Assembly (NCBI GenBank): GCA_043826565.1
Contig: JBDRPX010000012.1
Location: forward strand, 7,974-71,973
Origin: Candidatus Omnitrophota bacterium
GTDB taxonomy: Bacteria > Omnitrophota > Gorgyraeia > B26-G9
Direction of reading: 5' to 3'
Length of the DNA: 64,000 bases
Position 1 is the stretch's first letter; each line of letters starts with the position of its first letter. Below the pieces are notes generated by a model. It was not told the DNA's origin. It did not search any database and saw only the letters and a list, made by a program, of their open reading frames with translations. Position numbers and translations under genes: made by a program. This document shows, piece after piece, positions 1 through 64,000 of the stretch.

Positions 1-366
1 AAACCGGTCAAAGATAAGACCAGCAGCAGCTTGCTTAAAGACGGAACGATCAATGATATCCCGGTTAATACGGCAAACGCGGGCATCACTTATCAATATA
101 ATGAATTTTTGAATTTAAATTGTGTCGCGAATTGGCATGGCAGTATTAAATCTCCCAGCAGCCTTGACGCCGAATATAAGATCGGACCTAAAGCAATATA
201 CGATTTTAATGCGATTATAGATCTGGGCAAGTATATTAAAGGCACAGAAATGTCTTTGAAAATTTATAATATTTTTGATTCTTATGATGAAGAAGGAGGA
301 AGCGTGCAGATCCCCTTTCCCCGGGGAGGGCGCAAGTTCCTTGTTAATGTGAAGCGGAGCTTCTGA
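1..366 (+). CDS. Outer-membrane TonB-dependent-receptor-like protein, C-terminal fragment (5' end outside window)
   Basis: ORF open to the window edge. C-terminal beta-strand-like sequence ending ...GRKFLVNVKRSF, with the terminal Phe typical of OM beta-barrels. Confidence 0.4.
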   Translation, partial: KPVKDKTSSSLLKDGTINDIPVNTANAGITYQYNEFLNLNCVANWHGSIKSPSSLDAEYKIGPKAIYDFNAIIDLGKYIKGTEMSLKIYNIFDSYDEEGGSVQIPFPRGGRKFLVNVKRSF

Positions 367-394
367 TCGGATTACTTTTTAAAAAGGAGTATTT

Positions 395-838
395 ATGGAT
401 AACCCGAAACTGCTTAAGATTTTACTTATCGAAGATAATCCTGATGATATCGCGATCACAAAAAGGGCTTTAAAGAACGCGAAGGTCATTAATCAGCTGT
501 TGGTGGTTAATGACGGACAGGAAGCGCTTGATTTTTTATATTGCCGGGGAGCTTATCAGGATAATTCCGAAGCTTCTGCTCCGGGGCTGATCCTTCTGGA
601 TATAAACCTGCCGAAAATAAACGGCTTGGAAGTGCTCCGGGAGATCAAAAATGATGAAATTTTAAGAAAAATTCCCGTGGTTATGCTGACAATGTCTAAA
701 CGTGATGAAGATGTGGTCCGGGGATATGTCAACGGATGCAATAGTTTTATTCAAAAGCCGGTTGAGTTTGAAAAATTTGTTGAAATTGTCCGTCAAATAG
801 GGTTATATTGGGGCTTGTTAAATGTTGAGTGTGAGTAA
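395..838 (+). CDS. Single-domain response regulator (CheY-like receiver)
   Basis: KILLIEDNPDD acidic pocket, phospho-Asp in LILLDINLP, conserved T/S and K (IQKP). RBS AAAGGAG upstream. Confidence 0.8.
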   Translation: MDNPKLLKILLIEDNPDDIAITKRALKNAKVINQLLVVNDGQEALDFLYCRGAYQDNSEASAPGLILLDINLPKINGLEVLREIKNDEILRKIPVVMLTMSKRDEDVVRGYVNGCNSFIQKPVEFEKFVEIVRQIGLYWGLLNVECE

Positions 839-856
839 AAATGAGAAGGACTTAAT

Positions 857-2356
857 ATGACGACCAGAATTTTACTTATCGAAGATAATCCTGATTATAT
901 CATGATTACTAAACGTATCCTGGCCAAGACCGGACAGGAATATTCGGTCGATGCGGTTATCGGGGCTCAGGAAGGGGTCAAAAAAATCATCGAAGGTAAA
1001 TATAATCTTATTCTCTGCGATTATCGTTTGCCGGGAATGAGCGGACTGGAGATCCTCCGGCAGATGCGCAGCCAGGGAAACGATACTCCGTTTGTTGTGG
1101 TGACCTCCGCCGGCAGTGAAAAAATCGCTGTTGATTTGATGCAGGAAGGGGCTGCGGATTATGTGGTAAAAGACTCCGCCTATGAAAATATCCTGCCGAT
1201 GGTTATTAAAAGAGCGATTGACAGATATGATGTAAAAAAAGAAAAACAATGGCTTGAACAAGAATTGATCAATTCCAATGAGAAATTAAAACAAATGTAC
1301 GCGATTAAAAGCGACTTTACCTCCATGGTGTCCCATGAATTAAGAACCCCGTTAACCGCGATCCGGGAGGGTATCAGTATTGTTCTGGACGGGTCTCTGG
1401 GAAATATTAATGAGGACCAGAAAGAGTTTTTGAATATTGCCCAGAAAAATGTCGATCGGCTAAAACGTTTGATCGATGATGTTCTGGATTTTTCAAAACT
1501 GGAATCTAAAAGAATGACATTTAAGGTCAGAGAAGATTCCCTTGAAGACGCGATAAAAGATGTTGTCAGCACGCAGCTTTCTGTCGCTAAGAAAAAAGGA
1601 TTATATCTGGACACTAAAATATCTTCGGATATTCCTTTAATCGAATTTGACCGGGATAGAATCAATCAGGTGCTGAATAATTTAGTCAGCAATGCTATTA
1701 AATTTACCGAAACCGGAGGGATTGTGATTTCCTGTGTTAATGATCCGGAACAGGGAGTTGTCCGGGTGAGCGTTGAAGATACCGGAACCGGAATTAGTCC
1801 GGAAGATATTCCTAAGCTTTTCCAGAAATTTCAACAGTTAGGCGGAATGGATAAGAGAAAAACCGGGGGGACCGGGTTAGGTCTGGCGATCTCCAAGCAG
1901 ATAATTGAGCATCATGGCGGGCAAATAACCGGCTGTTCGGAATTAGGTAAAAAATCGGAATTTTCGTTTACGCTTTTAATAAAACGGCAATACAAAGTTT
2001 TGGTTATAGACGATGAAATGGTTGTTCTTGATGTTTGTAAGAAATTTTTAGAAAAAGACAAATATATTGTTTTACGTACGACCCAAGGAAAAGAAGGGAT
2101 AAAACTTGCTCAAGAGGAAAAACCGGATGCCATTGTCCTGGATATGAGGCTGCAGGACATGAGCGGTTATGAGATAATCGGGAGATTAAAAAGCGGAAAA
2201 GAAACAGCTAATATCCCGATCCTGGTTATTTCCGGATATATGGATGAGATCGAGCGGATTAAAGCTCAGCCGGAAGATATTGCTTTGCCCTGGATCTTAA
2301 AACCGTTAGACGGGAAGCAGTTTTTATTAAAAATAAAATCACTAGTGCATGGATGA
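857..2356 (+). CDS. Hybrid sensor histidine kinase: N-terminal REC - HisKA - HATPase_c - C-terminal REC
   Basis: N-terminal receiver (LILCDYRLPGMSG). H-box SHELRTPLTAI. G-boxes DTGTGI and GGTGLGLAI. Second receiver (VLVIDDE ... IVLDMRLQDMSG ... ILKPL). Confidence 0.85.
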   Translation: MTTRILLIEDNPDYIMITKRILAKTGQEYSVDAVIGAQEGVKKIIEGKYNLILCDYRLPGMSGLEILRQMRSQGNDTPFVVVTSAGSEKIAVDLMQEGAADYVVKDSAYENILPMVIKRAIDRYDVKKEKQWLEQELINSNEKLKQMYAIKSDFTSMVSHELRTPLTAIREGISIVLDGSLGNINEDQKEFLNIAQKNVDRLKRLIDDVLDFSKLESKRMTFKVREDSLEDAIKDVVSTQLSVAKKKGLYLDTKISSDIPLIEFDRDRINQVLNNLVSNAIKFTETGGIVISCVNDPEQGVVRVSVEDTGTGISPEDIPKLFQKFQQLGGMDKRKTGGTGLGLAISKQIIEHHGGQITGCSELGKKSEFSFTLLIKRQYKVLVIDDEMVVLDVCKKFLEKDKYIVLRTTQGKEGIKLAQEEKPDAIVLDMRLQDMSGYEIIGRLKSGKETANIPILVISGYMDEIERIKAQPEDIALPWILKPLDGKQFLLKIKSLVHG

Positions 2357-2408
2357 TATATAAAACGTATTATCTGCGATTATCATCAGAAGAAGGAAAG
2401 GGGCAGCT

Positions 2409-4334
2409 ATGCCGACCAAGATATTGCTTATTGAGCACAATCCGGACCATATTTTATTAACTAAACGAATATTACAGAAATCAAATGATGATTACCAGAT
2501 AGACACTGCCGAAGAAGCTGACAGCGGAGAGAAAAGGTGTGTTGAAGAAGATTATGATTTAGTGCTTTCTGATTATCGTCTGCCCGGTTCAAGCGCGATG
2601 GATATATTACGCGGAGTTAGGGAGAAAGGTAAGGACACTCCTTTTGTCGTGGTTACTGCTGCCGGAAATGAGAAGATCGCGGTAGAATTGATGAAAGAAG
2701 GCGCCTCAGATTATGTGGTTAAGGACGCTGCGTATGAGGATATTCTGCCGATAGTTGTGGAGCAGTCGATAGAAAGGTATAGAATTAAAAAGGCCAAAGA
2801 TCGTGCTGAAGAAGCCTTGCGGGAAAGTGAACTCCGGTATAGACTGCTTGCGGAGAATGTAACGGATGTTATTTGGACCGCGGATTTAAATCTAAAATGG
2901 ACGTACCTTAGTCCGTCGATCATCCAGGTTTTTGGATATAGCGCGGAAGAGTCGGTAGGATTGACCCTTGAGGATATGCTTGTCCCGGCTTCGCGTATTC
3001 TGGCCAAGAAAACATTTCTCGCGGAACTTGCCGAAGCCCGGAAAAATACAGGGGATTTGAAACGTTCGGTAGTTTTAGAGCTGGAATTTCAGCGTAAAGA
3101 CGGCGCGACAACATGGGCGGAAGTTAAAACTACTTTTTTACGTGATGATAACAATGATCCGATTGGCCTTATCGGAGTTACCCGGGATATTACCCAGCGG
3201 AAAAAAGCGCAAGATGAGCTGGTAAATGCCTATCAGATGACCCGTGATATTCTGGAAAAATCACCTTTTGGGATTGCGGTTGTAAATGGAAACGGCATTG
3301 TCGAATATGTTAATCCGAAAATGATCGAGATCTCCGGAGATTTAAAAGAGCATTTTGAGAATTTAAATATGATCAATCTGGAAACATATAAAGACCGGGG
3401 GATCGATCAGAAAATTAAGGAAGCTTTGCAGGGGCAGGGGTTTTTTATGGGGGCGGTTGATTACACGTCACACTATGGTAAAAAACATACGATACGTAAT
3501 TTTACCGGAATACCTCTGAAGGATATGGAAGAAAGAAAAATGCTTATGTTTGTCGAAGATATAACCGAACTTAAAACCGCGGAGCAGAAATTAGCCGAAG
3601 CTTATAAAAAACTCAAAGAAACCCAAGAACAGCTTATTCAGTCCAGTAAAATGGTAGCGATGGGGCAACTGGCCGCAGGGATATCACATGAACTTAACCA
3701 GCCGTTAACCGGGGTTAAGGGGTTTGCTCAGGCGGCATTAATGGATTTAGATGCCGGCCATCCCGTCAGAAGTGATCTGCAAAGAATTGTTGAGCAGGCG
3801 GATAGGATGGATATGATTATTAAGAATGTGCGCTTTTTTGCCCGGAAGTCTGATTTTACGATGGAGGAACTGGATGTAAACAAGCCGATAGAAGATTCTC
3901 TGGGTTTGTTGAATGAACAGCTGCGGGTGCATAATATAAAAGTGAAAACCAGCTTAAAAGAAAATTTGCCTAAGATCCAGGGAGATTGTAATCAGCTGCA
4001 GCAGGTATTTTTGAACTTAATTACTAATGCCCGGGACGCGATTGATATTTTAAATAATCCGGAAGGAGGAGAACTTGAGATTGTCAGCGGAGTAATAAAC
4101 AATGGGAAAGAGATTGAGATTACTTTTGAAGATACCGGCGGAGGCATTCCGAATGAACATAAGGATCAGGTGTTTAATCCGTTTTATACTACGAAATCTC
4201 CGGACGGAGGCATGGGGCTGGGATTATCTATCGCCTATAGAATAATTGAAAACCATAAAGGGAAAATTGAAGTTGTCAGCAGTACCAGCAGCGGAACAAA
4301 ATTTCGGATCATTTTACCTGTGGAGAAACACTAG
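2409..4334 (+). CDS. REC - PAS/PAS - histidine kinase
   Basis: Receiver with variant acidic pocket (IEHNPDH) and phospho-Asp LVLSDYRLPGSS. Two PAS-like segments. H-box ISHELNQPLTGV. HATPase G-boxes DTGGGIP and GMGLGLSIA. Confidence 0.85.
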   Translation: MPTKILLIEHNPDHILLTKRILQKSNDDYQIDTAEEADSGEKRCVEEDYDLVLSDYRLPGSSAMDILRGVREKGKDTPFVVVTAAGNEKIAVELMKEGASDYVVKDAAYEDILPIVVEQSIERYRIKKAKDRAEEALRESELRYRLLAENVTDVIWTADLNLKWTYLSPSIIQVFGYSAEESVGLTLEDMLVPASRILAKKTFLAELAEARKNTGDLKRSVVLELEFQRKDGATTWAEVKTTFLRDDNNDPIGLIGVTRDITQRKKAQDELVNAYQMTRDILEKSPFGIAVVNGNGIVEYVNPKMIEISGDLKEHFENLNMINLETYKDRGIDQKIKEALQGQGFFMGAVDYTSHYGKKHTIRNFTGIPLKDMEERKMLMFVEDITELKTAEQKLAEAYKKLKETQEQLIQSSKMVAMGQLAAGISHELNQPLTGVKGFAQAALMDLDAGHPVRSDLQRIVEQADRMDMIIKNVRFFARKSDFTMEELDVNKPIEDSLGLLNEQLRVHNIKVKTSLKENLPKIQGDCNQLQQVFLNLITNARDAIDILNNPEGGELEIVSGVINNGKEIEITFEDTGGGIPNEHKDQVFNPFYTTKSPDGGMGLGLSIAYRIIENHKGKIEVVSSTSSGTKFRIILPVEKH

Positions 4335-4363
4335 GTTGATATTATGATCTAGAGAAAGACACA

Positions 4364-4819
4364 ATGGATGCGAATAGTCATAAACTAAAAAAACTTACCG
4401 TAGATGACGAGCGCGAAATAAAAAGCTTGTTTGAAATATCTCAAAGTCTGGCGATGCTGGCAGAACAAGGGGCGGTTGTTTCGCATGAAGTAGATGCCGT
4501 GCTTTCATCCGTAAGGCTTTTTTTAGAAACGCTCAAAGATAACAGCAGTTTTTTTCAGCAAGGACAGCCCGGCTTTGTTCTCGCCTGCCCGGAAAATGAT
4601 TCTGAAAACAAATTTCAGGAAATTGTTGACGATTTGCTTAGTAATGCTAAATTCCCTCCGGAGAAAGAGCCGTATAAATTAATTATCGCGAAAATGGACA
4701 AAGTGCTGATCAGAACTGTGCTGGGAAAGGTAAAAATGAATCAATCTCAAGCCGCGAAAATGTTGGGGATAAGCAGAAATACTTTGCGGTCTAAAATAAA
4801 AGAATATGGGTTAGCGTAA
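4364..4819 (+). CDS. Small protein with C-terminal Fis/NtrC-type HTH only (no REC or AAA+ domain)
   Basis: C-terminus LIRTVLGKVKMNQSQAAKMLGISRNTLRSKIKEYGL is a classic Fis-family HTH. The N-terminal ~100 aa is unassigned. Confidence 0.6.
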   Translation: MDANSHKLKKLTVDDEREIKSLFEISQSLAMLAEQGAVVSHEVDAVLSSVRLFLETLKDNSSFFQQGQPGFVLACPENDSENKFQEIVDDLLSNAKFPPEKEPYKLIIAKMDKVLIRTVLGKVKMNQSQAAKMLGISRNTLRSKIKEYGLA

Positions 4820-4856
4820 TCAGTAGTCTATTTTGCGAATTTACTGACTTTTTTTT
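4820..4856. terminator. Hairpin plus T8 tract between convergent genes (likely terminator of the + operon 395-4819)
   Basis: TCAGTA-N16-TACTGA stem followed by TTTTTTTT on the + strand. It overlaps the last codons of the minus-strand gene 4828-5190. Confidence 0.4.
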
Positions 4857-5190
4857 CAAAGTCCTGTCCTTCAAAAGGCATGCTTATCCATCCGTCAGCA
4901 TTTGTTTCTTCAGTAATTTTATCTAATTCGCTATCATCCTTTGCCGATACAAATAAAACCGAGATTTTTTCTGTAGCCGGATCATTTTTAAGCAGTTTAC
5001 AAATACTGCCGCCATCTATATCCGGAAGTGTATAATCCAGAAGAATTAACTGATACTCTCCGGTACGGGCTTTTCCCAGGCCTTCAGTTCCGGTTATGGC
5101 GGTTTCTGAGGCAAATCCCAGAACCTTTAATTTGAAAGTTAATATCTTGCTAATATAATGACTATCTTGTATTATGAGAATCTTACCCAT
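4828..5190 (-). CDS. Single-domain response regulator, atypical (conserved Lys replaced by Met)
   Basis: KILIIQDSHY, LILLDYTLPDIDG and VLFVSAKDD are present. The usual K-P motif reads SMPF. Confidence 0.7.
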   Translation of the reverse strand: MGKILIIQDSHYISKILTFKLKVLGFASETAITGTEGLGKARTGEYQLILLDYTLPDIDGGSICKLLKNDPATEKISVLFVSAKDDSELDKITEETNADGWISMPFEGQDFEKKVSKFAK

Positions 5191-5316
5191 ATATTTTCTC
5201 CTGGTATAATCTTCAATCCTCTGATGGATTATACCAGATTAAAACACAATTACAAAGATTTATTTTCTGTCAAACGTAGTCAATCACAGTAATCTGTTTT
5301 TCATCAATGTAATCAT

Positions 5317-5358
5317 GAGGCATTCTTATTTGTATTTAACTTTAAATAAGAATGCCTC
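5317..5358. promoter_or_regulatory. 42-bp palindrome GAGGCATTCTTATTT-N12-AAATAAGAATGCCTC in a divergent intergenic region
   Basis: Perfect 15-bp arms read directly. The core CATTCTTATTT / AAATAAGAATG recurs inside the 230-bp inverted repeats at 23739 and 35494. Confidence 0.5.
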
Positions 5359-5497
5359 AAAAAAACTATTCTTTATAATTTTTAATAAATTCAGACAGAT
5401 TTTAAAAGCATTGGAACCTCCCTAACTCTATTAAAATACATCATATACCAAGCCAAACACACAATAATCCACCATATCACATAATAAAGCACCAGCC

Positions 5498-5526
5498 TTG
5501 ACAAATCACATAATATGTGATACTAT
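5498..5526 (+). promoter_or_regulatory. Sigma70-like promoter TTGACA-17-TACTAT with dyad TCACATAATATGTGA in the spacer
   Basis: Read directly. The dyad between -35 and -10 is the operator position typical of MerR-type regulation. A MerR-like gene lies downstream. Confidence 0.4.
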
Positions 5527-5671
5527 TTAATTGTAAAGCGTGTAAATTCTCCACAAAATATATTATTATATAATAATAAACTATACATTAAAATTTTATA
5601 TAAAAGTTGAAGGTTGAAGTCCTACTTTCAAGTTCTTGAATAAGGAAAATAAGTAAAAAGGAGTAAGTTAA

Positions 5672-5923
5672 TTGCCTAAAAAATCAATAAAAAATCAGAT
5701 GGGGATAATCGAGGCGGCGAAAAAAATTGGTATAGAGATGCACAGACTGTATTGCTGGGAGCAGTATGGTGTTGTGCATCCGGTTACGGAGCTCTGCGGT
5801 TCACGGCGTTTTCGCCGGTATTCTCAGGATGATATTGAAAGGGCCAAGTTTGTTAAATTTCTGGTAGAGGAAGAAGGATATATGTTAAAGGCCGCGGCGC
5901 GTAAGCTGAATGGAGGGAGGTAA
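5672..5923 (+). CDS. Small MerR/Xis-family HTH DNA-binding protein
   Basis: TTG start with RBS AAAGGAG. IIEAAKKIGIEMHRLYCWEQYGVVHPV...RRFRRYSQDDIERA resembles MerR/HTH_17. Confidence 0.55.
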   Translation: MPKKSIKNQMGIIEAAKKIGIEMHRLYCWEQYGVVHPVTELCGSRRFRRYSQDDIERAKFVKFLVEEEGYMLKAAARKLNGGR

Positions 5924-5926
5924 AAA

Positions 5927-6286
5927 ATGCGGAAAATACTGCTTATTGATGATGAGATAGATATACTGAAAACTGTGGGAGCGCGATTAAAGGTATGCGG
6001 ATATGAAGTTATTACCGCGGAAGACGGAGAAGAGGGGTTAAAAAAAATTATTGCGGAAAAGCCTGATTTAATTGTTTGCGATGTGATGATGCCGAAAATG
6101 GATGGGTACACCCTGGTGCGGAAAATGAAGTATGATAACTCGATACTGCCGATCCCGATCATTATGCTTACGGCAAAAGAGCGGCTGCAGGATTTATTTG
6201 AACTTGAGGGAGTTAGGGCGTATATAACAAAACCATTTAAGTCGGAAGAACTGTTAAAAAAGATCAAAGAACTTATCCAGAAGTAA
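5927..6286 (+). CDS. Single-domain response regulator
   Basis: ILLIDDEIDI, LIVCDVMMPKMDG, IMLTAKE, YITKPF. Confidence 0.8.
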   Translation: MRKILLIDDEIDILKTVGARLKVCGYEVITAEDGEEGLKKIIAEKPDLIVCDVMMPKMDGYTLVRKMKYDNSILPIPIIMLTAKERLQDLFELEGVRAYITKPFKSEELLKKIKELIQK

Positions 6287-6325
6287 ATTAACAGAATCGA
6301 AAAGCAAAAAAAGGGGAATAGATAG

Positions 6326-6685
6326 ATGAAAATATTAATTGCTGATGATGAAACTGGAGTAACTGACTTTCTGGGATATTTTCTTCAGCAGAAAGGGCAT
6401 GTTGTTGATGTGGCGGGTAATGGGAAGAAGGCTTTGGAATTACTCAAAAAAGATAAATATTCGATCATTTTTCTTGATTATAATATGCCTGAGGTAACGG
6501 GCCTGGAAGTAATTCAGTTTATCCGGGAAAACCACATGGATATTGTTGTTGTTATGATTACCGGGTATCCGTTTGTTAAGGAATTCTTGGCGAAATCGGT
6601 AGGGGCAGACGAATATATCCACAAACCATATGATTTGGGGCTGATCGAGAGTATTCTGGATAAGTATGCCGCAAGGGTTAACTAA
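6326..6685 (+). CDS. Single-domain response regulator
   Basis: KILIADDE, IIFLDYNMPEVTGLEVI, VVMITGYP, YIHKPY. Close paralog of the next gene. Confidence 0.8.
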   Translation: MKILIADDETGVTDFLGYFLQQKGHVVDVAGNGKKALELLKKDKYSIIFLDYNMPEVTGLEVIQFIRENHMDIVVVMITGYPFVKEFLAKSVGADEYIHKPYDLGLIESILDKYAARVN

Positions 6686-6700
6686 AATTAGGGGTAAAAA

Positions 6701-7054
6701 ATGAAGATTCTTATTGCTGATGATGAAAAAGAAATCACGCAAAATCTGCAGGAGTTTTTACGGCGCAAAGGATATGTGGCGGATGTCGCGTTTGACGGCC
6801 GGGAAGCTTTAGATTTAATTAAAGAAGTTGATTATGATCTCATATTTCTTGACTATAATATGCCGGAGTTAACCGGATTGGAATTGATAAAGTATGTTAA
6901 GGAACATAATGAAAAAACAAAAACAGTAATGCTTACCGGATACCCCTTAATGGAAGGTTTTTTTGCTAAAGCCGTAGGCGCGGATGAATATCTGGATAAG
7001 CCGTATCAGTTTAAGGACATCGAACAGATTATTGAGAAATATGAAAAGCCGTAA
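6701..7054 (+). CDS. Single-domain response regulator (paralog of 6326-6685)
   Basis: KILIADDE, LIFLDYNMPELTGLELI, VMLTGYP, YLDKPY. Confidence 0.8.
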   Translation: MKILIADDEKEITQNLQEFLRRKGYVADVAFDGREALDLIKEVDYDLIFLDYNMPELTGLELIKYVKEHNEKTKTVMLTGYPLMEGFFAKAVGADEYLDKPYQFKDIEQIIEKYEKP

Positions 7055-7059
7055 AAGTA

Positions 7060-7452
7060 TTGAGAAAGGAGAACGCTGTTATGGGAAAAAAAATATTATT
7101 AGTAGACGATGAACAGGACATTGTAACGGTTGTAACCGCGCGATTAAAAGCAAATGATTATGAAGTTATTGTCGCCTATGACGGAGAAGCAGCTTTAGAA
7201 ATGGCGAAAACACAAAATCCCGATTTAATTATCCTGGATCTTATGCTTCCGAAGATGGATGGTTATAAAGTGTGCGGGCTTTTAAAAAACGATGTGCGTT
7301 ATTCAAAAATCCCCATCATAATGTTTACCGCGCGGGCGCAGGAAGAGGATGTTTTGCTGGGGAAAGAAATGGGCGCGGATGATTATATTACAAAACCGTT
7401 TGATTCGATGGTGCTGCTGGAAAAGATTTCACTGCTTATATCTAAGGAGTAA
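7060..7452 (+). CDS. Single-domain response regulator (likely start at ATG 7081)
   Basis: GKKILLVDDEQDI, LIILDLMLPKMDG, IIMFTARAQ, YITKPF. Confidence 0.8.
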   Translation: MRKENAVMGKKILLVDDEQDIVTVVTARLKANDYEVIVAYDGEAALEMAKTQNPDLIILDLMLPKMDGYKVCGLLKNDVRYSKIPIIMFTARAQEEDVLLGKEMGADDYITKPFDSMVLLEKISLLISKE

Positions 7453-7498
7453 TCAGAGAGAAAAAATTGAAGCTTGATATTTGGACTGAGGTTAAAAA

Positions 7499-9115
7499 AT
7501 GGGAAAAATTCAGAAAAAATTATTAGGTGAGAGCCTGGTTGAAGAAGGAATAATTACCGCGGAACAATTGCGCCAGGCAAAGGGAGAAGAATCGCGCTCC
7601 GGAGTACGTCTGCGTAAACTTCTGGTTAAAATGGGGTTTATTGACGAATACGACCTGGTTGCTTTTTTAAGTGAAAAGTTTGAGGTCTCCAGAATTGAAC
7701 TGAATAATTATCTGATTTCTCCAAAAGTCATTGAACTTATTCCGGAGGATCTAGCCAGAAAATATGAGTTAATCCCTATTTTAAAAATCGGGGGAAATCT
7801 TACTTGCGCGATGGTGGACCCCTGGAATATCTACGCGCTGGATGAATTGAGATTAAAGACCGGGTTTATTATTGATCCGGCGGTGGCCACAGAAGCGGAA
7901 ATACACAAGGCCCTGGACGAATATTATGGAGCTAAAGGTTCCTTGGAAGATATTCTCAAGACATTAGAAGAAGAGAAAAGTAAAGCTAAGGGCAAGCCGG
8001 GAGACAGTGCCAAGGAATTAGCGGAGCTTAGCGGAGAGCCCCTGGTTATGCGCCTGGTAAATCTAATAATTGCCAAGGCTGTCAGTGAGGGGGCTAGCGA
8101 TATCCATATTGAACCGGAAGAAAACTCTTTGCGGGTACGTTTCCGGGTGGATGGGCTTTTACATGAAGCGGCAAAGCCGGCGCAGTATTTACAAGCTTCA
8201 ATTATTTCCCGCATAAAAGTTATGTCTAATTTAGATATTGCCGAACGCAGAATCCCGCAGGACGGCAGATTTAATTTGAAAATGGAAGGCAAAGCTATTG
8301 ATGTGCGTGTATCATGTATGCCTACGGTTTATGGAGAGAACGTAGTCCTGCGTTTATTAGATACCTCCAGCGCTTTTCGCGCGCTCAATGAGATGGGATT
8401 TCCGGAGGTGATGTTAAAAGAATATAATAAGCTTATTTACCGGCCTTACGGGATAGTCCTTGTGACCGGCCCGACCGGAAGCGGCAAGACGACTACTTTA
8501 TATGCTTCTTTGGATAAAATAAATGCTATAGAAAAAAATATTATTACGGTGGAAGATCCGGTTGAATATAAACTTCCCGGGATCAGGCAGACCATGGTCA
8601 ATTCCAAGGTTAACTTAACGTTCGCCAGCGGAATGAGGGCGATTTTACGGCAGGATCCGGATATTATTATGGTTGGTGAAATCAGAGATACCGAAACCGC
8701 GGAAATTGCTATTCAGGCGGCATTAACCGGACATTTGGTGTTTTCAACCTTACATACAAATGACGCTGCCAGCGCGGTTACCCGGCTTATTGATATGGGG
8801 ATTGAACCGTTCCTGATCGCTTCCTCGGTAATCGGGGTGATCGCGCAAAGGCTGGTGCGGGTAATATGTAAAGAGTGTAAAGGCAAAGGTTGTCCGGTAT
8901 GCCTGGAGAAAGGGTATAAGGGGCGTGTCGGTATTTATGAGCTGCTGGTTCCGGACGAGGATATTAGACAGATGATGATGAAGCGCGCTTCATCCGAGGA
9001 AATCAGGATCGCGGCCTTAAAAAAAGGAATGAGATCATTGAGGGAAAGCGGATTGGAAAAGGTCAAGGCGGGGATTACTTCAGAAGAAGAAGTTTTGCGT
9101 GTGACGCAGGAGTAG
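7499..9115 (+). CDS. pilB: Type IV pilus assembly / T2SS ATPase (PilB/GspE family)
   Basis: N-terminal GspE_N-like domain. Walker A GPTGSGKTTTLYASL, Walker B IIMVGEIRD, His-box GHLVFSTLHTND. Tetracysteine CKECKGKGCPVC. Confidence 0.9.
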   Translation: MGKIQKKLLGESLVEEGIITAEQLRQAKGEESRSGVRLRKLLVKMGFIDEYDLVAFLSEKFEVSRIELNNYLISPKVIELIPEDLARKYELIPILKIGGNLTCAMVDPWNIYALDELRLKTGFIIDPAVATEAEIHKALDEYYGAKGSLEDILKTLEEEKSKAKGKPGDSAKELAELSGEPLVMRLVNLIIAKAVSEGASDIHIEPEENSLRVRFRVDGLLHEAAKPAQYLQASIISRIKVMSNLDIAERRIPQDGRFNLKMEGKAIDVRVSCMPTVYGENVVLRLLDTSSAFRALNEMGFPEVMLKEYNKLIYRPYGIVLVTGPTGSGKTTTLYASLDKINAIEKNIITVEDPVEYKLPGIRQTMVNSKVNLTFASGMRAILRQDPDIIMVGEIRDTETAEIAIQAALTGHLVFSTLHTNDAASAVTRLIDMGIEPFLIASSVIGVIAQRLVRVICKECKGKGCPVCLEKGYKGRVGIYELLVPDEDIRQMMMKRASSEEIRIAALKKGMRSLRESGLEKVKAGITSEEEVLRVTQE

Positions 9116-9152
9116 ATTAAGTTTTTGCAGAAAGAATAAAGGAGGAAGTAAG

Positions 9153-10367
9153 GTGCCGGGATATTTATATAAAGCAAGAGATGAAAAAGGCAAGCTTATA
9201 ACCGGAAATATGATCTGTGTTTCTGAAGAAGATTTAGCGGAAAAATTACGCAAAATGGGGTATATGCCGGTAAGCATTAAAAATTCTTCCGGGAATATTT
9301 CCCGGGAGGGATTGTTAGAGTTTTTTAAAAAGATAAAAAATGAAGACCTGATAATTTTCAATATTCAAATGGCCAATATGCTGGACGCGGGCATTCCTAT
9401 CCTAAAAAGCCTGCGGACGATCTCTTCTCAAATTGAAAATAAAAAACTTAAGGCTATTGTGGAAAAAGTGAGCGCGGATGTGGAAGGAGGAACTTCATTT
9501 TCCGAAGCATTATTGAGGCATCCGGCGGTTTTTTCTCCGTTGTTTACCAATATGGTTAAAGCCGGAGAAGCCAGTGGTAATCTGGATACAGTATTAAACC
9601 GGCTGGCCAAATATGTTGAACAGCAGGAAGAAATTCGCCAGCAGATTAAAAACGCTTTGTTTTATCCGTCAATTTTGGTCTTTGCCGGAGTGAGTGTAAT
9701 TATTTTTATTGTAAGTTTTGTTATGCCGAAATTCGTCGAAATCTTTACCCGTTCTAACGTCGCCTTACCTGTGCCGACCCAAATTCTATATATGACCGGC
9801 ATGATCTTGAAAAATTTCTGGTATTTGGTTCTTTTAGGTTTTGGTGCTCTGGTAATGGGTGCGCGGGTATATATTCGTACAAAAAAAGGAAAAATGCTTG
9901 TTGATCAATATTCGCTAGCCCTTCCGGTTATCGGCCCTTTAGTCAGAAAAACAATTATCGCGCGTTTTACCAGAACGCTTTCCACATTGCTGGAGAGCGG
10001 AGTCCCGATTCTGCAGGCAATGGATATCTTACAAAATGTTGTGGGCAATAGTGTGATTAGCCTGGTCGTTAAGAACGCGCGTAGTAGCATTGAAAACGGA
10101 GAAAGAATCGCGCCTTCTTTGCAATTGAGTGGAGAATTCCCCCAGGATGCGGTGCAAATGATCGCGATCGGAGAGGAAGCCGGATCCTTGGATCATATGC
10201 TGGCGAAGATCGCGGATTTTTACGATACATCTGTTGGCTATGCGATTAAAAAACTTACGGCATTGATCGAGCCGGCTTTTTTAGTGATTATGGGGGCAAT
10301 GGTTGGCTTTATTATGGCCTCAATGTTATTGCCGATTTTTGATATGGTGAAAACTATTCATAATTAA
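9153..10367 (+). CDS. pilC: Inner-membrane platform protein (PilC/GspF family)
   Basis: GTG start after AGGAGGAAG. Two GspF-type repeats (MANMLDAGIPILKSL and LLESGVPILQAMDIL). Three TM segments. Confidence 0.85.
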   Translation: MPGYLYKARDEKGKLITGNMICVSEEDLAEKLRKMGYMPVSIKNSSGNISREGLLEFFKKIKNEDLIIFNIQMANMLDAGIPILKSLRTISSQIENKKLKAIVEKVSADVEGGTSFSEALLRHPAVFSPLFTNMVKAGEASGNLDTVLNRLAKYVEQQEEIRQQIKNALFYPSILVFAGVSVIIFIVSFVMPKFVEIFTRSNVALPVPTQILYMTGMILKNFWYLVLLGFGALVMGARVYIRTKKGKMLVDQYSLALPVIGPLVRKTIIARFTRTLSTLLESGVPILQAMDILQNVVGNSVISLVVKNARSSIENGERIAPSLQLSGEFPQDAVQMIAIGEEAGSLDHMLAKIADFYDTSVGYAIKKLTALIEPAFLVIMGAMVGFIMASMLLPIFDMVKTIHN

Positions 10368-10465
10368 GGAAAGGGGGAATCAATTAGCAATTATCAATGA
10401 TCAGTTAGCAGTTAACATTTTAAAATTAAAATTTAACAATTAACACAAAAGGAAGGGAGGAAGTT

Positions 10466-10915
10466 ATGTTTAAGGGAAGAAAGGGTTTTACGATAATTGA
10501 ATTACTTGTGGTGATTATGGTTATTGCTATTCTTGTGGGAATCGCGATCCCTCGTTTTAAAGGGGTACAGGATGAGGCGAATATTTCTAAGGCCAAAGCA
10601 GAATTAAAAGTTCTTCAGACCGCTGTGGAATCCTACTATATGAACCAGACACCGAATGCTTATCCTGCGACTTCGACGACGATTTGCGCCAGTTCCTTAA
10701 ATGCCGCGTCTCCGCAGATTGTCGCGGAAGTATTACAGGATCCGTTTCGTTCAGCAGCGGAATATGTTTTTAGACGCTCAAGCAACGGGAGTTATTACGT
10801 GATCTACTCTTACGGGGCTGACCGCGCGCAGGATATTACCGGGATCGGTACTACCGGAGTTTTAACCGGGACAAATGATGATGATATTTATGCGACGAAT
10901 GGCTCGGGATTTTAA
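10466..10915 (+). CDS. Major pilin / pseudopilin (class III signal peptide)
   Basis: MFKGRKG^FTIIELLVVIMVIAILVGIAIP prepilin motif with Glu at +5. Very strong RBS AAGGAAGGGAGGAAG. Confidence 0.85.
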   Translation: MFKGRKGFTIIELLVVIMVIAILVGIAIPRFKGVQDEANISKAKAELKVLQTAVESYYMNQTPNAYPATSTTICASSLNAASPQIVAEVLQDPFRSAAEYVFRRSSNGSYYVIYSYGADRAQDITGIGTTGVLTGTNDDDIYATNGSGF

Positions 10916-11014
10916 CGATCAGTAAAAGATCGGCCAATGTCTCATAGCTGATGGTCGATGGACAAATTGAATAGTGTAGGGACAGGCCTGGGGCCTGTCC
11001 GGAGAGGGTTTGTT

Positions 11015-11383
11015 ATGAGGAAAACAGGGAATGGTTTTACGCTCGTCGAAATGCTGGTGACCATAACTATCTTAGTGACCGGAGTGGTTGTGACTCTCCA
11101 GATGATGAGTATTGGGATGTTTTCCTCGACAGTTTCTGAGAATGAAATTATTGCCTTGCGGCTGGCACAGGAAAAAATGGAAGAAATAAAAGATGCTGAT
11201 TACGTGGGCATCAATGGTTTTTCATTAAGCCGGACTAACCTGGGCGGAGATTTCGCGGATTTTGACCGGGCAGTTACAGTTTCCGGGGACCCGAAGCAGG
11301 TGGATGTTACAGTTTATTGGGACGCCAAAGGACAGGAGCAAAATATTGTATTAACGACATTATGTTCGGACTATGATTATTAG
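11015..11383 (+). CDS. Minor pseudopilin (GspI/PilV-like)
   Basis: MRKTGNG^FTLVEMLVTITIL prepilin N-terminus. RBS GGAGAGGG. The track ORF begins at 10958, but the start is more likely ATG 11015. Confidence 0.7.
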   Translation: MRKTGNGFTLVEMLVTITILVTGVVVTLQMMSIGMFSSTVSENEIIALRLAQEKMEEIKDADYVGINGFSLSRTNLGGDFADFDRAVTVSGDPKQVDVTVYWDAKGQEQNIVLTTLCSDYDY

Positions 11384-11565
11384 GTGGCGAAATCAAAAAT
11401 CAAAAGTCAAAATGCAAAATGACAAAGTAGAATTAAAAAAGAATTAAAGATTTAAAACAATAAAATTTTTAAAGATATGTTGAGCAAGTTTATAGAGTTA
11501 AATGTTTTTTGAATTTTGAATGACATTTTGATCTAAGAACAGGAACTTAAGGCGGAGATTTTTTT

Positions 11566-12072
11566 ATGAATAATCGCGGGCTGACTCTTATGGAATTGCT
11601 GGTAGTAATTATGCTGCTTGCTATTTTAGTAGGAACAATAGGCTATGTTTTTATTACGGGGTTAAACCTGTGGAGCCAGGGATACGCGCGTTCGGATATT
11701 CGTTTTCGCTTGAGCCAGGCTATAGAGCTGATAACCAGACAACTGCGCCAGGCGGTTAGTATTGATTCTTTGAATCAGAGCAGTATTACTTTCACGGCTG
11801 ATCTAGGGGCAGGAGATAGTTCGTATAGGGTTTATTTATATAATTCCGCGGATCCGGAACCAAATCCTCCGTATACCCAGAGCACCTATGAGCTTCGTTG
11901 GGCGAGCGGAGCCGGAGGCTATGGAACCGGCGCGGTAATCGCGTCGGATATTATTCAGCCGGTAAGCGCGGTATTTAGTCAAAGCAATAATATTATTAGT
12001 ATTGATTTAACTGTTTCCCGGCAGGGAGAAACAATTAGGATGCGGTCTAAGGTAAGGCCGAGGAACTTGTAA
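11566..12072 (+). CDS. Minor pseudopilin (GspJ/PilW-like)
   Basis: MNNRG^LTLMELLVVIMLLAILVG prepilin-type N-terminus. Confidence 0.7.
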   Translation: MNNRGLTLMELLVVIMLLAILVGTIGYVFITGLNLWSQGYARSDIRFRLSQAIELITRQLRQAVSIDSLNQSSITFTADLGAGDSSYRVYLYNSADPEPNPPYTQSTYELRWASGAGGYGTGAVIASDIIQPVSAVFSQSNNIISIDLTVSRQGETIRMRSKVRPRNL

Positions 12073-12162
12073 AAAGTCTCAGGTCGCAAGTCTCAAGTTA
12101 CAAGGAAAAGATAAAAACATTACACAAAAAAGGTTGTTAATACTAAAAAGAGGATCACAGTA

Positions 12163-13245
12163 ATGAAGGCTGAATGTGTAGACCAAAATATGAATAATAA
12201 TAAGGGAGTGGCTTTAATTCTGACGTTTATGATAATGACGGCGCTCATTATCATTGTGGCCGCGTATTTATTTTTAATTGTCGGCGGAGCCAGGCTGGTT
12301 AATGCTCAAGTCAATTCCACGCAAGCTTTATATTTGAGTGAAGCGGGTTTAAATAAAGCAATATGGTATTTATTAAATACTGCTCCGGATGGTTCAACAG
12401 ATGGGTCTTGGCGGACCAGCGCTTATCCGGCTGTCCCCGGAACCGGAGGAAATGATCCGCAGCAGGAAACCCTGGGAGCGGGAACATATACATTATGGGT
12501 AGAAAATTCCGGCAGTAATATTTTAATTACCGGCCGGGGAACAATAAATAATACGGAACGTATTATTCAGCAGGAAATTTCTTTAACTCCGGGGATCCCC
12601 GAGGCTTTTATGTATGTACAGCATAGCGGTAATAACACCAATATGAATAACACCGGAGGAACGATCACTGGAGATATTAGCGTGGGAGGGAATTTTAATT
12701 ATGGAGGCGGCCTTTCGGTCGTCGGAACGATAACCGAAGATTCTGATGTGGTAACTCCGGCCGTAAGTATGAGTGATTACGCGGCTATTGCCGGTAGTAC
12801 GGTAAGCGGGAATAAGACGTTTACCTCAGGCACATATAGCGGCATTTGGTATATAAGCGGTAATGTTACGATTGACGATGATGTTATTTTTAACGGAACG
12901 ATTATTGCCGCAGGCAATATCAGCATGACCAATAGCGATAATATAACCATAACCCATGCCGGGTCATATCCGGCTTTGGTTTCCGGAGGAGATATAACCG
13001 GCAATAATATGGCAGACTGCAGTATTACCGGATTAATATATGCCGCGAATAATATAACGCTGAATAATAATGAAGACGGAGAGATCAATGGAACGCTTAT
13101 CGCCGGGAATAACCTGATCCTTAATAATGGAGAAGGCCTGGTAATTAATTACGATGAAACTATCCGCACAGCTTGTCCGCCTTATTTTTCCGGAGGGGAA
13201 GAGTATACGATCAGCGCGATAAGCGGAAGCTGGACGGAGCTTTAA
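12163..13245 (+). CDS. PilX_N-domain minor pilin / GspK-like tip protein with Gly/Asn-rich beta-helix-like C-terminus
   Basis: KGVALILTFMIMTALIIIVAAYLF...ALYLSEAGLNKA matches the PilX N-terminal pattern. Repetitive G-N-x-T segments follow. Confidence 0.6.
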   Translation: MKAECVDQNMNNNKGVALILTFMIMTALIIIVAAYLFLIVGGARLVNAQVNSTQALYLSEAGLNKAIWYLLNTAPDGSTDGSWRTSAYPAVPGTGGNDPQQETLGAGTYTLWVENSGSNILITGRGTINNTERIIQQEISLTPGIPEAFMYVQHSGNNTNMNNTGGTITGDISVGGNFNYGGGLSVVGTITEDSDVVTPAVSMSDYAAIAGSTVSGNKTFTSGTYSGIWYISGNVTIDDDVIFNGTIIAAGNISMTNSDNITITHAGSYPALVSGGDITGNNMADCSITGLIYAANNITLNNNEDGEINGTLIAGNNLILNNGEGLVINYDETIRTACPPYFSGGEEYTISAISGSWTEL

Positions 13246-13269
13246 TCAGGCAAAGAAAGAAGACGGGAT

Positions 13270-14871
13270 ATGTTAAAAAAACAATTAAACTCATTAATCG
13301 GACATTTGCCGAAGCGGATTCTTAAAGGGTGGGCGGATAAGCAGGCTTTAATCGGAATAGACATCGGCAAGACTTCAATTAAAGCGGTCCGGGTTAAAAA
13401 GTCCGGAGCAATTACGACATTGACCAAAACAGCGGTTGTGGACATAGATAGCCCCGGAGACAGGGGGGCTATTGTTCAGGCTCTAAAAAGTGTTATGGCA
13501 AAACTAAAGCCGGAGTCAGATAAAATTGTTTTTGTTCTGAACAGCCCGCAAGTCAGCGCCCGGAAAATTAATGCTCCGCATATGCCGAAAAAAGAATTAG
13601 CCGAGGCTGTCCGCTGGGCAATAAAAAATATTATACCGTTTAGCTTAGATGACGCGTATATGGATTTTTCGGTTGGCCCGGAAGTAAAAGATCCGGAGAC
13701 CCGGAAATTGAATATATCCGTGGGAGCGGTTCCCCAGGAAACAATTGAAGAGTTTTTGGATATTTTTAAACAAGCGGGAATCAGCCTAACGGCAATAATT
13801 CCGGCTTTTTCCGCCCTGCGGTATATCGCGAAACAGCGGGCTAATTCCGGAAAGGTTATCGCGGTTATTGAAATGGGCGCGGGAATAACGGATTTGATTA
13901 TTTACAAAAATTCATGCTTGGAATTTGCCAGAAAAATTCCCATGTCCGGACAAGATATAACCAACAGCTTGACCGGAGCTTTGATCACGGACCATGGCCG
14001 TATACAGCTAAGCGCTGGAGAAGCGGAAAAAGTTAAATGCTGTTATGGGATCCCCAAAGAAGGATATATCGAGGTCAATGACGGAAAAATTTCCAGCACA
14101 CAGGTTGTCGCTTTAATGCGAACAATAGTAGAGAAGCTGATTGATGAGATAGAACGGTCTTTTGATTATTACCGGGAAGAATCCCGCGGCGGGAGTGTCG
14201 ACAAGATTATTTTGCTGGGGGGAGGGTCGCGGCTTAAAGGATTAGCGGAAGTATTGAAAGAAGGCCTGAATATGGAAGTCAGCATGGGGGATGTTTTTGA
14301 CGGCATGGACGCGCCTTCGGATATTCACAATCTGGAAATGGCTCTCGGATCGGTATGGGATGAGGGAAAAACGATTAACCTCTTGCCGGAAATGATGAGG
14401 CATCGGCCGCAAAGTTTACTGGAGAAAGTTTCCATATCCGGCGGAACCACACTTATTATCGGGCTGCTGGTGTTGGGATTTATGGGGATGAAAATAAATG
14501 ATACTGCCTATGACAAACAATTGCAGGCGGCGCGCGTAGAGTATGGAGCAATTGCTCTCGGGCTGCGCAATCTTAAGGGTACGCTTTTGGCTAATCAGAT
14601 TTTTCAAGACAAGCCGTACTGGGAAGATGTGTTAAAGGAGCTGAGCAATGTTCTTCCGGCTAATATTCACCTTACCGGAGTAAGTCTAAAAGAAAAAAAA
14701 ATATACTTACAGGGGATGATTCAGCTTGAATATAAAAACGAAGCAACCTTGACTAAATTCATGCTTTTGCTGGAGGAGGGGATTTTTAAGAATGTAACTC
14801 TTGTGAAAACGCAAAAAATATCTCCGGAAGTACCGGAGGCAGAGTTTGAAATTAAAGCGGAAATTGATTAA
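13270..14871 (+). CDS. pilM: PilM-PilN fusion (actin-like ATPase fused to a bitopic PilN-like segment)
   Basis: N-terminal LIGIDIGKTSIKAV (PilM/FtsA-like). Internal INLLPEMMRHRP followed by a TM helix, which is the PilN hallmark. Confidence 0.75.
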   Translation: MLKKQLNSLIGHLPKRILKGWADKQALIGIDIGKTSIKAVRVKKSGAITTLTKTAVVDIDSPGDRGAIVQALKSVMAKLKPESDKIVFVLNSPQVSARKINAPHMPKKELAEAVRWAIKNIIPFSLDDAYMDFSVGPEVKDPETRKLNISVGAVPQETIEEFLDIFKQAGISLTAIIPAFSALRYIAKQRANSGKVIAVIEMGAGITDLIIYKNSCLEFARKIPMSGQDITNSLTGALITDHGRIQLSAGEAEKVKCCYGIPKEGYIEVNDGKISSTQVVALMRTIVEKLIDEIERSFDYYREESRGGSVDKIILLGGGSRLKGLAEVLKEGLNMEVSMGDVFDGMDAPSDIHNLEMALGSVWDEGKTINLLPEMMRHRPQSLLEKVSISGGTTLIIGLLVLGFMGMKINDTAYDKQLQAARVEYGAIALGLRNLKGTLLANQIFQDKPYWEDVLKELSNVLPANIHLTGVSLKEKKIYLQGMIQLEYKNEATLTKFMLLLEEGIFKNVTLVKTQKISPEVPEAEFEIKAEID

Positions 14872-14910
14872 ACGGATGATCTTTAATGCTTAGGGAATAA
14901 TATGGGGTGA

Positions 14911-15444
14911 ATGATGAAAAAAATTTTAGCGAATAAAAAGATGCTTAATGGTGTCGCCGCCGGAGGCGTATTATTGGCACTTTGTTTATTACTTTATTTT
15001 GTGCATTTTCCTCTTTGGCGGGAAGTTAAGGAAAAGAAAGCGGAACTGGCCGGGTTAAATAGTAAATTGAATGACGCGCGCACAATACTGGATTCTTTTA
15101 AAAAAACAGCGAATACAAAAAAACTCCTGCCGCGAAAAAAAATATCCTATGCTATCGATGAACTTACCAGGATTGGCACTAGTTATAATATTAGTTTTAT
15201 TTCCATGAGCCCGGAAGGGGTAGTTAACGCAGAAGGGACAGAGTATTCGGTTATGCCGATTGCCTTGAGCATGGTGGGATCATACGAAGATATTGGAAAG
15301 TTTATCGGCGCATTGGAGCAATCAGATCAGATTATCGCGGCGGTAAGCCATTTTGATTTAGCCGAGAACAAAATAAATTCCGGAAAAATAAACGCGAATA
15401 TGGTGATCAACTTATATCTGCAAAAACTGCAGGAAGATGTTTAA
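14911..15444 (+). CDS. pilO: PilO-like bitopic pilus assembly protein
   Basis: N-terminal TM (VAAGGVLLALCLLLYFV), then a coiled-coil and a PilO-like C-terminal domain. Position after pilM/N. Confidence 0.55.
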   Translation: MMKKILANKKMLNGVAAGGVLLALCLLLYFVHFPLWREVKEKKAELAGLNSKLNDARTILDSFKKTANTKKLLPRKKISYAIDELTRIGTSYNISFISMSPEGVVNAEGTEYSVMPIALSMVGSYEDIGKFIGALEQSDQIIAAVSHFDLAENKINSGKINANMVINLYLQKLQEDV

Positions 15445-15452
15445 ACTGAAAG

Positions 15453-16007
15453 GTGTTTATGATTATTAAAAATAAACTAAGCATTTTGGTGGTTGATGAC
15501 AGCGCGACTATTCGTGAAACAATTGTCGGGCAGTTGCTTGCTCTGGGGTATGTTGCGCAAGGAGTTCCTTCCGCGGAAGAAGCAGAAAAGTTATTGTCTG
15601 AGGCAGATTTTGATATATTGTTTTTGGATATTAAGCTTAGCGGAATAGACGGGATGACATATCTGGAAACGATCAGGCAGTCTAAGGCTAATATTGCGGT
15701 TATTATAATGACGGCTTTTGAGTCCCCCAAAACAGCAGTCGAAGCAATTGAAAAAGGAGCCTGTGATTATTTGATTAAGCCGATTCAGGGAAAGCATTTA
15801 GAACTGATAATTCTTCGGGCATTAAGGCGCCGGCAGTTAGAGCGGGAGCGTAAAGACGCGATTGAGAAACGAATTAACGCATTGCTTTCATACACAAAAG
15901 ATACCCGAGATATGAAACTGGCAATTAATGCTCTTAAGCTGGAAGTGAATAATCTACTCATAGAGCTTGGGCAGCAGCCAAAGTACACGGTAATAGAAGA
16001 AGTTTAA
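15453..16007 (+). CDS. Response regulator receiver with C-terminal coiled-coil extension, embedded in the pilus operon
   Basis: ILVVDDSATI, ILFLDIKLSGIDG, VIIMTAFESP, YLIKPI. About 70 aa of helical tail. Confidence 0.75.
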   Translation: MFMIIKNKLSILVVDDSATIRETIVGQLLALGYVAQGVPSAEEAEKLLSEADFDILFLDIKLSGIDGMTYLETIRQSKANIAVIIMTAFESPKTAVEAIEKGACDYLIKPIQGKHLELIILRALRRRQLERERKDAIEKRINALLSYTKDTRDMKLAINALKLEVNNLLIELGQQPKYTVIEEV

Positions 16008-16040
16008 TAAGACATCCTATAAAGATCAGGTATAATTTGA

Positions 16041-16547
16041 ATGATATTATACCTAAAAATTATACCGGAGGTGACCATGGATAAAGAAAAAAAATTAAAA
16101 ATCGCAATTCCGATCCTTATACTCATTATGATCGGGGTATATTCACCGGTATTAAAAAATTCACGGGTTCGCCCTGATTCTTTGGTTCAGGAAAATCCTA
16201 ATGTTGCGGAAACTTTTGCCGGTGAAGAAGAATTTACCAATTTTTCTGATTTAGCGGGTATTCAGCGTCAGCATTCGCGAAGTAAATATCAGCAATGGAA
16301 GAGAGACCCTTTTGCGGAATATTCTGATGTTTCTCAGAGCGGCATCCCCCGGCTTCACGGGATAGTTTGGGATAGCCAGAAGCCCAAAGCCATAATCAAT
16401 GAAACTATCGCGGGAATCGGAGATACAGTCGCCGGAGTAATGATCATCGATATACAGAAATCTAAAGTATTAGTAAATAATGGAGAAAAGAACATAGAAT
16501 TAAAGGTTTATAAGCCGAAACAAGACAGTAAAGTGGAAAATAACTAA
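16041..16547 (+). CDS. PilP-like protein (TM anchor plus C-terminal beta domain)
   Basis: N-terminal TM (KIAIPILILIMIGVY). The C-terminal GIVWDSQKPKAIINETIAGIGDTVAGVMIIDIQKSKVLVNNGEKNIELKV resembles the PilP/GspC HR domain. Confidence 0.4.
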   Translation: MILYLKIIPEVTMDKEKKLKIAIPILILIMIGVYSPVLKNSRVRPDSLVQENPNVAETFAGEEEFTNFSDLAGIQRQHSRSKYQQWKRDPFAEYSDVSQSGIPRLHGIVWDSQKPKAIINETIAGIGDTVAGVMIIDIQKSKVLVNNGEKNIELKVYKPKQDSKVENN

Positions 16548-16573
16548 TAATACATGCTATAATTGCCCAAATG

Positions 16574-16602
16574 TTTGACATATTGCATAAAATAGTATAT
16601 AA
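16574..16602 (+). promoter_or_regulatory. Sigma70-like promoter TTGACA-17-TATAAT upstream of the REC-GAF-HK gene
   Basis: Read directly. The inverted repeat AGTATGC-N17-GCATACT lies just downstream (16613-16643). Confidence 0.4.
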
Positions 16603-16654
16603 TAGTATATAGAGAGTATGCAATAAATATAAAAACGCATACTATTGAATAATA

Positions 16655-18346
16655 GTGGATAAGATGGTGATAAGAATGGAAAAAGCAAGAATTCTGGTTA
16701 TTGATGATGAATCGGTTATTCGCCAATTACTGCTGCGTACTTTGCGTGATAAGGGGTATGATGTCGAGATCGCCGAAGACGGTAATCGGGCCATGGAGAA
16801 AATTAACGGCAGTATTTTTAACCTGCTCATTACTGATTTAAGAATGCCTAAGATTGGCGGTATGGAAGTGTTGGAGAAGATAAAGAAAACAAATCCTTAT
16901 GTGGAAGTTATGATCATAACCGGCTACCCGACGATAGAAGCCGCGGTCGCGGCAATTAAGATCGGCGCGTATGATTTTATTTGCAAACCGTTTGATTTAA
17001 AAGAAATCCAGCATAAAGTAGAGCTTTGTTTAGAGCGCCAAAAACAAAACATGAATAGGATCCAGGTAAGTGAGCTGGCCGCATTATTCGAATTGACGAA
17101 AGCAAGTATTTGTGTAAATTCAGAAGCGCACTTAGAGGAGCGGATCTTAACAACAGCATTAGAAATTACTTCTGCCGAACACGGGGCTTTATATTTATTT
17201 GATAAAGCCGGGAAGAATTTAAATATAGTTATAAATCAAAGTATCGGCGGAGAGGTAAGCTGGCATAATAAAATGAAGCTTAATGAAAAAGTTCTGGCGC
17301 AATGGGCTAAAAAAGGCGAGTCAATGTTAATTACCAATACAGATAAGGATGAGCAATGTAAAGATATTTTTCTTGCCGAAGAAAAACCGAAGTCTTTAAT
17401 TGTCGCGCCGTTAGTCAGCAATCCTTTGCGTTTTGAAGAAAGTATTTTGGGAGTACTTGTTCTCACGCAAACACGATCCAATGAAAATTTTACCAAAAGA
17501 AGCCAGTTATTAACTTCAATCCTGTCCGGGCAGGCGGCAACAATGATCAAAAATCTGGAATTATACCGGGAACTGGAAAAAAAGATCGACGCGCTTAAAA
17601 CTTCACTGCAGGAGCTTCACCAAACACAGGATCAGCTTATTCAGACGGAAAAGTTGTCCTCTGTGGGGCAATTGGCTTTTGGGATCGCGCATGAAATAAG
17701 AAATCCGCTGGGGATTGTCCAGGGCGGCGTGGATTATTTAGGCAGTCTTTTAAATGAAAAAGATAAAGAAATAACCGGGGCCGCGGAGAAAATAAAAAAA
17801 GCTATTGTCCGGGCAAATAATATAATTGTTGATCTGTTAAAATTTTCGCGCAGCTCCAAAATTACCTTGGAGCAGGTTGATATTCCCCGGGTAATCGAGG
17901 AATCCTTGTCATTGCTGAAAAATAAGGCATATTTAGGTAATGTTAAAGTAAAAACAAATTTTCCGGAGGATCTGGGACTTGTTGACGGAGATGCTTCGCT
18001 GCTGCGGCAGGTTTTTTTTAATATCTGTAATAACGCGGTTGACGCGATGCCTCAAGGAGGAGATTTGGTTATTAATGTTATTAATAAAAATGACGTTTCT
18101 TCCCAGGAACCGTCTATTCATATAGAAATAAAAGACACCGGAGAAGGTATCCCGGAAGGTGTTCAGTCAAAAATATTTGTTCCTTTTTTTACGACAAAAG
18201 ATCCCGGAAAAGGTACCGGGCTTGGTTTAAGTATCGTGCATATGATAATTGAACGCCACGGAGGCACGATCCGCGTAGAAAGTGACGGCCAAAAAGGAAC
18301 AACTTTCATTATTGAATTACCGCAATTTAGTATTTCAAAAACATAA
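16655..18346 (+). CDS. REC - GAF - histidine kinase
   Basis: ILVIDDESVI and LLITDLRMPKIGG (REC). GAF-like middle region. H-box AHEIRNPLGIV. G-boxes DTGEGIP and GTGLGLSIV. Confidence 0.85.
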   Translation: MDKMVIRMEKARILVIDDESVIRQLLLRTLRDKGYDVEIAEDGNRAMEKINGSIFNLLITDLRMPKIGGMEVLEKIKKTNPYVEVMIITGYPTIEAAVAAIKIGAYDFICKPFDLKEIQHKVELCLERQKQNMNRIQVSELAALFELTKASICVNSEAHLEERILTTALEITSAEHGALYLFDKAGKNLNIVINQSIGGEVSWHNKMKLNEKVLAQWAKKGESMLITNTDKDEQCKDIFLAEEKPKSLIVAPLVSNPLRFEESILGVLVLTQTRSNENFTKRSQLLTSILSGQAATMIKNLELYRELEKKIDALKTSLQELHQTQDQLIQTEKLSSVGQLAFGIAHEIRNPLGIVQGGVDYLGSLLNEKDKEITGAAEKIKKAIVRANNIIVDLLKFSRSSKITLEQVDIPRVIEESLSLLKNKAYLGNVKVKTNFPEDLGLVDGDASLLRQVFFNICNNAVDAMPQGGDLVINVINKNDVSSQEPSIHIEIKDTGEGIPEGVQSKIFVPFFTTKDPGKGTGLGLSIVHMIIERHGGTIRVESDGQKGTTFIIELPQFSISKT

Positions 18347-18355
18347 GGAGACATT

Positions 18356-18745
18356 ATGAGTATAAAAAATATTCTTTTAATTGACGACGAGGAAGATTTC
18401 TGTTTTTTTGTAAAACGTAATCTGGAAAGATCCGGAGGATTCGCGGTGCAATATACTACTGATCCGGAACAAGGGATAAAGCTGGCCAAAGACCATGCCC
18501 CGGACGTGATATTGCTGGATATTACGATGCCGAAAAAAGATGGATTGCAGGTATTGGCGGCCTTGAAAAAAGATAAAAAGACAATGGAGATACCCATAAT
18601 CATGCTGACTGCCGTAGAGGATGAATCGGCCAAATTAAGCGCCGCGCGGTATTACAGCGAAGAATATATTATAAAACCGATAACTTTTGAAATGCTTCAA
18701 GAGAGGATAGATGATGTTTTAAAACGTTACGGAAAGGATAAGTAA
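18356..18745 (+). CDS. Single-domain response regulator
   Basis: ILLIDDEEDF, VILLDITMPKKDG, IIMLTAVED, YIIKPI. Confidence 0.8.
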   Translation: MSIKNILLIDDEEDFCFFVKRNLERSGGFAVQYTTDPEQGIKLAKDHAPDVILLDITMPKKDGLQVLAALKKDKKTMEIPIIMLTAVEDESAKLSAARYYSEEYIIKPITFEMLQERIDDVLKRYGKDK

Positions 18746-18790
18746 TTTAACCTAACTTAAAGAGCAAATAAAGGAAAGAGGAGGTGTTCA

Positions 18791-19168
18791 ATGTCTTTAC
18801 AAAAAAAAGTATTGGTGATTGATGATGAGGAAGACTTTTCTTTTTTTGTAAAAAAGAATCTTGAGGTATCCGGGATGTTTAATGTTTTGGTAGCTACCAA
18901 CGGTGAGGATGGAATAAGGCTTGCCCGGATTGAACATCCGGATATTATTTTACTGGATGTAATGATGCCTTCGCTGGGAGGGCCGGATGTGGCGGATATT
19001 TTAGGTAATGACCCTAAGACCAAAGATATCCCGGTGGTTTTTTTAACAGCCATAGTCACAAAGGAAGAGATCGGCGTGGAAACAATGCGGGAAATCGGCG
19101 GCCAGAATTATATCGCCAAGCCTATATCCGCGGAAGACCTGATTGCGGCGATAAATAAAGTGGTATAA
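18791..19168 (+). CDS. Single-domain response regulator (paralog of 18356-18745)
   Basis: VLVIDDEEDF, IILLDVMMPSLGG, VVFLTAIVT, YIAKPI. Confidence 0.8.
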   Translation: MSLQKKVLVIDDEEDFSFFVKKNLEVSGMFNVLVATNGEDGIRLARIEHPDIILLDVMMPSLGGPDVADILGNDPKTKDIPVVFLTAIVTKEEIGVETMREIGGQNYIAKPISAEDLIAAINKVV

Positions 19169-19180
19169 AAAAAGGAAGAT

Positions 19181-20689
19181 ATGAGCGTACAAATGAAACG
19201 CAAAATTATATCTGTTCTGGGATTAATAACGGTGATCCCATGCCTGGTTGCTTATTATTTATCGGTAAGCATGCCCGAACAGACACCTTTTTTTATAAAA
19301 ATGATCGTAATTAGTATTACCGTGGTTATCGGTACCTTGGGAGGGGTTTATCTTTTAAGGTTTATGGAAATGGTCGCTAAGTTGTACGAAAAACTTATGA
19401 ATATCGCCAATGGCGATCTTGCGCAGGAGGTAAAACCCGCGCCGGAAAGCGGGACGGAAAATCTTGCCGATTCGATTAATAAAGTTACTCAGAAATTAAG
19501 AGAAAACGCGAATGAATTGGAAAAAAGGTCGATTCTTATTGAACGCTCCGCGCAGGAGATGAAAAGAAGGGATGAAATACGCTCAACATATCTGTCTACT
19601 GTAGCGCATGAATTAAGAGCGCCGTTGATAAATATAGATAAGAGCACATCATTTTTACTGGGTGAAGAAAATATTGCCCGGGAAGAAAAAGACAATCTTG
19701 TAAAAATTATCAGTACTAATGCCAAAAGGCTGATCCATATGGTTAATGATCTGCTGGATATATCCAGAATGGAATCCGGAGAAATGGTCCTGCGGTATGA
19801 TCTGGTTGATCTGCGGGATATTATTGAGGAAGCTTCCGGGTCTGTAGAACGATGGCGGAAAAGCAAAGAATTACAGCTGGTGCTTAAGATCGCTCCGGAT
19901 TTGCCTAAAGTATATGTGGATAGAGTCCGGATTGTTCAGGTGGTGATCAATCTTCTGAGTAACGCGATTAAGTTTACTCCGCCGCATGGGAAAATTATCG
20001 TAGAGTGTAAAACAACAGAAGGTTTGAAAAATAAAGATGAGCTTTTTGTTTTGGTGGAGGTGGATGATAACGGAACGGGTTTTTCCGAGGCAATACAGGA
20101 ATTATTGTTTGTAAGATATAAATTGCAGCAGGAGCTTGGTTCTTATCGGACCGTTCCGAATACGGGGCTGGGCCTGCCGATTGCCAAACAAATAATAGAA
20201 TTGCATGGCGGAAATATCTGGGCCCAAAGCAAAACCAACAGCGGCAGTAGATTTTCTTTTACGCTTCCGGTAAAAGCTCAGGTGCTTGGAGATAGTGAGA
20301 TTTTTACTCCGGGGATAGCGCAGAAGAAAATACTGGTGATCGATGATGAAAAAGAATTACGCGATCTCCTGACCCGGGAGTTTAACAAAAAAGGATATCT
20401 TGTCGATACCGCTTTCGATGGATTTGACGGATTTAAACGAGCGGTAAAGAATGAGTATGATGTTGTCATCAGTGATATCAGAATGCCGAATATGGATGGG
20501 ATTGAGTGTTTAAAAATATTAAAAAAAATGACTCCGCATACCCAGATAATCCTGATGACTGGATTCTCTATGGGGAAAAAGGTGCAGGAAATAATCGATC
20601 AGAATGCTTATGTTTGTGTGCAAAAGCCATTTGACCTGCCTGAATTATTAGCAATTGTGGAAAAGGCAAGCAGAAGGGGTAACAAGTGA
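19181..20689 (+). CDS. Membrane histidine kinase (2 TM - HAMP - HisKA - HATPase) with C-terminal REC
   Basis: Two TM helices. H-box AHELRAPLINI. G-boxes DDNGTGF and NTGLGLPIA. Receiver ILVIDDEKEL, VVISDIRMPNMDG, CVQKPF. Confidence 0.85.
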   Translation: MSVQMKRKIISVLGLITVIPCLVAYYLSVSMPEQTPFFIKMIVISITVVIGTLGGVYLLRFMEMVAKLYEKLMNIANGDLAQEVKPAPESGTENLADSINKVTQKLRENANELEKRSILIERSAQEMKRRDEIRSTYLSTVAHELRAPLINIDKSTSFLLGEENIAREEKDNLVKIISTNAKRLIHMVNDLLDISRMESGEMVLRYDLVDLRDIIEEASGSVERWRKSKELQLVLKIAPDLPKVYVDRVRIVQVVINLLSNAIKFTPPHGKIIVECKTTEGLKNKDELFVLVEVDDNGTGFSEAIQELLFVRYKLQQELGSYRTVPNTGLGLPIAKQIIELHGGNIWAQSKTNSGSRFSFTLPVKAQVLGDSEIFTPGIAQKKILVIDDEKELRDLLTREFNKKGYLVDTAFDGFDGFKRAVKNEYDVVISDIRMPNMDGIECLKILKKMTPHTQIILMTGFSMGKKVQEIIDQNAYVCVQKPFDLPELLAIVEKASRRGNK

Positions 20690-21063
20690 TGGCCAAATTG
20701 CTTATCGTAGATGATGATTTAGTGGTCAGAGATTTGTTTGAGCGGACCTTGTCCAAGGAAGGCTATGAAGTATTTACCGCTGAGACAGGAGAACAATGTC
20801 TTGAGGTTATCTCCAATGAAGGAGCGGATAATTTTGCTTTTGTGTTCCTGGATTTAAAAATGCCGGGGATTGGAGGGGAAAATACTTTTGAGATTTTAAG
20901 GCGCTGCTATAAAAAACTAAACATTATTGTAATTAGTGCTTACGGGATGTTTTGTACGCGGGCTAAATTAATTGAAAAAGGGAACGTGATATATTTGACC
21001 AAGCCGTTTGATATGGAGTATATAAAAATTTTGGTGCGGAACCGTATTAAAGAAAAAATATAA
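20686..21063 (+). CDS. Single-domain response regulator
   Basis: LLIVDDDLVV, FVFLDLKMPGIGG, IIVISAYG, YLTKPF. Its start overlaps the stop of the upstream kinase. Confidence 0.8.
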   Translation: MMAKLLIVDDDLVVRDLFERTLSKEGYEVFTAETGEQCLEVISNEGADNFAFVFLDLKMPGIGGENTFEILRRCYKKLNIIVISAYGMFCTRAKLIEKGNVIYLTKPFDMEYIKILVRNRIKEKI

Positions 21064-21084
21064 CATGCTTACAATTAAAAATGG

Positions 21085-21408
21085 ATGTTCAGTTTAATGT
21101 TAAACGTATTAGATATGGAGGTTGTTATGAGTGAAAAAATTTTATCCATATCAGAAGCGGCAAAGTATTTGGGAGTATTTCCGCTGACTTTGAGAAATTG
21201 GGAGAAAAAAGGATTGTTAAGATCTTTTCGTACGCCCGGAGGACACCGGCGCTATAAAAAGAGCGAGCTTGACCGGATCATGGGTGTAGACCGGGAAGAA
21301 GATAAGATTAAAGAGACGATCCGGAAACTCGAAGAAATCCAGTTCCATAACGGCCGTCAGGAAAAGATTAACAAGGTTATTGAAAGCTTGAAAAAGCTGG
21401 CCGAATAA
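21085..21408 (+). CDS. Small MerR/Xis-family HTH protein (likely start at ATG 21127)
   Basis: SISEAAKYLGVFPLTLRNWEKKGLLRSFRTPGGHRRYKKSELDRI is similar to the 5672 protein. Confidence 0.55.
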   Translation: MFSLMLNVLDMEVVMSEKILSISEAAKYLGVFPLTLRNWEKKGLLRSFRTPGGHRRYKKSELDRIMGVDREEDKIKETIRKLEEIQFHNGRQEKINKVIESLKKLAE

Positions 21409-21575
21409 AGGATGCCCAATTCTCAAGTGCCGGAAATAATGCCGCTGAATGATTAAAGAATAATAATCCTTACTAGATATTATTATGCTTGCTTTGAGGT
21501 ATGTAATATATGGTATAATATTAACAAGTTATAGGGTCTAATTTTTAAACTTATAAAATTAGTAAGGAGAGAAAT

Positions 21576-23735
21576 ATGATTGTTCAAAGGCGAATAATTT
21601 ATTTTTTTATTTTTACGGTATTGTTCGGTCTGTTAATTAATGATTTTGCCCTCGCTCAGCCGGCAGATAATATCGGCACAGAATATCTGCTTTTTGAAGA
21701 GATCCCCTCGGTTTTTACCGCTTCTAAAAGAGAAGAAAAAGCTACGGAAGCTCCGGCCACGGTTTATGTTATTTCCAGAAAAGATATTGAATTAAGGGGT
21801 TATGTTAATTTAAAAGATGTGCTTCGGGATGTTCCGGGTATGGAAACAATCGAGTATTATTTTTCCGAGCAGGGAACTCTTGTCCCGGTAAGAGGAGTTG
21901 TGGGTAATAATAAGATTGTTGTTTTGGTAAACGGCATGCGCATCAATCCTCCCGGAGGGGAAGAGCTCATGCTGCGCAGTGATCTGAGTGTAAGGATGGC
22001 GGAGCAGATCGAGATAATCTATGGCCCGGGATCGACATTATACGGACAGGATGCTATAAGCGCGGTGATCAATATAATCACTAAAAAACCCGGGGACGGA
22101 AAATTTGGAGAAGCAGTAGTTTCTTTTGGCACAGAAAGTTATAAAGAGCAGTATATTGGATTTGCTAATAGAACAAAATACGCGGAGTTTTCCGGATTTA
22201 TCCAAATGATTGATTCCGGAGCTACGCGGGTGGATAAGGATTATCCGGCCTGGTGGAGCAATTATTCCGCGGTGGCTAATCCGATCGGACAGGGAACTAC
22301 GGCTGTGGACAGATGGGACGAAGGCTTGAATGCTTTTTTTAGGATGGAAAATGAAACTGATTTCATCCAGATCTGGCATAGAAAGTCCAGCCGCAGCAGT
22401 TCCGAGGGCAGTTATGCTCCGACTCTTTTTTATGTTGCAGAAGCGGAATGGGAAGACTCATCTACAGTGGTACAAGCGCGTAATGAAGCTTTAGTAACGG
22501 ATGATATCTTATTGGAATCAACAATTACCTATAATAAATATGAAGCTCAGCCGGACACGCGTTATGTCTGGCCGTCCGGGGGTGCTTTTTTCTATAATGA
22601 TTTTAAATATGCGGCTGGTACCGGAGTTTCCCTGGAAGAAAAAGTATTAATGGATGTTACGGATAAATTGGGTTTGATCGGCGGAGTAACTGTTTCGCAT
22701 TATGATATAATCCCGAAATGTACTGTGCCGGGCTCGGTAGATAGAGACGGAGATGTCGCGGCTCAGGCCGGGAGCTTTGAATATTATACGCAATTAGGAG
22801 TTGCGGCATCAAAAGTTACGGTGCAGAAAGCATATAATCTGAGATATCAAACCCAGGGCGCATACCTGGAGGCGGATTATCAGATCACCGACGCGGTAAA
22901 AACAATTATCGGCGGACGCGTTGATACAAACAGCCGCTATAACGAGGTTCCGTTTAGCCCTCGGCTGGCCGCGATCTATGATGTTGATGAAAACTGGACA
23001 TTAAAATATATCTTTACCAAAGCCTATGTGTCTCCGCCGCCTTATTTTGGGTATAATGTGTTTGATAATGGAACAGCGATCAATATTACAAATCCGAATC
23101 TTGAACCGGAAAAAGCCGTATCCAATGAGGTGAATGTCAGTTATTCAAAAGAAAAGTTATCCGTAGGTTTAAGCGGTTATTACAATAAGCAGGATAAATT
23201 ATTGATCGTGGGAGACCAGGCTTTACCGGTAAATACAGTGCAGAATGTCGTGTATACGGACCTGGCCGGAACCGGTACCCGCAAGTTAACTCAAACAGTC
23301 AATGCCGGAGAAAGCCGGTCTTTAGGGTTTGATCTGTTCGGCCGCTATAGCATAGGGAAAACTTCTTTTTGGGGATCCTTTTCTTATGTTGACTATATTG
23401 CGGAGATCGGCGGACAAAAAACCGGCTTAGACGGAATTTCCCGTGACAATGTCCGCCTGGGCATGACCTATGCTTTGCGTAAAAATTTATGGATTACGCC
23501 TAGTTTAGTTTATAGATCGACACCGGCAAATATTAATAATGCTTTAAGCCTGGATCAAGAGCTGAAAAATCCGCATGAAATAAATATGCATATTTTATAT
23601 AAGCCCAAAGAGAATTGGAGTTATTATGCGGATCTTCGTAATATAACTAATCACAAATATGCGGTTAAGGGCATCTTGGGAGCCTTGCCGCAGGAAACTT
23701 TCCGCGCGGATGTGGGCGTAAAAATCTCTTATTAG
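21576..23735 (+). CDS. TonB-dependent outer-membrane receptor
   Basis: Signal peptide. Plug domain (ISRKDIELRG ... IEIIYGPGSTLYGQDAISAVINIITKKP). Long beta-barrel. Confidence 0.8.
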   Translation: MIVQRRIIYFFIFTVLFGLLINDFALAQPADNIGTEYLLFEEIPSVFTASKREEKATEAPATVYVISRKDIELRGYVNLKDVLRDVPGMETIEYYFSEQGTLVPVRGVVGNNKIVVLVNGMRINPPGGEELMLRSDLSVRMAEQIEIIYGPGSTLYGQDAISAVINIITKKPGDGKFGEAVVSFGTESYKEQYIGFANRTKYAEFSGFIQMIDSGATRVDKDYPAWWSNYSAVANPIGQGTTAVDRWDEGLNAFFRMENETDFIQIWHRKSSRSSSEGSYAPTLFYVAEAEWEDSSTVVQARNEALVTDDILLESTITYNKYEAQPDTRYVWPSGGAFFYNDFKYAAGTGVSLEEKVLMDVTDKLGLIGGVTVSHYDIIPKCTVPGSVDRDGDVAAQAGSFEYYTQLGVAASKVTVQKAYNLRYQTQGAYLEADYQITDAVKTIIGGRVDTNSRYNEVPFSPRLAAIYDVDENWTLKYIFTKAYVSPPPYFGYNVFDNGTAINITNPNLEPEKAVSNEVNVSYSKEKLSVGLSGYYNKQDKLLIVGDQALPVNTVQNVVYTDLAGTGTRKLTQTVNAGESRSLGFDLFGRYSIGKTSFWGSFSYVDYIAEIGGQKTGLDGISRDNVRLGMTYALRKNLWITPSLVYRSTPANINNALSLDQELKNPHEINMHILYKPKENWSYYADLRNITNHKYAVKGILGALPQETFRADVGVKISY

Positions 23736-23738
23736 GGC

Positions 23739-23968
23739 TCTTTCTTTTTTTAGGTTGTTAGAAAGAACCTGATTTCACAGATTTTCAAAAGATTACAGAG
23801 ATGTTAATATATAACTCTCGAGAAAGAAAACTGTTTCTTAAGATAAATTATTTAATCGGTGTAATCAGTTTTTTAATCATTGTAATCAGGGTCATTCTTT
23901 TTTTCATCTAATCTCTTTACTTTTATTGTGTTACAGAAATTATTCCACTTTAAATAAGAATGACCCCT
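23739..23968. repeat. Inverted-repeat copy 1 (~230 bp), partner at 35494-35723
   Basis: The reverse complement of 35494-35723 matches with about 6 mismatches and one small indel. Contains internal hairpin GGCTCTTTCT-N14-AGAAAGAACC and internal IR GGGTCATTCTT-N57-AAGAATGACCC. Confidence 0.9.
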
Positions 23969-24011
23969 TATTAGCCGTGTTTAAAGGGCTTTTGCCCGAC
24001 CAAACTATCTA

Positions 24012-24040
24012 TTGACAGCCTAATGTATTGTCTGTAGAAT
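24012..24040 (+). promoter_or_regulatory. Sigma70-like promoter TTGACA-17-TAGAAT
   Basis: Read directly upstream of the flavoprotein gene. Confidence 0.4.
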
Positions 24041-24096
24041 ACTTCTATATAACCCATACCATAATAAGATGTTCCGACATTAAAAAATGTGAAACA

Positions 24097-24723
24097 ATGC
24101 GTAAAATTTACAATTTATTCTCTCAAGTTTACCGCAAAAATAAAGCTAAGACATTGTCTGTTCTGGGAATTTTAGGCAGTCCGCGTATTGGCGGTAATTC
24201 GGATATTTTGCTTGAGAGGGCCTTAGAAGGAGCCCAGGAATCGGGTGCTTCCGCGGAAAAGATCATTTTAAATTCCCTGAATATTGCCCCGTGCCAGGCC
24301 TGTGAAGAGTTAGAAGATAATACCGGGTGTATTGTCGAAGACGATATGCAGGATATTTATGCTAAGGTTCAGCAGGCGGATGTGATCATTATCGCCTCGC
24401 CAATATATTTTGGGAGCCTGAGCAGCCAGACCAAGATAATGATTGATCGTTTTCAGTGCTGGTGGCGGCTGAAAAACATTTTAAATTCTCCAATTGATTC
24501 CAAAAAAAAGCAGGGAGCGTTTATTTGTGTGCAAGCCGGAGATAAAGAGGAGTTTTTTGCTAATTCCCGGTCGATAATAAAAAATTTATTTGCTACGATC
24601 AATGCGGAATATACGGATGAATTATTATGTCCGGGGGTTGAAGATAAGGGTAGTGTTCTTGAAAAACCCGAAGTCATGGACCGGGCTTTTGAACTGGGGC
24701 AAAAATTAGTTGAACAAAAATGA
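24097..24723 (+). CDS. NADPH-dependent FMN reductase / iron-sulfur flavoprotein-like (flavodoxin fold)
   Basis: LSVLGILGSPRIGGNSDILL ... ADVIIIASPIYFGSLSSQ pattern with Cys cluster CQACE...C. The track ORF starts at 24028, but the promoter position argues for the internal ATG 24097. Confidence 0.6.
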   Translation: MRKIYNLFSQVYRKNKAKTLSVLGILGSPRIGGNSDILLERALEGAQESGASAEKIILNSLNIAPCQACEELEDNTGCIVEDDMQDIYAKVQQADVIIIASPIYFGSLSSQTKIMIDRFQCWWRLKNILNSPIDSKKKQGAFICVQAGDKEEFFANSRSIIKNLFATINAEYTDELLCPGVEDKGSVLEKPEVMDRAFELGQKLVEQK

Positions 24724-24880
24724 AAAGAAAATAGAAAATAGAAAATTAAGAATAGACAATAGGAGTTAGAGTAATAGTTTTAAGAATTTGTTATTTTACA
24801 ACACTCAACTATCAATATTCAATTGTCATTGATATTCAATGTTCATTAAAAATAATACAACTAAATAGGGAGATCAGCAA

Positions 24881-25394
<514 letters not shown>

Positions 25395-25469
25395 GAGAAA
25401 TAAAGGCTGGAAATTTTTTCTGACCTCTGTTCTCTGATTTCTGACGTCTGGCTACTTTGAGGATTTTTA

Positions 25470-28088
25470 ATGGACAAAGACTTAACCCCGATGATGAGCC
25501 AATATCTACAGATCAAAAGAGGATACCCGGATGCGATACTTTTTTTTCGCTTAGGTGATTTTTATGAAATGTTTTTTGATGACGCGAAAATCGCTTCGGC
25601 AATTCTGGGGCTGACGCTTACCGGCCGCGGTTCCGATAAAACTAACCGGGTCCCGATGTGCGGGATTCCGTATCACGCGGCGGAAAACTATATTGCCCGC
25701 TTAATCAAGAGCGAAAAAAAAGTAGCGATCTGTGAACAAATCGGAGATCCCCGGGCGGGTAAGGGGATTGTCAAAAGGGAAATAGTCCGGGTTATTACTC
25801 CCGGGACATTGCTGGGACAGAATGTGCTGAGTACGCCGAATAATAATTATGTGGTAAGTATTTACAGTCAATCCGCGGATGACTTCGGGATCGCCGTAGT
25901 TGATCTATCAACCGGAGAATTTAAAATAACCCAGCTTAAATCAGAACAGGCCATGTTAAGCGAGGTAACCCGCCTTTATCCGGCGGAAATTTTACTCCCC
26001 GGAAAGCTTAAAGAAAACGCTGGATTGATTTCCCGGATCAAGCAGCGTATTAATACCGCGATCAGCATTGCCGAAGACTGGACCTTTGATTATGCTCAGG
26101 CAATGGAAAAACTCACCAATCATTTTAAAACACGCAATTTGGCCGGATTCGGCTGTGAAGAAATGCCCAGTGCTGTTTGTTCGGCCGGCGCGGTTTTACG
26201 TTATCTCGAAGATACCCAAAAAACAGAACTGGTTCATATAAATAAACTCTCGGTTTATTCCTTAAATAAATTCATGGTCTTAGATAGTGTGGCCCAGCGC
26301 AATCTTGAACTTATCCGGACGATGCGCCAGGAAAAAGAAGGTGCTTTGCTTAATGTTATTAACTTTACGCAAGTACCGATGGGAAACCGTCTGATTACGC
26401 AGTGGATACAACAGCCGCTTTTAGATGTTTCCCAGATAGATAAGCGGCTTGACGCGGTAGAGGAATTACATAAAAATCAGATATTACGCAATCAATTGAG
26501 GGAGGAACTAAAAAATATAGTTGATATTGAGCGTCTTTTAAGCCGCCTTAGTGTAGGGCTGGCGAATGCCCGTGATGTTTTGAGTTTGAATCATTCTTTA
26601 AAGATCATTCCGCAATTAAAAAACCTGCTTAAAGGAGTTTCCGGGGAACTGCTTCTCGGGATCAAGGACGATATGAAAACATTGGACTTCTTGACCGAGC
26701 TTATTGATCAGGCTATTCGTCCGGACGCGCCGGTATCGGTGCGTGACGCAGGAATGATAAATCACGGTTTCAATGAGGAGCTTGATGAACTTCTGGATAT
26801 TACTAAAGGAGGCCGTGATTGGATCGCGGCATTGCAAAAGAAAGAAATCGAACGGACCGGAATCTCCTCATTAAAGATCAAATATAATAAAATATTCGGT
26901 TATTATATAGAGGTAACCAAAACAAATCTTCACCTGGTTCCGGATGATTATACGCGTAAACAGACTTTGGTTAATGCCGAGCGTTTTATAACTCCGCAGC
27001 TGAAAGAGCAGGAAGATAAAATTTTAAGCGCGCAGGAAAAGGTTGTTGAACTTGAGTATGAATTATTTTTAAAGATCCGCCAGGCGGTTATAGAAGAATT
27101 GGTTTTGATCCAGGCAAACGCAAATTTAATCGCGGCCTTGGATGTCCTGAATAGTTTTGCCGAAGCAGCGGCGCGTAATCGATATATCCGCCCCATACTT
27201 TCTAATGACCCGGAGATTAAAATTACCGACGGCCGGCATCCGGTTTTAGAACAATTGATCAGCCGCGGGGGGTTTATTCCCAATGATTCAATGCTGGATA
27301 ACCGAGAACATCAGCTATTGGTCATTACCGGCCCGAATATGGCGGGAAAGTCTACCTATATCCGGCAGGTCGCTTTAATTGTGCTTATGGCGCAAATGGG
27401 TAGTTTTGTCCCGGCAAAATCCGCGCGGATCGGTATTGTGGATAGGATCTTTACCCGTGTGGGCGCGGCCGATGATATTACCGCGGGCATGAGTACTTTT
27501 ATGATGGAGATGAGCGAAACAGCGAATATCCTTAATAATGCTACTTCGCGAAGCCTGATCATTCTTGATGAGATCGGCCGGGGAACGAGCACCTTTGACG
27601 GTTTGAGCATTGCCTGGGCTACGGCCGAATATTTACATAAAAAAGAAGGCCCCAAACCAAAAACTTTATTTGCTACGCATTATCATGAATTGGCGGAACT
27701 GGAATTAACCTGTCCGGGAGTGAAAAATTATAATGTCGCGGTGCGGGAATGGAAGGATGAAGTTACCTTTCTCTACAAACTTATTGAAGGTTCCGCGGAT
27801 CATTCTTATGGAATTCATGTGGGTAGATTAGCCGGATTGCCGCAGGAGGTTATCAGCCGGGCGCGGGAGATATTAAGTAATCTGGAGATTAACAGTGTTT
27901 CCAGTAACGGGATTCCCAGCTTGGTCAAATCCGATAAAACAATTCCGGAGAATCAGCCGGAATTATTCGGAAGAAAAGACAATTCCTTAATAGATGAAAT
28001 TCGCGCGGTGGAACTAAATTCATTAAGCCCCCTGGAAGCGCTTAATTTGATCAATAAATGGAAAAAGAAATTAAAGAAGGAAAATTGA
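25470..28088 (+). CDS. mutS: DNA mismatch repair protein MutS
   Basis: Mismatch-binding GDFYEMFF. Walker A GPNMAGKSTYIRQ. DEIGRGTSTFDG. 872 aa. Confidence 0.95.
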   Translation: MDKDLTPMMSQYLQIKRGYPDAILFFRLGDFYEMFFDDAKIASAILGLTLTGRGSDKTNRVPMCGIPYHAAENYIARLIKSEKKVAICEQIGDPRAGKGIVKREIVRVITPGTLLGQNVLSTPNNNYVVSIYSQSADDFGIAVVDLSTGEFKITQLKSEQAMLSEVTRLYPAEILLPGKLKENAGLISRIKQRINTAISIAEDWTFDYAQAMEKLTNHFKTRNLAGFGCEEMPSAVCSAGAVLRYLEDTQKTELVHINKLSVYSLNKFMVLDSVAQRNLELIRTMRQEKEGALLNVINFTQVPMGNRLITQWIQQPLLDVSQIDKRLDAVEELHKNQILRNQLREELKNIVDIERLLSRLSVGLANARDVLSLNHSLKIIPQLKNLLKGVSGELLLGIKDDMKTLDFLTELIDQAIRPDAPVSVRDAGMINHGFNEELDELLDITKGGRDWIAALQKKEIERTGISSLKIKYNKIFGYYIEVTKTNLHLVPDDYTRKQTLVNAERFITPQLKEQEDKILSAQEKVVELEYELFLKIRQAVIEELVLIQANANLIAALDVLNSFAEAAARNRYIRPILSNDPEIKITDGRHPVLEQLISRGGFIPNDSMLDNREHQLLVITGPNMAGKSTYIRQVALIVLMAQMGSFVPAKSARIGIVDRIFTRVGAADDITAGMSTFMMEMSETANILNNATSRSLIILDEIGRGTSTFDGLSIAWATAEYLHKKEGPKPKTLFATHYHELAELELTCPGVKNYNVAVREWKDEVTFLYKLIEGSADHSYGIHVGRLAGLPQEVISRAREILSNLEINSVSSNGIPSLVKSDKTIPENQPELFGRKDNSLIDEIRAVELNSLSPLEALNLINKWKKKLKKEN

Positions 28089-28174
28089 AAATAGAGAATA
28101 GAAAATTGATGTTTGGAATTAATGTTTTACAATCTTCAATTTTCAATAATCAATAATCATTTTTATGTTTAATT

Positions 28175-29869
28175 ATGGCTAAAATAAAAATTCTTCCCAA
28201 ATTATTAGCGGATAAGATCGCGGCCGGTGAAGTTGTGGAGCGTCCGGCTTCGGTGGTAAAAGAGCTGATGGAAAATGCTTTGGATGCCGGAAGTACGGCT
28301 ATTGAAGTGGTCATCGAAGATGCCGGATGCAAACTGATCAGGGTAATCGATAATGGCGAAGGCATGGCCGAAGATGATTTAAAGCTGGCGGCGCAGCGGC
28401 ATGCGACAAGCAAGATAAGTAAAGACGATGATTTAAACAATATTAATACTTTAGGCTTTCGCGGAGAAGCTTTATCGAGTATCGCGGCCGTAAGTTTTTT
28501 GACGATAACTTCCGCAATCCGGACAGAAGGGACAGCCTGGATGATTGAAGCTGAAGGCGGAAATATTAAAAACCTGCGTCAGACAGCGCGTACTCCGGGG
28601 ACGACAGTAGAGATGCGAAATCTTTTTTATAATACGCCGGCCCGGTTAAAATTTCTCAAAAGCAGATCTACGGAAATGTATCATATCACCCGAACAGTTA
28701 CAGAATTAGCTTTGGCTAATCCGGGCACTGCTTTTAGGCTGGTAAATAATAATGAAGAAATAATCAATATAGATAATAGCAGCGGTTTGTCCGACCGGAT
28801 CAATATTCTGCTGGGGGAAGAATTTTCCGGCCGGATCATCCCGATAAATTTCCATACGGCTCCGTTAAAGGTTAAGGGATTTATTTCCCGAGCCGGAACA
28901 GGCTGTTCAACCCGCAAAAACCAGCATATTTTTGTGAATAAACGCCCGGTAATAGATAAAACGATTTCACATGCTATAATTTCCGGGTATCATACTTTTC
29001 TCGGGGAAAAACAATTTCCGCTGATCGTATTGTTTCTGGAAACACCGCCGGCATCGATTGATGTGAATGTCCATCCGTCTAAGCGCGAGATACGTTTCCG
29101 GGAAACTTCCCTGCTCCATGATATTCTGGTCAAACTTATTAAAGATGCTTTAACTCAAAAAGAAAATTTGCCGGAATTAAAACCGGTGCTCGGGGCAATG
29201 CGGATACGTTCAGCCGAACAGCCCTACGCGCAGCAAATATTTGAAAAAGAGTTCTTTTCATCACCGGTAAAAGATATGGGTATTGACTTGTCGGCGCAAA
29301 CCGTGGATTATTTGCATGTAAAGAACACTTATATTGTTTCACAGGATAAGGACGGCCTTATTATTATTGATCAGCACGCGGCGCATGAGCGGATTCTTTT
29401 TGATGAATTACTGGCGCAGTTCAAAGCGAAAAGGATAGAAAAACAAAAACTGCTTTTGCCGGTGATTTTGCATTTAAATAAAGCGCAGGCGTTTTTAGTT
29501 GAGGATTGTAAGGGTGTATTCAGGGGATTGGGTTTTGATATCGAGGACTTTGGAGGACAGTCATTCACCGTGCAGGCATATCCGGCAGTTTTAGGAGATG
29601 TGAATATCGCGGCTGTTTTTGAAAAAACATTAGCGGAAATTGCCGAGTTGGATTTAAGTGCGGATACCGAGCAAAGAATGACGCAAATACTTGCTCCGGT
29701 TGCCTGTCATGCTGCGGTTCGGGCGCATGATAAACTTTCTCCTGAGCTGATTAACGCGCTTTTTGATCAATTAAGTAAAACCGCGTCTCCGTATACATGT
29801 CCGCATGGCCGTCCGACGATGATCACCATAAAATGGGCAGAGTTAGAAAAAAGATTTAAAAGAACCTAA
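28175..29869 (+). CDS. mutL: DNA mismatch repair protein MutL (with endonuclease motif)
   Basis: GHKL ATPase N-terminus (ELMENALDAG, DNGEGM, GFRGEAL). C-terminal DQHAAHERILFDELL endonuclease motif. Confidence 0.95.
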   Translation: MAKIKILPKLLADKIAAGEVVERPASVVKELMENALDAGSTAIEVVIEDAGCKLIRVIDNGEGMAEDDLKLAAQRHATSKISKDDDLNNINTLGFRGEALSSIAAVSFLTITSAIRTEGTAWMIEAEGGNIKNLRQTARTPGTTVEMRNLFYNTPARLKFLKSRSTEMYHITRTVTELALANPGTAFRLVNNNEEIINIDNSSGLSDRINILLGEEFSGRIIPINFHTAPLKVKGFISRAGTGCSTRKNQHIFVNKRPVIDKTISHAIISGYHTFLGEKQFPLIVLFLETPPASIDVNVHPSKREIRFRETSLLHDILVKLIKDALTQKENLPELKPVLGAMRIRSAEQPYAQQIFEKEFFSSPVKDMGIDLSAQTVDYLHVKNTYIVSQDKDGLIIIDQHAAHERILFDELLAQFKAKRIEKQKLLLPVILHLNKAQAFLVEDCKGVFRGLGFDIEDFGGQSFTVQAYPAVLGDVNIAAVFEKTLAEIAELDLSADTEQRMTQILAPVACHAAVRAHDKLSPELINALFDQLSKTASPYTCPHGRPTMITIKWAELEKRFKRT

Positions 29870-29879
29870 GGAGATCGAC

Positions 29880-31256
29880 TTGAAATTAAACAAGCATTTT
29901 ATCGAATTTCTGATAATTGTGGTGCTTGTCATTATTGCCGGAATGACTTTTCGCGGAGGGATTGCGGCTTCACTTAATAATAAAGCGATAGAAGCGTTAG
30001 AGGAAGGGAATCCTAAGCTGGCAATTTCCTTATTACAGAAAGCGAATAAGGCGCAGGAGACTTCTCAGGGATGTTATAACCTGGGGTATGCTTTTGAACA
30101 GGCCCAAGATCTGGATAACGCGGTTCTTAATTACAAAAAGGCGCTGGAGCTTAACCCGGAATATACGCAGGCATATGAAGCGGTGGTTGATCTATACCGT
30201 TCCCAGGAGAAATATGGATTAGCCAAAGAGTTTGAGCAATTTCAAGAATCCCTGCCGGCAGAGCAACAGAAAATCGGATTGTTTAATAAAGGTGTAGCAT
30301 TGTATGCTCAGAGAGATTATCACGGAGCAATTTCAAGTTTTGAGAAAGTTATCAAATTAGACCCTGATTTTTCTCAGGCTCATTATGCTTTGGGAGTGGT
30401 ATATTTTAAGCAGAATCAATGGGAACAGGCCATCGCGTATTTTAAAACCGCGGCCAGCCAGGGAATTAACGATGCGGTTATCTATAATAACCTGGGCATA
30501 AGTTATATGAATTTGGAAGAGTATGCGAAAGGAGCAGAGTATTTGCGTCAGGCTTATCGATTGGATCCGGAAAATAATGATATTGGTTATAGCCTGGCCA
30601 GTACTTTGCGTGATAATGGAGAGTTTGCCCAAGCCATGGACTTATATCAGGAGATTGTCATAAAGGCCGGACACTATCCTAATATTCATAATGATATTGC
30701 CGGTATCTATGAGCTCAGAGGAGAAACTGCTGCGGCACAAAAAGAATTTGCCCTGGAAATGGATAATTCTCAGGCATTAATTAATGAAGGTATATCTGAT
30801 GCGTATATCTTGGAAAACCTGGCCATAGCCTATAGCGGATTAGGACAGCAAGAGCAGGCGAGGGCTATCCTTGACCGGATAATCAGCTCAAACGCCGAGG
30901 CTCGCCGGGCATATTATGCGCGGTCGGTAGTCCATGAAAAAATGGGTAATCAGGAATTAGCCGATCAGGATATGCAGCGGTCAAAAGAGATATTAGCTGA
31001 CCGGGGGAATTTTAACCTTACTCTTAATAAACTAAAAGCCATACCGGTTTTGATCCGGAACAATTCCTCGCCCGGGGAGCAGAGACAGTCTGATTTTAAC
31101 GCGGACACCAGGATATATTTAAAGAATGGCCGGACAATGAAGGGAAGGCTGAAGACAGAGGATGAATCTAATGTTGTTTTGGAGGTGTTGATGGGGGATT
31201 CCGTGGGGATAATAAGTTTTGGAAGATCAAAGATCATGCGTATGGAAAAATTATAG
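29880..31256 (+). CDS. TPR-repeat protein with N-terminal TM anchor
   Basis: TTG start after GGAG. Multiple 34-aa TPR-like repeats (AxxYxxAL). Confidence 0.6.
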   Translation: MKLNKHFIEFLIIVVLVIIAGMTFRGGIAASLNNKAIEALEEGNPKLAISLLQKANKAQETSQGCYNLGYAFEQAQDLDNAVLNYKKALELNPEYTQAYEAVVDLYRSQEKYGLAKEFEQFQESLPAEQQKIGLFNKGVALYAQRDYHGAISSFEKVIKLDPDFSQAHYALGVVYFKQNQWEQAIAYFKTAASQGINDAVIYNNLGISYMNLEEYAKGAEYLRQAYRLDPENNDIGYSLASTLRDNGEFAQAMDLYQEIVIKAGHYPNIHNDIAGIYELRGETAAAQKEFALEMDNSQALINEGISDAYILENLAIAYSGLGQQEQARAILDRIISSNAEARRAYYARSVVHEKMGNQELADQDMQRSKEILADRGNFNLTLNKLKAIPVLIRNNSSPGEQRQSDFNADTRIYLKNGRTMKGRLKTEDESNVVLEVLMGDSVGIISFGRSKIMRMEKL

Positions 31257-31325
31257 ATTTAAAAAAATTTTGACGTTTTCCGGGGTTTTAGGATATGATA
31301 TTAGTGGTTACGAAATAATTAAAAA

Positions 31326-31754
31326 ATGAAAGGGGGCATAATGAGATATCTGCAAGGTGTTGTTATAGTCATGGTATTGTTCTTAAGTGTTTCAACTGTG
31401 TTTGCTGATGTTATTGGAAACACCGATAAAGAGGTGCAGGAGATCGCCAATCCATTATTGGATAATATCCTTGTCGGACTTGCCGAAGATAGTTATGAGA
31501 AATATTCTCAGAATTTTGACGACACCCTTAAAGAGACGATTTCTGCGGCACGCTTTAAGGAAATTGATATACAAATACAGGAATGGGTAGGAAACTATTT
31601 ATATAGAGAATATCTCGGGTTTTTGACTAAAGGACAGATGACGGTTATTTTTTGGAAAGGTGTCTTTGATAAAGCAAAGGATGATGTCTTAATTAAGCTG
31701 GTCGTATCAAAGCGCGGCGATAAATATTTAATTACCGGGTTATGGTTTCAGTAA
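31326..31754 (+). CDS. Small secreted protein, paralog of 34935-35399
   Basis: Signal peptide MRYLQGVVIVMVLFLSVSTVFA. Shared C-terminal block VIFWKGVFDKAKDDVLIKLVVSKRGDKYLITGLWFQ. Confidence 0.55.
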   Translation: MKGGIMRYLQGVVIVMVLFLSVSTVFADVIGNTDKEVQEIANPLLDNILVGLAEDSYEKYSQNFDDTLKETISAARFKEIDIQIQEWVGNYLYREYLGFLTKGQMTVIFWKGVFDKAKDDVLIKLVVSKRGDKYLITGLWFQ

Positions 31755-31769
31755 TTAAAAGGGGGAGTC

Positions 31770-32315
31770 TTGAAGTATACCAAAAAAACCAACTTTTTCC
31801 CGGGGCTGGCGGTAATGCTTGTGGGTTTATTGATTTTTGCAAGCATCTGCTGTGCCGGAGTAGACGATAAGTTGTACGCGGACGCGAATTCAAATGCTAA
31901 GAACGGAGCCATAGAATACGCGTTCATGAACTTCCATAGTATTTTGGCCTATTCGGCGGCCTCCCAATATTATAAAGAGGCTCTTTTTGCCTGCGGAGAG
32001 TATTATTATTTAGCCGGCGCGTATACCGACGCGGAAGAAATGTTTATTAAGTTTATTCAGCAGGATTCTGATTCCGAAGCTTTTCTTTTTGCTTTAGCGT
32101 ATCTTTTTAAGATCAGCCGGCAGGACCGGGACAGCCGGTTTAGCGATGAGTTAAAAAAGCAGATCATTGAATCACATCAGCTTAGTCTTTTGTTTAGTGA
32201 TTTTAAGGAAAATAAATACTTGTCTCCGCTGAACAAAAAATATAAAGCTTTATATTTTATTGATAGAGTAGAATTCTATATTGATGGGAAAATATTCGAA
32301 AAGATCGAGTTCTAA
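31770..32315 (+). CDS. Hypothetical membrane-anchored / lipoprotein-like protein
   Basis: TTG start after AAAGGGGGAG. N-terminal hydrophobic segment ending ASICCAG. Confidence 0.4.
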   Translation: MKYTKKTNFFPGLAVMLVGLLIFASICCAGVDDKLYADANSNAKNGAIEYAFMNFHSILAYSAASQYYKEALFACGEYYYLAGAYTDAEEMFIKFIQQDSDSEAFLFALAYLFKISRQDRDSRFSDELKKQIIESHQLSLLFSDFKENKYLSPLNKKYKALYFIDRVEFYIDGKIFEKIEF

Positions 32316-34374
32316 GGCGTTAGTCATTTCAGTTGCTCTTACCATTATAATTTTGACATTATTTTTGTCTACGGTAATTGCGGATTGGATATTTTCTGCC
32401 CACAAAGGCCGGATCGAGAAGGATATCGGCAGGTATTTAAATCAGGAACTTTCTATCGGCAGTATCCAGTATTTCCCTCCTTGTTTTATAATTTTAAAAA
32501 ATGTTTCCATGTTCAGCGATGAATCTCTTGCCGAATATCCTCCCCTGACTATAGAGAGGATAACTCTGGTTTTTTCTCTGCACAAGTTTCTTAAGAATAA
32601 AAAGATGGTAATTACAAAACTCTATTTTATCAAACCTAAAGTAGACTTCTTTGAATATCCTTTGTTTTTTAAGGAAAATATCGAGGGGATTATCGAGGTT
32701 ATTAATGTTTTAGCCCAAGGCAATCCGATACGCATTGTTATGGAAGACGCGCTATTAATCTTAAATCGCCGGGGGCGGAATGTTAACGCGCTTTTTACGA
32801 CAATGCGCCTGAGAATTGAGCCGAACAAACGGTTGACAACTTACGGGACAATAGATTTGTTCAGCTTTTTTGGTGATCAAATTCAGAAAAAAGTAGGGAT
32901 TAATGTTTCGGCAAAGCCTTTGCAGTATTACCTTAAAGGTTCCATTGCCCGGGATGGAATGACCATAGATAATCTTGAATTTAATAAGGGGAATTTTTGT
33001 GCTACGCTGGAGGGGAAATTAAAACAAAGCGTACTAAAATTAAACGGCTTTTCCACGATTGAAGATTTTTATAAAACCTCTTTAGATTTTAAAAATCAGG
33101 AGTCGGATCTATCTAAAAAGATCCGTCATCTTTTGATGTATGGAAAACTCCCCCAAAAAATAGGCATTTCTTCCCGGGGGTTGAATATTTTAGATATTAA
33201 TTGTGTGGTGCGGTTTGCTTCAAAAAATATTGCCTTAGAAGACTTAAGCTTTTATTTAGATAATATTCCGGTTAAATTAGACGGCAGTATTAATTTTGAA
33301 GATAAGACATTGTTTGATCTGAATTTTTCGGCTGTGCCGGCCCGGAAGCGGATTACCTGCGGCAAAGGGGTGGTCCAGCAAATCCAGGCGCAAGTTAAAA
33401 CAGAAATACAAAGAGGCTGGTTTGACGGGAGTGCGCAGTTTACGGTTTTAAAAACAATTAAAGACCGTCAAAGTTCTCAAACTGTCCGGGCGGATGTGCA
33501 GGGCGGGTCATTTGGATTTTCGCCGGATCGGCGGGTTAAGGTCTTGTTCGAGAATTTTTTCGCGGCGTATTCTTTAGATAATGATGAATATTCGCTTCGT
33601 TTGAAAAATTTTGATGCGTTTTTTAATTTTTTAAATCCCCGAGTTAAGTTTGTAAAATTTGTTTCGGCTATTTATGAAGGGTCGCTGGCGGGATATGCCG
33701 CAATAGACTTAGGCTTTAAGCCTGTGTTTAAGGCAAACTATAATATATCAATTAAAGATGTTAATGCGCGGGCGCTGGATTCATTATTAATGTCTTTATT
33801 TAAAACCTACCGGAAGTTTCCGGGAACACTGCATGAAAGTGTCGGAGGGACTTTTGATTGTAATATTAACTATGTAAGCCAGCCGCGATCAACAATGCAG
33901 GGGAACATGCAAATTAAAAACGGACGGCTGGATAATGTAAGATTTTTGGTTTGGCTGGCGGATTTTTTCAGCATCCCATCCCTTAAGACGATTGATTTTA
34001 AAACATTATCTTCAAAATTTACCGTTTATGATAATGCGTTTAGCGTTGATGAGATCGCCCTGGATGCGGGGGATATTCAACTGGCTGGATTTTTTCGGAT
34101 GCAGGAAGATGAATTGGTTTCCAGTAAGCTTTTTTTAACGCTGCCCAGAATTTTATTAAGCAATTCTCCGAAATTTCAGCTTTTGCTCGCGCTTATCGGA
34201 GGAGAAGTTCCTTTCTTTACATTTGACTTTCAGCTTTCCGGAGCATATCGCGCGCTTAATTTTAAATGGCTTGAATCCAGTTTTAAACAGGAAATTCAAA
34301 AAATCCTCCCTAATTTTATTGAGCGCGGGATTGAAACAAAGCTCGAAGCCGCAATTAAATCAATCGCTGAATAG
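32281..34374 (+). CDS. Large N-terminally anchored envelope protein (AsmA-like architecture, family uncertain)
   Basis: 697 aa. A single N-terminal TM then a long soluble region with no recognised catalytic motif. Confidence 0.35.
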   Translation: MMGKYSKRSSSKALVISVALTIIILTLFLSTVIADWIFSAHKGRIEKDIGRYLNQELSIGSIQYFPPCFIILKNVSMFSDESLAEYPPLTIERITLVFSLHKFLKNKKMVITKLYFIKPKVDFFEYPLFFKENIEGIIEVINVLAQGNPIRIVMEDALLILNRRGRNVNALFTTMRLRIEPNKRLTTYGTIDLFSFFGDQIQKKVGINVSAKPLQYYLKGSIARDGMTIDNLEFNKGNFCATLEGKLKQSVLKLNGFSTIEDFYKTSLDFKNQESDLSKKIRHLLMYGKLPQKIGISSRGLNILDINCVVRFASKNIALEDLSFYLDNIPVKLDGSINFEDKTLFDLNFSAVPARKRITCGKGVVQQIQAQVKTEIQRGWFDGSAQFTVLKTIKDRQSSQTVRADVQGGSFGFSPDRRVKVLFENFFAAYSLDNDEYSLRLKNFDAFFNFLNPRVKFVKFVSAIYEGSLAGYAAIDLGFKPVFKANYNISIKDVNARALDSLLMSLFKTYRKFPGTLHESVGGTFDCNINYVSQPRSTMQGNMQIKNGRLDNVRFLVWLADFFSIPSLKTIDFKTLSSKFTVYDNAFSVDEIALDAGDIQLAGFFRMQEDELVSSKLFLTLPRILLSNSPKFQLLLALIGGEVPFFTFDFQLSGAYRALNFKWLESSFKQEIQKILPNFIERGIETKLEAAIKSIAE

Positions 34375-34480
34375 CCTAGCATTGATCACGTTTCTTGCCG
34401 GACATATTAAACAGTTAAGTCTATAACACCATTATTTTCATGATCTTAAGCTAATAATCAAATTAAATCCCCCGTAGACC

Positions 34481-34508
34481 TTGTAAAATCAGTTTTTTAT
34501 GCTATACT
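34481..34508 (+). promoter_or_regulatory. Sigma70-like promoter TTGTAA-16-TATACT upstream of the PEP-CTERM gene
   Basis: Read directly. About 90 nt of 5' UTR follows. Confidence 0.35.
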
Positions 34509-34597
34509 TTACTATCTTTTTGTCCCAGGGGTAAGAGGAAAACCTTAACTTCTTAAAAAATAATAAGTTAGGTAATTTAATCAGAAAGGAAAATATC

Positions 34598-34870
34598 ATG
34601 ATACATTTTTTACTAATATGTTTATTGTTTTTGGGAATTAGTAGCGGTTCCGGAGATAGTTATGATTATGAGGGCTCAGACGCATTTAAACCGTCAGAGT
34701 TAGAAGTGCAGGCTTGTCAGGATATGATTGCCAGAGATCTATATGATTGTCCTGATGATAATACTTTCGAAGGTTCCGGAGATCCTGTACCTGTTCCTGA
34801 ACCGGGAACGATGCTTCTTGTGCTTACCGGCTTCGCGGTCGGCGCAATCGGGAAAAAGTTTAAAAAATAA
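34598..34870 (+). CDS. PEP-CTERM sorting-domain protein (putative exosortase substrate)
   Basis: Signal peptide. C-terminal VPVPEPGTMLLVLTGFAVGAIGKKFKK, which is P-E-P followed by a TM helix and a basic tail. Confidence 0.65.
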   Translation: MIHFLLICLLFLGISSGSGDSYDYEGSDAFKPSELEVQACQDMIARDLYDCPDDNTFEGSGDPVPVPEPGTMLLVLTGFAVGAIGKKFKK

Positions 34871-34934
34871 ATTTATTCTTTGAAAAAGATATTGATTTAG
34901 GGTAGAATAAAGGGGAAGTTTAATAAAATCAGCT

Positions 34935-35399
34935 ATGATGCTTTGCTCCATTGAATACGGGGATCTCATTATAAGGAGGAAAGAGATGAGGGGAGTTAGA
35001 TTTATAACCGCAGGGATGCTTATATTTTTATTAGCTGTGTCGCCTTGTGCTTCGGCAGCTAATGCTACGGATATGCAAGTTAAAGCTGTAGCTGAACCTA
35101 TCTTAGATAATATTCTGGATTCTTTTAAATTTGATGATTATTTTAAGTACAAAAAAGATCTGGATTCCGCTTTAAGAGTTCCCGGATCAAGCACAAAATT
35201 CTATAAAATTAACCGATATGTAAAAAATGTCCTGGGGCCTTATCAGGACCGGCAATATATGGGTGTTGTGTGTAAAGGTGAAATAGTTATTGTGCTTTGG
35301 AAAGGCATGTTTGAAAAAAGCGGTGACGATATTCTGATTAAGCTTATGCTTGCCCGGAAAAACGGGAAATTTGTCGTTACCGGTTTGTGGCTGCAGTAA
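34935..35399 (+). CDS. Small secreted protein, paralog of 31326-31754 (likely start at ATG 34989)
   Basis: Signal peptide. Shared block IVIVLWKGMFEKSGDDILIKLMLARKNGKFVVTGLWLQ. Confidence 0.55.
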   Translation: MMLCSIEYGDLIIRRKEMRGVRFITAGMLIFLLAVSPCASAANATDMQVKAVAEPILDNILDSFKFDDYFKYKKDLDSALRVPGSSTKFYKINRYVKNVLGPYQDRQYMGVVCKGEIVIVLWKGMFEKSGDDILIKLMLARKNGKFVVTGLWLQ

Positions 35400-35493
35400 T
35401 ATTTTTGCTTAAAAAATCCTCACGGGAAGTTCTCGCCGTATAAAGAGTATGCAGTATTATTAATGGATTATTCTTATCTTGAAAAATAAAATA

Positions 35494-35723
35494 GGGTCAT
35501 TCTTATTTAAAGTGGAATAATTTCTGTAACACAATAAAAGTAAATTGGTTAGATAAAAACAAGAATGACCCTGATTACAATGATTAAAAAACTGATTACA
35601 CCGATTAAACAATTTATCTTAAGAAGCAGTTTTCTTTCTCGAGAGTTATATATATTAACATCTCTGTAATCTTTTGAAAATCTGTGAAATCAGGTTCTTT
35701 CTAACAACCTAAAAAAAGAAAGA
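35494..35723. repeat. Inverted-repeat copy 2 (~230 bp), partner at 23739-23968
   Basis: Reverse complement is near-identical to copy 1. It ends 25 nt upstream of the MFS gene. Confidence 0.9.
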
Positions 35724-35747
35724 ACCATAAAATATATTCAACTGTTA

Positions 35748-37010
35748 TTGATTATGAATAAGATAGATAAACTGATAAAAAATTATTTTTTAATTATCTC
35801 CTGGGCTCTATATGACCTGGCTAACCAATTTTTCGCGCTGAATGTTATTTCCTTATATTTTGTGCGATGGATAACAATCGAAAAACAGGTCCCGGAAATT
35901 TTCTACAGTATTAGTTTCGGGATATCTACTTTTTTTGTCGCCTTGCTTTCTCCGGTCTTGGGAACCTTTGCCGATATTACTGCCCGGCATAGAATGTTTC
36001 TTATCTTCTTCACGTTACTTTGCATTATTTTTACTATTGGGCTGGGTTTTGTGAATAATGTGGTTCTGGCTCTGGTATTTTTTGCGATCGCAAATTTAGG
36101 GTGTCAGGCTGCGGTAATTTTTTATAATGCCTTGATGCTGAATATAACCCCTCAGAATAAAGTCGGATTAGTTTCCGGAATCGGAAAAATGTGCGGGTAT
36201 CTGGGCGCGGGGATCGCCCTGTTTTTTACCCGTCCGATCATGATTGAAAAAGGGTACCAGTCGACATTTATATTAACCGGAATTTTGTTTTTTTTATTCG
36301 CCTTGCCGTGTATGTTATTTGTTAAAGACACTCCCTTAAAAAACAATCCTAAATCGCAGCAAGATTCCCAATTATGGCAGATTAACGGAGTGTTTAATCG
36401 GTTAAAAGCTACGGTTATAAACACCCGGAAATTTAGAGGAATACAAGATCTGTTTAAGGCGGCATTCTTTGGTTTGTGTGTCGTGAATGTCCTGATTCTT
36501 TTCATGTCAGTGTATGCGACAAAGGCGTTTGGTTTGACCAATGTTGAAATCATTGATTTTATCGCGTTTTCTATTGTTTTTGCGATAGCCGGAAGCATTA
36601 CTTCCGGGATCATCAGCGATTATTTTGGGTGCAAGAAATCAATGATCGGGGTATTCGTGCTTTGGGTTATCTGTATTTTTAGCGGAGGGTTGGTCCAGCC
36701 GCCGTATCATTGGATTGTCGGGGCTTTGGCGGGGGTCAGCTTAGGAGCAACCTGGGTGGTATCCCGGGCTTTTGTCGTGCAGATTGTACCCAGAGAAATA
36801 ATCGGGGAAATATTCGGCATGTTTAACCTGGTCGGATATCTGGCCTGTATTGCCGGGCCAATGCTTTGGGGAATATTGATCTTATTTCTTTCTCCTTTGG
36901 GCGGTCTCGGATATCGGATTACCCTGCTTTGTTTTATCCCCTTACTTATTATTGGTATTGTTTTTTTAACCCGGATACCCGAAGACAGAAAATTGAAAAA
37001 TGAGAGTTGA
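35748..37010 (+). CDS. MFS-type transporter (about 12 TM)
   Basis: Multiple hydrophobic helices and the overall MFS architecture. No SD sequence. Confidence 0.6.
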   Translation: MIMNKIDKLIKNYFLIISWALYDLANQFFALNVISLYFVRWITIEKQVPEIFYSISFGISTFFVALLSPVLGTFADITARHRMFLIFFTLLCIIFTIGLGFVNNVVLALVFFAIANLGCQAAVIFYNALMLNITPQNKVGLVSGIGKMCGYLGAGIALFFTRPIMIEKGYQSTFILTGILFFLFALPCMLFVKDTPLKNNPKSQQDSQLWQINGVFNRLKATVINTRKFRGIQDLFKAAFFGLCVVNVLILFMSVYATKAFGLTNVEIIDFIAFSIVFAIAGSITSGIISDYFGCKKSMIGVFVLWVICIFSGGLVQPPYHWIVGALAGVSLGATWVVSRAFVVQIVPREIIGEIFGMFNLVGYLACIAGPMLWGILILFLSPLGGLGYRITLLCFIPLLIIGIVFLTRIPEDRKLKNES

Positions 37011-37083
37011 AAATAGTCCTATAACAAAATACAATAGAGATATCTATATCCGCAGGAGTAAGGTATAACGATAAGGAGCAGCA

Positions 37084-37575
37084 ATGGCTGTAAAAAGCAT
37101 TCTTTCATATCCTCTATTTCAAGATATTCTTAAGGCTGAGTCGGTTGCCGTGCAAATGGAAGACCCTAGTCTTTTAGGAATAATAAAAGATTTAAAAGAT
37201 ACTTTAATGGCTACACCTAATGGCGTGGGATTGGCTGCTCCGCAAATCGGAGTGTTAAAACGTATTTTTGTCCTGAAGAAAGATTATATTATTAATGACC
37301 TGGATATAAATTCCGCTCTGCGCCGGTCTGCGCAGGAGATCATTACTTTTATTAATCCTAAGATTGTCGTGAAAAAAGGTATTGTTCATGAAGAAGAAGG
37401 GTGTTTAAGTGTCCCGGATGCTTATATTGAGATTGAACGCGCGAAAATAATAAAAGTGCGCGCTTTGAATGAGCAGGGAGAGCAGGTTTATGAAAAACTC
37501 AAAGGACTGGCCTCCCGGGCAGTGCAGCAGGAGATCGATCATTTAAATGGAATACTAATTATAGATCATAAATAA
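37084..37575 (+). CDS. def: Peptide deformylase with atypical motif 3 (QEIDH instead of HEIDH)
   Basis: Motif 1 GVGLAAPQIG. Motif 2 EEGCLSVPD. Motif 3 reads VQQEIDHLNG. Confidence 0.8.
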   Translation: MAVKSILSYPLFQDILKAESVAVQMEDPSLLGIIKDLKDTLMATPNGVGLAAPQIGVLKRIFVLKKDYIINDLDINSALRRSAQEIITFINPKIVVKKGIVHEEEGCLSVPDAYIEIERAKIIKVRALNEQGEQVYEKLKGLASRAVQQEIDHLNGILIIDHK

Positions 37576-37708
37576 TTCAAAAATCAAAGGTCAAAAGTCA
37601 AAATTTCAAGTCAAAAATAAAAAATATAAGAGAAAAAGAATTAAATGATATAATTTTATCCAAGCATTGAACTTTTGAGTTTTTAATTGTATTTTTGATT
37701 TTTGCATT

Positions 37709-38032
37709 TTGAATTTTGATTTAAATCCTGAAAGGATGACAATGGATGATTTGATAAAGACAGTCGGATTAGTGGCGGCAGTGATTCTGCCGTTATGGAA
37801 TATCCCGCTTATCGCGCGGATTATCCGCCGGAAGTCTTCCGATGATGTAAGTTTGTATTGGGTCTGCGGAGTATGGGTGTGCTTTGTGTTCATGTTCCCG
37901 GCGGCGATATCTTCCGCGGATATTGTTTGGAAAACCTTTAATATCGCGAACATGGTGCTTTTTAGCGCGGTAATGGCTACAGTATTGTTTTATCGTGTAA
38001 AAAAGGGGAGAATTTCAAAAAATGACAAATAA
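37709..38032 (+). CDS. Small 3-TM membrane protein, PQ-loop/SemiSWEET-like (start probably ATG 37742)
   Basis: Three TM helices. LPLWNIPLIARIIRRKSSDDVSLYW resembles the PQ-loop motif. Confidence 0.35.
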   Translation: MNFDLNPERMTMDDLIKTVGLVAAVILPLWNIPLIARIIRRKSSDDVSLYWVCGVWVCFVFMFPAAISSADIVWKTFNIANMVLFSAVMATVLFYRVKKGRISKNDK

Positions 38033-38381
38033 ATTTTTAGTAATCCAGACGGTATTTACCAATTTGCTGTTATTGGTAATCCTGGGGGTCTTGATCTTTG
38101 TCGCGGCCGGGCTTAAGCAGGATAGTTCTAATGACCGATATTCTTTTTCCATGCAAAGCCAGACCCAGGAGTTATATGTATTTGACAAGAAAACAAGCAA
38201 GTTATTTATCACTTCTCCGGAAGTAATCGGTGATTACGGAAAAGAAATGTGGACAGAATTAAACCCTGCCGCCGGAGGAAATGCCGTACCGTTCAAACAG
38301 CTTTTAAATGAAAAATCCGGAATTGAGTTAAGGAAGAAATTTCTCAGAGAATTGAATAATAATAACGGTAAAAAAGAATAG
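38022..38381 (+). CDS. Hypothetical protein with N-terminal TM
   Basis: ORF with N-terminal hydrophobic helix. No recognised domain. Confidence 0.35.
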   Translation: MTNKFLVIQTVFTNLLLLVILGVLIFVAAGLKQDSSNDRYSFSMQSQTQELYVFDKKTSKLFITSPEVIGDYGKEMWTELNPAAGGNAVPFKQLLNEKSGIELRKKFLRELNNNNGKKE

Positions 38382-38443
38382 ATAATTGAAAATTGAGAGT
38401 TGAGGGTTTGTAAAATTACTTTACACTAAAATAAAGGGGGTAA

Positions 38444-38590
38444 TATGCCTAATTGCGCGATGAAAATTTTAATAGTGATCTGGACATTGGTGGGGTTGGA
38501 GCTTTGCATATATCTGATTTATTTTCCGATTTTTATGAAAAAGAAGATCGGGGTCATTGTCGGATTGTTGGAACGCATTGCGGAAAAATA
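38444..38590 (+). CDS. Possible small membrane protein (48 aa)
   Basis: ATG preceded by AAAGGGGG. MPNCAMKILIVIWTLVGLELCIYLIYFPIFMKKKIGVIVGLLERIAEK. Below the ORF-track cutoff. Confidence 0.25.
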
Positions 38591-38729
38591 AAGGAATACC
38601 CGCCATAAAGTCCGCCATTAATATGGCGAGATTGCGCCACAGATTTGGCGAAATTGGCGAGGTTAAATTCGCGCCTATAATTTACATCACTTTGTTCTGT
38701 AAATTATGCGCTCATTAAAGGAGGAGGCT

Positions 38730-39281
38730 ATGAAAAAGATATTTTTTGTATTGTTATTTTTATTTGTTTTTGTCAGTACAGTGAAAGGAGTGCAAATGGA
38801 AGCAAAGGATGTAATTGTGGTATTTGAAACAACTCAGGGCAATATTGAGATCAAATTAATGCCGGAGATCGCGCCGAAAACGTGTGAGAATTTTATCGGA
38901 CTAATAGAAAAGACCTATTATGACGAAATAATTTTTCACCGGGTGATAAAGAGTTTTATGATCCAGGGCGGAGATCCTACGGGTACCGGGAGCGGCGGAG
39001 AATCTATTTGGGGAAAACCTTTTGAAGATGAAGTAACCAAAAATGTTGTTTTTGATCAGCCGGGGATACTGGCTATGGCTAATGCCGGGCCGAATACGAA
39101 CGGAAGCCAGTTTTTTATTACTACAGCTGCGACGCCATGGCTGAATATGCGGCATACGATCTTTGGAAAAGTTATTGCCGGATATGATGTCGTGGAGAAG
39201 ATCGAAAATACTAAAACCGGGATGATGGATAAGCCGGTTCAAGAGCAGAAAATAATAAAAGCCTATATTAAAAAGCAATAG
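38730..39281 (+). CDS. Cyclophilin-type peptidyl-prolyl cis-trans isomerase (secreted)
   Basis: RBS AGGAGGAGG. Signal peptide. FHRVIKSFMIQGGDP and NAGPNTNGSQFFITT cyclophilin motifs. Confidence 0.85.
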   Translation: MKKIFFVLLFLFVFVSTVKGVQMEAKDVIVVFETTQGNIEIKLMPEIAPKTCENFIGLIEKTYYDEIIFHRVIKSFMIQGGDPTGTGSGGESIWGKPFEDEVTKNVVFDQPGILAMANAGPNTNGSQFFITTAATPWLNMRHTIFGKVIAGYDVVEKIENTKTGMMDKPVQEQKIIKAYIKKQ

Positions 39282-39284
39282 TTA

Positions 39285-40640
39285 ATGAGTAGCCGCAGGA
39301 TATTCAAGGTAATAATTACCGCGTTTGCCGCAATTTTAATGTGCGCGGGCTATCTGGGTGCTGAGGAGCAATCTTCCTACAGCCCCAGCCTGGTCTATGT
39401 CAGCGGTAATAATCTGATGTTCGCCTGGAGATGTCCCGACGGGTCTCTGGAAAAAACTAAACCGCTGATTTTTCGGGGAGTAACCTGGGCCGCGGCAACA
39501 CAGGCTCCGCATGACGGGCCGAATCCTCTAAATAATTCCGAATCCGTTCCCTATGGTTTTTTCTTTGACTGGGAGGGGCGCTCTCCGCAGGGGCATGAAG
39601 TTTTTGCTTACTGGTTAACCCGTGAATACGCAAAATATTATGATGTTGATATTGGTTACATGAAGAGGATGAATGTCAATGTCGTAAGAGTTTATACTCA
39701 CTTTGGCTTGGCTCCGCGGGAATATACCCGCATATTGGATAAATTTTATGATAAGAAAATAATGGTTATTTTAACTGTTGCCGGCTCAAAAAGAGAAATT
39801 GACAGCGGGGAATATTTGAAAGTCGTTAATGCCTATAAAGATCATCCGGCTATTTTAATGTGGTCTTTGGGGAATGAATGGAATCTTGATTATAACCGGT
39901 ATCACGGTTATCAGACTATAAAAGAAGCGGCCCAGGCAACTGATCACGCGGCTGGGGAAATAAAAAAGATCGATCCCGGGCATCCGGTAAGCACTTGTTT
40001 GGGGGACCGGTTTGTTGATGATGAAGCAGAGAATACTGTTGCTGCGGTTGTCCAGCTGTGCCCGAATATTGATATCTGGGGCTTCAATGTGTATAGAGGA
40101 AAGAGTTTTGGCAGTCTTTTTTCTCAGTGGGAAAAAATATCCGAAAAACCCATGTATATCAGCGAATTCGGGACAGATTCTTTTTATACGCAAAACTATA
40201 AAATTGCTAATGATTTTCAGGCGATAGCTTGTGTTGGGCAAAAAGATGAGGATATGCAGGCGCAATATATTTTAGGCCTTTGGGAAGAGATCTCGGATAA
40301 TCTTTCCGCTTTGTATGAAAATAAGCAATGTTTAGGCGGGTTGGTCCATGAGTTTAATGATGAGTTGTGGAAAGTCGGCTGCTACCATGTGGATATGGGG
40401 GATATGATTGATTACGATTTTCCGGAACAGGGGTATTCTTATACAGAATATAATACGGAAGGATTCTATTTGCCCGGCGGGCATCCTGATGATGTGGCTA
40501 ATGAGGAATTTTTCGGGGTAATGGATGCTCAGCGCAATCCCAAAAAAGTATTTATCCAATTGCAGAATTACTATGAGAAATTATCTTTTACCGGTGAATA
40601 TACATTCAAGGGGTGTTCAGACGCGGGGACCTTAAAGTGA
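39285..40640 (+). CDS. Secreted TIM-barrel glycoside-hydrolase-like protein (clan GH-A-like)
   Basis: Signal peptide. NVVRVYTHFG ... ILMWSLGNEWN (NEP-like acid/base region). Confidence 0.4.
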   Translation: MSSRRIFKVIITAFAAILMCAGYLGAEEQSSYSPSLVYVSGNNLMFAWRCPDGSLEKTKPLIFRGVTWAAATQAPHDGPNPLNNSESVPYGFFFDWEGRSPQGHEVFAYWLTREYAKYYDVDIGYMKRMNVNVVRVYTHFGLAPREYTRILDKFYDKKIMVILTVAGSKREIDSGEYLKVVNAYKDHPAILMWSLGNEWNLDYNRYHGYQTIKEAAQATDHAAGEIKKIDPGHPVSTCLGDRFVDDEAENTVAAVVQLCPNIDIWGFNVYRGKSFGSLFSQWEKISEKPMYISEFGTDSFYTQNYKIANDFQAIACVGQKDEDMQAQYILGLWEEISDNLSALYENKQCLGGLVHEFNDELWKVGCYHVDMGDMIDYDFPEQGYSYTEYNTEGFYLPGGHPDDVANEEFFGVMDAQRNPKKVFIQLQNYYEKLSFTGEYTFKGCSDAGTLK

Positions 40641-41713
40641 AAAAAATCAAATATGCAGTAATCTATACGATTTATCTGATTGTTCTTTTCGCTGCCGCGG
40701 ATATTATTTATACGTCATTTTTTGAACATATTCCTCCTTTGCGCACGGAAGTATATTTACAGATGAGCGGGGAATCGATCCATCAAAAGGCCAAAGACCC
40801 GATGCTTGTCTATGAATTAAAGCCTTATGCAAAGGATCTCTCCCGGCAGTACTATATTAATTCCCGGGGTATGCGCGATAAAGAGCTGATGGATGAAAAT
40901 CCGGATCTTCGGGTGCTTGTCCTGGGTGATTCCATAACTTTCGGCCCGGAAGTAAAAAATGAAGAGCTGTTTACGGAAATCGCGGAAAATATTCTGGCTG
41001 AGCAGGGAGAGAGAGTAGAAATACTTAATGCCGGAGTATGCGGATATAATACGCGCCAGGAATTTCTGGCCTTAAAGACAAAGCATATCGATCTGGCTCC
41101 GGATCTGGTTATTTTTGCTTATTGTACGGATGACGCGACCGAAGCCGCAATACAGTATCTTCCGGATGATTATGTGCAAAAGGAGTTTTTTATAAAAAAA
41201 GGAAATATGCCGAAAGGCCCGGGAGCAATGCATTATCGTAATATTACTCCGCAAGATTATCTTTGCATGGTTTTCCCTGAGCAGTCTTTCTTCCCGTATA
41301 AGTTGGACCGGTGGCTGCTTAAAAATAGCGGGATTTACCGAACCATAGCCATAACCGCTTTTAAAAAACAAAATAATATAAGGGATGCTAAAGATATTCC
41401 GGCGTTTTTACTTGTTTTTGATTATGAGGAGCTTTTGCGGGAGATAAAAGAGTATGCGCGAAAGAATGAATTCCGGGTAGCGTTTATGACTTGTCCGACA
41501 GTCAGGTCATGGGATAATGAAGCGTTTAAAAAGCGTCTTGAAAATAGCGGAATAGCGTGTTGGGATCTGGCCGGGGTTATGGCCGAACGTCTTAAGCCGG
41601 ATGAGAATATCTGGGAGATTGACCCGCATTTAAATATAAACGGGCATAGGATGTTCGGAGAAGTGCTCGCGGAAAGTTTAAAACAGCAGATAAATTATTC
41701 TTCAGGGGAATAA
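40613..41713 (+). CDS. Membrane-anchored SGNH/GDSL hydrolase-family protein (start possibly GTG 40637)
   Basis: N-terminal TM. Block I VLVLGDSITFG. C-terminal DPHLNINGH (DxxH-like). Confidence 0.55.
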   Translation: MFRRGDLKVKKIKYAVIYTIYLIVLFAAADIIYTSFFEHIPPLRTEVYLQMSGESIHQKAKDPMLVYELKPYAKDLSRQYYINSRGMRDKELMDENPDLRVLVLGDSITFGPEVKNEELFTEIAENILAEQGERVEILNAGVCGYNTRQEFLALKTKHIDLAPDLVIFAYCTDDATEAAIQYLPDDYVQKEFFIKKGNMPKGPGAMHYRNITPQDYLCMVFPEQSFFPYKLDRWLLKNSGIYRTIAITAFKKQNNIRDAKDIPAFLLVFDYEELLREIKEYARKNEFRVAFMTCPTVRSWDNEAFKKRLENSGIACWDLAGVMAERLKPDENIWEIDPHLNINGHRMFGEVLAESLKQQINYSSGE

Positions 41714-43191
41714 CTTGCGATATTTCTAAATTCTACGCGTTTTTCAAGCTGGTTAATATACTTGAAATAAAATACTATGTAGTGCCGCATTGATTTGAAT
41801 ATTCCTATTGTGCTTGATTGTCTGAGCACCTTGTATCCATAAAAAGCAAAAAACATCCATTTGTAAAAATGAGTTAGCGGTAAAGAGATGAGGAACGGGG
41901 TAAACGGGCGTAAAAATGGAAATTGTACGATAATGCCAAACAATTTATGTAAGTTAACAATCTTACGTTTCAGGTGCTTATCTCCAAAATCCAGGGCAGA
42001 ATCAGTTTTATTGGATACGCTTATTTTTTCAAAGTCGGCATTAAAAATTCCTTTTTGAATAGCTAACCGTCCGAGTTCTGTTGCCGGATATGGATAAAAA
42101 AGAGAAGACCATGCAAAATAAGGTTTGAGCGCAATATTAAAATTTAACGTTTCCATATCTACGGCCAAAGGATTATCCACCGGTAGTCCCAGGAGATTTT
42201 GAGTCATGATTTTGATTCTATATGCATGAAGAGTTGCGCGGGCTTTAGTTATTTGTTCATTAGAAAGATTTCGTTTGAGGACTCCTGCGGCGATCTTATT
42301 ATTTCCGCATTCTACCCCCATATTTACGTTTCGGCAATTTGCTTGTTTTAACAATTTGCAGATTTTTTCGTTCACTAAGTTTGCCCGCACATTACAGGTA
42401 ATCGGGCACCCGATCGTTTTGGGGTATTTCCCGGCAAATTCTTCCAGCCATCCTTTGGGTTTGAGCAGAAATATATCATCATTAATAAAAACACGGTCCA
42501 GAAAATACTGTTCTTTTACTTCCTTTATCTCCGCAATCAAATTATCCACAGAACGGTACCGTAGTGTTTTACCTTTATCTTTAGTCAGGGTATTGTAAGC
42601 ATGATTAAAGCAATAGGTGCATTGGTAGGGACAACCTCTCATTGAAATAAACATCTTGAATCCCTTAGCACATAAAGCGGGATCAGCGCCGTAAAATAAT
42701 TTCCTGTCGGGAAAAGGAAACGCATCCAAGTTTTCCGCTAAAGGACCGATTTCGTTTTCAATAATACTGCCGTCAGGTTTTTTAAACCAGAAGTTCGGAG
42801 TGTTATAAAAGTCCCGGCCTCGTTCCATGAGATTAACCAGCTGCGGGAAGTAAATATCTCCTTCTCCGCGGCAAAGGGCATCGACGTTTTGTTTTTGAAT
42901 CATATCCGGCATGAATGTCGGATGCGGCCCGCCGAAAACAGAAAAGCAGTTATAGTGAGTTCGGATCATTTGATTTAAATCAATGTGATAGTTATGTTCT
43001 CCGGTCATAATACTGTAAGCAAGGATATGCGGTTTAAAGTCTTTTACTCTTGCCACACATTCCTGCTCAGAGAACTCTTCCGTTAATAGCAATGTTACGG
43101 TATGGCCGTGTTGTTTAAAGATGCTCGAAAGCGTCATTATTCCTAATCGTTCGAACATCCCTGTGTTTTTGAGTAAAAATTGAATTCTCAT
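41695..43191 (-). CDS. B12-binding domain radical SAM protein (class B rSAM)
   Basis: N-terminal Rossmann-like B12-binding region. CPYQCTYC (CxxxCxxC) radical SAM motif. Confidence 0.75.
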   Translation of the reverse strand: MRIQFLLKNTGMFERLGIMTLSSIFKQHGHTVTLLLTEEFSEQECVARVKDFKPHILAYSIMTGEHNYHIDLNQMIRTHYNCFSVFGGPHPTFMPDMIQKQNVDALCRGEGDIYFPQLVNLMERGRDFYNTPNFWFKKPDGSIIENEIGPLAENLDAFPFPDRKLFYGADPALCAKGFKMFISMRGCPYQCTYCFNHAYNTLTKDKGKTLRYRSVDNLIAEIKEVKEQYFLDRVFINDDIFLLKPKGWLEEFAGKYPKTIGCPITCNVRANLVNEKICKLLKQANCRNVNMGVECGNNKIAAGVLKRNLSNEQITKARATLHAYRIKIMTQNLLGLPVDNPLAVDMETLNFNIALKPYFAWSSLFYPYPATELGRLAIQKGIFNADFEKISVSNKTDSALDFGDKHLKRKIVNLHKLFGIIVQFPFLRPFTPFLISLPLTHFYKWMFFAFYGYKVLRQSSTIGIFKSMRHYIVFYFKYINQLEKRVEFRNIASYSPEE

Positions 43192-43238
43192 CCGTACGTC
43201 CTTGAATTGCGAAAGTGTTCAGGATATAACATTTGAAA

Positions 43239-44198
43239 TCACCTACTGGGTTGTGCTGTAAAAATCTCAAGAGCTAATATTTTATGTGCTAATCTTTCAT
43301 TAAACTCAGCACTTGGATGGCTGTTCTCTTTGGAAATTATGCTGTTCCCGTATCGCTTTTCTAAAAGTTCATCAATATGATAGAAATACATCCCGTTATC
43401 AAGGCAGTATTTTTCTAATTTCCTATTATAGTTTTCAAATCTTTGATTTGTTGTATAACTAAGGATTATTATTTTCGTTTTTTTACTGCTCGAGGCTAAA
43501 TTGCTTAAGGGATCCTGGATATATTTAAAAAACCGTTCTTCCGATAAATCTTTAAATATTTCCTCATAAACTTTATTAGAATAATATTGCATAAGCGTCT
43601 TTTTTGTAAAAATAGAATTAAAGGGCGGAATGAAATACTTATGATCAGTTTCGATTATTTTGTGAAGTTTTTCCTGGATCAAAGAAGAAGCACAGATATC
43701 GTTAATTAAGAGTATTTGAAAAATTATTACTTTAGGCGGAGACATATTCACCCATTTAGAAAAATAGTTAGCTACCGAATCGTTGATATTAGCATTAATC
43801 GTAGCTAAATTTATATATTTATTTTTACCGCAGATTTTATTTAAAAAATAAGAAATTGTTTGATCGTCGTTTAGTCCTTCCCCCAAAAAAAACGAGTCTC
43901 CCAGCAATACGACATTATCATCTCCGGATCTATTAATTTCGAATAGGTTCCGGGATCCGAAATTATTTATTGTAACATGAAATTTTTTGTTAGAAATACT
44001 TTTGAAATCACCAGAGTGAGAAAAGTAGGATAATCTGGATAAATTTGGAGTATAATTTTCAGGCTCGATTGTTTTTATATCAGGAAAACTATATTTACAT
44101 AAAAAGCGTATTGCTATTAAAGAGCTGATATAAAAATAGATGGTTAAAGCAAAAATTAATCCATTTATATATATTTTTTTATTTTTAATTATTTTCAT
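43239..44198 (-). CDS. Membrane-anchored SGNH/GDSL hydrolase-like protein
   Basis: N-terminal TM. VVLLGDSFFLGEGL (GDS block). C-terminal NSHPSAEFN (xxHP block). Confidence 0.5.
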   Translation of the reverse strand: MKIIKNKKIYINGLIFALTIYFYISSLIAIRFLCKYSFPDIKTIEPENYTPNLSRLSYFSHSGDFKSISNKKFHVTINNFGSRNLFEINRSGDDNVVLLGDSFFLGEGLNDDQTISYFLNKICGKNKYINLATINANINDSVANYFSKWVNMSPPKVIIFQILLINDICASSLIQEKLHKIIETDHKYFIPPFNSIFTKKTLMQYYSNKVYEEIFKDLSEERFFKYIQDPLSNLASSSKKTKIIILSYTTNQRFENYNRKLEKYCLDNGMYFYHIDELLEKRYGNSIISKENSHPSAEFNERLAHKILALEIFTAQPSR

Positions 44199-44272
44199 TA
44201 TTTTTTAACATTGGCATCACCTGACTCGACCGAGCCGATTCGGCGAGGGGAGAGGTTAGGTGGATAAAGTTG

Positions 44273-44629
44273 TTATACGCCAAATATTTTCGACCTAAAC
44301 ATAAAGAATATTGCTCCAAGCAAGCATAGCCCTGCCCATAAATAATCATAAGTGATTTTTTCTTTCATAAAAAAGATTGAAAATGGTACAAAAACCATTA
44401 GCGTGATTATTTCTTGAAGAATCTTTAGTTGTCCAACATTCATAACTTGATGTCCAATCCTGTTTGCAGGTACTTGCAATAAATATTCAAAAAATGCTAT
44501 TCCCCAACTGATAAGTGCCGCAACAATCCAAGGCTTATGATTTAGATGTTTGAGGTGGCCATACCAAGCAAAAGTCATAAAAATGTTACTGCAGCTCAGT
44601 AAACCTATTGTTAAATAAATATGTTTCAT
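44273..44629 (-). CDS. Small 4-TM membrane protein, DMT-superfamily / DUF486-like
   Basis: FEYLLQVPANRIG motif and four hydrophobic helices. Confidence 0.4.
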   Translation of the reverse strand: MKHIYLTIGLLSCSNIFMTFAWYGHLKHLNHKPWIVAALISWGIAFFEYLLQVPANRIGHQVMNVGQLKILQEIITLMVFVPFSIFFMKEKITYDYLWAGLCLLGAIFFMFRSKIFGV

Positions 44630-44868
44630 ATTTTTCCTTTTAATTTTTCATATAGCGTTTAAGCTCACCTGCCTGTGCCCAATCCCGAAAGGGCGCGGGA
44701 AAAGAGCAGGTGCAGTGTGTTGGTAGAGGTTTTTATTTCCCTTATAATAATAGCACTTTGGGGGGAGGGTATCAAGGAAAACACTTGATTATTACCAGGG
44801 TAAACATATAATGAAATAAACCCATATAATATGCTTAAAAGGTAAAGATTAGAGAGGAAAGGGGCGGA

Positions 44869-45537
44869 ATGAGTTTTAAGGAAAAGGACTTATTTATATT
44901 TGATTTAGACGGAACATTGGTGGACGCGTATAAAGCCATTGAGCAGAGTTTGAATTTTACCCGGAAGAAATTTGGGCTTACACCGATCGATTATAATACT
45001 GCCAAGCGGAATGTCGGAAAAGGGGATAAGCCTTTTGTCGATATGTTTTTCCCTAAAGAACTGCGGGATAAAGCGGTAGATGTTTACCGCGAACATCATA
45101 AACAGGCAATAAAAAGGTTTGCTCAGCCCAAGGAATACGCGAAGATGCTGCTTTATCGTTTAAAACAAAAAGGAAAACTTTTGGCGATCGCTTCCAACCG
45201 CCCGGCGTTTTATACCGATATAATTTTAAAAAATCTGGATATGAAAAAATATTTTGATTGTGTGCTTTGCGCCGATGATGTTAATAGCTGGAAGCCAAAG
45301 CCGAAAATTTTGCAGGAAGTATTAACAAGGCTTAAAGTTCCGAAGGAAAAAGCCGTATACACCGGAGATATGGATGTTGATCTGGAAACCGCAAAAAGGG
45401 CAAAAATGGAGGCAATATTTATTGCCGGCGGATCCAGCCCGCTTTCGGATGTTAAACAATATAAGAATAAGATAGTCGTACATTCATTAAAAGAATTATA
45501 TGGCTTGGTTAATGGAAAGGTAAAGAGGTGGGATTAA
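44869..45537 (+). CDS. HAD-superfamily hydrolase (phosphatase)
   Basis: Motif I FIFDLDGTLVD. Motifs II/III (IASNR ... GDMDVD). RBS AAAGGGG. Confidence 0.75.
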   Translation: MSFKEKDLFIFDLDGTLVDAYKAIEQSLNFTRKKFGLTPIDYNTAKRNVGKGDKPFVDMFFPKELRDKAVDVYREHHKQAIKRFAQPKEYAKMLLYRLKQKGKLLAIASNRPAFYTDIILKNLDMKKYFDCVLCADDVNSWKPKPKILQEVLTRLKVPKEKAVYTGDMDVDLETAKRAKMEAIFIAGGSSPLSDVKQYKNKIVVHSLKELYGLVNGKVKRWD

Positions 45538-45540
45538 GCT

Positions 45541-46299
45541 ATGCGGATTATACGGTTTTTATATAAGGGAAAAGAATCCTGGGGAATTGTCAAAGACGGC
45601 CGGGTTAAATTATTAAAAGCAGAGCCGTTTTCTAAAATAATTATTACTAAAGAGACGGTTCCTTTTAAAAATGTGCAATTACTGGTCCCGGCACAAGCCG
45701 GTAAAATCGTTTTGGTGGGTTTAAATTATAAAGACCATGCCCGTGAGCTTAAAATGAAAATTCCAAAAGAGCCGATCATTTTCTTAAAACCGGCTACCGC
45801 GCTGATCGCGCATAAACATAAGATTATTTATCCGCGGGGAGTTACGCGCTTGGATTACGAAGCGGAATTGGCTTTAGTAATAAAGAAAAAAGCAAAAAAT
45901 ATTACGGAAAAAGACGCGCATAAATACATTCTGGGCTATACCTGTCTGAATGATGTTACGGCCCGTGATATTCAAAAAAAAGACGGCCAATGGACCCGGG
46001 CAAAATCATTTGATACGTTTTGTCCGGTCGGCCCCTGGGTGGAAACAGACCTTGATCCTTCGGATGTAAAGATTACTTCTTTTTTAAATAAAAAAATCAA
46101 GCAGGAATCCTCCACGGCGAACTTTATTTTTTCTGTACCGTTTCTGGTGGCGTTTATTTCCCGGGTAATGACTTTACTGCCCGGAGATATTATTTCTACG
46201 GGAACTCCTTCGGGAGTAGGAAAGATGAAGCCATCAGATAATATTTCTGTGGCTATTGAAGGTATCGGGCAGCTGGAAAATACAGTTATAAAGGAATAG
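45541..46299 (+). CDS. Fumarylacetoacetate hydrolase (FAH) family protein
   Basis: VGLNYKDHARELKM, YEAELALVI and DVTARDIQ are FAH-family hallmarks. Confidence 0.75.
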   Translation: MRIIRFLYKGKESWGIVKDGRVKLLKAEPFSKIIITKETVPFKNVQLLVPAQAGKIVLVGLNYKDHARELKMKIPKEPIIFLKPATALIAHKHKIIYPRGVTRLDYEAELALVIKKKAKNITEKDAHKYILGYTCLNDVTARDIQKKDGQWTRAKSFDTFCPVGPWVETDLDPSDVKITSFLNKKIKQESSTANFIFSVPFLVAFISRVMTLLPGDIISTGTPSGVGKMKPSDNISVAIEGIGQLENTVIKE

Positions 46300-46361
46300 G
46301 TTATTTATGGTTTTTAAAAAATACAATCTTCAATTTTCAACTTTCAATATTCAATTATAAT

Positions 46362-47648
46362 ATGTGGAAAAAGACGCGTTATTTTTCCGTGATATTAGTA
46401 CTTTTAATTGTCGCTGGTTTCTTTTCGTTTGTCTATATGCTGCTGCGGACAACCAAAGGATCGGAATTAATTACCCGGGCAGGAATCTCTTATTATTTAG
46501 ATTCTGAGGATATCTTGATCGGGGATATCGAAGGCGACCTTTCGCAAGGATTAATATTTAATGAAGTCGAAATAAAAAACTTAAAAATGCTTCCGCAAGG
46601 CAGTATTATTAAAGTGCAAAAGCTTAGCGTGAGTGCTCAGGAATATTCTTTACGGGAAGTTAATTTTGATATATATAACGGAAGATTGCAAATGCCGGGC
46701 TCGGAACCGGTTATTTTTTACGGCAGCTATAAAAACGCTTTGCTTGATCTGACGGTATATTCCAAACATGTGTCTATGCGGGATATATTTGATTTATTTG
46801 TGGATAATATTACCCTGCAGAATATTTCCGGACAGGTTAAGGATATGGATATAAAGATCCAGGGCTCTTTATACGCCCCGCGGCTGACCGGTTCTTTGTA
46901 TGTGGAAAATTTAAAACGAATGGGGTTTTTACTGCAGGACTCTCCGGTTATATTTGATATAACCCTTAATGATATTAAAAATAATATTAGATTGATCGGA
47001 GAAGTGATCCTGAAAAAAGGAGCAATATCCGCCCGGCAGACTAAAGCGGATTTGCTGGAAAGTAAAATAATATTTTCCGGAGATCCCAAACAGCCGTCTT
47101 TTAATTGTGCCGGTAAAACAGTAATAGAGAATGTTGCAATTGAAATATTGTTTAAGGGCACGGCAAATGATCCGGAGCTGATACTTTCTTCTACTCCGCC
47201 TCTATCCAGAGGCATGCTTTTAGCGATGCTGGTTACCGGAAAACGCTGGCAGGGAGCAGAGGATACGATTAGTCAAGGGCAAATATCTCCGGATATTATT
47301 AAAGATGTTGTTGATTATATTATCTTTACCGGATCGGGAAAGACTTTGACGCGGTATTTTAGGCTTGAGAATATTTCGTTTACTCTTGATTCTGATAAAA
47401 GAGGGGTGGCGGTAACCAAGGGAGTTTCTAAAAAAACAGAAGTCAGTTATGGAATTAAACAGGCAAATGTCGCCGATGAACAAAATTTAAAGACTACACA
47501 TTCAGTGGGTGTGGGGTATAATATAAATGCTGATGAATCTGTTTCTGTAGAAGCGGAGCGGGAAATTAAACCTTTAGAACAAACAGATGAGCAGCAAAAA
47601 CAGCAAGCCGACGAAAAGTTAATGATAAAATTTAAAAAACAGTTTTAA
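46362..47648 (+). CDS. Hypothetical envelope protein with N-terminal TM
   Basis: One N-terminal TM helix then a soluble beta-rich region. No motif recognised. Confidence 0.35.
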   Translation: MWKKTRYFSVILVLLIVAGFFSFVYMLLRTTKGSELITRAGISYYLDSEDILIGDIEGDLSQGLIFNEVEIKNLKMLPQGSIIKVQKLSVSAQEYSLREVNFDIYNGRLQMPGSEPVIFYGSYKNALLDLTVYSKHVSMRDIFDLFVDNITLQNISGQVKDMDIKIQGSLYAPRLTGSLYVENLKRMGFLLQDSPVIFDITLNDIKNNIRLIGEVILKKGAISARQTKADLLESKIIFSGDPKQPSFNCAGKTVIENVAIEILFKGTANDPELILSSTPPLSRGMLLAMLVTGKRWQGAEDTISQGQISPDIIKDVVDYIIFTGSGKTLTRYFRLENISFTLDSDKRGVAVTKGVSKKTEVSYGIKQANVADEQNLKTTHSVGVGYNINADESVSVEAEREIKPLEQTDEQQKQQADEKLMIKFKKQF

Positions 47649-47659
47649 CGGAGGGCGAT

Positions 47660-48382
47660 ATGAATCTACTGATATTTCTTATAATTATTATGATATCTTT
47701 TATAATTGTAAGGATCGGCGCAATTGCTTTTGAATTGACCGGACTGGAATGGTCATTAGCAAAATTTCAATCACTTTCCTGCTTTACCGGAACCGGGTTT
47801 ACAACCCGGGAATCGGAATTAATTACCGGCCATCCCCAGCGCAGGGAGATCGCTTCGACCCTGATGATCTTGGGAAACGCGGGACTGGTCACTTTGATCG
47901 CGACATTTGCCAATACCCTGCGCGCGGATGTTGTGATGAAAGAATTTACCTTGCCTTTTTTTGAATGGGCTATCCCCGCGTCTTTTCTTCCGTGGATAAA
48001 GCTTATGTTTGTGGCCGGGGCTCTTTTTATGCTCTATAAACTATTCCGCAATAACACGCTTACCCGGAAGCTGTCGGAGTATATCCGCGAGCGTTTGATC
48101 AAGAAAAATATTATTAAAGTTGCTTCTTTTGAAGAACTCGCGCTGGTTGCCGAAGGGTATGGAGTATCGAGCGTGGATATCGGCGAAAGCAGTCCGATTA
48201 TTAATAGCAGTATTATAGAATCTCACTTAAGGGATTTTGATGTTACGGTTTTAGCGATTGAGCGGGACGGTAAGATTATCCCTAATCCTACGGCCAGCCG
48301 GAAAATTCTTTTGAATGACCGGGTCGTGTGTTTTGGTAAGCCGGCAAATGTAAAAAAGGCTTTATGCGGAGATAAAGATTAG
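47660..48382 (+). CDS. Membrane protein with C-terminal TrkA-C (RCK_C)-like domain
   Basis: Two N-terminal TM helices with a pore-like SCFTGTGFTT segment. The C-terminus resembles RCK_C (DVTVLAIERDGKIIPNP...RVVCFG). Confidence 0.4.
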   Translation: MNLLIFLIIIMISFIIVRIGAIAFELTGLEWSLAKFQSLSCFTGTGFTTRESELITGHPQRREIASTLMILGNAGLVTLIATFANTLRADVVMKEFTLPFFEWAIPASFLPWIKLMFVAGALFMLYKLFRNNTLTRKLSEYIRERLIKKNIIKVASFEELALVAEGYGVSSVDIGESSPIINSSIIESHLRDFDVTVLAIERDGKIIPNPTASRKILLNDRVVCFGKPANVKKALCGDKD

Positions 48383-48386
48383 CTGA

Positions 48387-48415
48387 TTGACAGTATCTGC
48401 GCGCAGCGGTATACT
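48387..48415 (+). promoter_or_regulatory. Near-consensus sigma70 promoter TTGACA-17-TATACT with palindrome CTGCGCGCAG in the spacer
   Basis: Read directly. Confidence 0.5.
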
Positions 48416-48435
48416 ATAAATCAAAATTAACTGAT

Positions 48436-48474
48436 ACCCCCAGGGACGGGAAAGTGTCTTCGGGGGTGTTTTAT
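48436..48474 (+). terminator. Intrinsic-terminator-like hairpin about 25 nt after the predicted TSS (leader terminator)
   Basis: ACCCCC-N20-GGGGGT followed by GTTTTATT. It lies between the promoter and the RBS of 48506. Confidence 0.4.
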
Positions 48475-48505
48475 TAAAAAGTAACCAGAAACCAGAGGGA
48501 AAAAA

Positions 48506-49255
48506 ATGTTTAAAAAAATTATTTTAAGTATTATTGCGGTAATTTTGGTTTTGCTGGTAGTGATTGCGGTAGGGAAAAATATTATTGCCAAGGAAGCAAT
48601 AACTAAAGGGGTTAAGGCGATTACCGGCTTGACCTTAGAAATAAAAAAGATGAATATCGGGTTTGCCTCGACTCTTATCGGCATCGAAGGGCTGCAGTTA
48701 TTTAACCCGGATGATTTTGAAGATAGAATTATGGTTGATTTGCCGGAAATATATGTCGACTATGATTTAAAAGCATTTTTGGATAAGAAAATACATTTAG
48801 AAGAAGTGCGTTTAAAGCTGAATGAATTTGTTGTGGTTACCCGGGCGGATGGAACCCGGAACATTGATGCTTTAAATGCCGCGCCGGCTAAAGACGAAAA
48901 GAAACCAAAAAAGGAAGCAGCACCTAAAGAACAGGGAAAAGCTCCGGAATTTAAAATTGATGTATTGCAATTAAAAGTCGGGAAAGTTGTGCTTGTTGAA
49001 TATGACCGCAAGGGAAAACGCTCCGTAAAAGAGATCAACGTGAACATTGATGAGCGGTTTGAGAATATTGATGACCCGCAAAAATTTGTACGTTTAATTG
49101 TGACTAAGACACTGATGAAGACAGCTCTGGATGTGGGGAATTGGAAAGACGGAGTTTCCGGGTTGTTGAAAGATTCAACCGGAGTGGTAACCGGTACTGC
49201 CGGAGATGTTGTGGATCAGGCCAAGGATAAACTGAAAAAGCTTTTGCCGTTTTAA
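48506..49255 (+). CDS. Hypothetical Lys-rich protein with N-terminal TM
   Basis: N-terminal TM IILSIIAVILVLLVVIAVG. No recognised domain. Confidence 0.35.
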   Translation: MFKKIILSIIAVILVLLVVIAVGKNIIAKEAITKGVKAITGLTLEIKKMNIGFASTLIGIEGLQLFNPDDFEDRIMVDLPEIYVDYDLKAFLDKKIHLEEVRLKLNEFVVVTRADGTRNIDALNAAPAKDEKKPKKEAAPKEQGKAPEFKIDVLQLKVGKVVLVEYDRKGKRSVKEINVNIDERFENIDDPQKFVRLIVTKTLMKTALDVGNWKDGVSGLLKDSTGVVTGTAGDVVDQAKDKLKKLLPF

Positions 49256-49265
49256 GATTGGTTGT

Positions 49266-49458
49266 TGTTAAACCACGCATTTTTTTCGCTCGGGTACGAT
49301 TTTTCTAGCGAACGCTAAAAAATGTCTAAAAATCGTCTCCCGGCCTTAATGGGCTCGACGATTTTCTTAACGTCATTTTTTTGCTACGTAAGTCCCGCGA
49401 AGACGGGGAAATCGTAACTCGCTCAAAAATACATGGTTTAACAAATATTAGTATGCTT
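49266..49458 (+). ncRNA. Candidate structured ncRNA (~190 nt; long imperfect hairpin, 6S-like architecture?)
   Basis: Ends pair: TTGTTAAACCACG ... CATGGTTTAACAA. Internal helices TACGATTT/AAATCGTA, AAAAAATG/CATTTTTT and AAAATCGTC-loop-GACGATTTT. Identical CGCTC on both strands forms a bubble. Strand not determined. Confidence 0.25.
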
Positions 49459-49487
49459 GGACTATTGCGATTGAGAGGATTATTGAA

Positions 49488-50807
49488 ATGATAAAAAAAG
49501 CCATTGATTTTATAAAAACCGATATTTGGCGGATCCGCCTTAAAAAACTGCCCAAATCAAAATCGCTTCTGCTTAAACCCTTGATGATCATTATTCTGGC
49601 CTTGCGCAGTTTTGATGAGGATAAATGTCAGCTCCGGGCCTCGGCTTTAACTTATTATTCTCTGCTTTCGATTGTGCCTTTGGCGGCCATGGCTTTTGGT
49701 ATTGCGAAAGGATTTGGTTTTGAACAGGGATTGGAAACCGTGCTTTTGCAAAGGCTTCCCGGCCAGGAGGAAGTGGTTGCCCGGATTATTTCCTTTGCGC
49801 ATTCGCTGCTGGAGAATACTAAAGGCGGGATGATCGCCGGCATCGGAGTCGCGGTATTGTTCTGGACCGTGATTAAAGTTTTGGGGAATATTGAAAAATC
49901 TTTTAATGATATCTGGGGCATAAAAAAGCCGCGCAGTTTGGGCAGAAAATTCAGTGATTATCTTTCCATCATGCTGATCTGTCCCTTATTGCTGATTATC
50001 TCCAGCACCATGACCGTAGTCATCAGCAGTCAGGTTACGGTATTAATGGAAAAAATTGCATTATTAGGAATTTTCAGCCCGATGATTATGATCTTACTGA
50101 AAATCTTGCCGTATGTTGCGATCTGGATTTTATTTACATTTATATTTATTTTTATGCCTAATACAAAGGTATATTTTAAGTCCGGCCTTCTGGGCGGGAT
50201 TGCCGCGGGCACACTATATCAGGTAGTGCAATGGGCTTATATTAATTTTCAGATCGGCGTGGCAAAATTTAACGCTATTTATGGAAGCTTTGCCGCCTTG
50301 CCGTTATTTTTAGTCTGGGTGCAAATTAGCTGGCTGATTGTTTTATTGGGAGCGGAAATATCTTTTGCCCGCCAGAATCTGGAAACATATGAGCTCGAAC
50401 CTGACTGTTTAAAGGCAAGCTATAATTTTAAGAAAAAACTTACCTTGCAGATAATGCAGGTGCTGGTGAGGAATTTCTCTAAAGCAGAAAAACCGCAGAC
50501 AGCTGCGGAGATTTCTCATGAACTGGAAATCCCCATACGTCTTGTCCGCCAGCTGTTATATGACCTGGTTGAAGCTAATCTGGTTTCCGAGATAAAAGAA
50601 GAGGCGGATAAAGGAACCGCGTATCAGCCGGCACATACTACCAAAGGGCTAAAGATCAAAGATGTAATTGATGCTTTAGAGCATCGGGGAACCGAAGCTA
50701 TTCCGGTGGCAAGATCCAAAGCGCTGGAAAAGATTGAGGCTTCTTTAAAAACGCTTAGCCAGGCTGTGGAAAAATCTTCGGCAAATATCGAATTAGAGGA
50801 AATATAA
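49488..50807 (+). CDS. YihY/BrkB-family membrane protein with C-terminal winged-helix-like extension
   Basis: LRASALTYYSLLSIVPLAAMAFGI YihY signature and six TM helices. About 130 extra C-terminal residues. Confidence 0.6.
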   Translation: MIKKAIDFIKTDIWRIRLKKLPKSKSLLLKPLMIIILALRSFDEDKCQLRASALTYYSLLSIVPLAAMAFGIAKGFGFEQGLETVLLQRLPGQEEVVARIISFAHSLLENTKGGMIAGIGVAVLFWTVIKVLGNIEKSFNDIWGIKKPRSLGRKFSDYLSIMLICPLLLIISSTMTVVISSQVTVLMEKIALLGIFSPMIMILLKILPYVAIWILFTFIFIFMPNTKVYFKSGLLGGIAAGTLYQVVQWAYINFQIGVAKFNAIYGSFAALPLFLVWVQISWLIVLLGAEISFARQNLETYELEPDCLKASYNFKKKLTLQIMQVLVRNFSKAEKPQTAAEISHELEIPIRLVRQLLYDLVEANLVSEIKEEADKGTAYQPAHTTKGLKIKDVIDALEHRGTEAIPVARSKALEKIEASLKTLSQAVEKSSANIELEEI

Positions 50808-50833
50808 AGACAGGCTCTTAAGTTCAAAAAGCA

Positions 50834-50882
50834 TTGACAAAATCTTTTTTTTGTATATAATTCCTAGTAATATGGTAGGAAT
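50834..50882 (+). promoter_or_regulatory. Sigma70 promoter TTGACA-16-(TG)TATATAAT plus an overlapping imperfect palindrome (candidate Rrf2 operator)
   Basis: Read directly. The palindrome ATTCCTAG-TAATATG-GTAGGAAT starts at the -10 element. Confidence 0.45.
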
Positions 50883-50903
50883 GAAAAAGGGGGTAAAATA
50901 ATT

Positions 50904-51320
50904 ATGTGGAAATTATCGACTAAAGGAAGATACGGGTCGCGGTTAATGGTTGAGCTGGCGCTTAATTATGGTAAAGGCTCGATGCTTTTAAAAGATATCG
51001 CGCATCAGGAGGATATTTCCGAGGGGTATTTAGAGCATATAATCCCGCTCTTAAAAGCCGCCGGGCTTATTCATTCGGCCCGGGGAGCGCATGGCGGATA
51101 TGTTTTAGCCCGGCCTCCGGAGGCGATAACGCTTAAGGAGATTGTCCAGGCTTTAGAAGGTTCTTTAGCTCCGGTCGAATGTGTGGATACCCCATCTGTG
51201 TGTACGCGGACTAAGTGTTGTGTTACGCGCGATGTCTGGACAGAATTAAAAGACAGCATAACAAAGACATTGGAAAAAGTCAGTTTAAAAGATATGGTGG
51301 TTAAGCAAAAGAAAAAATAA
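50904..51320 (+). CDS. Rrf2-family transcriptional regulator (IscR/NsrR-like, Cys-containing)
   Basis: N-terminal wHTH KGRYGSRLMVELALNYGKGSMLLKDIA. Cys cluster CVDTPSVCTRTKCC typical of Fe-S-binding Rrf2 proteins. Confidence 0.8.
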   Translation: MWKLSTKGRYGSRLMVELALNYGKGSMLLKDIAHQEDISEGYLEHIIPLLKAAGLIHSARGAHGGYVLARPPEAITLKEIVQALEGSLAPVECVDTPSVCTRTKCCVTRDVWTELKDSITKTLEKVSLKDMVVKQKKK

Positions 51321-51386
51321 GAGATGAAAATTGATAATTGAAAGTTGGAATTAATATTTTACAATATTCAAAATAAGGAGAGAGAG

Positions 51387-52214
51387 ATGGTTAAGTTTGC
51401 CAGTGTTTCCGAGAGTCAGGTTACCAATGCGATTGTGAAGGATTTTTGTGAAAAGTTGACTAATCATACCCAGACTGAAGTGGTTATCGTCGGCGGCGGA
51501 CCAAGCGGTTTGATCGCCGGAAGAGATTTAGCAAGAGCCGGAGTTAAGGTTTTAATTATTGAAAGTAATAATTATCTTGGCGGCGGGTTTTGGATCGGCG
51601 GGTATTTAATGAACGGAGTTACTTTTCGGGAACCGGCTAATGAAGTTCTTGATGAATTAGGAGTGCCTTATAAAAAAGCAGATGAGGGTCTTTATATCGC
51701 GCCCGGGCCGCATGCGTGTTCTAAGCTTATTGCCAGCGCTTGTGATGCCGGAGTAACAATTATTAATATGACCAGGTTTGATGATGTTGTGCTGCGAGAA
51801 GGAAACCGTGTTGCCGGAGTTGTAATCAACTGGACCCCGGTTGCGGCTTTACCCAGAGCAATTACTTGTGTTGACCCAGTGGCGATCGAGGCAAAGATCG
51901 TTATTGACGCTACCGGACATGACGCTTCTGTCGTACAGACTTTGGTCAATCGTGATCTCATGAAAATTAAGGGATTTAGCGGTATGTGGGTAGATAAATC
52001 CGAGGATATGGTAGTCGAGAAGACTCAGGAAGTGTATCCGGGATTAGTTGCCACTGGAATGTCGGTGGCGACGGTGTTTGGAACTCCGCGGATGGGTCCG
52101 ACTTTTGGCGGCATGTTACTTTCCGGCAGAAAAGCCGCGGTTGTTGTGCAGGATATTCTTTCCGGGAAAACAAAAGGCGCGACTGTAGATGGCTTAGTTA
52201 AAGAAGCCCGCTGA
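51387..52214 (+). CDS. thi4: Thi4-family thiazole synthase
   Basis: FAD-binding [14 protein letters not shown] plus Thi4-type core. RBS AAGGAGAG. The track ORF starts at 51345, but ATG 51387 has the better RBS. Confidence 0.75.
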
Positions 52215-52226
52215 AAATTATAATTA

Positions 52227-53048
52227 ATGAAAAAACAGAAAACTAATAGTTTAAAACAATCATTAGCTTCAATGGGAAGCGTGCTTATCGCATACTCCGG
52301 CGGAGTGGATAGTACTTTTTTGCTTAAGGTCGCCAAAGATGTATTGGGTGATAATGTTTTGGCGGTCACCGCGGTTTCCGATACTTATCCTATTTATGAA
52401 CTTGAAGAAGCAAAGCGAATAGCAAAAATGTTGGAGGTTAAGCATATTATTATTGAAACCGATGAGCTGGCTATCGGAAATTTTGCTGAAAATTCTTCCC
52501 AGCGGTGTTATTGGTGCAAACAGGAACTTTTTCAGCAGCTAAATAGGATTGCCCAGAAGTGCTTATTGAGCAATGTTCTCGATGGAACAGTTTCTGATGA
52601 TATTGATGATTACCGGCCGGGAAGAAAAGCCGCGGTTGAGTTAGGCGTTAAAAGCCCGCTTAAAGAATCCGGATTTTTAAAAAAGGAGATAAGAGAACTT
52701 TCTCGGGAATTTGGTTTGCCGACATGGGATAAACCAACATGTGCGTGTTTGGCGAGCCGTTTTCCTTACGGAGTTAAGATAACCCGGGATAAGCTTGCTA
52801 TGGTGGATAATGCCGAATGTTTTTTAAGAGTTTTGGGGATTAAGCAGGTGCGGGTGAGGCATCATGATACAATCGCGCGTATTGAAGTAGAGAAAAAGGA
52901 TATATCAGTTATTTTGGCAGAAAAAACAAGAGATGAAATTGTATCGTTTTTTAAAGAGCTGGGATATTCCTATATAACTGTTGATTTACAGGGGTATCGA
53001 ACCGGCAGTCTTAATGAAGTTCTACGAGTAAATGATCGGGAGATGTAG
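52227..53048 (+). CDS. PP-loop ATP pyrophosphatase, LarE-like (TIGR00268-type) sulfur transferase
   Basis: PP-loop SGGVDS. Cys motifs CYWCK and CAC. About 270 aa. Confidence 0.6.
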   Translation: MKKQKTNSLKQSLASMGSVLIAYSGGVDSTFLLKVAKDVLGDNVLAVTAVSDTYPIYELEEAKRIAKMLEVKHIIIETDELAIGNFAENSSQRCYWCKQELFQQLNRIAQKCLLSNVLDGTVSDDIDDYRPGRKAAVELGVKSPLKESGFLKKEIRELSREFGLPTWDKPTCACLASRFPYGVKITRDKLAMVDNAECFLRVLGIKQVRVRHHDTIARIEVEKKDISVILAEKTRDEIVSFFKELGYSYITVDLQGYRTGSLNEVLRVNDREM

Positions 53049-53055
53049 TTTTTGC

Positions 53056-54123
53056 ATGAAACAGAAGGTTTTAGCAGCAATGAGCGGCGGGGTAGATTCA
53101 TCGGTCGCTGCTTTTTTATTAAGTGAGCAGGGATTAGAAGTTGTTGGCGTTACGATGTGTCTGGGGCTCAAGGATCCATTGGATAATAAAACCCATTGCT
53201 GTGGGATGCAGGCAATAGAAGACGCGAAAAAAGTTTGTTTGAAATTGAAAATCCCGCATTATGTGATGGATTTTTCCGAGGAATTAGAACAGAAAGTTAT
53301 CCGGCGCTTTATCGCGGAATATTCCGAAGGCCGGACTCCGAACCCTTGTATAGATTGTAATCGATATTTGAAATTTGGAATTCTGTTAAATAAAGCCCGG
53401 GCCATGGGATTTGATTATATTGCTACCGGACATTACGCGAAAATCGAAAAAGAAGGTGAAGAAGTTTTTTTAAAAATACCTAAAGACCAAAAAAAAGACC
53501 AGACTTATTTTCTTTATCAAATAACCCGGGAAAATTTAAAATATATTCTTTTTCCTTTGTCAGATTTGACAAAAGATCAAGTTAGGGGTATTGCCAGGAA
53601 ACAGAATTTGGCAGTTGCGGATAAACCGCAAAGCCAGGATATATGTTTTGTCCCGGAGAAGAAATATAAAAAGTTTATACTGGACAGAGGAATTCACCCG
53701 TGCCCCGGGCATATACTGGATTTAGAAGGCAATATTTTGGGGAAGCATGAAGGGGTAAGTTTTTATACTATTGGACAGAGAAAGGGTTTAGGCGTAAGTG
53801 CTGGTGCGCCGCAGTATGTTGTGCGGATAGACGCGGGGAGAAATATTATTATTTTAGGTAATAAAGACGATTTAAAATCAAAAGGTTTTATTGCCGGGGA
53901 TATTAATTTTTTTACTGATAATATACCGGAGAAAAGTTTTGTTAAGATTAGATATAGCCAAACACAAGCAAGGTGCCGCATTTCTTGTTTTGCAGATAAA
54001 TTGTTTGTGATTTTTGAAAAAAGACAAGAGGCAGTAACTCCCGGACAGGCGGCGGTATTTTATGATAATGATACTGTTTTGGGAGGAGGAGTAATTGAGG
54101 AGGTATTTAATGGATATAATTAA
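53056..54123 (+). CDS. mnmA: tRNA-specific 2-thiouridylase MnmA (CxxC...C, Fe-S-type)
   Basis: PP-loop AMSGGVDSS. NPCIDCNRYLKF. ATGHYA. DQTYFLY. SQDICF. Confidence 0.85.
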   Translation: MKQKVLAAMSGGVDSSVAAFLLSEQGLEVVGVTMCLGLKDPLDNKTHCCGMQAIEDAKKVCLKLKIPHYVMDFSEELEQKVIRRFIAEYSEGRTPNPCIDCNRYLKFGILLNKARAMGFDYIATGHYAKIEKEGEEVFLKIPKDQKKDQTYFLYQITRENLKYILFPLSDLTKDQVRGIARKQNLAVADKPQSQDICFVPEKKYKKFILDRGIHPCPGHILDLEGNILGKHEGVSFYTIGQRKGLGVSAGAPQYVVRIDAGRNIIILGNKDDLKSKGFIAGDINFFTDNIPEKSFVKIRYSQTQARCRISCFADKLFVIFEKRQEAVTPGQAAVFYDNDTVLGGGVIEEVFNGYN

Positions 54124-55033
54124 AAGGATCAACGCTCTTAAAAAAGAAAAAAACGCGGTAATCCTGGCACATAATTATCAATTGCCGGAAGTCCAGGATA
54201 TCGCCGATTATATCGGTGATTCCCTGGGGTTAAGCCGGCAGGCAGCGGATACAGACGCGGATGTAATTGTTTTTTGCGGAGTGCGGTTTATGGCGGAAAC
54301 AGCCAAGATCCTTTCTCCGGAAAAAACAGTATTGATCCCGGATATCAAGGCGGGGTGTCCCATGGCGGATATGATCACTGCCGAGCAGCTGCGCGAAGCA
54401 AAAGCCAGGAATCCGCAAGCGAAAGTATTATGTTATGTAAACACCTCTGCGGAAGTAAAGGCGGAAAGCGATCTATGCTGTACTTCGGCAAACGCGATTA
54501 ATATGGTTCAAGATGTTTTAGTGAATAATGAAGAAATACTATTTGTCCCGGACAAATATCTGGCCCGCTATACAGCTCAGTGTACCGGCCGGGAGTTTAT
54601 TTTTTGGCATGGGTATTGTCCGACCCATGTAAAAATTTTAGCGGAAGATATTCTCAGGCAAAAGCAGCTGCATCCGGAAGCGGAAGTAATGGTGCATCCG
54701 GAATGTAATGCCGAAGTATGCGGATTGGCAGATGCGGTCTTGTCAACCGGAGGCATGAGTAAATATGCCAGAGAATCTGCGGCGCGAGAATTTATCGTTG
54801 GAACGGAAAACGGGATGATTTATCCTTTACGCAAGGACAATCCCGGTAAAAAGTTTTACCCTGCCTCACTCCGGGCGATATGCCCCAATATGAAACTTAC
54901 TACATTAGAAAAAGTGCTGCATGCGCTTGAATATAATGAGCATGAAATTACTGTCCCCGAACATATCCGCGTTCCGGCCAAAGAGGCTATCGAGGCTATG
55001 CTTAACGGCGGAGAATTAGTTTTAAGTAAGTAG
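54110..55033 (+). CDS. nadA: Quinolinate synthase NadA
   Basis: RBS GAGGAGG. ILAHNYQLPEVQDIADYIGDSL and Cys ligands consistent with NadA. Confidence 0.8.
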   Translation: MDIIKRINALKKEKNAVILAHNYQLPEVQDIADYIGDSLGLSRQAADTDADVIVFCGVRFMAETAKILSPEKTVLIPDIKAGCPMADMITAEQLREAKARNPQAKVLCYVNTSAEVKAESDLCCTSANAINMVQDVLVNNEEILFVPDKYLARYTAQCTGREFIFWHGYCPTHVKILAEDILRQKQLHPEAEVMVHPECNAEVCGLADAVLSTGGMSKYARESAAREFIVGTENGMIYPLRKDNPGKKFYPASLRAICPNMKLTTLEKVLHALEYNEHEITVPEHIRVPAKEAIEAMLNGGELVLSK

Positions 55034-55104
55034 GTTATTGCCAGCGTCCAATCCAAGTGATACAATTAAAAGCATAATAACCTTAACTAAAGGGAGGAAG
55101 AGGT

Positions 55105-56088
55105 ATGCATGCTAATGAATTTTTTGAACGTTTATTCAGCAAAAAATTATCCCGTAAAGAATTTTTAAAAATAATATTTTCCGGAGCTGGGGTGCTGGCG
55201 ACAGAGAATTTTTTTGCAAAAGCAGCTAATGCTTTGTTCAGTCCGCCGGATTATTTTGGAAGGAAAAAACAGCAGCTTCAAGGCGCGTATGATCTGGTAG
55301 TTGCCGAAGGCGAAGACCCGGGGAAGATGGTCGCGGCGGCTCTGGAAGCTATGGGCGGAATGGAGAAGTTTGTTAAATCCGGAAGCACAGTATTGATCAA
55401 GCCTAATATTGCCTGGGACAGAACTCCGGAACAGGCGGCAAATACAAATCCTGATGTAGTCGCAGCGCTGGTGGAGCTTTGTTTTAAAGCCGGAGCAAAA
55501 AGAGTAAATGTTTTTGACAATCCCTGTAATGACGCCCGGAGCACTTATTTAAACAGCGGGATCCAACAGGCCGCGAAAGACCGCGGAGCAAATGTTTTCT
55601 TCCCTAATAAATGGAATGTGGTTACGGCTAAGTTTAAATACGAAAGCGAAATGGCGGACTGGGCTATTTTTCGGGAAGCTGTAGAATGTGATACCTTTAT
55701 CAATGTCCCGGTTTTAAAGCATCACCGGCTTACGGGATTAACGCTTTCGATGAAAAACCTGATGGGTATTTGCGGCGGTAATCGCGGGAATATCCATACC
55801 GGGATCGGGAAAAGACTGGTAGATCTAACTGATTTTATAAGCCCGGATCTAACGGTGATCGATGCTTATCGTGTTTTGGTAAGGAATGGCCCGGTTGGCG
55901 GAAATCTGGAAGATGTTGTGGCTATGAAGAAGCTGATCGTGGGAACAGATCCTACTCTTGCCGATACCTATGCCTGTAAGCTTATGAATATCGAGCCGTT
56001 ATCCGTTCCTTATATTGCTCATGCGGTAGAAAGAAATTTCGGCAGTATTAATATTGGTCAGGCTAATATTTTAAAAATAACCGCATGA
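55105..56088 (+). CDS. DUF362-domain protein (Tat-like N-terminus)
   Basis: LSRKEFLKIIFSGAGVLA signal. DUF362-like body commonly paired with ferredoxins. Confidence 0.5.
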   Translation: MHANEFFERLFSKKLSRKEFLKIIFSGAGVLATENFFAKAANALFSPPDYFGRKKQQLQGAYDLVVAEGEDPGKMVAAALEAMGGMEKFVKSGSTVLIKPNIAWDRTPEQAANTNPDVVAALVELCFKAGAKRVNVFDNPCNDARSTYLNSGIQQAAKDRGANVFFPNKWNVVTAKFKYESEMADWAIFREAVECDTFINVPVLKHHRLTGLTLSMKNLMGICGGNRGNIHTGIGKRLVDLTDFISPDLTVIDAYRVLVRNGPVGGNLEDVVAMKKLIVGTDPTLADTYACKLMNIEPLSVPYIAHAVERNFGSINIGQANILKITA

Positions 56089-57617
56089 AAAATAAAAAAT
56101 TAGTTTTTATCAGACTGGTTTCACAAATTGTTTTTTTCTTTGTTTTTGTGTATATTCTCTGGTCAACGACATATTCGCTTACCGGAAAGCTTCCTTCGGA
56201 ATTATTTTTTAAGATCGATCCTTTGCTCATGGTGATTACCGCGATAAGCGAACGGGTCTTATTGCCTGGTCTGATATTTTCTTTTATCATGCTGGGCCTG
56301 ACCTTGATCCTGGGAAGGTTTTTTTGCGGCTGGATCTGTCCTCTGGGTACGGCCATAGATTTTTTCGGCTGGCTGAATAAGAAAAAAGCTTTGGTGGATC
56401 CGGCGGTCAATCAGCGGGTTAGAAAAATTAAATTTTACATTCTGACCATTATTGCTGTCTTTGCGGTTTTCGGCATCCAGATCGCCTGGCTTTTTGATCC
56501 GATTGTCATCACCGGAAGATTTGTGTCGCTTAATCTTATTCCCTCTGTGACATTATTAATAGATAGTTTTTTTATTGCGATTATCCGCATGGTAAATCTT
56601 TATCAGCCGCTGCTTGATCTTTACCGCGTTTTACAGGAAAATATATTGGGGATAAAAGAAAGTTATTTTGCGCATGCCGGAGCTATTTTCGCGTTTTTTT
56701 TATTGGTTTGCGGAGTTTCCTTGCTTGTGTCCCGGTTATGGTGCCGGACACTTTGCCCCTTAGGAGCGCTTTATGCTTTTTTCAGCCGCGATGCCTTGCT
56801 CACCCGAAAGGTGGATGAATGTACTTTTTGCCATAAATGCAGCCGTCATTGCCGGATGAGGGCGATCAATAAAGATATGAGTTATGAAAAACAGGAATGC
56901 GTGTTATGCCTGGATTGTATATATGAATGCCCCTCAAGATCAACGCGTTTTGTTTTTCGGCGCGCAAAGGAAATAAAAAAAGGGGAAACTTCCTCCGGAG
57001 AAGGCGGTATTGTCCGCCGGGAGTTTTTGGTTTTAATGGCGGCTGCAGTTGGTGCGGTGTTTTTAAAAAGCAGAGGGAAAAAAAGAGAGGATGAACATAT
57101 CCGCGATGCGGTGCTTCTTCGTCCTCCGGCTGCGCTTAAAGAAGAAGAATTCTTAGCCCGCTGTATCCGCTGCGGTAACTGTATGAAAGTATGTCCGACC
57201 AATGCATTACAGCCGGTGATGATCGAATCCGGAGCAATGGCCATGTGGACCCCGCGCCTGGTTCCGGAAATCGGTTACTGCGAATATAATTGTACCTTAT
57301 GCCAGCAGGTGTGCCCCACGGGCGCGATCTCTAAAATATCTTTAGCGAAAAAACAGAAAATCAAGATCGGGATCGCTAAGATCAATAAAAAAACCTGCCT
57401 GCCCTGGGGAAAAAATAAAGAATGTATTGTCTGTGAAGAGCATTGTCCGGTGCCGGATAAAGCGATTAAAATTAAAGAAGAAATTATTGACGGCAAAGTA
57501 ATGCTGCGGCCGGAGATAGACGAAGACCTGTGTATCGGCTGCGCGATCTGCCAGACAAAATGTCCGGTGCGGCCGAGAGCAATTAGAACAGTACCGGAGA
57601 AAAGTGACCGGATGTAA
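56085..57617 (+). CDS. Membrane-bound polyferredoxin (NapH/MauN-like), multiple 4Fe-4S motifs
   Basis: Five or six TM helices. Motifs CTFCHKCSRHC, CVLCLDCIYECP, CIRCGNCMKVCP, CTLCQQVCP, CIVCEEHCP, CIGCAICQTKCP. Confidence 0.8.
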   Translation: MKNKKLVFIRLVSQIVFFFVFVYILWSTTYSLTGKLPSELFFKIDPLLMVITAISERVLLPGLIFSFIMLGLTLILGRFFCGWICPLGTAIDFFGWLNKKKALVDPAVNQRVRKIKFYILTIIAVFAVFGIQIAWLFDPIVITGRFVSLNLIPSVTLLIDSFFIAIIRMVNLYQPLLDLYRVLQENILGIKESYFAHAGAIFAFFLLVCGVSLLVSRLWCRTLCPLGALYAFFSRDALLTRKVDECTFCHKCSRHCRMRAINKDMSYEKQECVLCLDCIYECPSRSTRFVFRRAKEIKKGETSSGEGGIVRREFLVLMAAAVGAVFLKSRGKKREDEHIRDAVLLRPPAALKEEEFLARCIRCGNCMKVCPTNALQPVMIESGAMAMWTPRLVPEIGYCEYNCTLCQQVCPTGAISKISLAKKQKIKIGIAKINKKTCLPWGKNKECIVCEEHCPVPDKAIKIKEEIIDGKVMLRPEIDEDLCIGCAICQTKCPVRPRAIRTVPEKSDRM

Positions 57618-57718
57618 GCTTAAAAAACTATTTGACATATCCGGACATGTATCTTAAACTAGGGTAACTATCCAAATAAAACAATCCATAAAAAATAAAA
57701 TTAAAGGAGGAGTATAGT

Positions 57719-58465
57719 ATGAAGAAATTATTTATAGGATTTATTGTTGTCGTGATTTTGGCGGGTTTTGTTTTGCCGGCATTTGCCGAATATAAAGTGG
57801 TGCTTGATGTTACCGACTGGAAGAGTGAAACTTCCTTAGGCTATACCCGTGCTACCGGGAATACGCAAAACACCCAATTACTGGGATCTTTTGAGGCGGA
57901 GCGAAAAACCGATAAGGATCAGCTGACGGTTAAAGCGAACACTTTATATTCTTCTCAAAATAAAAAGATGGACGGACAAAAACATAATGGATCGATCCGC
58001 TATGGTTTTGATTTCTGGTCGGATCAGTGGTATGGCTTTATGAAGTTTGAAGCTGAGCATGATAAATTCGCGAATATTGATTACAGGCTGCTTCCTTCGG
58101 CTGGTGCGGGTTACTGGTTTTCCGATACCGAGGAATGGAAAGCTTTAGCTGAACTTGGTCTTGGTCTTGAACACACGGAATATTCGAATGGCGCGAAAGA
58201 AAGCACGGATGTTGTGCTAATCCCGCGCGCGTTTGCGGAAAAGAAAGTATTTACCGATTCCACTCTTTCTCAGGAAGTTATATTTTATCCTAATCTTGAT
58301 GAAGGAGATCAATACCGTATGCGCGCGGAAACAAGGTTTACCAATCCCTTAAGCGAGGAAATGTCTTTACGCTGCAGTTTTATTGATGAATACAATTCAG
58401 ATCCGGCGGGTGATTCAAAGAAGAATGATACCCGTTTAGTTACATCTTTAGTTTATTCATTCTAA
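57719..58465 (+). CDS. DUF481 (YdiY-like) outer-membrane beta-barrel protein
   Basis: Signal peptide. GYTRATGNTQ ... YGFMKFEAEHDKFANIDYRLLPSAGAGYWF pattern. Confidence 0.5.
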   Translation: MKKLFIGFIVVVILAGFVLPAFAEYKVVLDVTDWKSETSLGYTRATGNTQNTQLLGSFEAERKTDKDQLTVKANTLYSSQNKKMDGQKHNGSIRYGFDFWSDQWYGFMKFEAEHDKFANIDYRLLPSAGAGYWFSDTEEWKALAELGLGLEHTEYSNGAKESTDVVLIPRAFAEKKVFTDSTLSQEVIFYPNLDEGDQYRMRAETRFTNPLSEEMSLRCSFIDEYNSDPAGDSKKNDTRLVTSLVYSF

Positions 58466-58487
58466 TTTAAAGATAAAAAATAATAAT

Positions 58488-58530
58488 AAAACGCCCGTTT
58501 TAATTACACAATAATGCGGGCGTTTTATAT
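58488..58530 (+). terminator. Rho-independent terminator
   Basis: AAAACGCCCG-loop-CGGGCGTTTT followed by a T-rich tract. Confidence 0.7.
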
Positions 58531-58556
58531 TTCTGATTTTCAGCCGGGACAAATTC

Positions 58557-58585
58557 TTGACAAAGACAGTCCCCCGTCGTATTAT
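58557..58585 (+). promoter_or_regulatory. Sigma70-like promoter TTGACA-17-TATTAT
   Basis: Read directly. Confidence 0.4.
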
Positions 58586-58612
58586 TAATGTGGCAATAAT
58601 AAATTTTAAGAT

Positions 58613-59392
58613 ATGAAAAAACAAGAAAATAGATATTTATACGGCCCGGTATCTTCCTGGCGTCTGGGCCGCTCACTAGGCATAGATGCTTTATCCGGCA
58701 AGAAAAAAAATTGCAGTTTTAACTGCGTTTACTGCCAGATCGGACGGGCAGCGCCTTGTCCGAAAAGAAGAAAAATATTTGTACCGACCAAGAAAATCAT
58801 TGATGAGCTGAAACGTTTTCCCCGGGTACCGATCGATTATCTTACCTTTTCCGGTATGGGCGAGCCGACACTGGCAAAGAATTTAGGACAGATCATAAAA
58901 CATATCCGCAAAATCCGCCGGGAAAAAATAGCGGTAATAACCAATTCCTCATTAATTGATAATGCGCAAGTGCGTAAGGAAATTAAATTAGCCGACCTTG
59001 TCATGGCTAAGCTTGATTGCTGCGGCCCGGAATTATTAAACAAAGTAAATCATCCGGTTGGTTCGGTTACCTTTGATAAAATGGTCAGGGGGTTAAAAAA
59101 ACTCCGGAGTGAATATAAAGGAAAACTGGCTTTGCAGATAATGTTTGTAAAGGAAAATAAAAAATTCGCTTCCCGCATTGCCGAGATAGCTAAAGATATT
59201 GCACCGGATGAAGTACAGATCAATACCCCTTTGCGAAAAAATAAATGCGCGCCTTTATCAAAGCAGGAAATCGCCGAGATTAAAAAATTTTTCCACGGGT
59301 TTAATATTGTCAGTGTTTATGATCAGAAGCGGAAGAAAACTAAACCCATAAGCAGTAAAGAAACAGTGCGCCGCCGGGGGCAGAAAGACTGA
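58613..59392 (+). CDS. Small radical SAM protein
   Basis: CSFNCVYCQ (CxxxCxxC) near the N-terminus after YGPVSSWRLGRSLGID. Confidence 0.7.
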   Translation: MKKQENRYLYGPVSSWRLGRSLGIDALSGKKKNCSFNCVYCQIGRAAPCPKRRKIFVPTKKIIDELKRFPRVPIDYLTFSGMGEPTLAKNLGQIIKHIRKIRREKIAVITNSSLIDNAQVRKEIKLADLVMAKLDCCGPELLNKVNHPVGSVTFDKMVRGLKKLRSEYKGKLALQIMFVKENKKFASRIAEIAKDIAPDEVQINTPLRKNKCAPLSKQEIAEIKKFFHGFNIVSVYDQKRKKTKPISSKETVRRRGQKD

Positions 59393-59463
59393 TCTTAACC
59401 GGCCAGCTTTTTTATGTAACTAGCTTATGATTAAGGTGTTAGGCGATGGAGCTATTTGACTTT

Positions 59464-59492
59464 TTGAAAAGTCTAATAAAATATGGTATACT
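59464..59492 (+). promoter_or_regulatory. Sigma70-like promoter TTGAAA-17-TATACT driving the riboswitch
   Basis: Read directly. Confidence 0.45.
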
Positions 59493-59519
59493 TTAATTAG
59501 AGAGTATAAGGGAACTCTA

Positions 59520-59680
59520 TACCGATAATAGCAAACTCAGCGAAAGCTGGGGACGCAAAGCTCCAGAGCCTGAACCCGCCGAGAACTGCGGCGGAATGGC
59601 AGTCAGCTACCGAAGATAGGGTAATTTTTTTTGGAATTACTTTACCCCGTGGTGTAGCTATTGCCGCGGGGTTTTTTATT
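59520..59680 (+). promoter_or_regulatory. c-di-GMP-I (GEMM) riboswitch with intrinsic terminator expression platform
   Basis: AGCAAACUCAGCGAAAGCUGGGGACGCAAAGCUCCAGAGCCUGAACC matches the GEMM core (GGCAAACC...CGAAAG...GGGACGCAAAGCCUCCGGCCUAAACC of Vc2). GAAA tetraloop hairpin CAGC-GAAA-GCUG. P2 CCGCCG/CGGCGG. Terminator CCCCGUGG...CCGCGGGG plus U6 at 59644-59678. Confidence 0.7.
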
Positions 59681-59695
59681 TGCGAGATAAGGAGA

Positions 59696-60097
59696 GTGAT
59701 GATGGTTAGAATAAAAAAAGATAGGAGAGGTTTTAGTTTAGTTGAAATAATGATCGTTTGTTTATTTTTGGTTATTATTGTTTTTGGATTTATTTATCTT
59801 TTTAATGTCAGCTTATACTTGAACGAACAAACAAGAAATTCTATTATCGCGATCAATGACGCCGTTGCTGTGGTAGAGCGGATTAAAAATATTGAGCCGT
59901 TTTCTGTAACAAATTTAATCGCCGGTTATCCGGATGCGGGGTATATTGCCGGATATAATAATTTGGATAGTGAAAGCGTGCAGGTTAATTATGGGAATTT
60001 GGCGGCAGATCCGGTATTGGTAACGGTAACCGTGACTTGGCAGGGGAAAGAGCGTATTTTTTCAGAAGAGGTATCTACTTTTGTGACTAAACGATAA
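59696..60097 (+). CDS. Type IV prepilin-like protein
   Basis: DRRG^FSLVEIMIVCLFLVII prepilin cleavage motif. RBS AAGGAGAG. Confidence 0.75.
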   Translation: MMMVRIKKDRRGFSLVEIMIVCLFLVIIVFGFIYLFNVSLYLNEQTRNSIIAINDAVAVVERIKNIEPFSVTNLIAGYPDAGYIAGYNNLDSESVQVNYGNLAADPVLVTVTVTWQGKERIFSEEVSTFVTKR

Positions 60098-60118
60098 GAA
60101 TGGAAGACGGAGCTTACA

Positions 60119-60961
60119 ATGGGAAATAAAAAGATTAATAATAACAGAATAACTTCAGTGCGCGGAGTATCTTTAACGGAACTTCTAATTGTAAGTGTTA
60201 TTTTTTGCTTTATTACCGCGGTCTTATTAACAGTTTTATCTGTTTCTAAAAGCGCCTGGTATATTTCGGATACGCGCTCGGATGTTTACACTAATGCAAA
60301 GAAAGCAATGAGTGAGATGTTTATGGAGCTATTGGAGACCTCCAGCGGCGCCGTCGAAACATTTACTTTTATTGATCCGATAGACGGCGAATATAGAGAA
60401 TGTCTTTGGTTTGCTTCCGGAAGAGGAAGTGCTTCTGCGGCCGGAGAAGACGGCAGTGCAAATAATAGTTATGTGCATCTTGACGCGGATAATGTAGTAA
60501 GCTGGCGCGCGCTTGTTGTATACGCGATATATGAAACTCCGGATGGAGTGCAGCAATTAAGGCGTTATGTTGATCATGGGTCATCAACCGCATATTATAG
60601 CGGAGGTAATATTTTCCCGCTTACTTTTCTTTCCGCAACAACGACAACACTTAATTTTTTAGAAGCTGATGGAGTAACTGTTATTAGTATTAATCGAACC
60701 GGCGGAAGGGTTTTGGCGAATTATGTGGAAACCGAAGATACCAACAACAATGCAGTTTTAGATAGTAATGAGGATGATGGGGATATAAGTCAACCCCAGG
60801 ATAATGCTGACGGAGTACTTAATTCCGGTGTGAATTTTACAAAAAATGTAGGTAGTGTGGACATTACTTTATTTCTAAGAAGAGAAACAACTGCTCTAAG
60901 GGGAAGCGGTAGGGTATTAACGAGTACTTTAAGAAATACAGTTAAATTTCGTCAGCCATAG
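60119..60961 (+). CDS. Type IV prepilin-like minor pilin (280 aa)
   Basis: RG^VSLTELLIVSVIFCFI prepilin-type N-terminus. Confidence 0.6.
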   Translation: MGNKKINNNRITSVRGVSLTELLIVSVIFCFITAVLLTVLSVSKSAWYISDTRSDVYTNAKKAMSEMFMELLETSSGAVETFTFIDPIDGEYRECLWFASGRGSASAAGEDGSANNSYVHLDADNVVSWRALVVYAIYETPDGVQQLRRYVDHGSSTAYYSGGNIFPLTFLSATTTTLNFLEADGVTVISINRTGGRVLANYVETEDTNNNAVLDSNEDDGDISQPQDNADGVLNSGVNFTKNVGSVDITLFLRRETTALRGSGRVLTSTLRNTVKFRQP

Positions 60962-60981
60962 TGTTGAAAAAGGAGGCGTTT

Positions 60982-62043
60982 ATGTTAAAAAATGAAAAAG
61001 GAATGGTTTTAATCGTATTGTATTTGGTAGTGGGAGTATTGCTGGTATTTGTGGGAATGTTTTCATACAAAAGTATGTGGCAGGCCAAGACAGTGGAACG
61101 CTATAAAAATGGGGTAACATCTTTTTATTGCGCGGAAGCAGCTATTGACAAGGCTGTGGCAAAGTTGCCGAGCAATACTTCTTCGGAAAGCAATGTTGTT
61201 TTAAGTGATACCGGCGGGCAAGCTAGGGGAGAATTTTCTTATGTTGTTACCACTGTTGAAGTAGGTAAAAAATGGAAAGTGGAAAGTTGGGGCTATGTTC
61301 CGGATCAGGCTACGGCGGTTTCCGCCAGCAATTTGGAAGCTTATGTTGCTAAACAGGATCTGCCGTCTAATTTCTGGGAAAATGCGATATACACTGCGGG
61401 AAATGTAAGAGTTAACGGCAGTGCTTATGATATAGACGGAGATATTCGTTATGGAGGGTCGATGCTTCCCGGAGCATTGGATCCGACGATCTTTAGCGGA
61501 ACCTCTTATCCGGACGCAAGTATTAACCCTTTGGTGAGGTTAGATTATGACAATCTTAAACTTATTGCCGAAGCTCAGATTAAAGCTGACGGAAGCGATA
61601 ATGTTTACACCTTTAGTGAAATAGCTGCGGGAAATCCGCCGTTTCCCTCGACTTTTTGGTTTGATAGTTCAGACGCTGATCCTACAAAATGGGTTCCTAA
61701 TGTTGTCTATGTGGAAACAGATTTAATCCTCAACGGAAATGTTGGGACGATTGGAGGATTTTTACTGGTCGTCGGAGATGTTGTTACTAATCCGGGAGCA
61801 ACTTCAGAAACCATTATCAACGGAAACGGCCAAATTGACGGCTGTGTTTATAGTACCGGGCAGTTTCGAATTAATGGCGGTGGAGCAGGTCTTAATGTGC
61901 ATGGCGGAGTGTGGTCAGGCAGTGATGGGGTTCGTTTAAACGGCAGTATAACCATAGAATATGATGAAGACTATATGAATGCGATACGAGATGTTATTTG
62001 TCCAAGTTCAACTATACAGATTATTTCCTGGCGTAAGTTATAA
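60982..62043 (+). CDS. PilX_N-domain pilus-associated protein
   Basis: RBS AGGAGG. KGMVLIVLYLVVGVLLVFVGMF ... YCAEAAIDKA matches the PilX N-terminal pattern. Confidence 0.55.
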   Translation: MLKNEKGMVLIVLYLVVGVLLVFVGMFSYKSMWQAKTVERYKNGVTSFYCAEAAIDKAVAKLPSNTSSESNVVLSDTGGQARGEFSYVVTTVEVGKKWKVESWGYVPDQATAVSASNLEAYVAKQDLPSNFWENAIYTAGNVRVNGSAYDIDGDIRYGGSMLPGALDPTIFSGTSYPDASINPLVRLDYDNLKLIAEAQIKADGSDNVYTFSEIAAGNPPFPSTFWFDSSDADPTKWVPNVVYVETDLILNGNVGTIGGFLLVVGDVVTNPGATSETIINGNGQIDGCVYSTGQFRINGGGAGLNVHGGVWSGSDGVRLNGSITIEYDEDYMNAIRDVICPSSTIQIISWRKL

Positions 62044-62161
62044 CAGCTAAGGTTTGGTTGACGCGGTTTTTTATATAGGTTATACTTAACAAGTAAACTA
62101 TATATTTAACAAAATATTAGTTTATATTATTAATGAACTAAAGATGGATAATGAGGTTGAA

Positions 62162-62575
62162 ATGCGCAATAGACAGGGAAAAGGGTTTACCCTTATTGAG
62201 CTGTTGATCAGTTTGACAGTAATGTCGATAGTCCTGCTCGGCATAATCTCCGGATATATCGGATGTATATCCATAAACGAGATGTCGAAGAGTACAACTA
62301 TCGCTACCGAAGATGCCCGGAAAGTGATTGAACAAATGCGCAGTTACGCGGTTAGCTCCTTGACGAATATAACTAATGAAAATTGGACGACCTGGGCGGC
62401 GGCTAATGGGTTGAATGCTTTGGACTCTGAGCAGATCACCGTGACCTATTTTGATAATGACGGAAACGGAAATGCTTTGGATGATGATCCTTTGGAAGTG
62501 CGGGTGAGTGTGTCCTGGCAGGACAGACAGCGCGCCAGAAGCCTGAATATGGGAACATTACTAACGGTAAGATAA
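62162..62575 (+). CDS. Type IV prepilin-like protein
   Basis: RQGKG^FTLIELLISLTVMSIVLL. Confidence 0.75.
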   Translation: MRNRQGKGFTLIELLISLTVMSIVLLGIISGYIGCISINEMSKSTTIATEDARKVIEQMRSYAVSSLTNITNENWTTWAAANGLNALDSEQITVTYFDNDGNGNALDDDPLEVRVSVSWQDRQRARSLNMGTLLTVR

Positions 62576-63106
62576 GTGATGATAAATATGAAAAAAGGAG
62601 AAAGCGGATTTACTTTTGTTGAATTAATGGTTGTAGTCTCTATTTTCGGGATGATTGTCATCGTTATCGCGGCAATTTTATCCGGCGGAAGGCGGGCCTG
62701 GCTGACCAGCGAAGCGCAGATTGATGTCCATTCCTCGGTACGCGGGGCGATGAGCAGGATAACTGAGGAAATCGGCGGGGCTGGCCCGGGGAATGTTTCC
62801 ATTACTAATATTAGCGCGAGTGAGGATAATATTACTTTCCGGAATCCGATTTCTTTTACCAGCGGCGCGGTAGTTTGGAGTGATCAAATTCAATTTTCTC
62901 TGGGCGGTCTTAACGGGCAGCAGATTGTCCGGACTAATCTTAATACCGGAGCAACGGATAATTTTGGGAATTATATTACAACATTACAATTTGCGCAGCC
63001 GGCAACGGATATTATTGAAGTGGGGCTGGTAACAGCCCGTCAGTCGGTTATCGGTGATAATTTACAGATGCAGTTGACTTCTCAGGTGACGCTGCGTAAC
63101 AGATAA
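62576..63106 (+). CDS. Type IV prepilin-like protein (start possibly ATG 62588)
   Basis: KGESG^FTFVELMVVVSIFGMIVIV. Confidence 0.75.
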   Translation: MMINMKKGESGFTFVELMVVVSIFGMIVIVIAAILSGGRRAWLTSEAQIDVHSSVRGAMSRITEEIGGAGPGNVSITNISASEDNITFRNPISFTSGAVVWSDQIQFSLGGLNGQQIVRTNLNTGATDNFGNYITTLQFAQPATDIIEVGLVTARQSVIGDNLQMQLTSQVTLRNR

Positions 63107-63117
63107 GGGAGGTATGC

Positions 63118-64000
63118 TGTGAATAAGCATCTTAAGAATTTAACAAAAAAACTGCAGAGTGAAGACGGCGCGGCAATGGTATTTCTTTTTATGGTAATGA
63201 TTGTTCTGACCATTCTGTTTATTTCGTTTATGTCGCGAAGTGTCGGCGATAACCGGGCGGCGCAAGGCAATAAGGATGTTCTGCAGGCATGGTACTTAGC
63301 GGAAGCAGGTATTGATCAGGTAAAACGGGAATTATATGAGTTGTTCTCGGTGTATTATGTTACTCAGGGGCAGACCACAACGGCATTTACGTGGTTTGAT
63401 GATCTGACTACTGATCCGACAAGTAAATACCCGGGTATCCCGACCGGTCAAACATTAACCAGCGTATCCGGAGGTTCTTATACTGTACAAATAACCGCAG
63501 TGGATACAGCTACGGCAGTGCCTAAAGATATTACGGTTGTCAGTACGGCTACGGTGAATAATGTTTCTAAAAGTGTAACTGCGGTTATCCGTTATTCCAT
63601 GAGCCCTTCTAAAGTATTTGATTTCTCTTATTTTGTTAATAATTACGGCTGGTTTTGGGGCGGCGGAATAACCAGCCAGGGAGATATCCGTTCCAACGGT
63701 GATTTTAGTTTTGGCGGTAATCCGGAAGTAAACGGAGATGTTTATGCTTCGGTAAATCCGGATCTGGGCGCCGCCGGAACAATTGGCGGTAATCACAAAA
63801 ATGATACGCTTAGCCAGTATTGGACACAGGCTGATGCTCAGGCCCGCCCGACAAACCCCACAGCTAATCCGCAGGATATTGACGGAGACGGCATCGATGA
63901 AGAATTTGATTATGAGCATGGGTATGACGGGGATAGTGAGGAATTTCCCTCACAGCAGTTATTAGATATGCCGTATCTGGGCAATCTTGATTATTATAAA
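63118..64000 (+). CDS. PilX_N-domain / tip-adhesin-like protein, 3' end outside window (GTG start)
   Basis: GTG after GGGAGG. MVFLFMVMIVLTILFISFMS ... VLQAWYLAEAGIDQV is PilX_N-like. The frame stays open to the window end. Gly/Asn-rich repeats resemble the 12163-13245 protein. Confidence 0.55.

Follow-up and report, generated by a model that had tools for sequence, protein, structure and literature searches.

A type IV pilus operon flanked and interrupted by receiver domains and HisKA-type kinases in an uncultured Candidatus Omnitrophota bacterium

Receiver-controlled pili in described systems

CheY-like stand-alone receivers control type IV pili in Pil-Chp of Pseudomonas (PilG/PilH, ChpA, PilJ, PilI) and in Tax1/Pix (PixG/PixH, PixL, PixJ), and in both systems the paired receivers are antagonistic or sink-like. 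In cyanobacterial Tax1/Pix, PixG~P binds PilB1 and PixH opposes this, with a REC domain of the kinase itself as modulator (PMC11181946). The output-less Xanthomonas receivers EmvR (PMC11973254) and DrdR (PMC13507683) bind PilB (and PilT) and change PilB ATPase activity, and EmvR is fed by the HisKA-type kinase ColS (PMC11973254). Both are orphan receivers whose genes lie apart from the pil genes, and DrdR is a tandem REC-REC protein. PilS-PilR places a sensor kinase beside the pilus genes, with PilR being a REC-AAA+(sigma-54)-HTH protein. For PilS, a near-loopless periplasmic side is expected for intramembrane sensing. In Myxococcus, Frz (FrzZ) and the Red four-component system combine branched receiver/kinase pathways with phosphate-sink logic in motility or development.

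Here we describe a type IV pilus operon of an uncultured Candidatus Omnitrophota bacterium that is flanked and interrupted by 15 REC domains and four histidine kinases (positions 395-21408 of the window, the whole 64-kb stretch of DNA that was analysed). As in Pil-Chp and Pix, we propose control of the pili by stand-alone receivers. However, receiver number is far higher here, PATAN domains are absent from the locus, and the kinases belong to the HisKA type, their inputs being PAS, GAF, REC or transmembrane (TM). Whereas a CheA-type kinase with MCP and CheW drives Pil-Chp and Pix, CheA, CheW, MCP and Hpt were found in no sizeable ORF of the 64 kb or of the 2.8 kb upstream, where the gene past the upstream TonB-dependent receptor encodes another HisKA kinase. 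This agrees with the initial annotation, which had seen neither CheA nor MCP and no obvious match to Pil-Chp or Frz, and the same search turned up no adjacent chemosensory cluster. Compared by description, Frz needs FrzE (CheA-type) and FrzCD (MCP), while the window lacks a stand-alone dual-REC FrzZ-like protein, and Red has no pilus linkage. In contrast to EmvR and DrdR, likewise compared by description, the receivers described here have their genes within the pil operon and on either side of it, and one family keeps its synteny with pilB throughout a clade. The likeness to PilS-PilR lies in the protein encoded after kinase HK2, whose C-terminal HTH is of the NtrC type, and in kinase HK4 being almost without a periplasmic loop. 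Unlike PilR, however, this HTH protein (4364) has neither REC nor AAA+, and the window has no Sigma54_activat domain and, in a search of its sequence, no sigma-54 promoter.

Receivers, kinases and pilus genes of the locus

Pfam annotation of the window ORFs returned REC, HisKA/HATPase and pil domains. Together with a custom REC HMM run in six frames over the 64 kb, it gave 15 REC domains, all between 395 and 21063, which cover 5,547 nt, or 26% of the 395-21408 region. With the custom HMM, the remaining ~43 kb held no REC, and the sixteenth domain counted in the initial annotation did not appear even at E≤10. That annotation was largely right about the locus and wrong in several counts: stand-alone receivers number ten and not nine (starting at 395, 4828 on the reverse strand, 5927, 6326, 6701, 7060, 15453, 18356, 18791 and 20686), and all of the four kinases, not three, are fused to REC. 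Its "exceptional" holds for receiver number; it does not extend to the architecture, which is not unique, as 1-6 REC domains also surround this operon in relatives. In the alignment, the acceptor Asp and the Thr/Ser are retained in 15/15 domains and the Lys in 14/15.

The H-box and the N/G1/G2 boxes are kept in all four kinases by sequence inspection (all features are on the forward strand unless stated). HK1 (857-2356) is a REC-HisKA-HATPase-REC hybrid (two REC stretches, HisKA and HATPase_c in Pfam) with REC as its sole sensor-type domain. It belongs to a kinase family linked to the same pilus operon in relatives: its kinase core is 42% identical to that of a pilus-linked HK-GGDEF-REC protein in the related locus L015, and the motif EGI..VLDG..G.[IV]N..QK is common to HK1, this protein and the kinases of L004 and L005. 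HK2 (2409-4334) is, by Pfam, a cytoplasmic REC-PAS-PAS-HisKA-HATPase protein whose N-terminal REC is 59% identical to the N-terminal REC of HK1, with EH instead of DD as the acidic pair. HK3 (16655-18346; Pfam) is a cytoplasmic REC-GAF-HisKA-HATPase protein. HK4 (19181-20689), a TM-HK-REC protein (HisKA-HATPase-REC; Pfam and direct sequence reading), begins with two TM helices joined by a ~7-residue outer loop and followed by a HAMP-like linker, and is the only membrane-anchored kinase of the locus.

All stand-alone receivers were identified by Pfam. In the alignment, REC1 (395-838; Response_reg 6.7e-21) shows an insertion that separates alpha2 from beta3. The opposite-strand receiver (4828-5190, reverse strand; 1.8e-14) keeps its acceptor Asp, but in the alignment it has Met in place of the conserved Lys and QD as its acidic pair; it is therefore possibly a pseudo-receiver. 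As first annotated, four receivers stand in tandem immediately 5' of pilB: t1 (5927-6286), t2 (6326-6685), t3 (6701-7054) and t4 (7060-7452; 1.4e-29). Two tandem paralogue pairs also stood up in the identity matrix, namely t2/t3 (54%) and p1/p2 (18356-18745 and 18791-19168; 46%); t1 is a paralogue of t4 (50-52%), and p1/p2 are distant kin of the t4 family (34-40%). Between pilO and the pilP-like gene lies a further receiver, REC-tail (15453-16007), of the NtrC-class type, for which a coiled-coil tail had been noted; in an AlphaFold (AF2) model its alpha5 runs on as one continuous helix from residue 113 to 171 (pLDDT 85), a long helical tail. Receiver q (20686-21063), an NtrC-class REC with AtoC/NtrC receivers as best NCBIfam matches, starts 4 nt before the end of the HK4 gene, and this overlap suggests translational coupling.

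The pilus genes form a complete-looking core of pilB (7499-9115; MshEN and T2SSE ATPase, 1.2e-139), pilC (9153-10367; T2SSF platform, 2e-66), three pilin/pseudopilin genes (10466, 10958 and 11566; N_methyl/T2SSG), a pilM-pilN fusion (13270-14871; PilM_2 9.9e-32, PilN 1e-6), pilO (14911-15444; PilO 6e-11) and a pilP-like gene (16041-16547), with Pfam matches for all except the last. A TIGR01175 match above its cutoff lies in the 13270-15444 block of the fusion and pilO. Although a Pfam search gave no match for the pilP-like gene, BLASTP aligned it to L004:16259-16795 (E 4e-18), and it is the orthologue of the gene after pilO in relatives. A gene for a 360-aa membrane-anchored protein outside known families (12163-13245) holds the same position in L002, L004, L005 and L011-L014. 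No secretin, pilT or prepilin peptidase gene was found within the window. The single gene orientation and tight spacing across pilus and signalling genes are compatible with co-transcription.

Transcriptional output and relay partners

In agreement with the initial annotation, none of the REC proteins carries a DNA-binding output. The gaps behind the REC genes measure 5-46 nt, too short for a frameshifted output domain to fit in; the receivers are genuine stand-alone genes and not truncated OmpR/NarL-type regulators. Neither a sigma-54 activator (Sigma54_activat AAA+) nor a classical DNA-binding response regulator was found anywhere in the 64 kb. The three small HTH proteins noted before are all present by Pfam: an orphan Fis-type protein (4364-4819; HTH_8 2.4e-11 at residues ~100-150), an 83-aa MerR-type protein (5672-5923; MerR_1 2.5e-11) and a 107-aa MerR/BldC/excisionase-type protein (21085-21408; MerR 2.6e-12, HTH_17 7.7e-10), whose BldC family match (5.8e-13) is below the family cutoff.

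These proteins, interleaved among the receivers, could form split response regulators with them that switch the pil and neighbouring units, a transcriptional output that we consider unlikely. Several features are in its favour. The MerR gene at 5672 is the first of the pilus transcription unit and in frame with t1, from which a stop codon and one more codon separate it; that at 21085 trails q in frame after a stop codon and 21 nt. Ahead of 5672, a promoter-like site (TTGACA-17-TACTAT with TG, 5498-5526; called by consensus match alone) precedes the MerR, the four receivers and the pil genes, and its spacer contains the palindrome TCACATAATATGTGA (5506-5520). The Fis-type protein matches the NtrC C-terminus and follows HK2 directly, the place of pilR after pilS. 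However, the MerR gene is not conserved: in L012, L015, L002 and L017 the receiver-pilB pair occurs with no such gene, and an 81-aa ORF at the equivalent position of L004 is unrelated. Same-frame adjacency has a chance expectation of 1/3, the palindrome occurs once, in an AT-rich region, and the N-terminal part of the Fis-type protein is orphan sequence: its ~85 residues had no homologue in a phmmer search of 1.84 billion representatives, in which the HTH part alone matched. Another consensus match, a perfect sigma-70 site (TTGACA-17-TATAAT, 16575-16603) in the gap ahead of HK3, suggests that the module from HK3 onward is a separate transcription unit.

We regard as quite improbable a classical His-Asp-His-Asp phosphorelay, in which the C-terminal REC domains borne by HK1 and HK4 would pass phosphate through an Hpt encoded elsewhere to terminal receivers. 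The Hpt search covered the 64 kb, which belong to a 98.7-kb source contig, and the 2.8 kb upstream of them; no ORF there contained an Hpt domain, nor was another phosphotransferase detectable. The sole helical candidate, the N-terminal part of 4364, is without homologues and resembles an H-box only weakly (PhoR DHp region, E 2e-4; the structure model is of low confidence). A C-terminal REC can also be an intramolecular modulator, as is reported for PixL (PMC11181946). Of the interpretation first offered for this locus, the tie to the pilus and the distinction from Pil-Chp and Frz hold up, whereas the multi-step phosphorelay is unsupported; a phosphate-sink role of the extra receivers is, by analogy, plausible.

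Recurrence in related Omnitrophota and a proposed mechanism

A t4-type receiver lies upstream of pilB in at least eight related Omnitrophota loci, as an orthologue (56-66% identity) immediately 5' of pilB in L002, L004, L005, L012, L015 and L017, and, in L019 and L044, as weaker t4-like RECs (57% and 50%) ahead of a PilB Walker-A motif. In L012 and L015, six REC domains, together with HisKA kinases, surround this pilus operon; these two loci carry orthologues of HK1 and of four receiver families of the window: t4, t1 (54% to its L015 counterpart, the second receiver before pilB; the L012 counterpart is similar at 44%), t2/t3 (38-40% to their nearest relative, the receiver after pilP in L015) and REC1 (51% to the first REC of L015). 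As relatives share the t4 position, the receiver families and the HK1 kinase, sequence comparison indicates that the window is the extreme of a recurrent, lineage-specific pilus-linked signalling layout. L016 has the same pilus operon and zero receivers, so a receiver is not obligatory for the pilus machine. The pilO/pilP placement of REC-tail is specific to the window; only three full-length orthologues were found, and the closest of them sits outside any pilus operon, so some receivers may be recent recruits with unrelated partners.

This synteny supports the tie between signalling genes and pilus operon that the initial annotation had drawn, and makes it highly improbable that a two-component "signalling island" came to lie beside the operon by coincidence and regulates something else, such as the flanking TonB-dependent receptors. 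Two such receptor genes do bracket the locus, modules A and C apparently have their own promoters, and some phyla commonly show neighbourhoods rich in REC genes. However, the same operon is accompanied by these four receiver families and the HK1 family in genomes where PilMN identity is only ~40%, receivers are embedded within the pil operon (ahead of pilB and in the pilO-pilP interval) at the short gaps given above, and the loci of relatives are not flanked by TonB receptors. Although the sequence derives from a MAG and REC genes, as protein sequences, are repetitive, collapsed or chimeric metagenome reads are hardly conceivable, because the Logan contigs L001 and L010 (independent assemblies of the same sample/run) reproduce gene order and protein sequence identically, the REC paralogues (18-59% pairwise protein identity) are too divergent for mis-assembly, and GC content is even across the sequence.

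On the basis of synteny and precedent, we lean towards a CheA-independent network of stand-alone receivers, driven by HisKA kinases and specific to the Candidatus Omnitrophota lineage, that controls the type IV pilus machine. Direct action of stand-alone receivers on PilB has precedent in EmvR (PMC11973254), DrdR (PMC13507683) and phosphorylated PixG, which PixH antagonises (PMC11181946). From sequence and analogy, we infer the kinase-receiver pairings and a protein-protein output at the pilus motor. The conserved core would consist of an HK1-family kinase and the pilB-proximal receiver t4 (7060-7452), which, once phosphorylated, would most likely bind either the ATPase PilB or the PilC/PilM platform and alter pilus extension. 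Duplication and recruitment would have enlarged this core here, adding upstream of pilB the second conserved receiver t1 and the duplicated third family t2/t3, and placing a putatively dimerising long-alpha5 receiver within the pilMN-pilO-pilP block. Two flanking modules would contribute the cytoplasmic PAS/GAF kinases and the membrane-anchored kinase, each gated by a receiver domain of its own. Several kinases might thereby feed one shared pool of receivers that compete with one another, some acting as machine effectors, others as competitors, sinks or connectors, and others as N-terminal gates through which one kinase controls another. Overall, this suggests a model where receivers would act post-translationally on the pilus motor or platform of these Omnitrophota.

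Architecture of the receiver-rich pilus locus

Between 395 and 21408, the window holds a type IV pilus (T4P) operon with embedded, apparently phosphorylatable receiver (REC) proteins that carry no output domain, together with four HisKA kinases, in conserved synteny. Every gene but one lies on the plus strand with short intergenic gaps, and Pfam divides the region into three blocks. Module A (395-5190) comprises the receiver REC1 (395-838), kinases HK1 (857-2356) and HK2 (2409-4334), a 151-aa protein with a C-terminal Fis-type HTH (starting at 4364) and a minus-strand receiver. Module B (5672-16547) opens with an 83-aa MerR-type protein and four tandem receivers, t1 (5927-6286), t2 (6326-6685), t3 (6701-7054) and t4 (7060-7452), followed by pilB (encoding MshEN and T2SSE domains), pilC, three N-methyl pilins, a conserved 360-aa protein (x360), a pilM-pilN fusion, pilO, a 184-aa tailed receiver (15453-16007) and a pilP-like gene. 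Module C (16655-21408) contains HK3 (16655-18346), receivers p1 (18356-18745) and p2 (18791-19168), HK4 (19181-20689), receiver q (20686-21063), whose start overlaps the HK4 stop, and a 107-aa MerR/BldC-type protein.

A REC profile, built as an HMM from the domains of the locus and related ones, was run over all stop-to-stop segments in six frames of the whole window. It detected exactly 15 REC domains in the 64 kb, all between 395 and 21063, where they account for 26% of the bases; the remaining ∼43 kb contained none. The initial annotation had thus recognized the right kind of locus and missed several details. Its sixteenth REC domain did not appear down to E=10 with the same HMM in six frames of the window, and the N terminus of the protein at 4364 is not REC-like; stand-alone receivers number ten by Pfam instead of nine, and all four kinases, not three, are fused to REC.

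Alignments showed that the acceptor Asp and the Thr/Ser are kept in 15 of 15 REC domains, and that 13 of the 15 have all five canonical residues (acidic pair, acceptor Asp, Thr/Ser and Lys), the full set of a phosphorylatable CheY-like receiver. The exceptions are the N-terminal REC of HK2, with EH as its acidic pair, and the minus-strand receiver 4828(-), with QD and a Lys-to-Met change. Read directly from the sequences, the H, N, G1 and G2 boxes are intact in all four kinases. Gaps downstream of the receiver genes measure only 5-46 nt and therefore conceal no degraded output domains, which removes the earlier concern that the receivers were broken regulators with missed outputs. As two contigs assembled independently from the same run (L001 and L010) match the window in gene order and proteins, protein identity among the REC paralogues is only 18-59% and the window is even in GC content, it is very unlikely that the locus is a misassembly.

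The kinases differ in input. HK1 (REC-HisKA-HATPase-REC), the only two-REC protein of the locus by Pfam, is cytoplasmic with REC-only input; HK2 (REC-PAS-PAS-HisKA-HATPase) and HK3 (REC-GAF-HisKA-HATPase) are cytoplasmic with PAS and GAF input, respectively; and HK4 (HisKA-HATPase-REC) is membrane-anchored by two TM helices with an outer loop of ∼7 residues. Equivalog-level NCBIfam names were rejected for receivers and kinases alike, as no match attained its curated cutoff.

Pilus machinery and gene neighbourhood

The operon encodes the type IVa core (extension ATPase PilB, platform PilC, N-methyl pilins and the alignment proteins PilM, PilN and PilO), with Pfam matches to T2SSE (1.2e-139), T2SSF (2e-66), N_methyl (three proteins), PilM_2, PilN and PilO, and pilM scores 142.7 bits against TIGR01175 (cutoff 133). 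The secretin PilQ, retraction ATPase PilT and prepilin peptidase PilD were not found in the window: tblastn with the secretins of the related loci L002 and L004 and the Secretin Pfam model gave no match there, no second T2SSE paralogue is present and Peptidase_A24 is unmatched. Their genes may lie elsewhere in the genome. In L002 (380-2056) and L004 (6283-7980), a secretin with a TPR-like tail sits immediately 5′ of a REC-pilB pair, the place where in the window t1-t3 precede t4; the REC-rich relatives L012 and L015 likewise have no secretin at this position.

Housekeeping genes fill the rest of the window, among them those for a TonB receptor and rubrerythrin as well as mutS, mutL, def, nadA and mnmA. 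Near its far end (59696-64000) is a second pilin-like cluster, with three ORFs without Pfam match (59696-62043), two N_methyl proteins (62144-62575 and 62576-63106) and an x360 paralogue (63146-63742; 24% identical, E 5e-8). Two paralogous TonB-dependent receptors, 36% identical over 198 aa, bracket the signalling locus, one at 21576-23735 and one that precedes window position 1, with its C terminus at 31-366 and the rest on L001:781-2811. Upstream of the latter, ∼2.1-2.8 kb before position 1, lies the C-terminal half of a fifth kinase (HisKA/HATPase; L001:2-784), cut by the contig end. Lying beyond the receptor, it indicates that the signalling neighbourhood continues past the window edge; the chemosensory cluster that the initial annotation had considered just outside is not what this upstream sequence holds.

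Conservation and expansion of the receivers

Most of the closest PilC relatives (52-55% identical) are from MAGs of Candidatus Omnitrophota, and identical proteins at NCBI carry the Omnitrophota label. The nearest PilMN is only 41% identical, indicating an isolated lineage. The relatives have a common backbone, pilB-pilC-pilins-x360-pilMN-pilO-pilP, and their receiver counts were taken from Pfam tables and from reading the translations (L002, L004 and L005). L016 has no receivers. A single receiver precedes pilB in L017, L005, L002 and L004, the last two with the secretin ahead of it; upstream, L004 adds an HK-x-REC hybrid, and L005 carries HK, REC, PilZ-like and HD-GYP genes past pilP. In L012 the order is dCache-HK, REC, HK-GGDEF, REC, REC, pilB and, past pilP, REC, REC-HK, REC; in L015 it is REC, REC, HK-GGDEF-REC, REC, REC, pilB and one REC past pilP. 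L011, L013 and L014 have no signalling genes past pilP; L011 and L013 end before pilB, and L014 has no pilB, pilC or REC upstream. L005 (CAYGRZ010000002.1) is labelled 'uncultured Planctomycetia', yet its pilus operon is of Omnitrophota type with a 53% identical PilC, and the label may be a taxonomic mis-assignment. Small genes of selfish-element type occur within or beside related loci: a 23S rRNA IVP protein between pilB and pilC (L015:5676-6065), and GIY-YIG domains adjoining a pilin gene (L004:12223-12972) and an orthologue of the tailed receiver (L009:4787-5074).

Orthology was assigned from an alignment of 32 REC domains. The conserved pilB-proximal receiver is t4: in six loci the REC ahead of pilB is 56-66% identical to it, and the segment PKMxGxKVCGLLK is invariant. 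Its paralogue t1 (50-52%) has the second pre-pilB receiver of L015 as its orthologue (54%) and resembles that of L012 (44%). The nearest relative of t2 and t3 (54% identical to each other) is the receiver that follows pilP in L015 (38-40%), and REC1 corresponds to the first REC of that locus (51%). The kinase core of HK1 is 42% identical to the pilus-linked HK-GGDEF-REC of L015, and its distinctive EGI..VLDG..G.[IV]N..QK segment recurs in the L004 and L005 kinases; HK1 itself has no GGDEF domain, in contrast to its family members in L012 and L015. The N-terminal RECs of HK1 and HK2 (59% identical) have an unusual VVK[D/T] motif without Pro after the Lys, which they share with receivers that stand alone in L012 and L015. 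When metagenomes were scanned with the t4-family alignment, 80 loci were found. Most are generic receivers of OmpR/PleD type (43-55% identity), and the informative ones were L017, L019 and L044 alone, each with a PilB Walker-A motif just 3′ of the REC, and L017 and L019 were the two best matches among contigs long enough to judge.

Since the t4, t1, t2/t3, REC1 and HK1 families and the pilB synteny recur in relatives, the link between receivers, kinases and the pilus is conserved over deep divergence. It is most expanded in the window, where the expansion arose by duplication (t1/t4, t2/t3, p1/p2 and the N-terminal RECs of HK1 and HK2) and recruitment. One recruit is the tailed receiver, placed within the pilO-pilP junction unlike in any relative. 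Among 5.8 billion proteins it has only three full-length orthologues, and the single one whose context could be read belongs to a kinase operon, not a pilus operon. The model (pLDDT 85) shows a standard receiver with α5 prolonged into a single 59-residue helix; a fold search returned generic receivers only, with the NtrC1 receiver and linker among the best. The model is most like NtrC1-type receivers with their coiled-coil linker.

Known pilus-control systems and a proposed receiver switch

A transcriptional output by way of the MerR and Fis proteins is possible. A promoter-like TTGACA-17-TACTAT at 5498-5526 contains a perfect 15-bp palindrome, TCACATAATATGTGA, in its spacer, with a third half-site, TCACATAATA, 29 nt upstream (5475-5526 in all), which before a MerR-type first gene suggests an operator-like arrangement; a second candidate promoter, with perfect sigma-70 consensus, lies at 16575-16603. 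The MerR gene at 5672 was rejected as a conserved operon head, as its product does not resemble the 81-aa ORF that occupies the equivalent position in L004. It is in frame with t1, separated by one stop codon plus 3 nt (5921-5929), as is receiver q with the MerR gene at 21085 (one stop codon plus 21 nt; 21061-21087). These pairs may reflect chance (1/3 each), or they may be what is left of HTH-REC fusions or a step towards them. The divergent intergenic region has a perfect inverted repeat of 16 nt (5316-5359; TGAGGCATTCTTATTT / AAATAAGAATGCCTCA, 12-nt loop, then an A run), which was ruled out as a terminator in both orientations.

A multi-step (His-Asp-His-Asp) phosphorelay, one of the options of the initial annotation, lacks its Hpt here. 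HK1 and HK4 end in REC, as hybrid kinases of such relays do; the Hpt protein has no Pfam match in the window and could be encoded elsewhere in the genome. As a Spo0B/ChpT-like substitute, the 4364 protein offers an N terminus that faintly resembles an H-box (SHEVDAVL; weak PhoR/DHp-like match, E 2e-4). However, no homologue of its first ∼85 residues (4364-4620) turned up among 1.84 billion representative proteins, and its single-sequence model is of low quality, leaving a DHp-like phosphotransferase fused to an HTH unsupported.

The locus also differs from known pilus-control systems. By Pfam, the 4364 protein has HTH_8 alone, without REC or Sigma54_activat, and no TGGCACG-N4-TTGCW match occurred at ≤2 mismatches; both the REC-AAA+(sigma-54)-HTH_8 regulator and the sigma-54 pilin promoter of PilS-PilR are thus absent. 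Like Pil-Chp and Tax, the locus has stand-alone receivers at a T4P (ten, one family being pilB-syntenic), with a putative action on the motor. Unlike them, it has no CheA-type kinase (Hpt, H-kinase_dim, HATPase and CheW), MCP (PilJ/PixJ) or CheW in the 64-kb window, and so lacks their defining components. Across essentially all ORFs of ≥100 aa in the window and the 260-aa ORF at the upstream edge of L001, Pfam matched no Hpt, H-kinase_dim, CheW or MCPsignal domain, and all kinases are of HisKA type. Nor does the locus match Frz, with its FrzE (CheA-CheY fusion), FrzCD (MCP) and FrzZ (stand-alone REC-REC), consistent with the initial impression of no obvious match to Pil-Chp or Frz. GGDEF, EAL, PilZ and sigma-54 activator domains were not detected in the window by Pfam, and it encodes no c-di-GMP enzyme, although PilB retains MshEN.

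The closest functional precedents are EmvR, a HisKA-fed orphan receiver that binds PilB (PMC11973254), and DrdR, another orphan receiver that does so (PMC13507683); both differ from the receivers here in being neither operon-embedded nor clade-syntenic. Together with PixG, a receiver acting on PilB (PMC11181946), they suggest a model of direct pilus control: HK1-family kinases would phosphorylate the t4 and t1 families, and phosphorylated t4 would act on PilB or the platform. Surplus receivers might compete for phosphate or connect kinases, and the N-terminal RECs of HK1-HK3 could let one kinase gate another. Best family resemblances hint weakly that the NtrB/AtoS-like HK2 and HK3 may favour NtrC-class receivers (the tailed receiver and q), and the PhoR/TorS-like HK1 and HK4 PhoB/PleD-like ones (t1, t4, p1 and p2).

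Many Omnitrophota have been proposed to live in association with hosts or as predators, lifestyles in which type IV pili are considered central. Full-text literature searches found nothing on T4P control or response regulators in Omnitrophota, and no description of this receiver-pilus architecture there. A bolder version of direct control, which we regard as rather unlikely, is that the pilus machine of this clade incorporates receivers as regulatory subunits, with the conserved receiver docked on PilB and, here, a dimeric long-helix receiver docked in the PilM/N/O/P alignment complex. This CheA-independent 'switch complex' would integrate at least 4-5 HisKA kinases through competing receivers, and these ultra-small cells would possibly use it to control host or prey contact; if true, such signalling logic would be without description for any pilus. 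The architecture itself is real, conserved and unusually expanded, yet made of ordinary parts, and its mechanism is putative. It defines a conserved, testable core of HK1-family kinase, pilB-proximal receiver and PilB, which can enlarge to a 15-receiver network. With 0 to 15 receivers around one operon, these loci form a natural series for the evolution of branched two-component networks by duplication and recruitment, and they offer a CheA-free counterpart of Pil-Chp and Tax for how receivers address pilus motors.

Follow-up and report, generated by a model that had tools for sequence, protein, structure and literature searches.

Is the leader in front of a pilin operon in a Candidatus Omnitrophota MAG a genuine cyclic-dinucleotide riboswitch and, if so, which ligand would it recognize and in which direction would it control the genes behind it? 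The question arises at the 3′ end of the 64,000-nt stretch of DNA analysed here (hereafter the window), where a sequence-only reading had placed a c-di-GMP-I (GEMM) riboswitch ahead of six pilin-related genes. Omnitrophota are uncultured, and the main surface machinery predicted for them is the type IV pilus; if confirmed, the locus would make it possible to test directly how a second messenger controls the composition of the pilus tip, with a ~110 nt RNA and two ligands. Note that GEMM-I riboswitches before pilus genes are already known and the basic finding is ordinary; the added value is the pattern, i.e., a cGAMP-type specificity base on a conserved slot of interchangeable minor-pilin/PilX-like cassettes.

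A GEMM-I riboswitch in the leader

The Rfam scan of the 64 kb window at the gathering threshold returned nothing besides RF01051 (c-di-GMP-I), which matches 59520–59614 on the + strand over model positions 1–87 of 87 with 65.5 bits (E 1.4e-10), against a gathering score of 35 bits; the GEMM assignment proposed from the sequence is thus borne out. The leader is organized as follows, all elements being on the + strand:

59464–59492, +: sigma-70-type promoter (consensus scan, 10/12 matches with TG; conserved in related leaders), with −35 TTGAAA (59464–59469), a spacer of 17, TG (59484–59485) and −10 TATACT (59487–59492)
59514–59622, +: GEMM-I aptamer including P1 (Rfam RF01051 match and covariation in alignment A2)
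59514–59520 with 59616–59622: P1, plus the pairs C59523–G59612 and G59524–C59611
59521–59530: J1/2 junction
59531–59556: P2, with the GAAA loop at 59542–59545
59559–59608: P3

The core GGGACGCAAAGC (59550–59561), the GAAA tetraloop hairpin (59536–59551) and the second helix (P3) lie where they had been placed. In alignment A2 (11 sequences, with a structure taken from the window sequence, which favours the window structure somewhat), 92.3% of the helix cells are paired versus 24–37% in slid controls, and 13 pairs changed on both sides, a level reached by 0/500 shuffles. Within P3, a segment (CCUGAA...AAUGG in the window versus CCUAAG...UAUGG in the related locus L011) is receptor-like and thus a candidate tetraloop receptor. 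By its family membership and covarying helices, 59514–59622 qualifies as a genuine riboswitch of the GEMM-I class. That it functions ahead of an operon for accessory type IV minor pilins, as part of the 5′ leader and by the termination mechanism proposed below, appears reasonably probable to us.

A decaying or non-regulatory relic, in which an aptamer-like sequence would accompany a constitutive attenuator, could account for the full-length minimum-free-energy (MFE) fold that always terminates, for the syntenic L009 and L010 leaders, which have large insertions and score under the Rfam threshold, and for the lack of a riboswitch at the other loci that carry the closest homologues of the third gene (O3). 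We consider such decay very improbable, since every conserved nucleotide and helix of the aptamer core is intact, the RF01051 score is far above the threshold, and the orthologues differ by compensatory changes that preserve P1, P2, P3 and the terminator.

The sigma-70-like promoter noted previously, TTGAAA-17-TATACT in the present scan, holds through its conserved extended −10 element; the consensus scan alone carries no statistical weight (12 sites vs 12.2 expected). Nearly every related leader has TGnTATACT ~25–35 nt ahead of its aptamer, at the matching relative position in L009–L011, L040–L046, L016, L019 and L024. Transcription would start near 59499, a few bases past this element.

Two accessory pilin cassettes

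The open reading frames behind the leader are the following:

59702–60097, +: O1, 131-aa prepilin-like protein, RRG-FSLVE (ORF sequence; also called as a gene on the identical contig L001)
60119–60961, +: O2, 280-aa prepilin-like protein, RG-VSLTE (motif read from the sequence)
60982–62043, +: O3, 353-aa PilX-like protein combining a beta-solenoid with a long N-terminal helix (homologues and AlphaFold model)
62162–62575, +: O4, 137-aa prepilin, KG-FTLIE, paralogue of O1 (N_methyl 34.9 bits)
62588–63106, +: O5, 172-aa prepilin, SG-FTFVE (N_methyl 21.2 bits, exactly the cut-off)
63119–64000, +: O6, PilX-like protein cut by the window end (translation; full ORF on L001)

O1 is preceded by the ribosome-binding site AAGGAG (59689–59694). 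The prepilin motif G-(F/V)(S/T)(L/F)xE occurs in four ORFs, while the N_methyl cut-off (PF07963, 21.2 bits) is reached by O4 and O5 only, O1 (19.0 bits, with weak ComGE, PilV and GspH N-terminal matches) and O2 (13.7 bits) being under it. O4, which also matches TIGR02532 (26.7 bits) and has a PilV-like match, shares 32% identity with O1, and O5 is paralogous to O2 across the first ~90 residues. O3 is 100% identical to NCBI ABII88_03490 from an Omnitrophota MAG, and at least 9 of its homologues have precomputed PF14341 hits, several being named PilX N-terminal domain proteins. Its AlphaFold model (pLDDT 87.4) displays a 57-residue N-terminal helix, and Foldseek retrieved DUF3494 ice-binding-like beta-solenoids (E 5e-5, with low TM scores). 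The N-terminus of O6 aligns with that of O3. The four prepilin genes announced earlier are recognizable by their motifs, whereas the two PilX_N genes are not supported by threshold: O6 reaches 19.4 bits against a PilX_N (PF14341) gathering score of 25.5 bits, and O3 gave no PilX_N hit at E <= 0.1. O3 and O6 behave like PilX-type proteins, and we call them PilX-like in view of this sub-threshold assignment.

The operon had been described as six genes and as a whole minor-pilin set, and both descriptions need revision. On the identical public contig L001, O6 continues for 804 nt past the window end (561 aa in full) and is followed by O7 and then a terminator-like hairpin, so that the transcription unit probably comprises seven genes (O1–O7). 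Moreover, the operon consists of two tandem three-gene cassettes, each composed of two pilins, one small and one larger, and a PilX-like protein of beta-solenoid type, and a third pilin-pilin-PilX-like module, free of riboswitch, is located in the core pilus cluster (10958–13245); the riboswitch thus controls accessory cassettes and not the sole minor-pilin set. The two cassettes are likely to build alternative complexes for the pilus tip or for priming. It should be added that a promoter-like site ahead of O4 (62058–62086) could free cassette B from the riboswitch.

The ligand-specificity base and its distribution

The class assignment does not settle the ligand; the specificity nucleotide, whose Vc2 equivalent (G20) forms a pair with one of the ligand bases, is the last one of J1/2:

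59530, +: ligand-specificity nucleotide A, equivalent to Vc2 G20, pilM A13 and Gs1761 A14 (Rfam alignment and alignment with Cd1 and pilM)

In the Rfam alignment A59530 faces the consensus G at model position 11, while the two remaining ligand contacts are canonical (A59557 for A47 and C59610 for C92). The window therefore belongs to the fold family but has the binding-site genotype A20-A47-C92 instead of the c-di-GMP-specific G20-A47-C92. When validated riboswitches (Cd1 and pilM) are added to the alignment, UA occupies columns 19–20 of the window, of its six orthologues and of pilM, where Cd1 has AG and so do the G20-type relatives; likewise, the window J1/2 CGAUAAUA matches pilM CGACAAUA at 7/8 positions, whereas Cd1 and the G20-type relatives end in ...AG. 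GEMM-Ib riboswitches sensing cGAMP, and bispecific ones, are characterized by an A at position 20 (PMC6140456, PMC6456294), and this position switches selectivity, since A20G turns a Geobacter cGAMP riboswitch c-di-GMP-selective (PMC6456294). The GEMM-I part of the earlier c-di-GMP-I claim stands at 65.5 bits, and its c-di-GMP ligand becomes unsafe and should not be assumed: with A20 and the J1/2 similarity to pilM, the ligand may be 3′,3′-cGAMP or both dinucleotides, and the aptamer may sense cGAMP in addition to, or in place of, c-di-GMP.

Among known systems, Geobacter pilM (Gmet) and Gs1761 GEMM-Ib share with the window the GEMM-I fold, A20 and the junction CGA(C/U)AAUA (7/8 identical); they too precede genes for type IV pili (pilMNOPQ) and act by way of an intrinsic terminator (PMC9262584 and supplement; PMC6456294). 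They differ at the base of P2, where the Geobacter pairs are C-G/U-G (CU...GG in pilM) and those of the window are G59531–C59556 and C59532–G59555, i.e., of Vc2/Cd1 type. Point mutations in lower P2 are cited in PMC9262584 as affecting selectivity, and the G-C/C-G pairs of the window therefore predict cGAMP competence rather than selectivity. The genotype of the window, A20, A47 and C92 on G-C/C-G basal pairs, recurs in Vc2 G20A, a mutant form of the class I riboswitch from V. cholerae, which binds both dinucleotides in vitro (Kd of 53 nM with c-di-GMP and of 120 nM with cGAMP; PMC6140456); this mutant was engineered from a translational riboswitch, whereas the window aptamer is natural and transcriptional. 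Because A20-A47-C92 is set on P2 base pairs of the Vc2 kind, we expect the aptamer to accept 3′,3′-cGAMP and probably c-di-GMP too, and the ligand acting in the cell depends on which dinucleotide the organism makes. In agreement with the earlier reading for GGDEF, EAL and PilZ, the scanned window ORFs contained no domain of the GGDEF, EAL, HD-GYP or PilZ type, and the ~69 kb covered of the genome (64 kb + 5 kb) contained no cGAMP synthase or diguanylate cyclase (GGDEF, CD-NTase).

The distribution of the base among relatives bears on the same point. The A20-type riboswitch is found at six related loci (L009, L010, L011, L040, L042 and L045), with A20 kept in all six leaders. Five of them (all except L042) share a slot of constant order (DUF481, radical SAM, leader, pilin cassette, O8, ftsH) that carries the A20-type riboswitch with its promoter and terminator and whose content is pilin cassette A, its counterpart B or, as in the window, the two together; in the short locus L042, the riboswitch precedes a cassette-B pilin gene. 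The conservation of promoter and terminator, the synteny, the gene content and A20 are directly observed. The phylum has both A20 and G20 versions, whose 3′ halves are nearly identical, and one metagenome contributed L044 (G20) as well as L045 (A20). Within the close set sharing a 24-nt 3′ motif, every A20 copy precedes a pilin cassette; where the gene behind a G20 copy is identified, it encodes a response regulator (L044) or a secreted-type protein, with a response regulator next (L046). This split suggests two specificities. Note that GEMM-I hits also lie ahead of pilin clusters in more distant Omnitrophota (L016–L019, L024 and L031), and that G20-type riboswitches do lie before pilin clusters among distant members of the phylum.

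Two readings of these data deserve consideration. In the first, the RNA would be a canonical c-di-GMP-specific class I riboswitch in which A20 is tolerated through a protonated-adenine pair, c-di-GMP being the sole physiological ligand. RF01051 as the best match, the Vc2/Cd1-type basal pairs, the binding of c-di-GMP by A20 aptamers via a stably protonated adenine (PMC6140456) and the c-di-NMP receptor domain proteins reported in Omnitrophota (PMC12448109) speak for it; the coexisting A20 and G20 twins, their different downstream genes in the close set (with the exception of distant G20 copies) and the UA shared with the validated cGAMP riboswitch pilM speak against it, and we regard it as possible while doubting it. 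In the second, which we put forward just as tentatively, an A20-type Omnitrophota lineage would sense 3′,3′-cGAMP and not c-di-GMP, beside G20-type c-di-GMP riboswitches, and would act as an OFF switch on an exchangeable pilus-tip cassette slot (A, B or A+B). If this were true, cGAMP signalling, so far riboswitch-linked mainly in Geobacter, would select the minor-pilin/adhesin set on the type IV pilus of uncultured, possibly host-attached nanobacteria. Confirmation of the wider pattern would extend cGAMP-type riboswitches to a new phylum and provide natural A20/G20 pairs on near-identical scaffolds for specificity studies.

Termination and the predicted direction of control

Downstream of the aptamer, three further elements were delimited:

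59644–59678, +: intrinsic terminator (terminator scan and MFE folds)
59617–59644, +: spacer hairpin (MFE folds)
59605–59659, +: predicted antiterminator (folding of the nascent transcript; weak shuffle control for the window alone)

The intrinsic terminator, already recognized in the sequence-only reading, has an 11-bp stem (7 G-C) and a 7-nt loop (59644–59672) followed by U6 (TTTTTT, 59673–59678), with compensating changes in all six orthologous leaders. The 5′ strand of the spacer hairpin overlaps the 3′ strand of P1 and therefore competes with P1; this hairpin occupies the corresponding place in 6/6 orthologous leaders with differing sequences, and its best register in the window leaves the terminator CCCC free, which speaks against the mechanism proposed below. 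In the predicted antiterminator, AGCUACC (59605–59611) pairs with GGUGUAGCU (59651–59659) and encloses the spacer hairpin, an alternative register joining G59619–G59621 with C59645–C59647. The nascent window transcript, cut before the terminator 3′ strand, reaches −16.2 kcal/mol, versus −3.6 with a blocked 3′ strand of the aptamer, and over all leaders the cross helix of the nascent RNA has −10 to −20 kcal/mol free versus −0.7 to −7.4 blocked. This topology is predicted in 6/6 orthologous leaders, where the cross-pairing partners vary by lineage yet stay complementary (e.g., CAGCUACC with GGUGUAGCU and CAGUUGCC with GGCAGCUG). In the shuffle control for the window, 29.6% of shuffles gave as many cross pairs and 9% an MFE at least as low; the cross-pair fractions were 2.6–10% for the orthologues, whose relatedness overstates the joint significance.

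Since the terminator is present in every full-length MFE fold, any regulation must be kinetic. The terminator also forms in 6/6 leaders when the aptamer 3′ strand is blocked, and by these folds ligand binding would thus not prevent termination. In addition, the aptamer (ending at 59622) and the terminator do not overlap and can fold together; combined with the pairing of the free 3′ strand to the terminator 5′ strand, this coexistence predicts an OFF switch, a direction on which the sequence-only reading was silent, and the folding models suggest that the riboswitch would shut the operon off at high signal. In the proposed mechanism, the RNA initiated near 59499 would fold into the three-helix aptamer, whose binding of a cyclic dinucleotide would sequester P1 and the aptamer 3′ strand, so that the 11-bp hairpin and U-tract form and polymerase stops ahead of O1. 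Without ligand, the aptamer 3′ strand (AGCUACC...GGGUA) would pair with the terminator 5′ half around the spacer hairpin, block the terminator and allow reading into O1–O7.

The opposite polarity, in which the ligand would prevent termination and induce the pilin cassettes, is known from Geobacter pilM and C. difficile pilA1, i.e., both pilus-related cyclic-dinucleotide riboswitches studied experimentally are ON switches (PMC9262584, PMC6366702), and the statistically weak antiterminator evidence for the window alone also leaves room for it. We find it unlikely here, since the terminator lies apart from the aptamer and appears in every fold with a sequestered aptamer 3′ strand in all six orthologous leaders, and since no pairing was found that would let a bound aptamer block it; pilM itself differs, its terminator overlapping the aptamer so that both are mutually exclusive (PMC9262584). 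pilM also regulates assembly genes, whereas the window riboswitch precedes minor pilins.

The OFF switch that we favour has a precedent in Cd1 (Cdi-1-3) of the C. difficile flgB operon, which shares with the window the GEMM-I fold, a GAAA tetraloop on P2 and a separate intrinsic terminator able to form beside the aptamer, and which has an antiterminator using the aptamer 3′ strand, as is predicted for the window (PMC9262584). Cd1 is a validated OFF switch of a surface-appendage operon (PMC9262584, PMC6366702), while the window is predicted to be one; Cd1 further differs by its G20 (c-di-GMP), its flagellar instead of pilin genes and its Firmicutes host. The predicted OFF polarity would be opposite to that of the two pilus riboswitches studied so far, of which Cdi-2-4 (C. 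difficile pilA1) resembles the window as a cyclic-dinucleotide riboswitch controlling type IV pilin genes via termination (PMC6366702), and differs from it by its class II fold, its ON polarity and the major pilin that it controls.

The leader and its aptamer

The sequence-only reading had placed a c-di-GMP-I (GEMM) riboswitch in front of a pilin operon, and its family and arrangement were right, while its ligand and gene count need correction. Using Infernal with Rfam 15 on the whole window, RF01051 (c-di-GMP-I) was the sole match at the gathering threshold, and a permissive scan of 59300-59800 returned this match again and no other credible one. The core, the GAAA hairpin, the second helix, the sigma70-like promoter and the intrinsic terminator of that reading were all found in place.

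Leader elements (position, strand, element, source)
59464-59492, +, promoter-like TTGAAA-17-TATACT with TG upstream of TATACT, promoter scan
59514-59520 with 59616-59622, +, P1, extended by C59523-G59612 and G59524-C59611, manual structure
59520-59614, +, GEMM-I aptamer, RF01051 match over the full model, 65.5 bits (gathering score 35), E 1.4e-10
59536-59551, +, GAAA-capped hairpin, sequence
59550-59561, +, GEMM core GGGACGCAAAGC, sequence
59559-59608, +, second helix, sequence
59644-59678, +, intrinsic terminator (11-bp hairpin with 7 G-C pairs, then T6), terminator scan

Note that the promoter scan alone carries no statistical weight (12 sites found, 12.2 expected); TGnTATACT is kept at an equal relative position in nearly all related leaders retrieved. 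The manual aptamer structure is strongly supported by an alignment of the window, seven relatives without large insertions and two validated riboswitches, Cd1 of C. difficile (c-di-GMP, OFF) and pilM of Geobacter (cGAMP, ON), whose reference sequences came from the supplement of PMC9262584. Indeed, 92.3% of the alignment cells were paired, compared with 24-37% when the partners were slid, 13 pairs displayed changes on both sides, and none of 500 shuffles reached the observed values.

Ligand and direction of control

The three ligand-contact positions of the window are A59530, A59557 and C59610, so that position 20 (numbering of Vc2, the V. cholerae class I riboswitch) is A and not G. The rules for this position were drawn from later papers: one of the guanines of c-di-GMP is paired by G20, which is replaced by A in cGAMP riboswitches (PMC6140456); the change A20G made a cGAMP riboswitch of Geobacter selective for c-di-GMP (PMC6456294); and Vc2 G20A bound both ligands with Kd of 53 and 120 nM (PMC6140456). 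Membership in RF01051 stands, but the c-di-GMP ligand proposed earlier needs revision in view of A59530. In the aptamer alignment, positions 19-20 are UA in all A20-type sequences including pilM and AG in all G20-type sequences including Cd1, and J1/2 of the window (CGAUAAUA) equals that of pilM (CGACAAUA) at 7 of 8 positions. In contrast, the P2 base pairs are Vc2-like (G-C/C-G) and not those of Geobacter (C-G/U-G); the safest prediction is therefore an aptamer competent for cGAMP, and probably for c-di-GMP as well, while selectivity between them cannot be called from sequence.

The gene context of the close set, i.e., copies sharing a 24-nt 3′ motif, fits two specificities without proving them. 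A20 copies always lie upstream of pilin cassettes, and G20 copies, as far as a downstream gene was identified, precede a response-regulator gene (L044, 1369-1489) or a small ORF of secreted type with a response-regulator gene behind it (L046, 8805-8889). L044 and the A20 copy of L045 (7861-7950) come from one metagenome (Ga0180009). In distant Omnitrophota, G20 copies do occur upstream of pilin clusters. That cGAMP controls pilus-tip cassettes in Omnitrophota appears to us possible, though less likely than not.

Concerning the expression platform, terminator and aptamer do not overlap, and a pilM-type ON switch was rejected for this reason. Two-state folding was applied to the six A20 leaders, in which blocking the aptamer 3′ strand mimicked the bound state, and in the free state this strand was left unblocked in an RNA ending ahead of the terminator 3′ strand. 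With the strand blocked, the terminator forms in all six; in the free state, again in all six, the aptamer 3′ strand and the terminator 5′ strand build a long-range helix around a spacer hairpin, with energies of -10 to -20 kcal/mol, compared with -0.7 to -7.4 when blocked. The complementarity of these partners is kept even though their sequences vary by lineage. The design resembles that of Cd1, whose terminator can form alongside the aptamer and whose antiterminator makes use of the aptamer 3′ strand (PMC9262584). Since the bound aptamer would have no means to block the terminator, folding leads us to lean towards an OFF switch, with somewhat better than even confidence. As caveats, shuffled sequences gave as many cross pairs in a fraction of 0.296 of cases for the window (0.026-0.10 for the other leaders), and the best register of the window spacer hairpin leaves the terminator C-run unpaired. 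The spacer hairpin alone (59617-59644) was rejected as antiterminator for the window, as this register coexists with the terminator.

Operon extent, gene products and the core pilus cluster

The Logan contig L001 matches window 54778-64000 with 100% identity and continues 5 kb beyond, which revises the proposed six-gene operon. It was reached by an exact match of the O2 protein; O3 taken from its GTG start gave no exact match. The sixth gene after the leader (O6) encodes 561 aa in full and is followed by O7 (170 aa, secreted, low-complexity), a terminator-like hairpin, the membrane protein gene O8 and ftsH. Because the 13-bp hairpin lies 3′ of O7 (L001 10602-10633, about 600-630 nt past the window end) and a strong promoter-like TTAACA-18-TATAAT (11/12 matches) lies upstream of O8, the riboswitch-controlled unit probably ends with O7 and would comprise O1-O7.

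Operon region (position, strand, feature)
58613-59392 and from 59702, conserved genomic slot in the window
60982-62043, +, O3, AlphaFold model (pLDDT 87.4) with a 57-residue N-terminal helix, then a beta-solenoid

Four prepilin and two PilX_N genes had been announced, and this holds in that class III signal peptides occur in O1, O2, O4 and O5 and that O3 and O6 are PilX-like. However, only O4 and O5 of the four reach the N_methyl cut-off, with NCBIfam giving weak minor-pilin matches only; PilX_N stays sub-threshold in O6 (19.4 against 25.5 bits) and gave no match in O3, although many O3 homologues have one. O4 is paralogous to O1, O5 to O2 and O6 to O3, and therefore the operon is a tandem of two three-gene cassettes. 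O3 is 100% identical to hypothetical protein ABII88_03490 of a Candidatus Omnitrophota MAG. The best PDB matches of its model in Foldseek were DUF3494 ice-binding proteins (E 5e-5); with TM of only 0.24-0.53, they are evidence for the beta-solenoid fold alone and carry no weight as to function. Weaker structural matches were C-terminal domains of tapirins, pilus-locus adhesins of Caldicellulosiruptor. The model suggests that O3 may be a tip adhesin.

The window also holds a core type IV pilus cluster, in which no riboswitch was found.

Core type IV pilus cluster, from Pfam scans (position, feature)
7060-15444, whole cluster, also holding REC, PilC, a PilM-PilN fusion and PilO
7499-9115, PilB-like ATPase with MshEN domain
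10466-10915, GspG-like major pilin
10958-11383 and 11566-12072, two further pilins
12163-13245, 360-aa O3 paralogue

Since this cluster has further pilins and an O3 paralogue outside riboswitch control, the riboswitch would control accessory minor-pilin cassettes and not the sole set, contrary to the claim that a whole minor-pilin set is governed. The MshEN N-terminus (LLGESLVEEGIITAEQLRQAKGEE) matches the published 24-residue c-di-GMP motif in part only, which makes it a merely possible protein receptor for c-di-GMP within the window. Pfam scans of the window found no GGDEF, EAL, HD-GYP or PilZ domain and regex screens for their motifs gave chance-like matches only, in agreement with the earlier statement that GGDEF, EAL and PilZ genes are absent; one of these, RxxxR...DxSxxG at 16266, falls in an ORF for which Pfam returned nothing at E 0.1 either. 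The segments flanking the cluster (395-4819 and 15453-21063) are unusually dense in response-regulator and hybrid histidine-kinase genes, with at least 10 receiver domains, PAS and GAF sensors, one Fis-type HTH protein and no cyclic-dinucleotide output domain.

The conserved slot in related loci

From an alignment of O3 homologues, 38 loci of Omnitrophota were obtained. A riboswitch was expected with the closest homologues (67-73% identical; L002-L008 and L020) and was absent; these lie in unrelated loci with short upstream regions lacking conservation. Rfam scans identified GEMM-I in L011, L016, L017, L018, L019 and L031, always on the coding strand and upstream of pilin genes. In another Omnitrophota MAG, L024 (2163-2252) carries the rare variant c-di-GMP-I-GGC (RF03167; 61.2 bits, gathering score 59) in front of the gene for a GspG/PilA-like major pilin; we know of no ligand for it.

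In the syntenic L009-L012, the order is DUF481, radical SAM, leader, cassette, O8 and ftsH; the L011 aptamer is canonical (74 bits). Scanning metagenomes for the 24-nt motif of the aptamer 3′ part yielded L040-L046 in addition, all Rfam matches. Since L040 and L045 hold in the DUF481/radical-SAM slot a cassette of the O4-O5-O6-O7 type (B), slot and riboswitch are conserved and the cassette varies (O1-O2-O3 type A, B, or both in tandem as in the window), which suggests that cassettes are exchanged while the riboswitch stays in place.

Cyclic-dinucleotide riboswitches before pilus genes are established (PMC9262584, PMC6456294, PMC6366702), as for Geobacter pilMNOPQ, with a GEMM-Ib cGAMP ON switch (PMC9262584, PMC6456294), and C. 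difficile pilA1, with a class II c-di-GMP ON switch (PMC6366702). A full-text literature search returned nothing joining Omnitrophota with riboswitches except one incidental mention. The element of the window is distinguished by its A20 genotype, now in a further phylum, by the predicted OFF polarity on pilin genes and by a conserved slot, controlled by the riboswitch, whose minor-pilin cassettes are exchangeable.

The O3-O4 spacer (62044-62161) resembles the L040/L045 segment between riboswitch terminator and O4-like gene (GGTTATAATATAAGTAAACTA), and may be the joint where cassette B was added behind cassette A. It contains a promoter-like TTGACG-17-TATACT (62058-62086), which could start cassette B transcription independently of the riboswitch.

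L009 and L010 retain both aptamer halves, 5′ and 3′, and carry large insertions. Such insertions lie between the ‘GAC’-like junction and the GC-AAA segment in L009 (4499-4700; about 40 nt at the junction), L010 (about 4300-4530; about 120 nt) and L044 (1369-1489). The P3 loop also carries an insertion in L009, and L010 has a ~40-nt hairpin at that place. L010 gave no Rfam match in its aptamer region, and L009, at 30.8 bits, falls short of the gathering score (35), the covariance model preferring the inserted hairpin as P2. L044, with two extra small hairpins at the junction, still reaches 55.7 bits. These aptamers may represent a four-way-junction variant or decaying copies.
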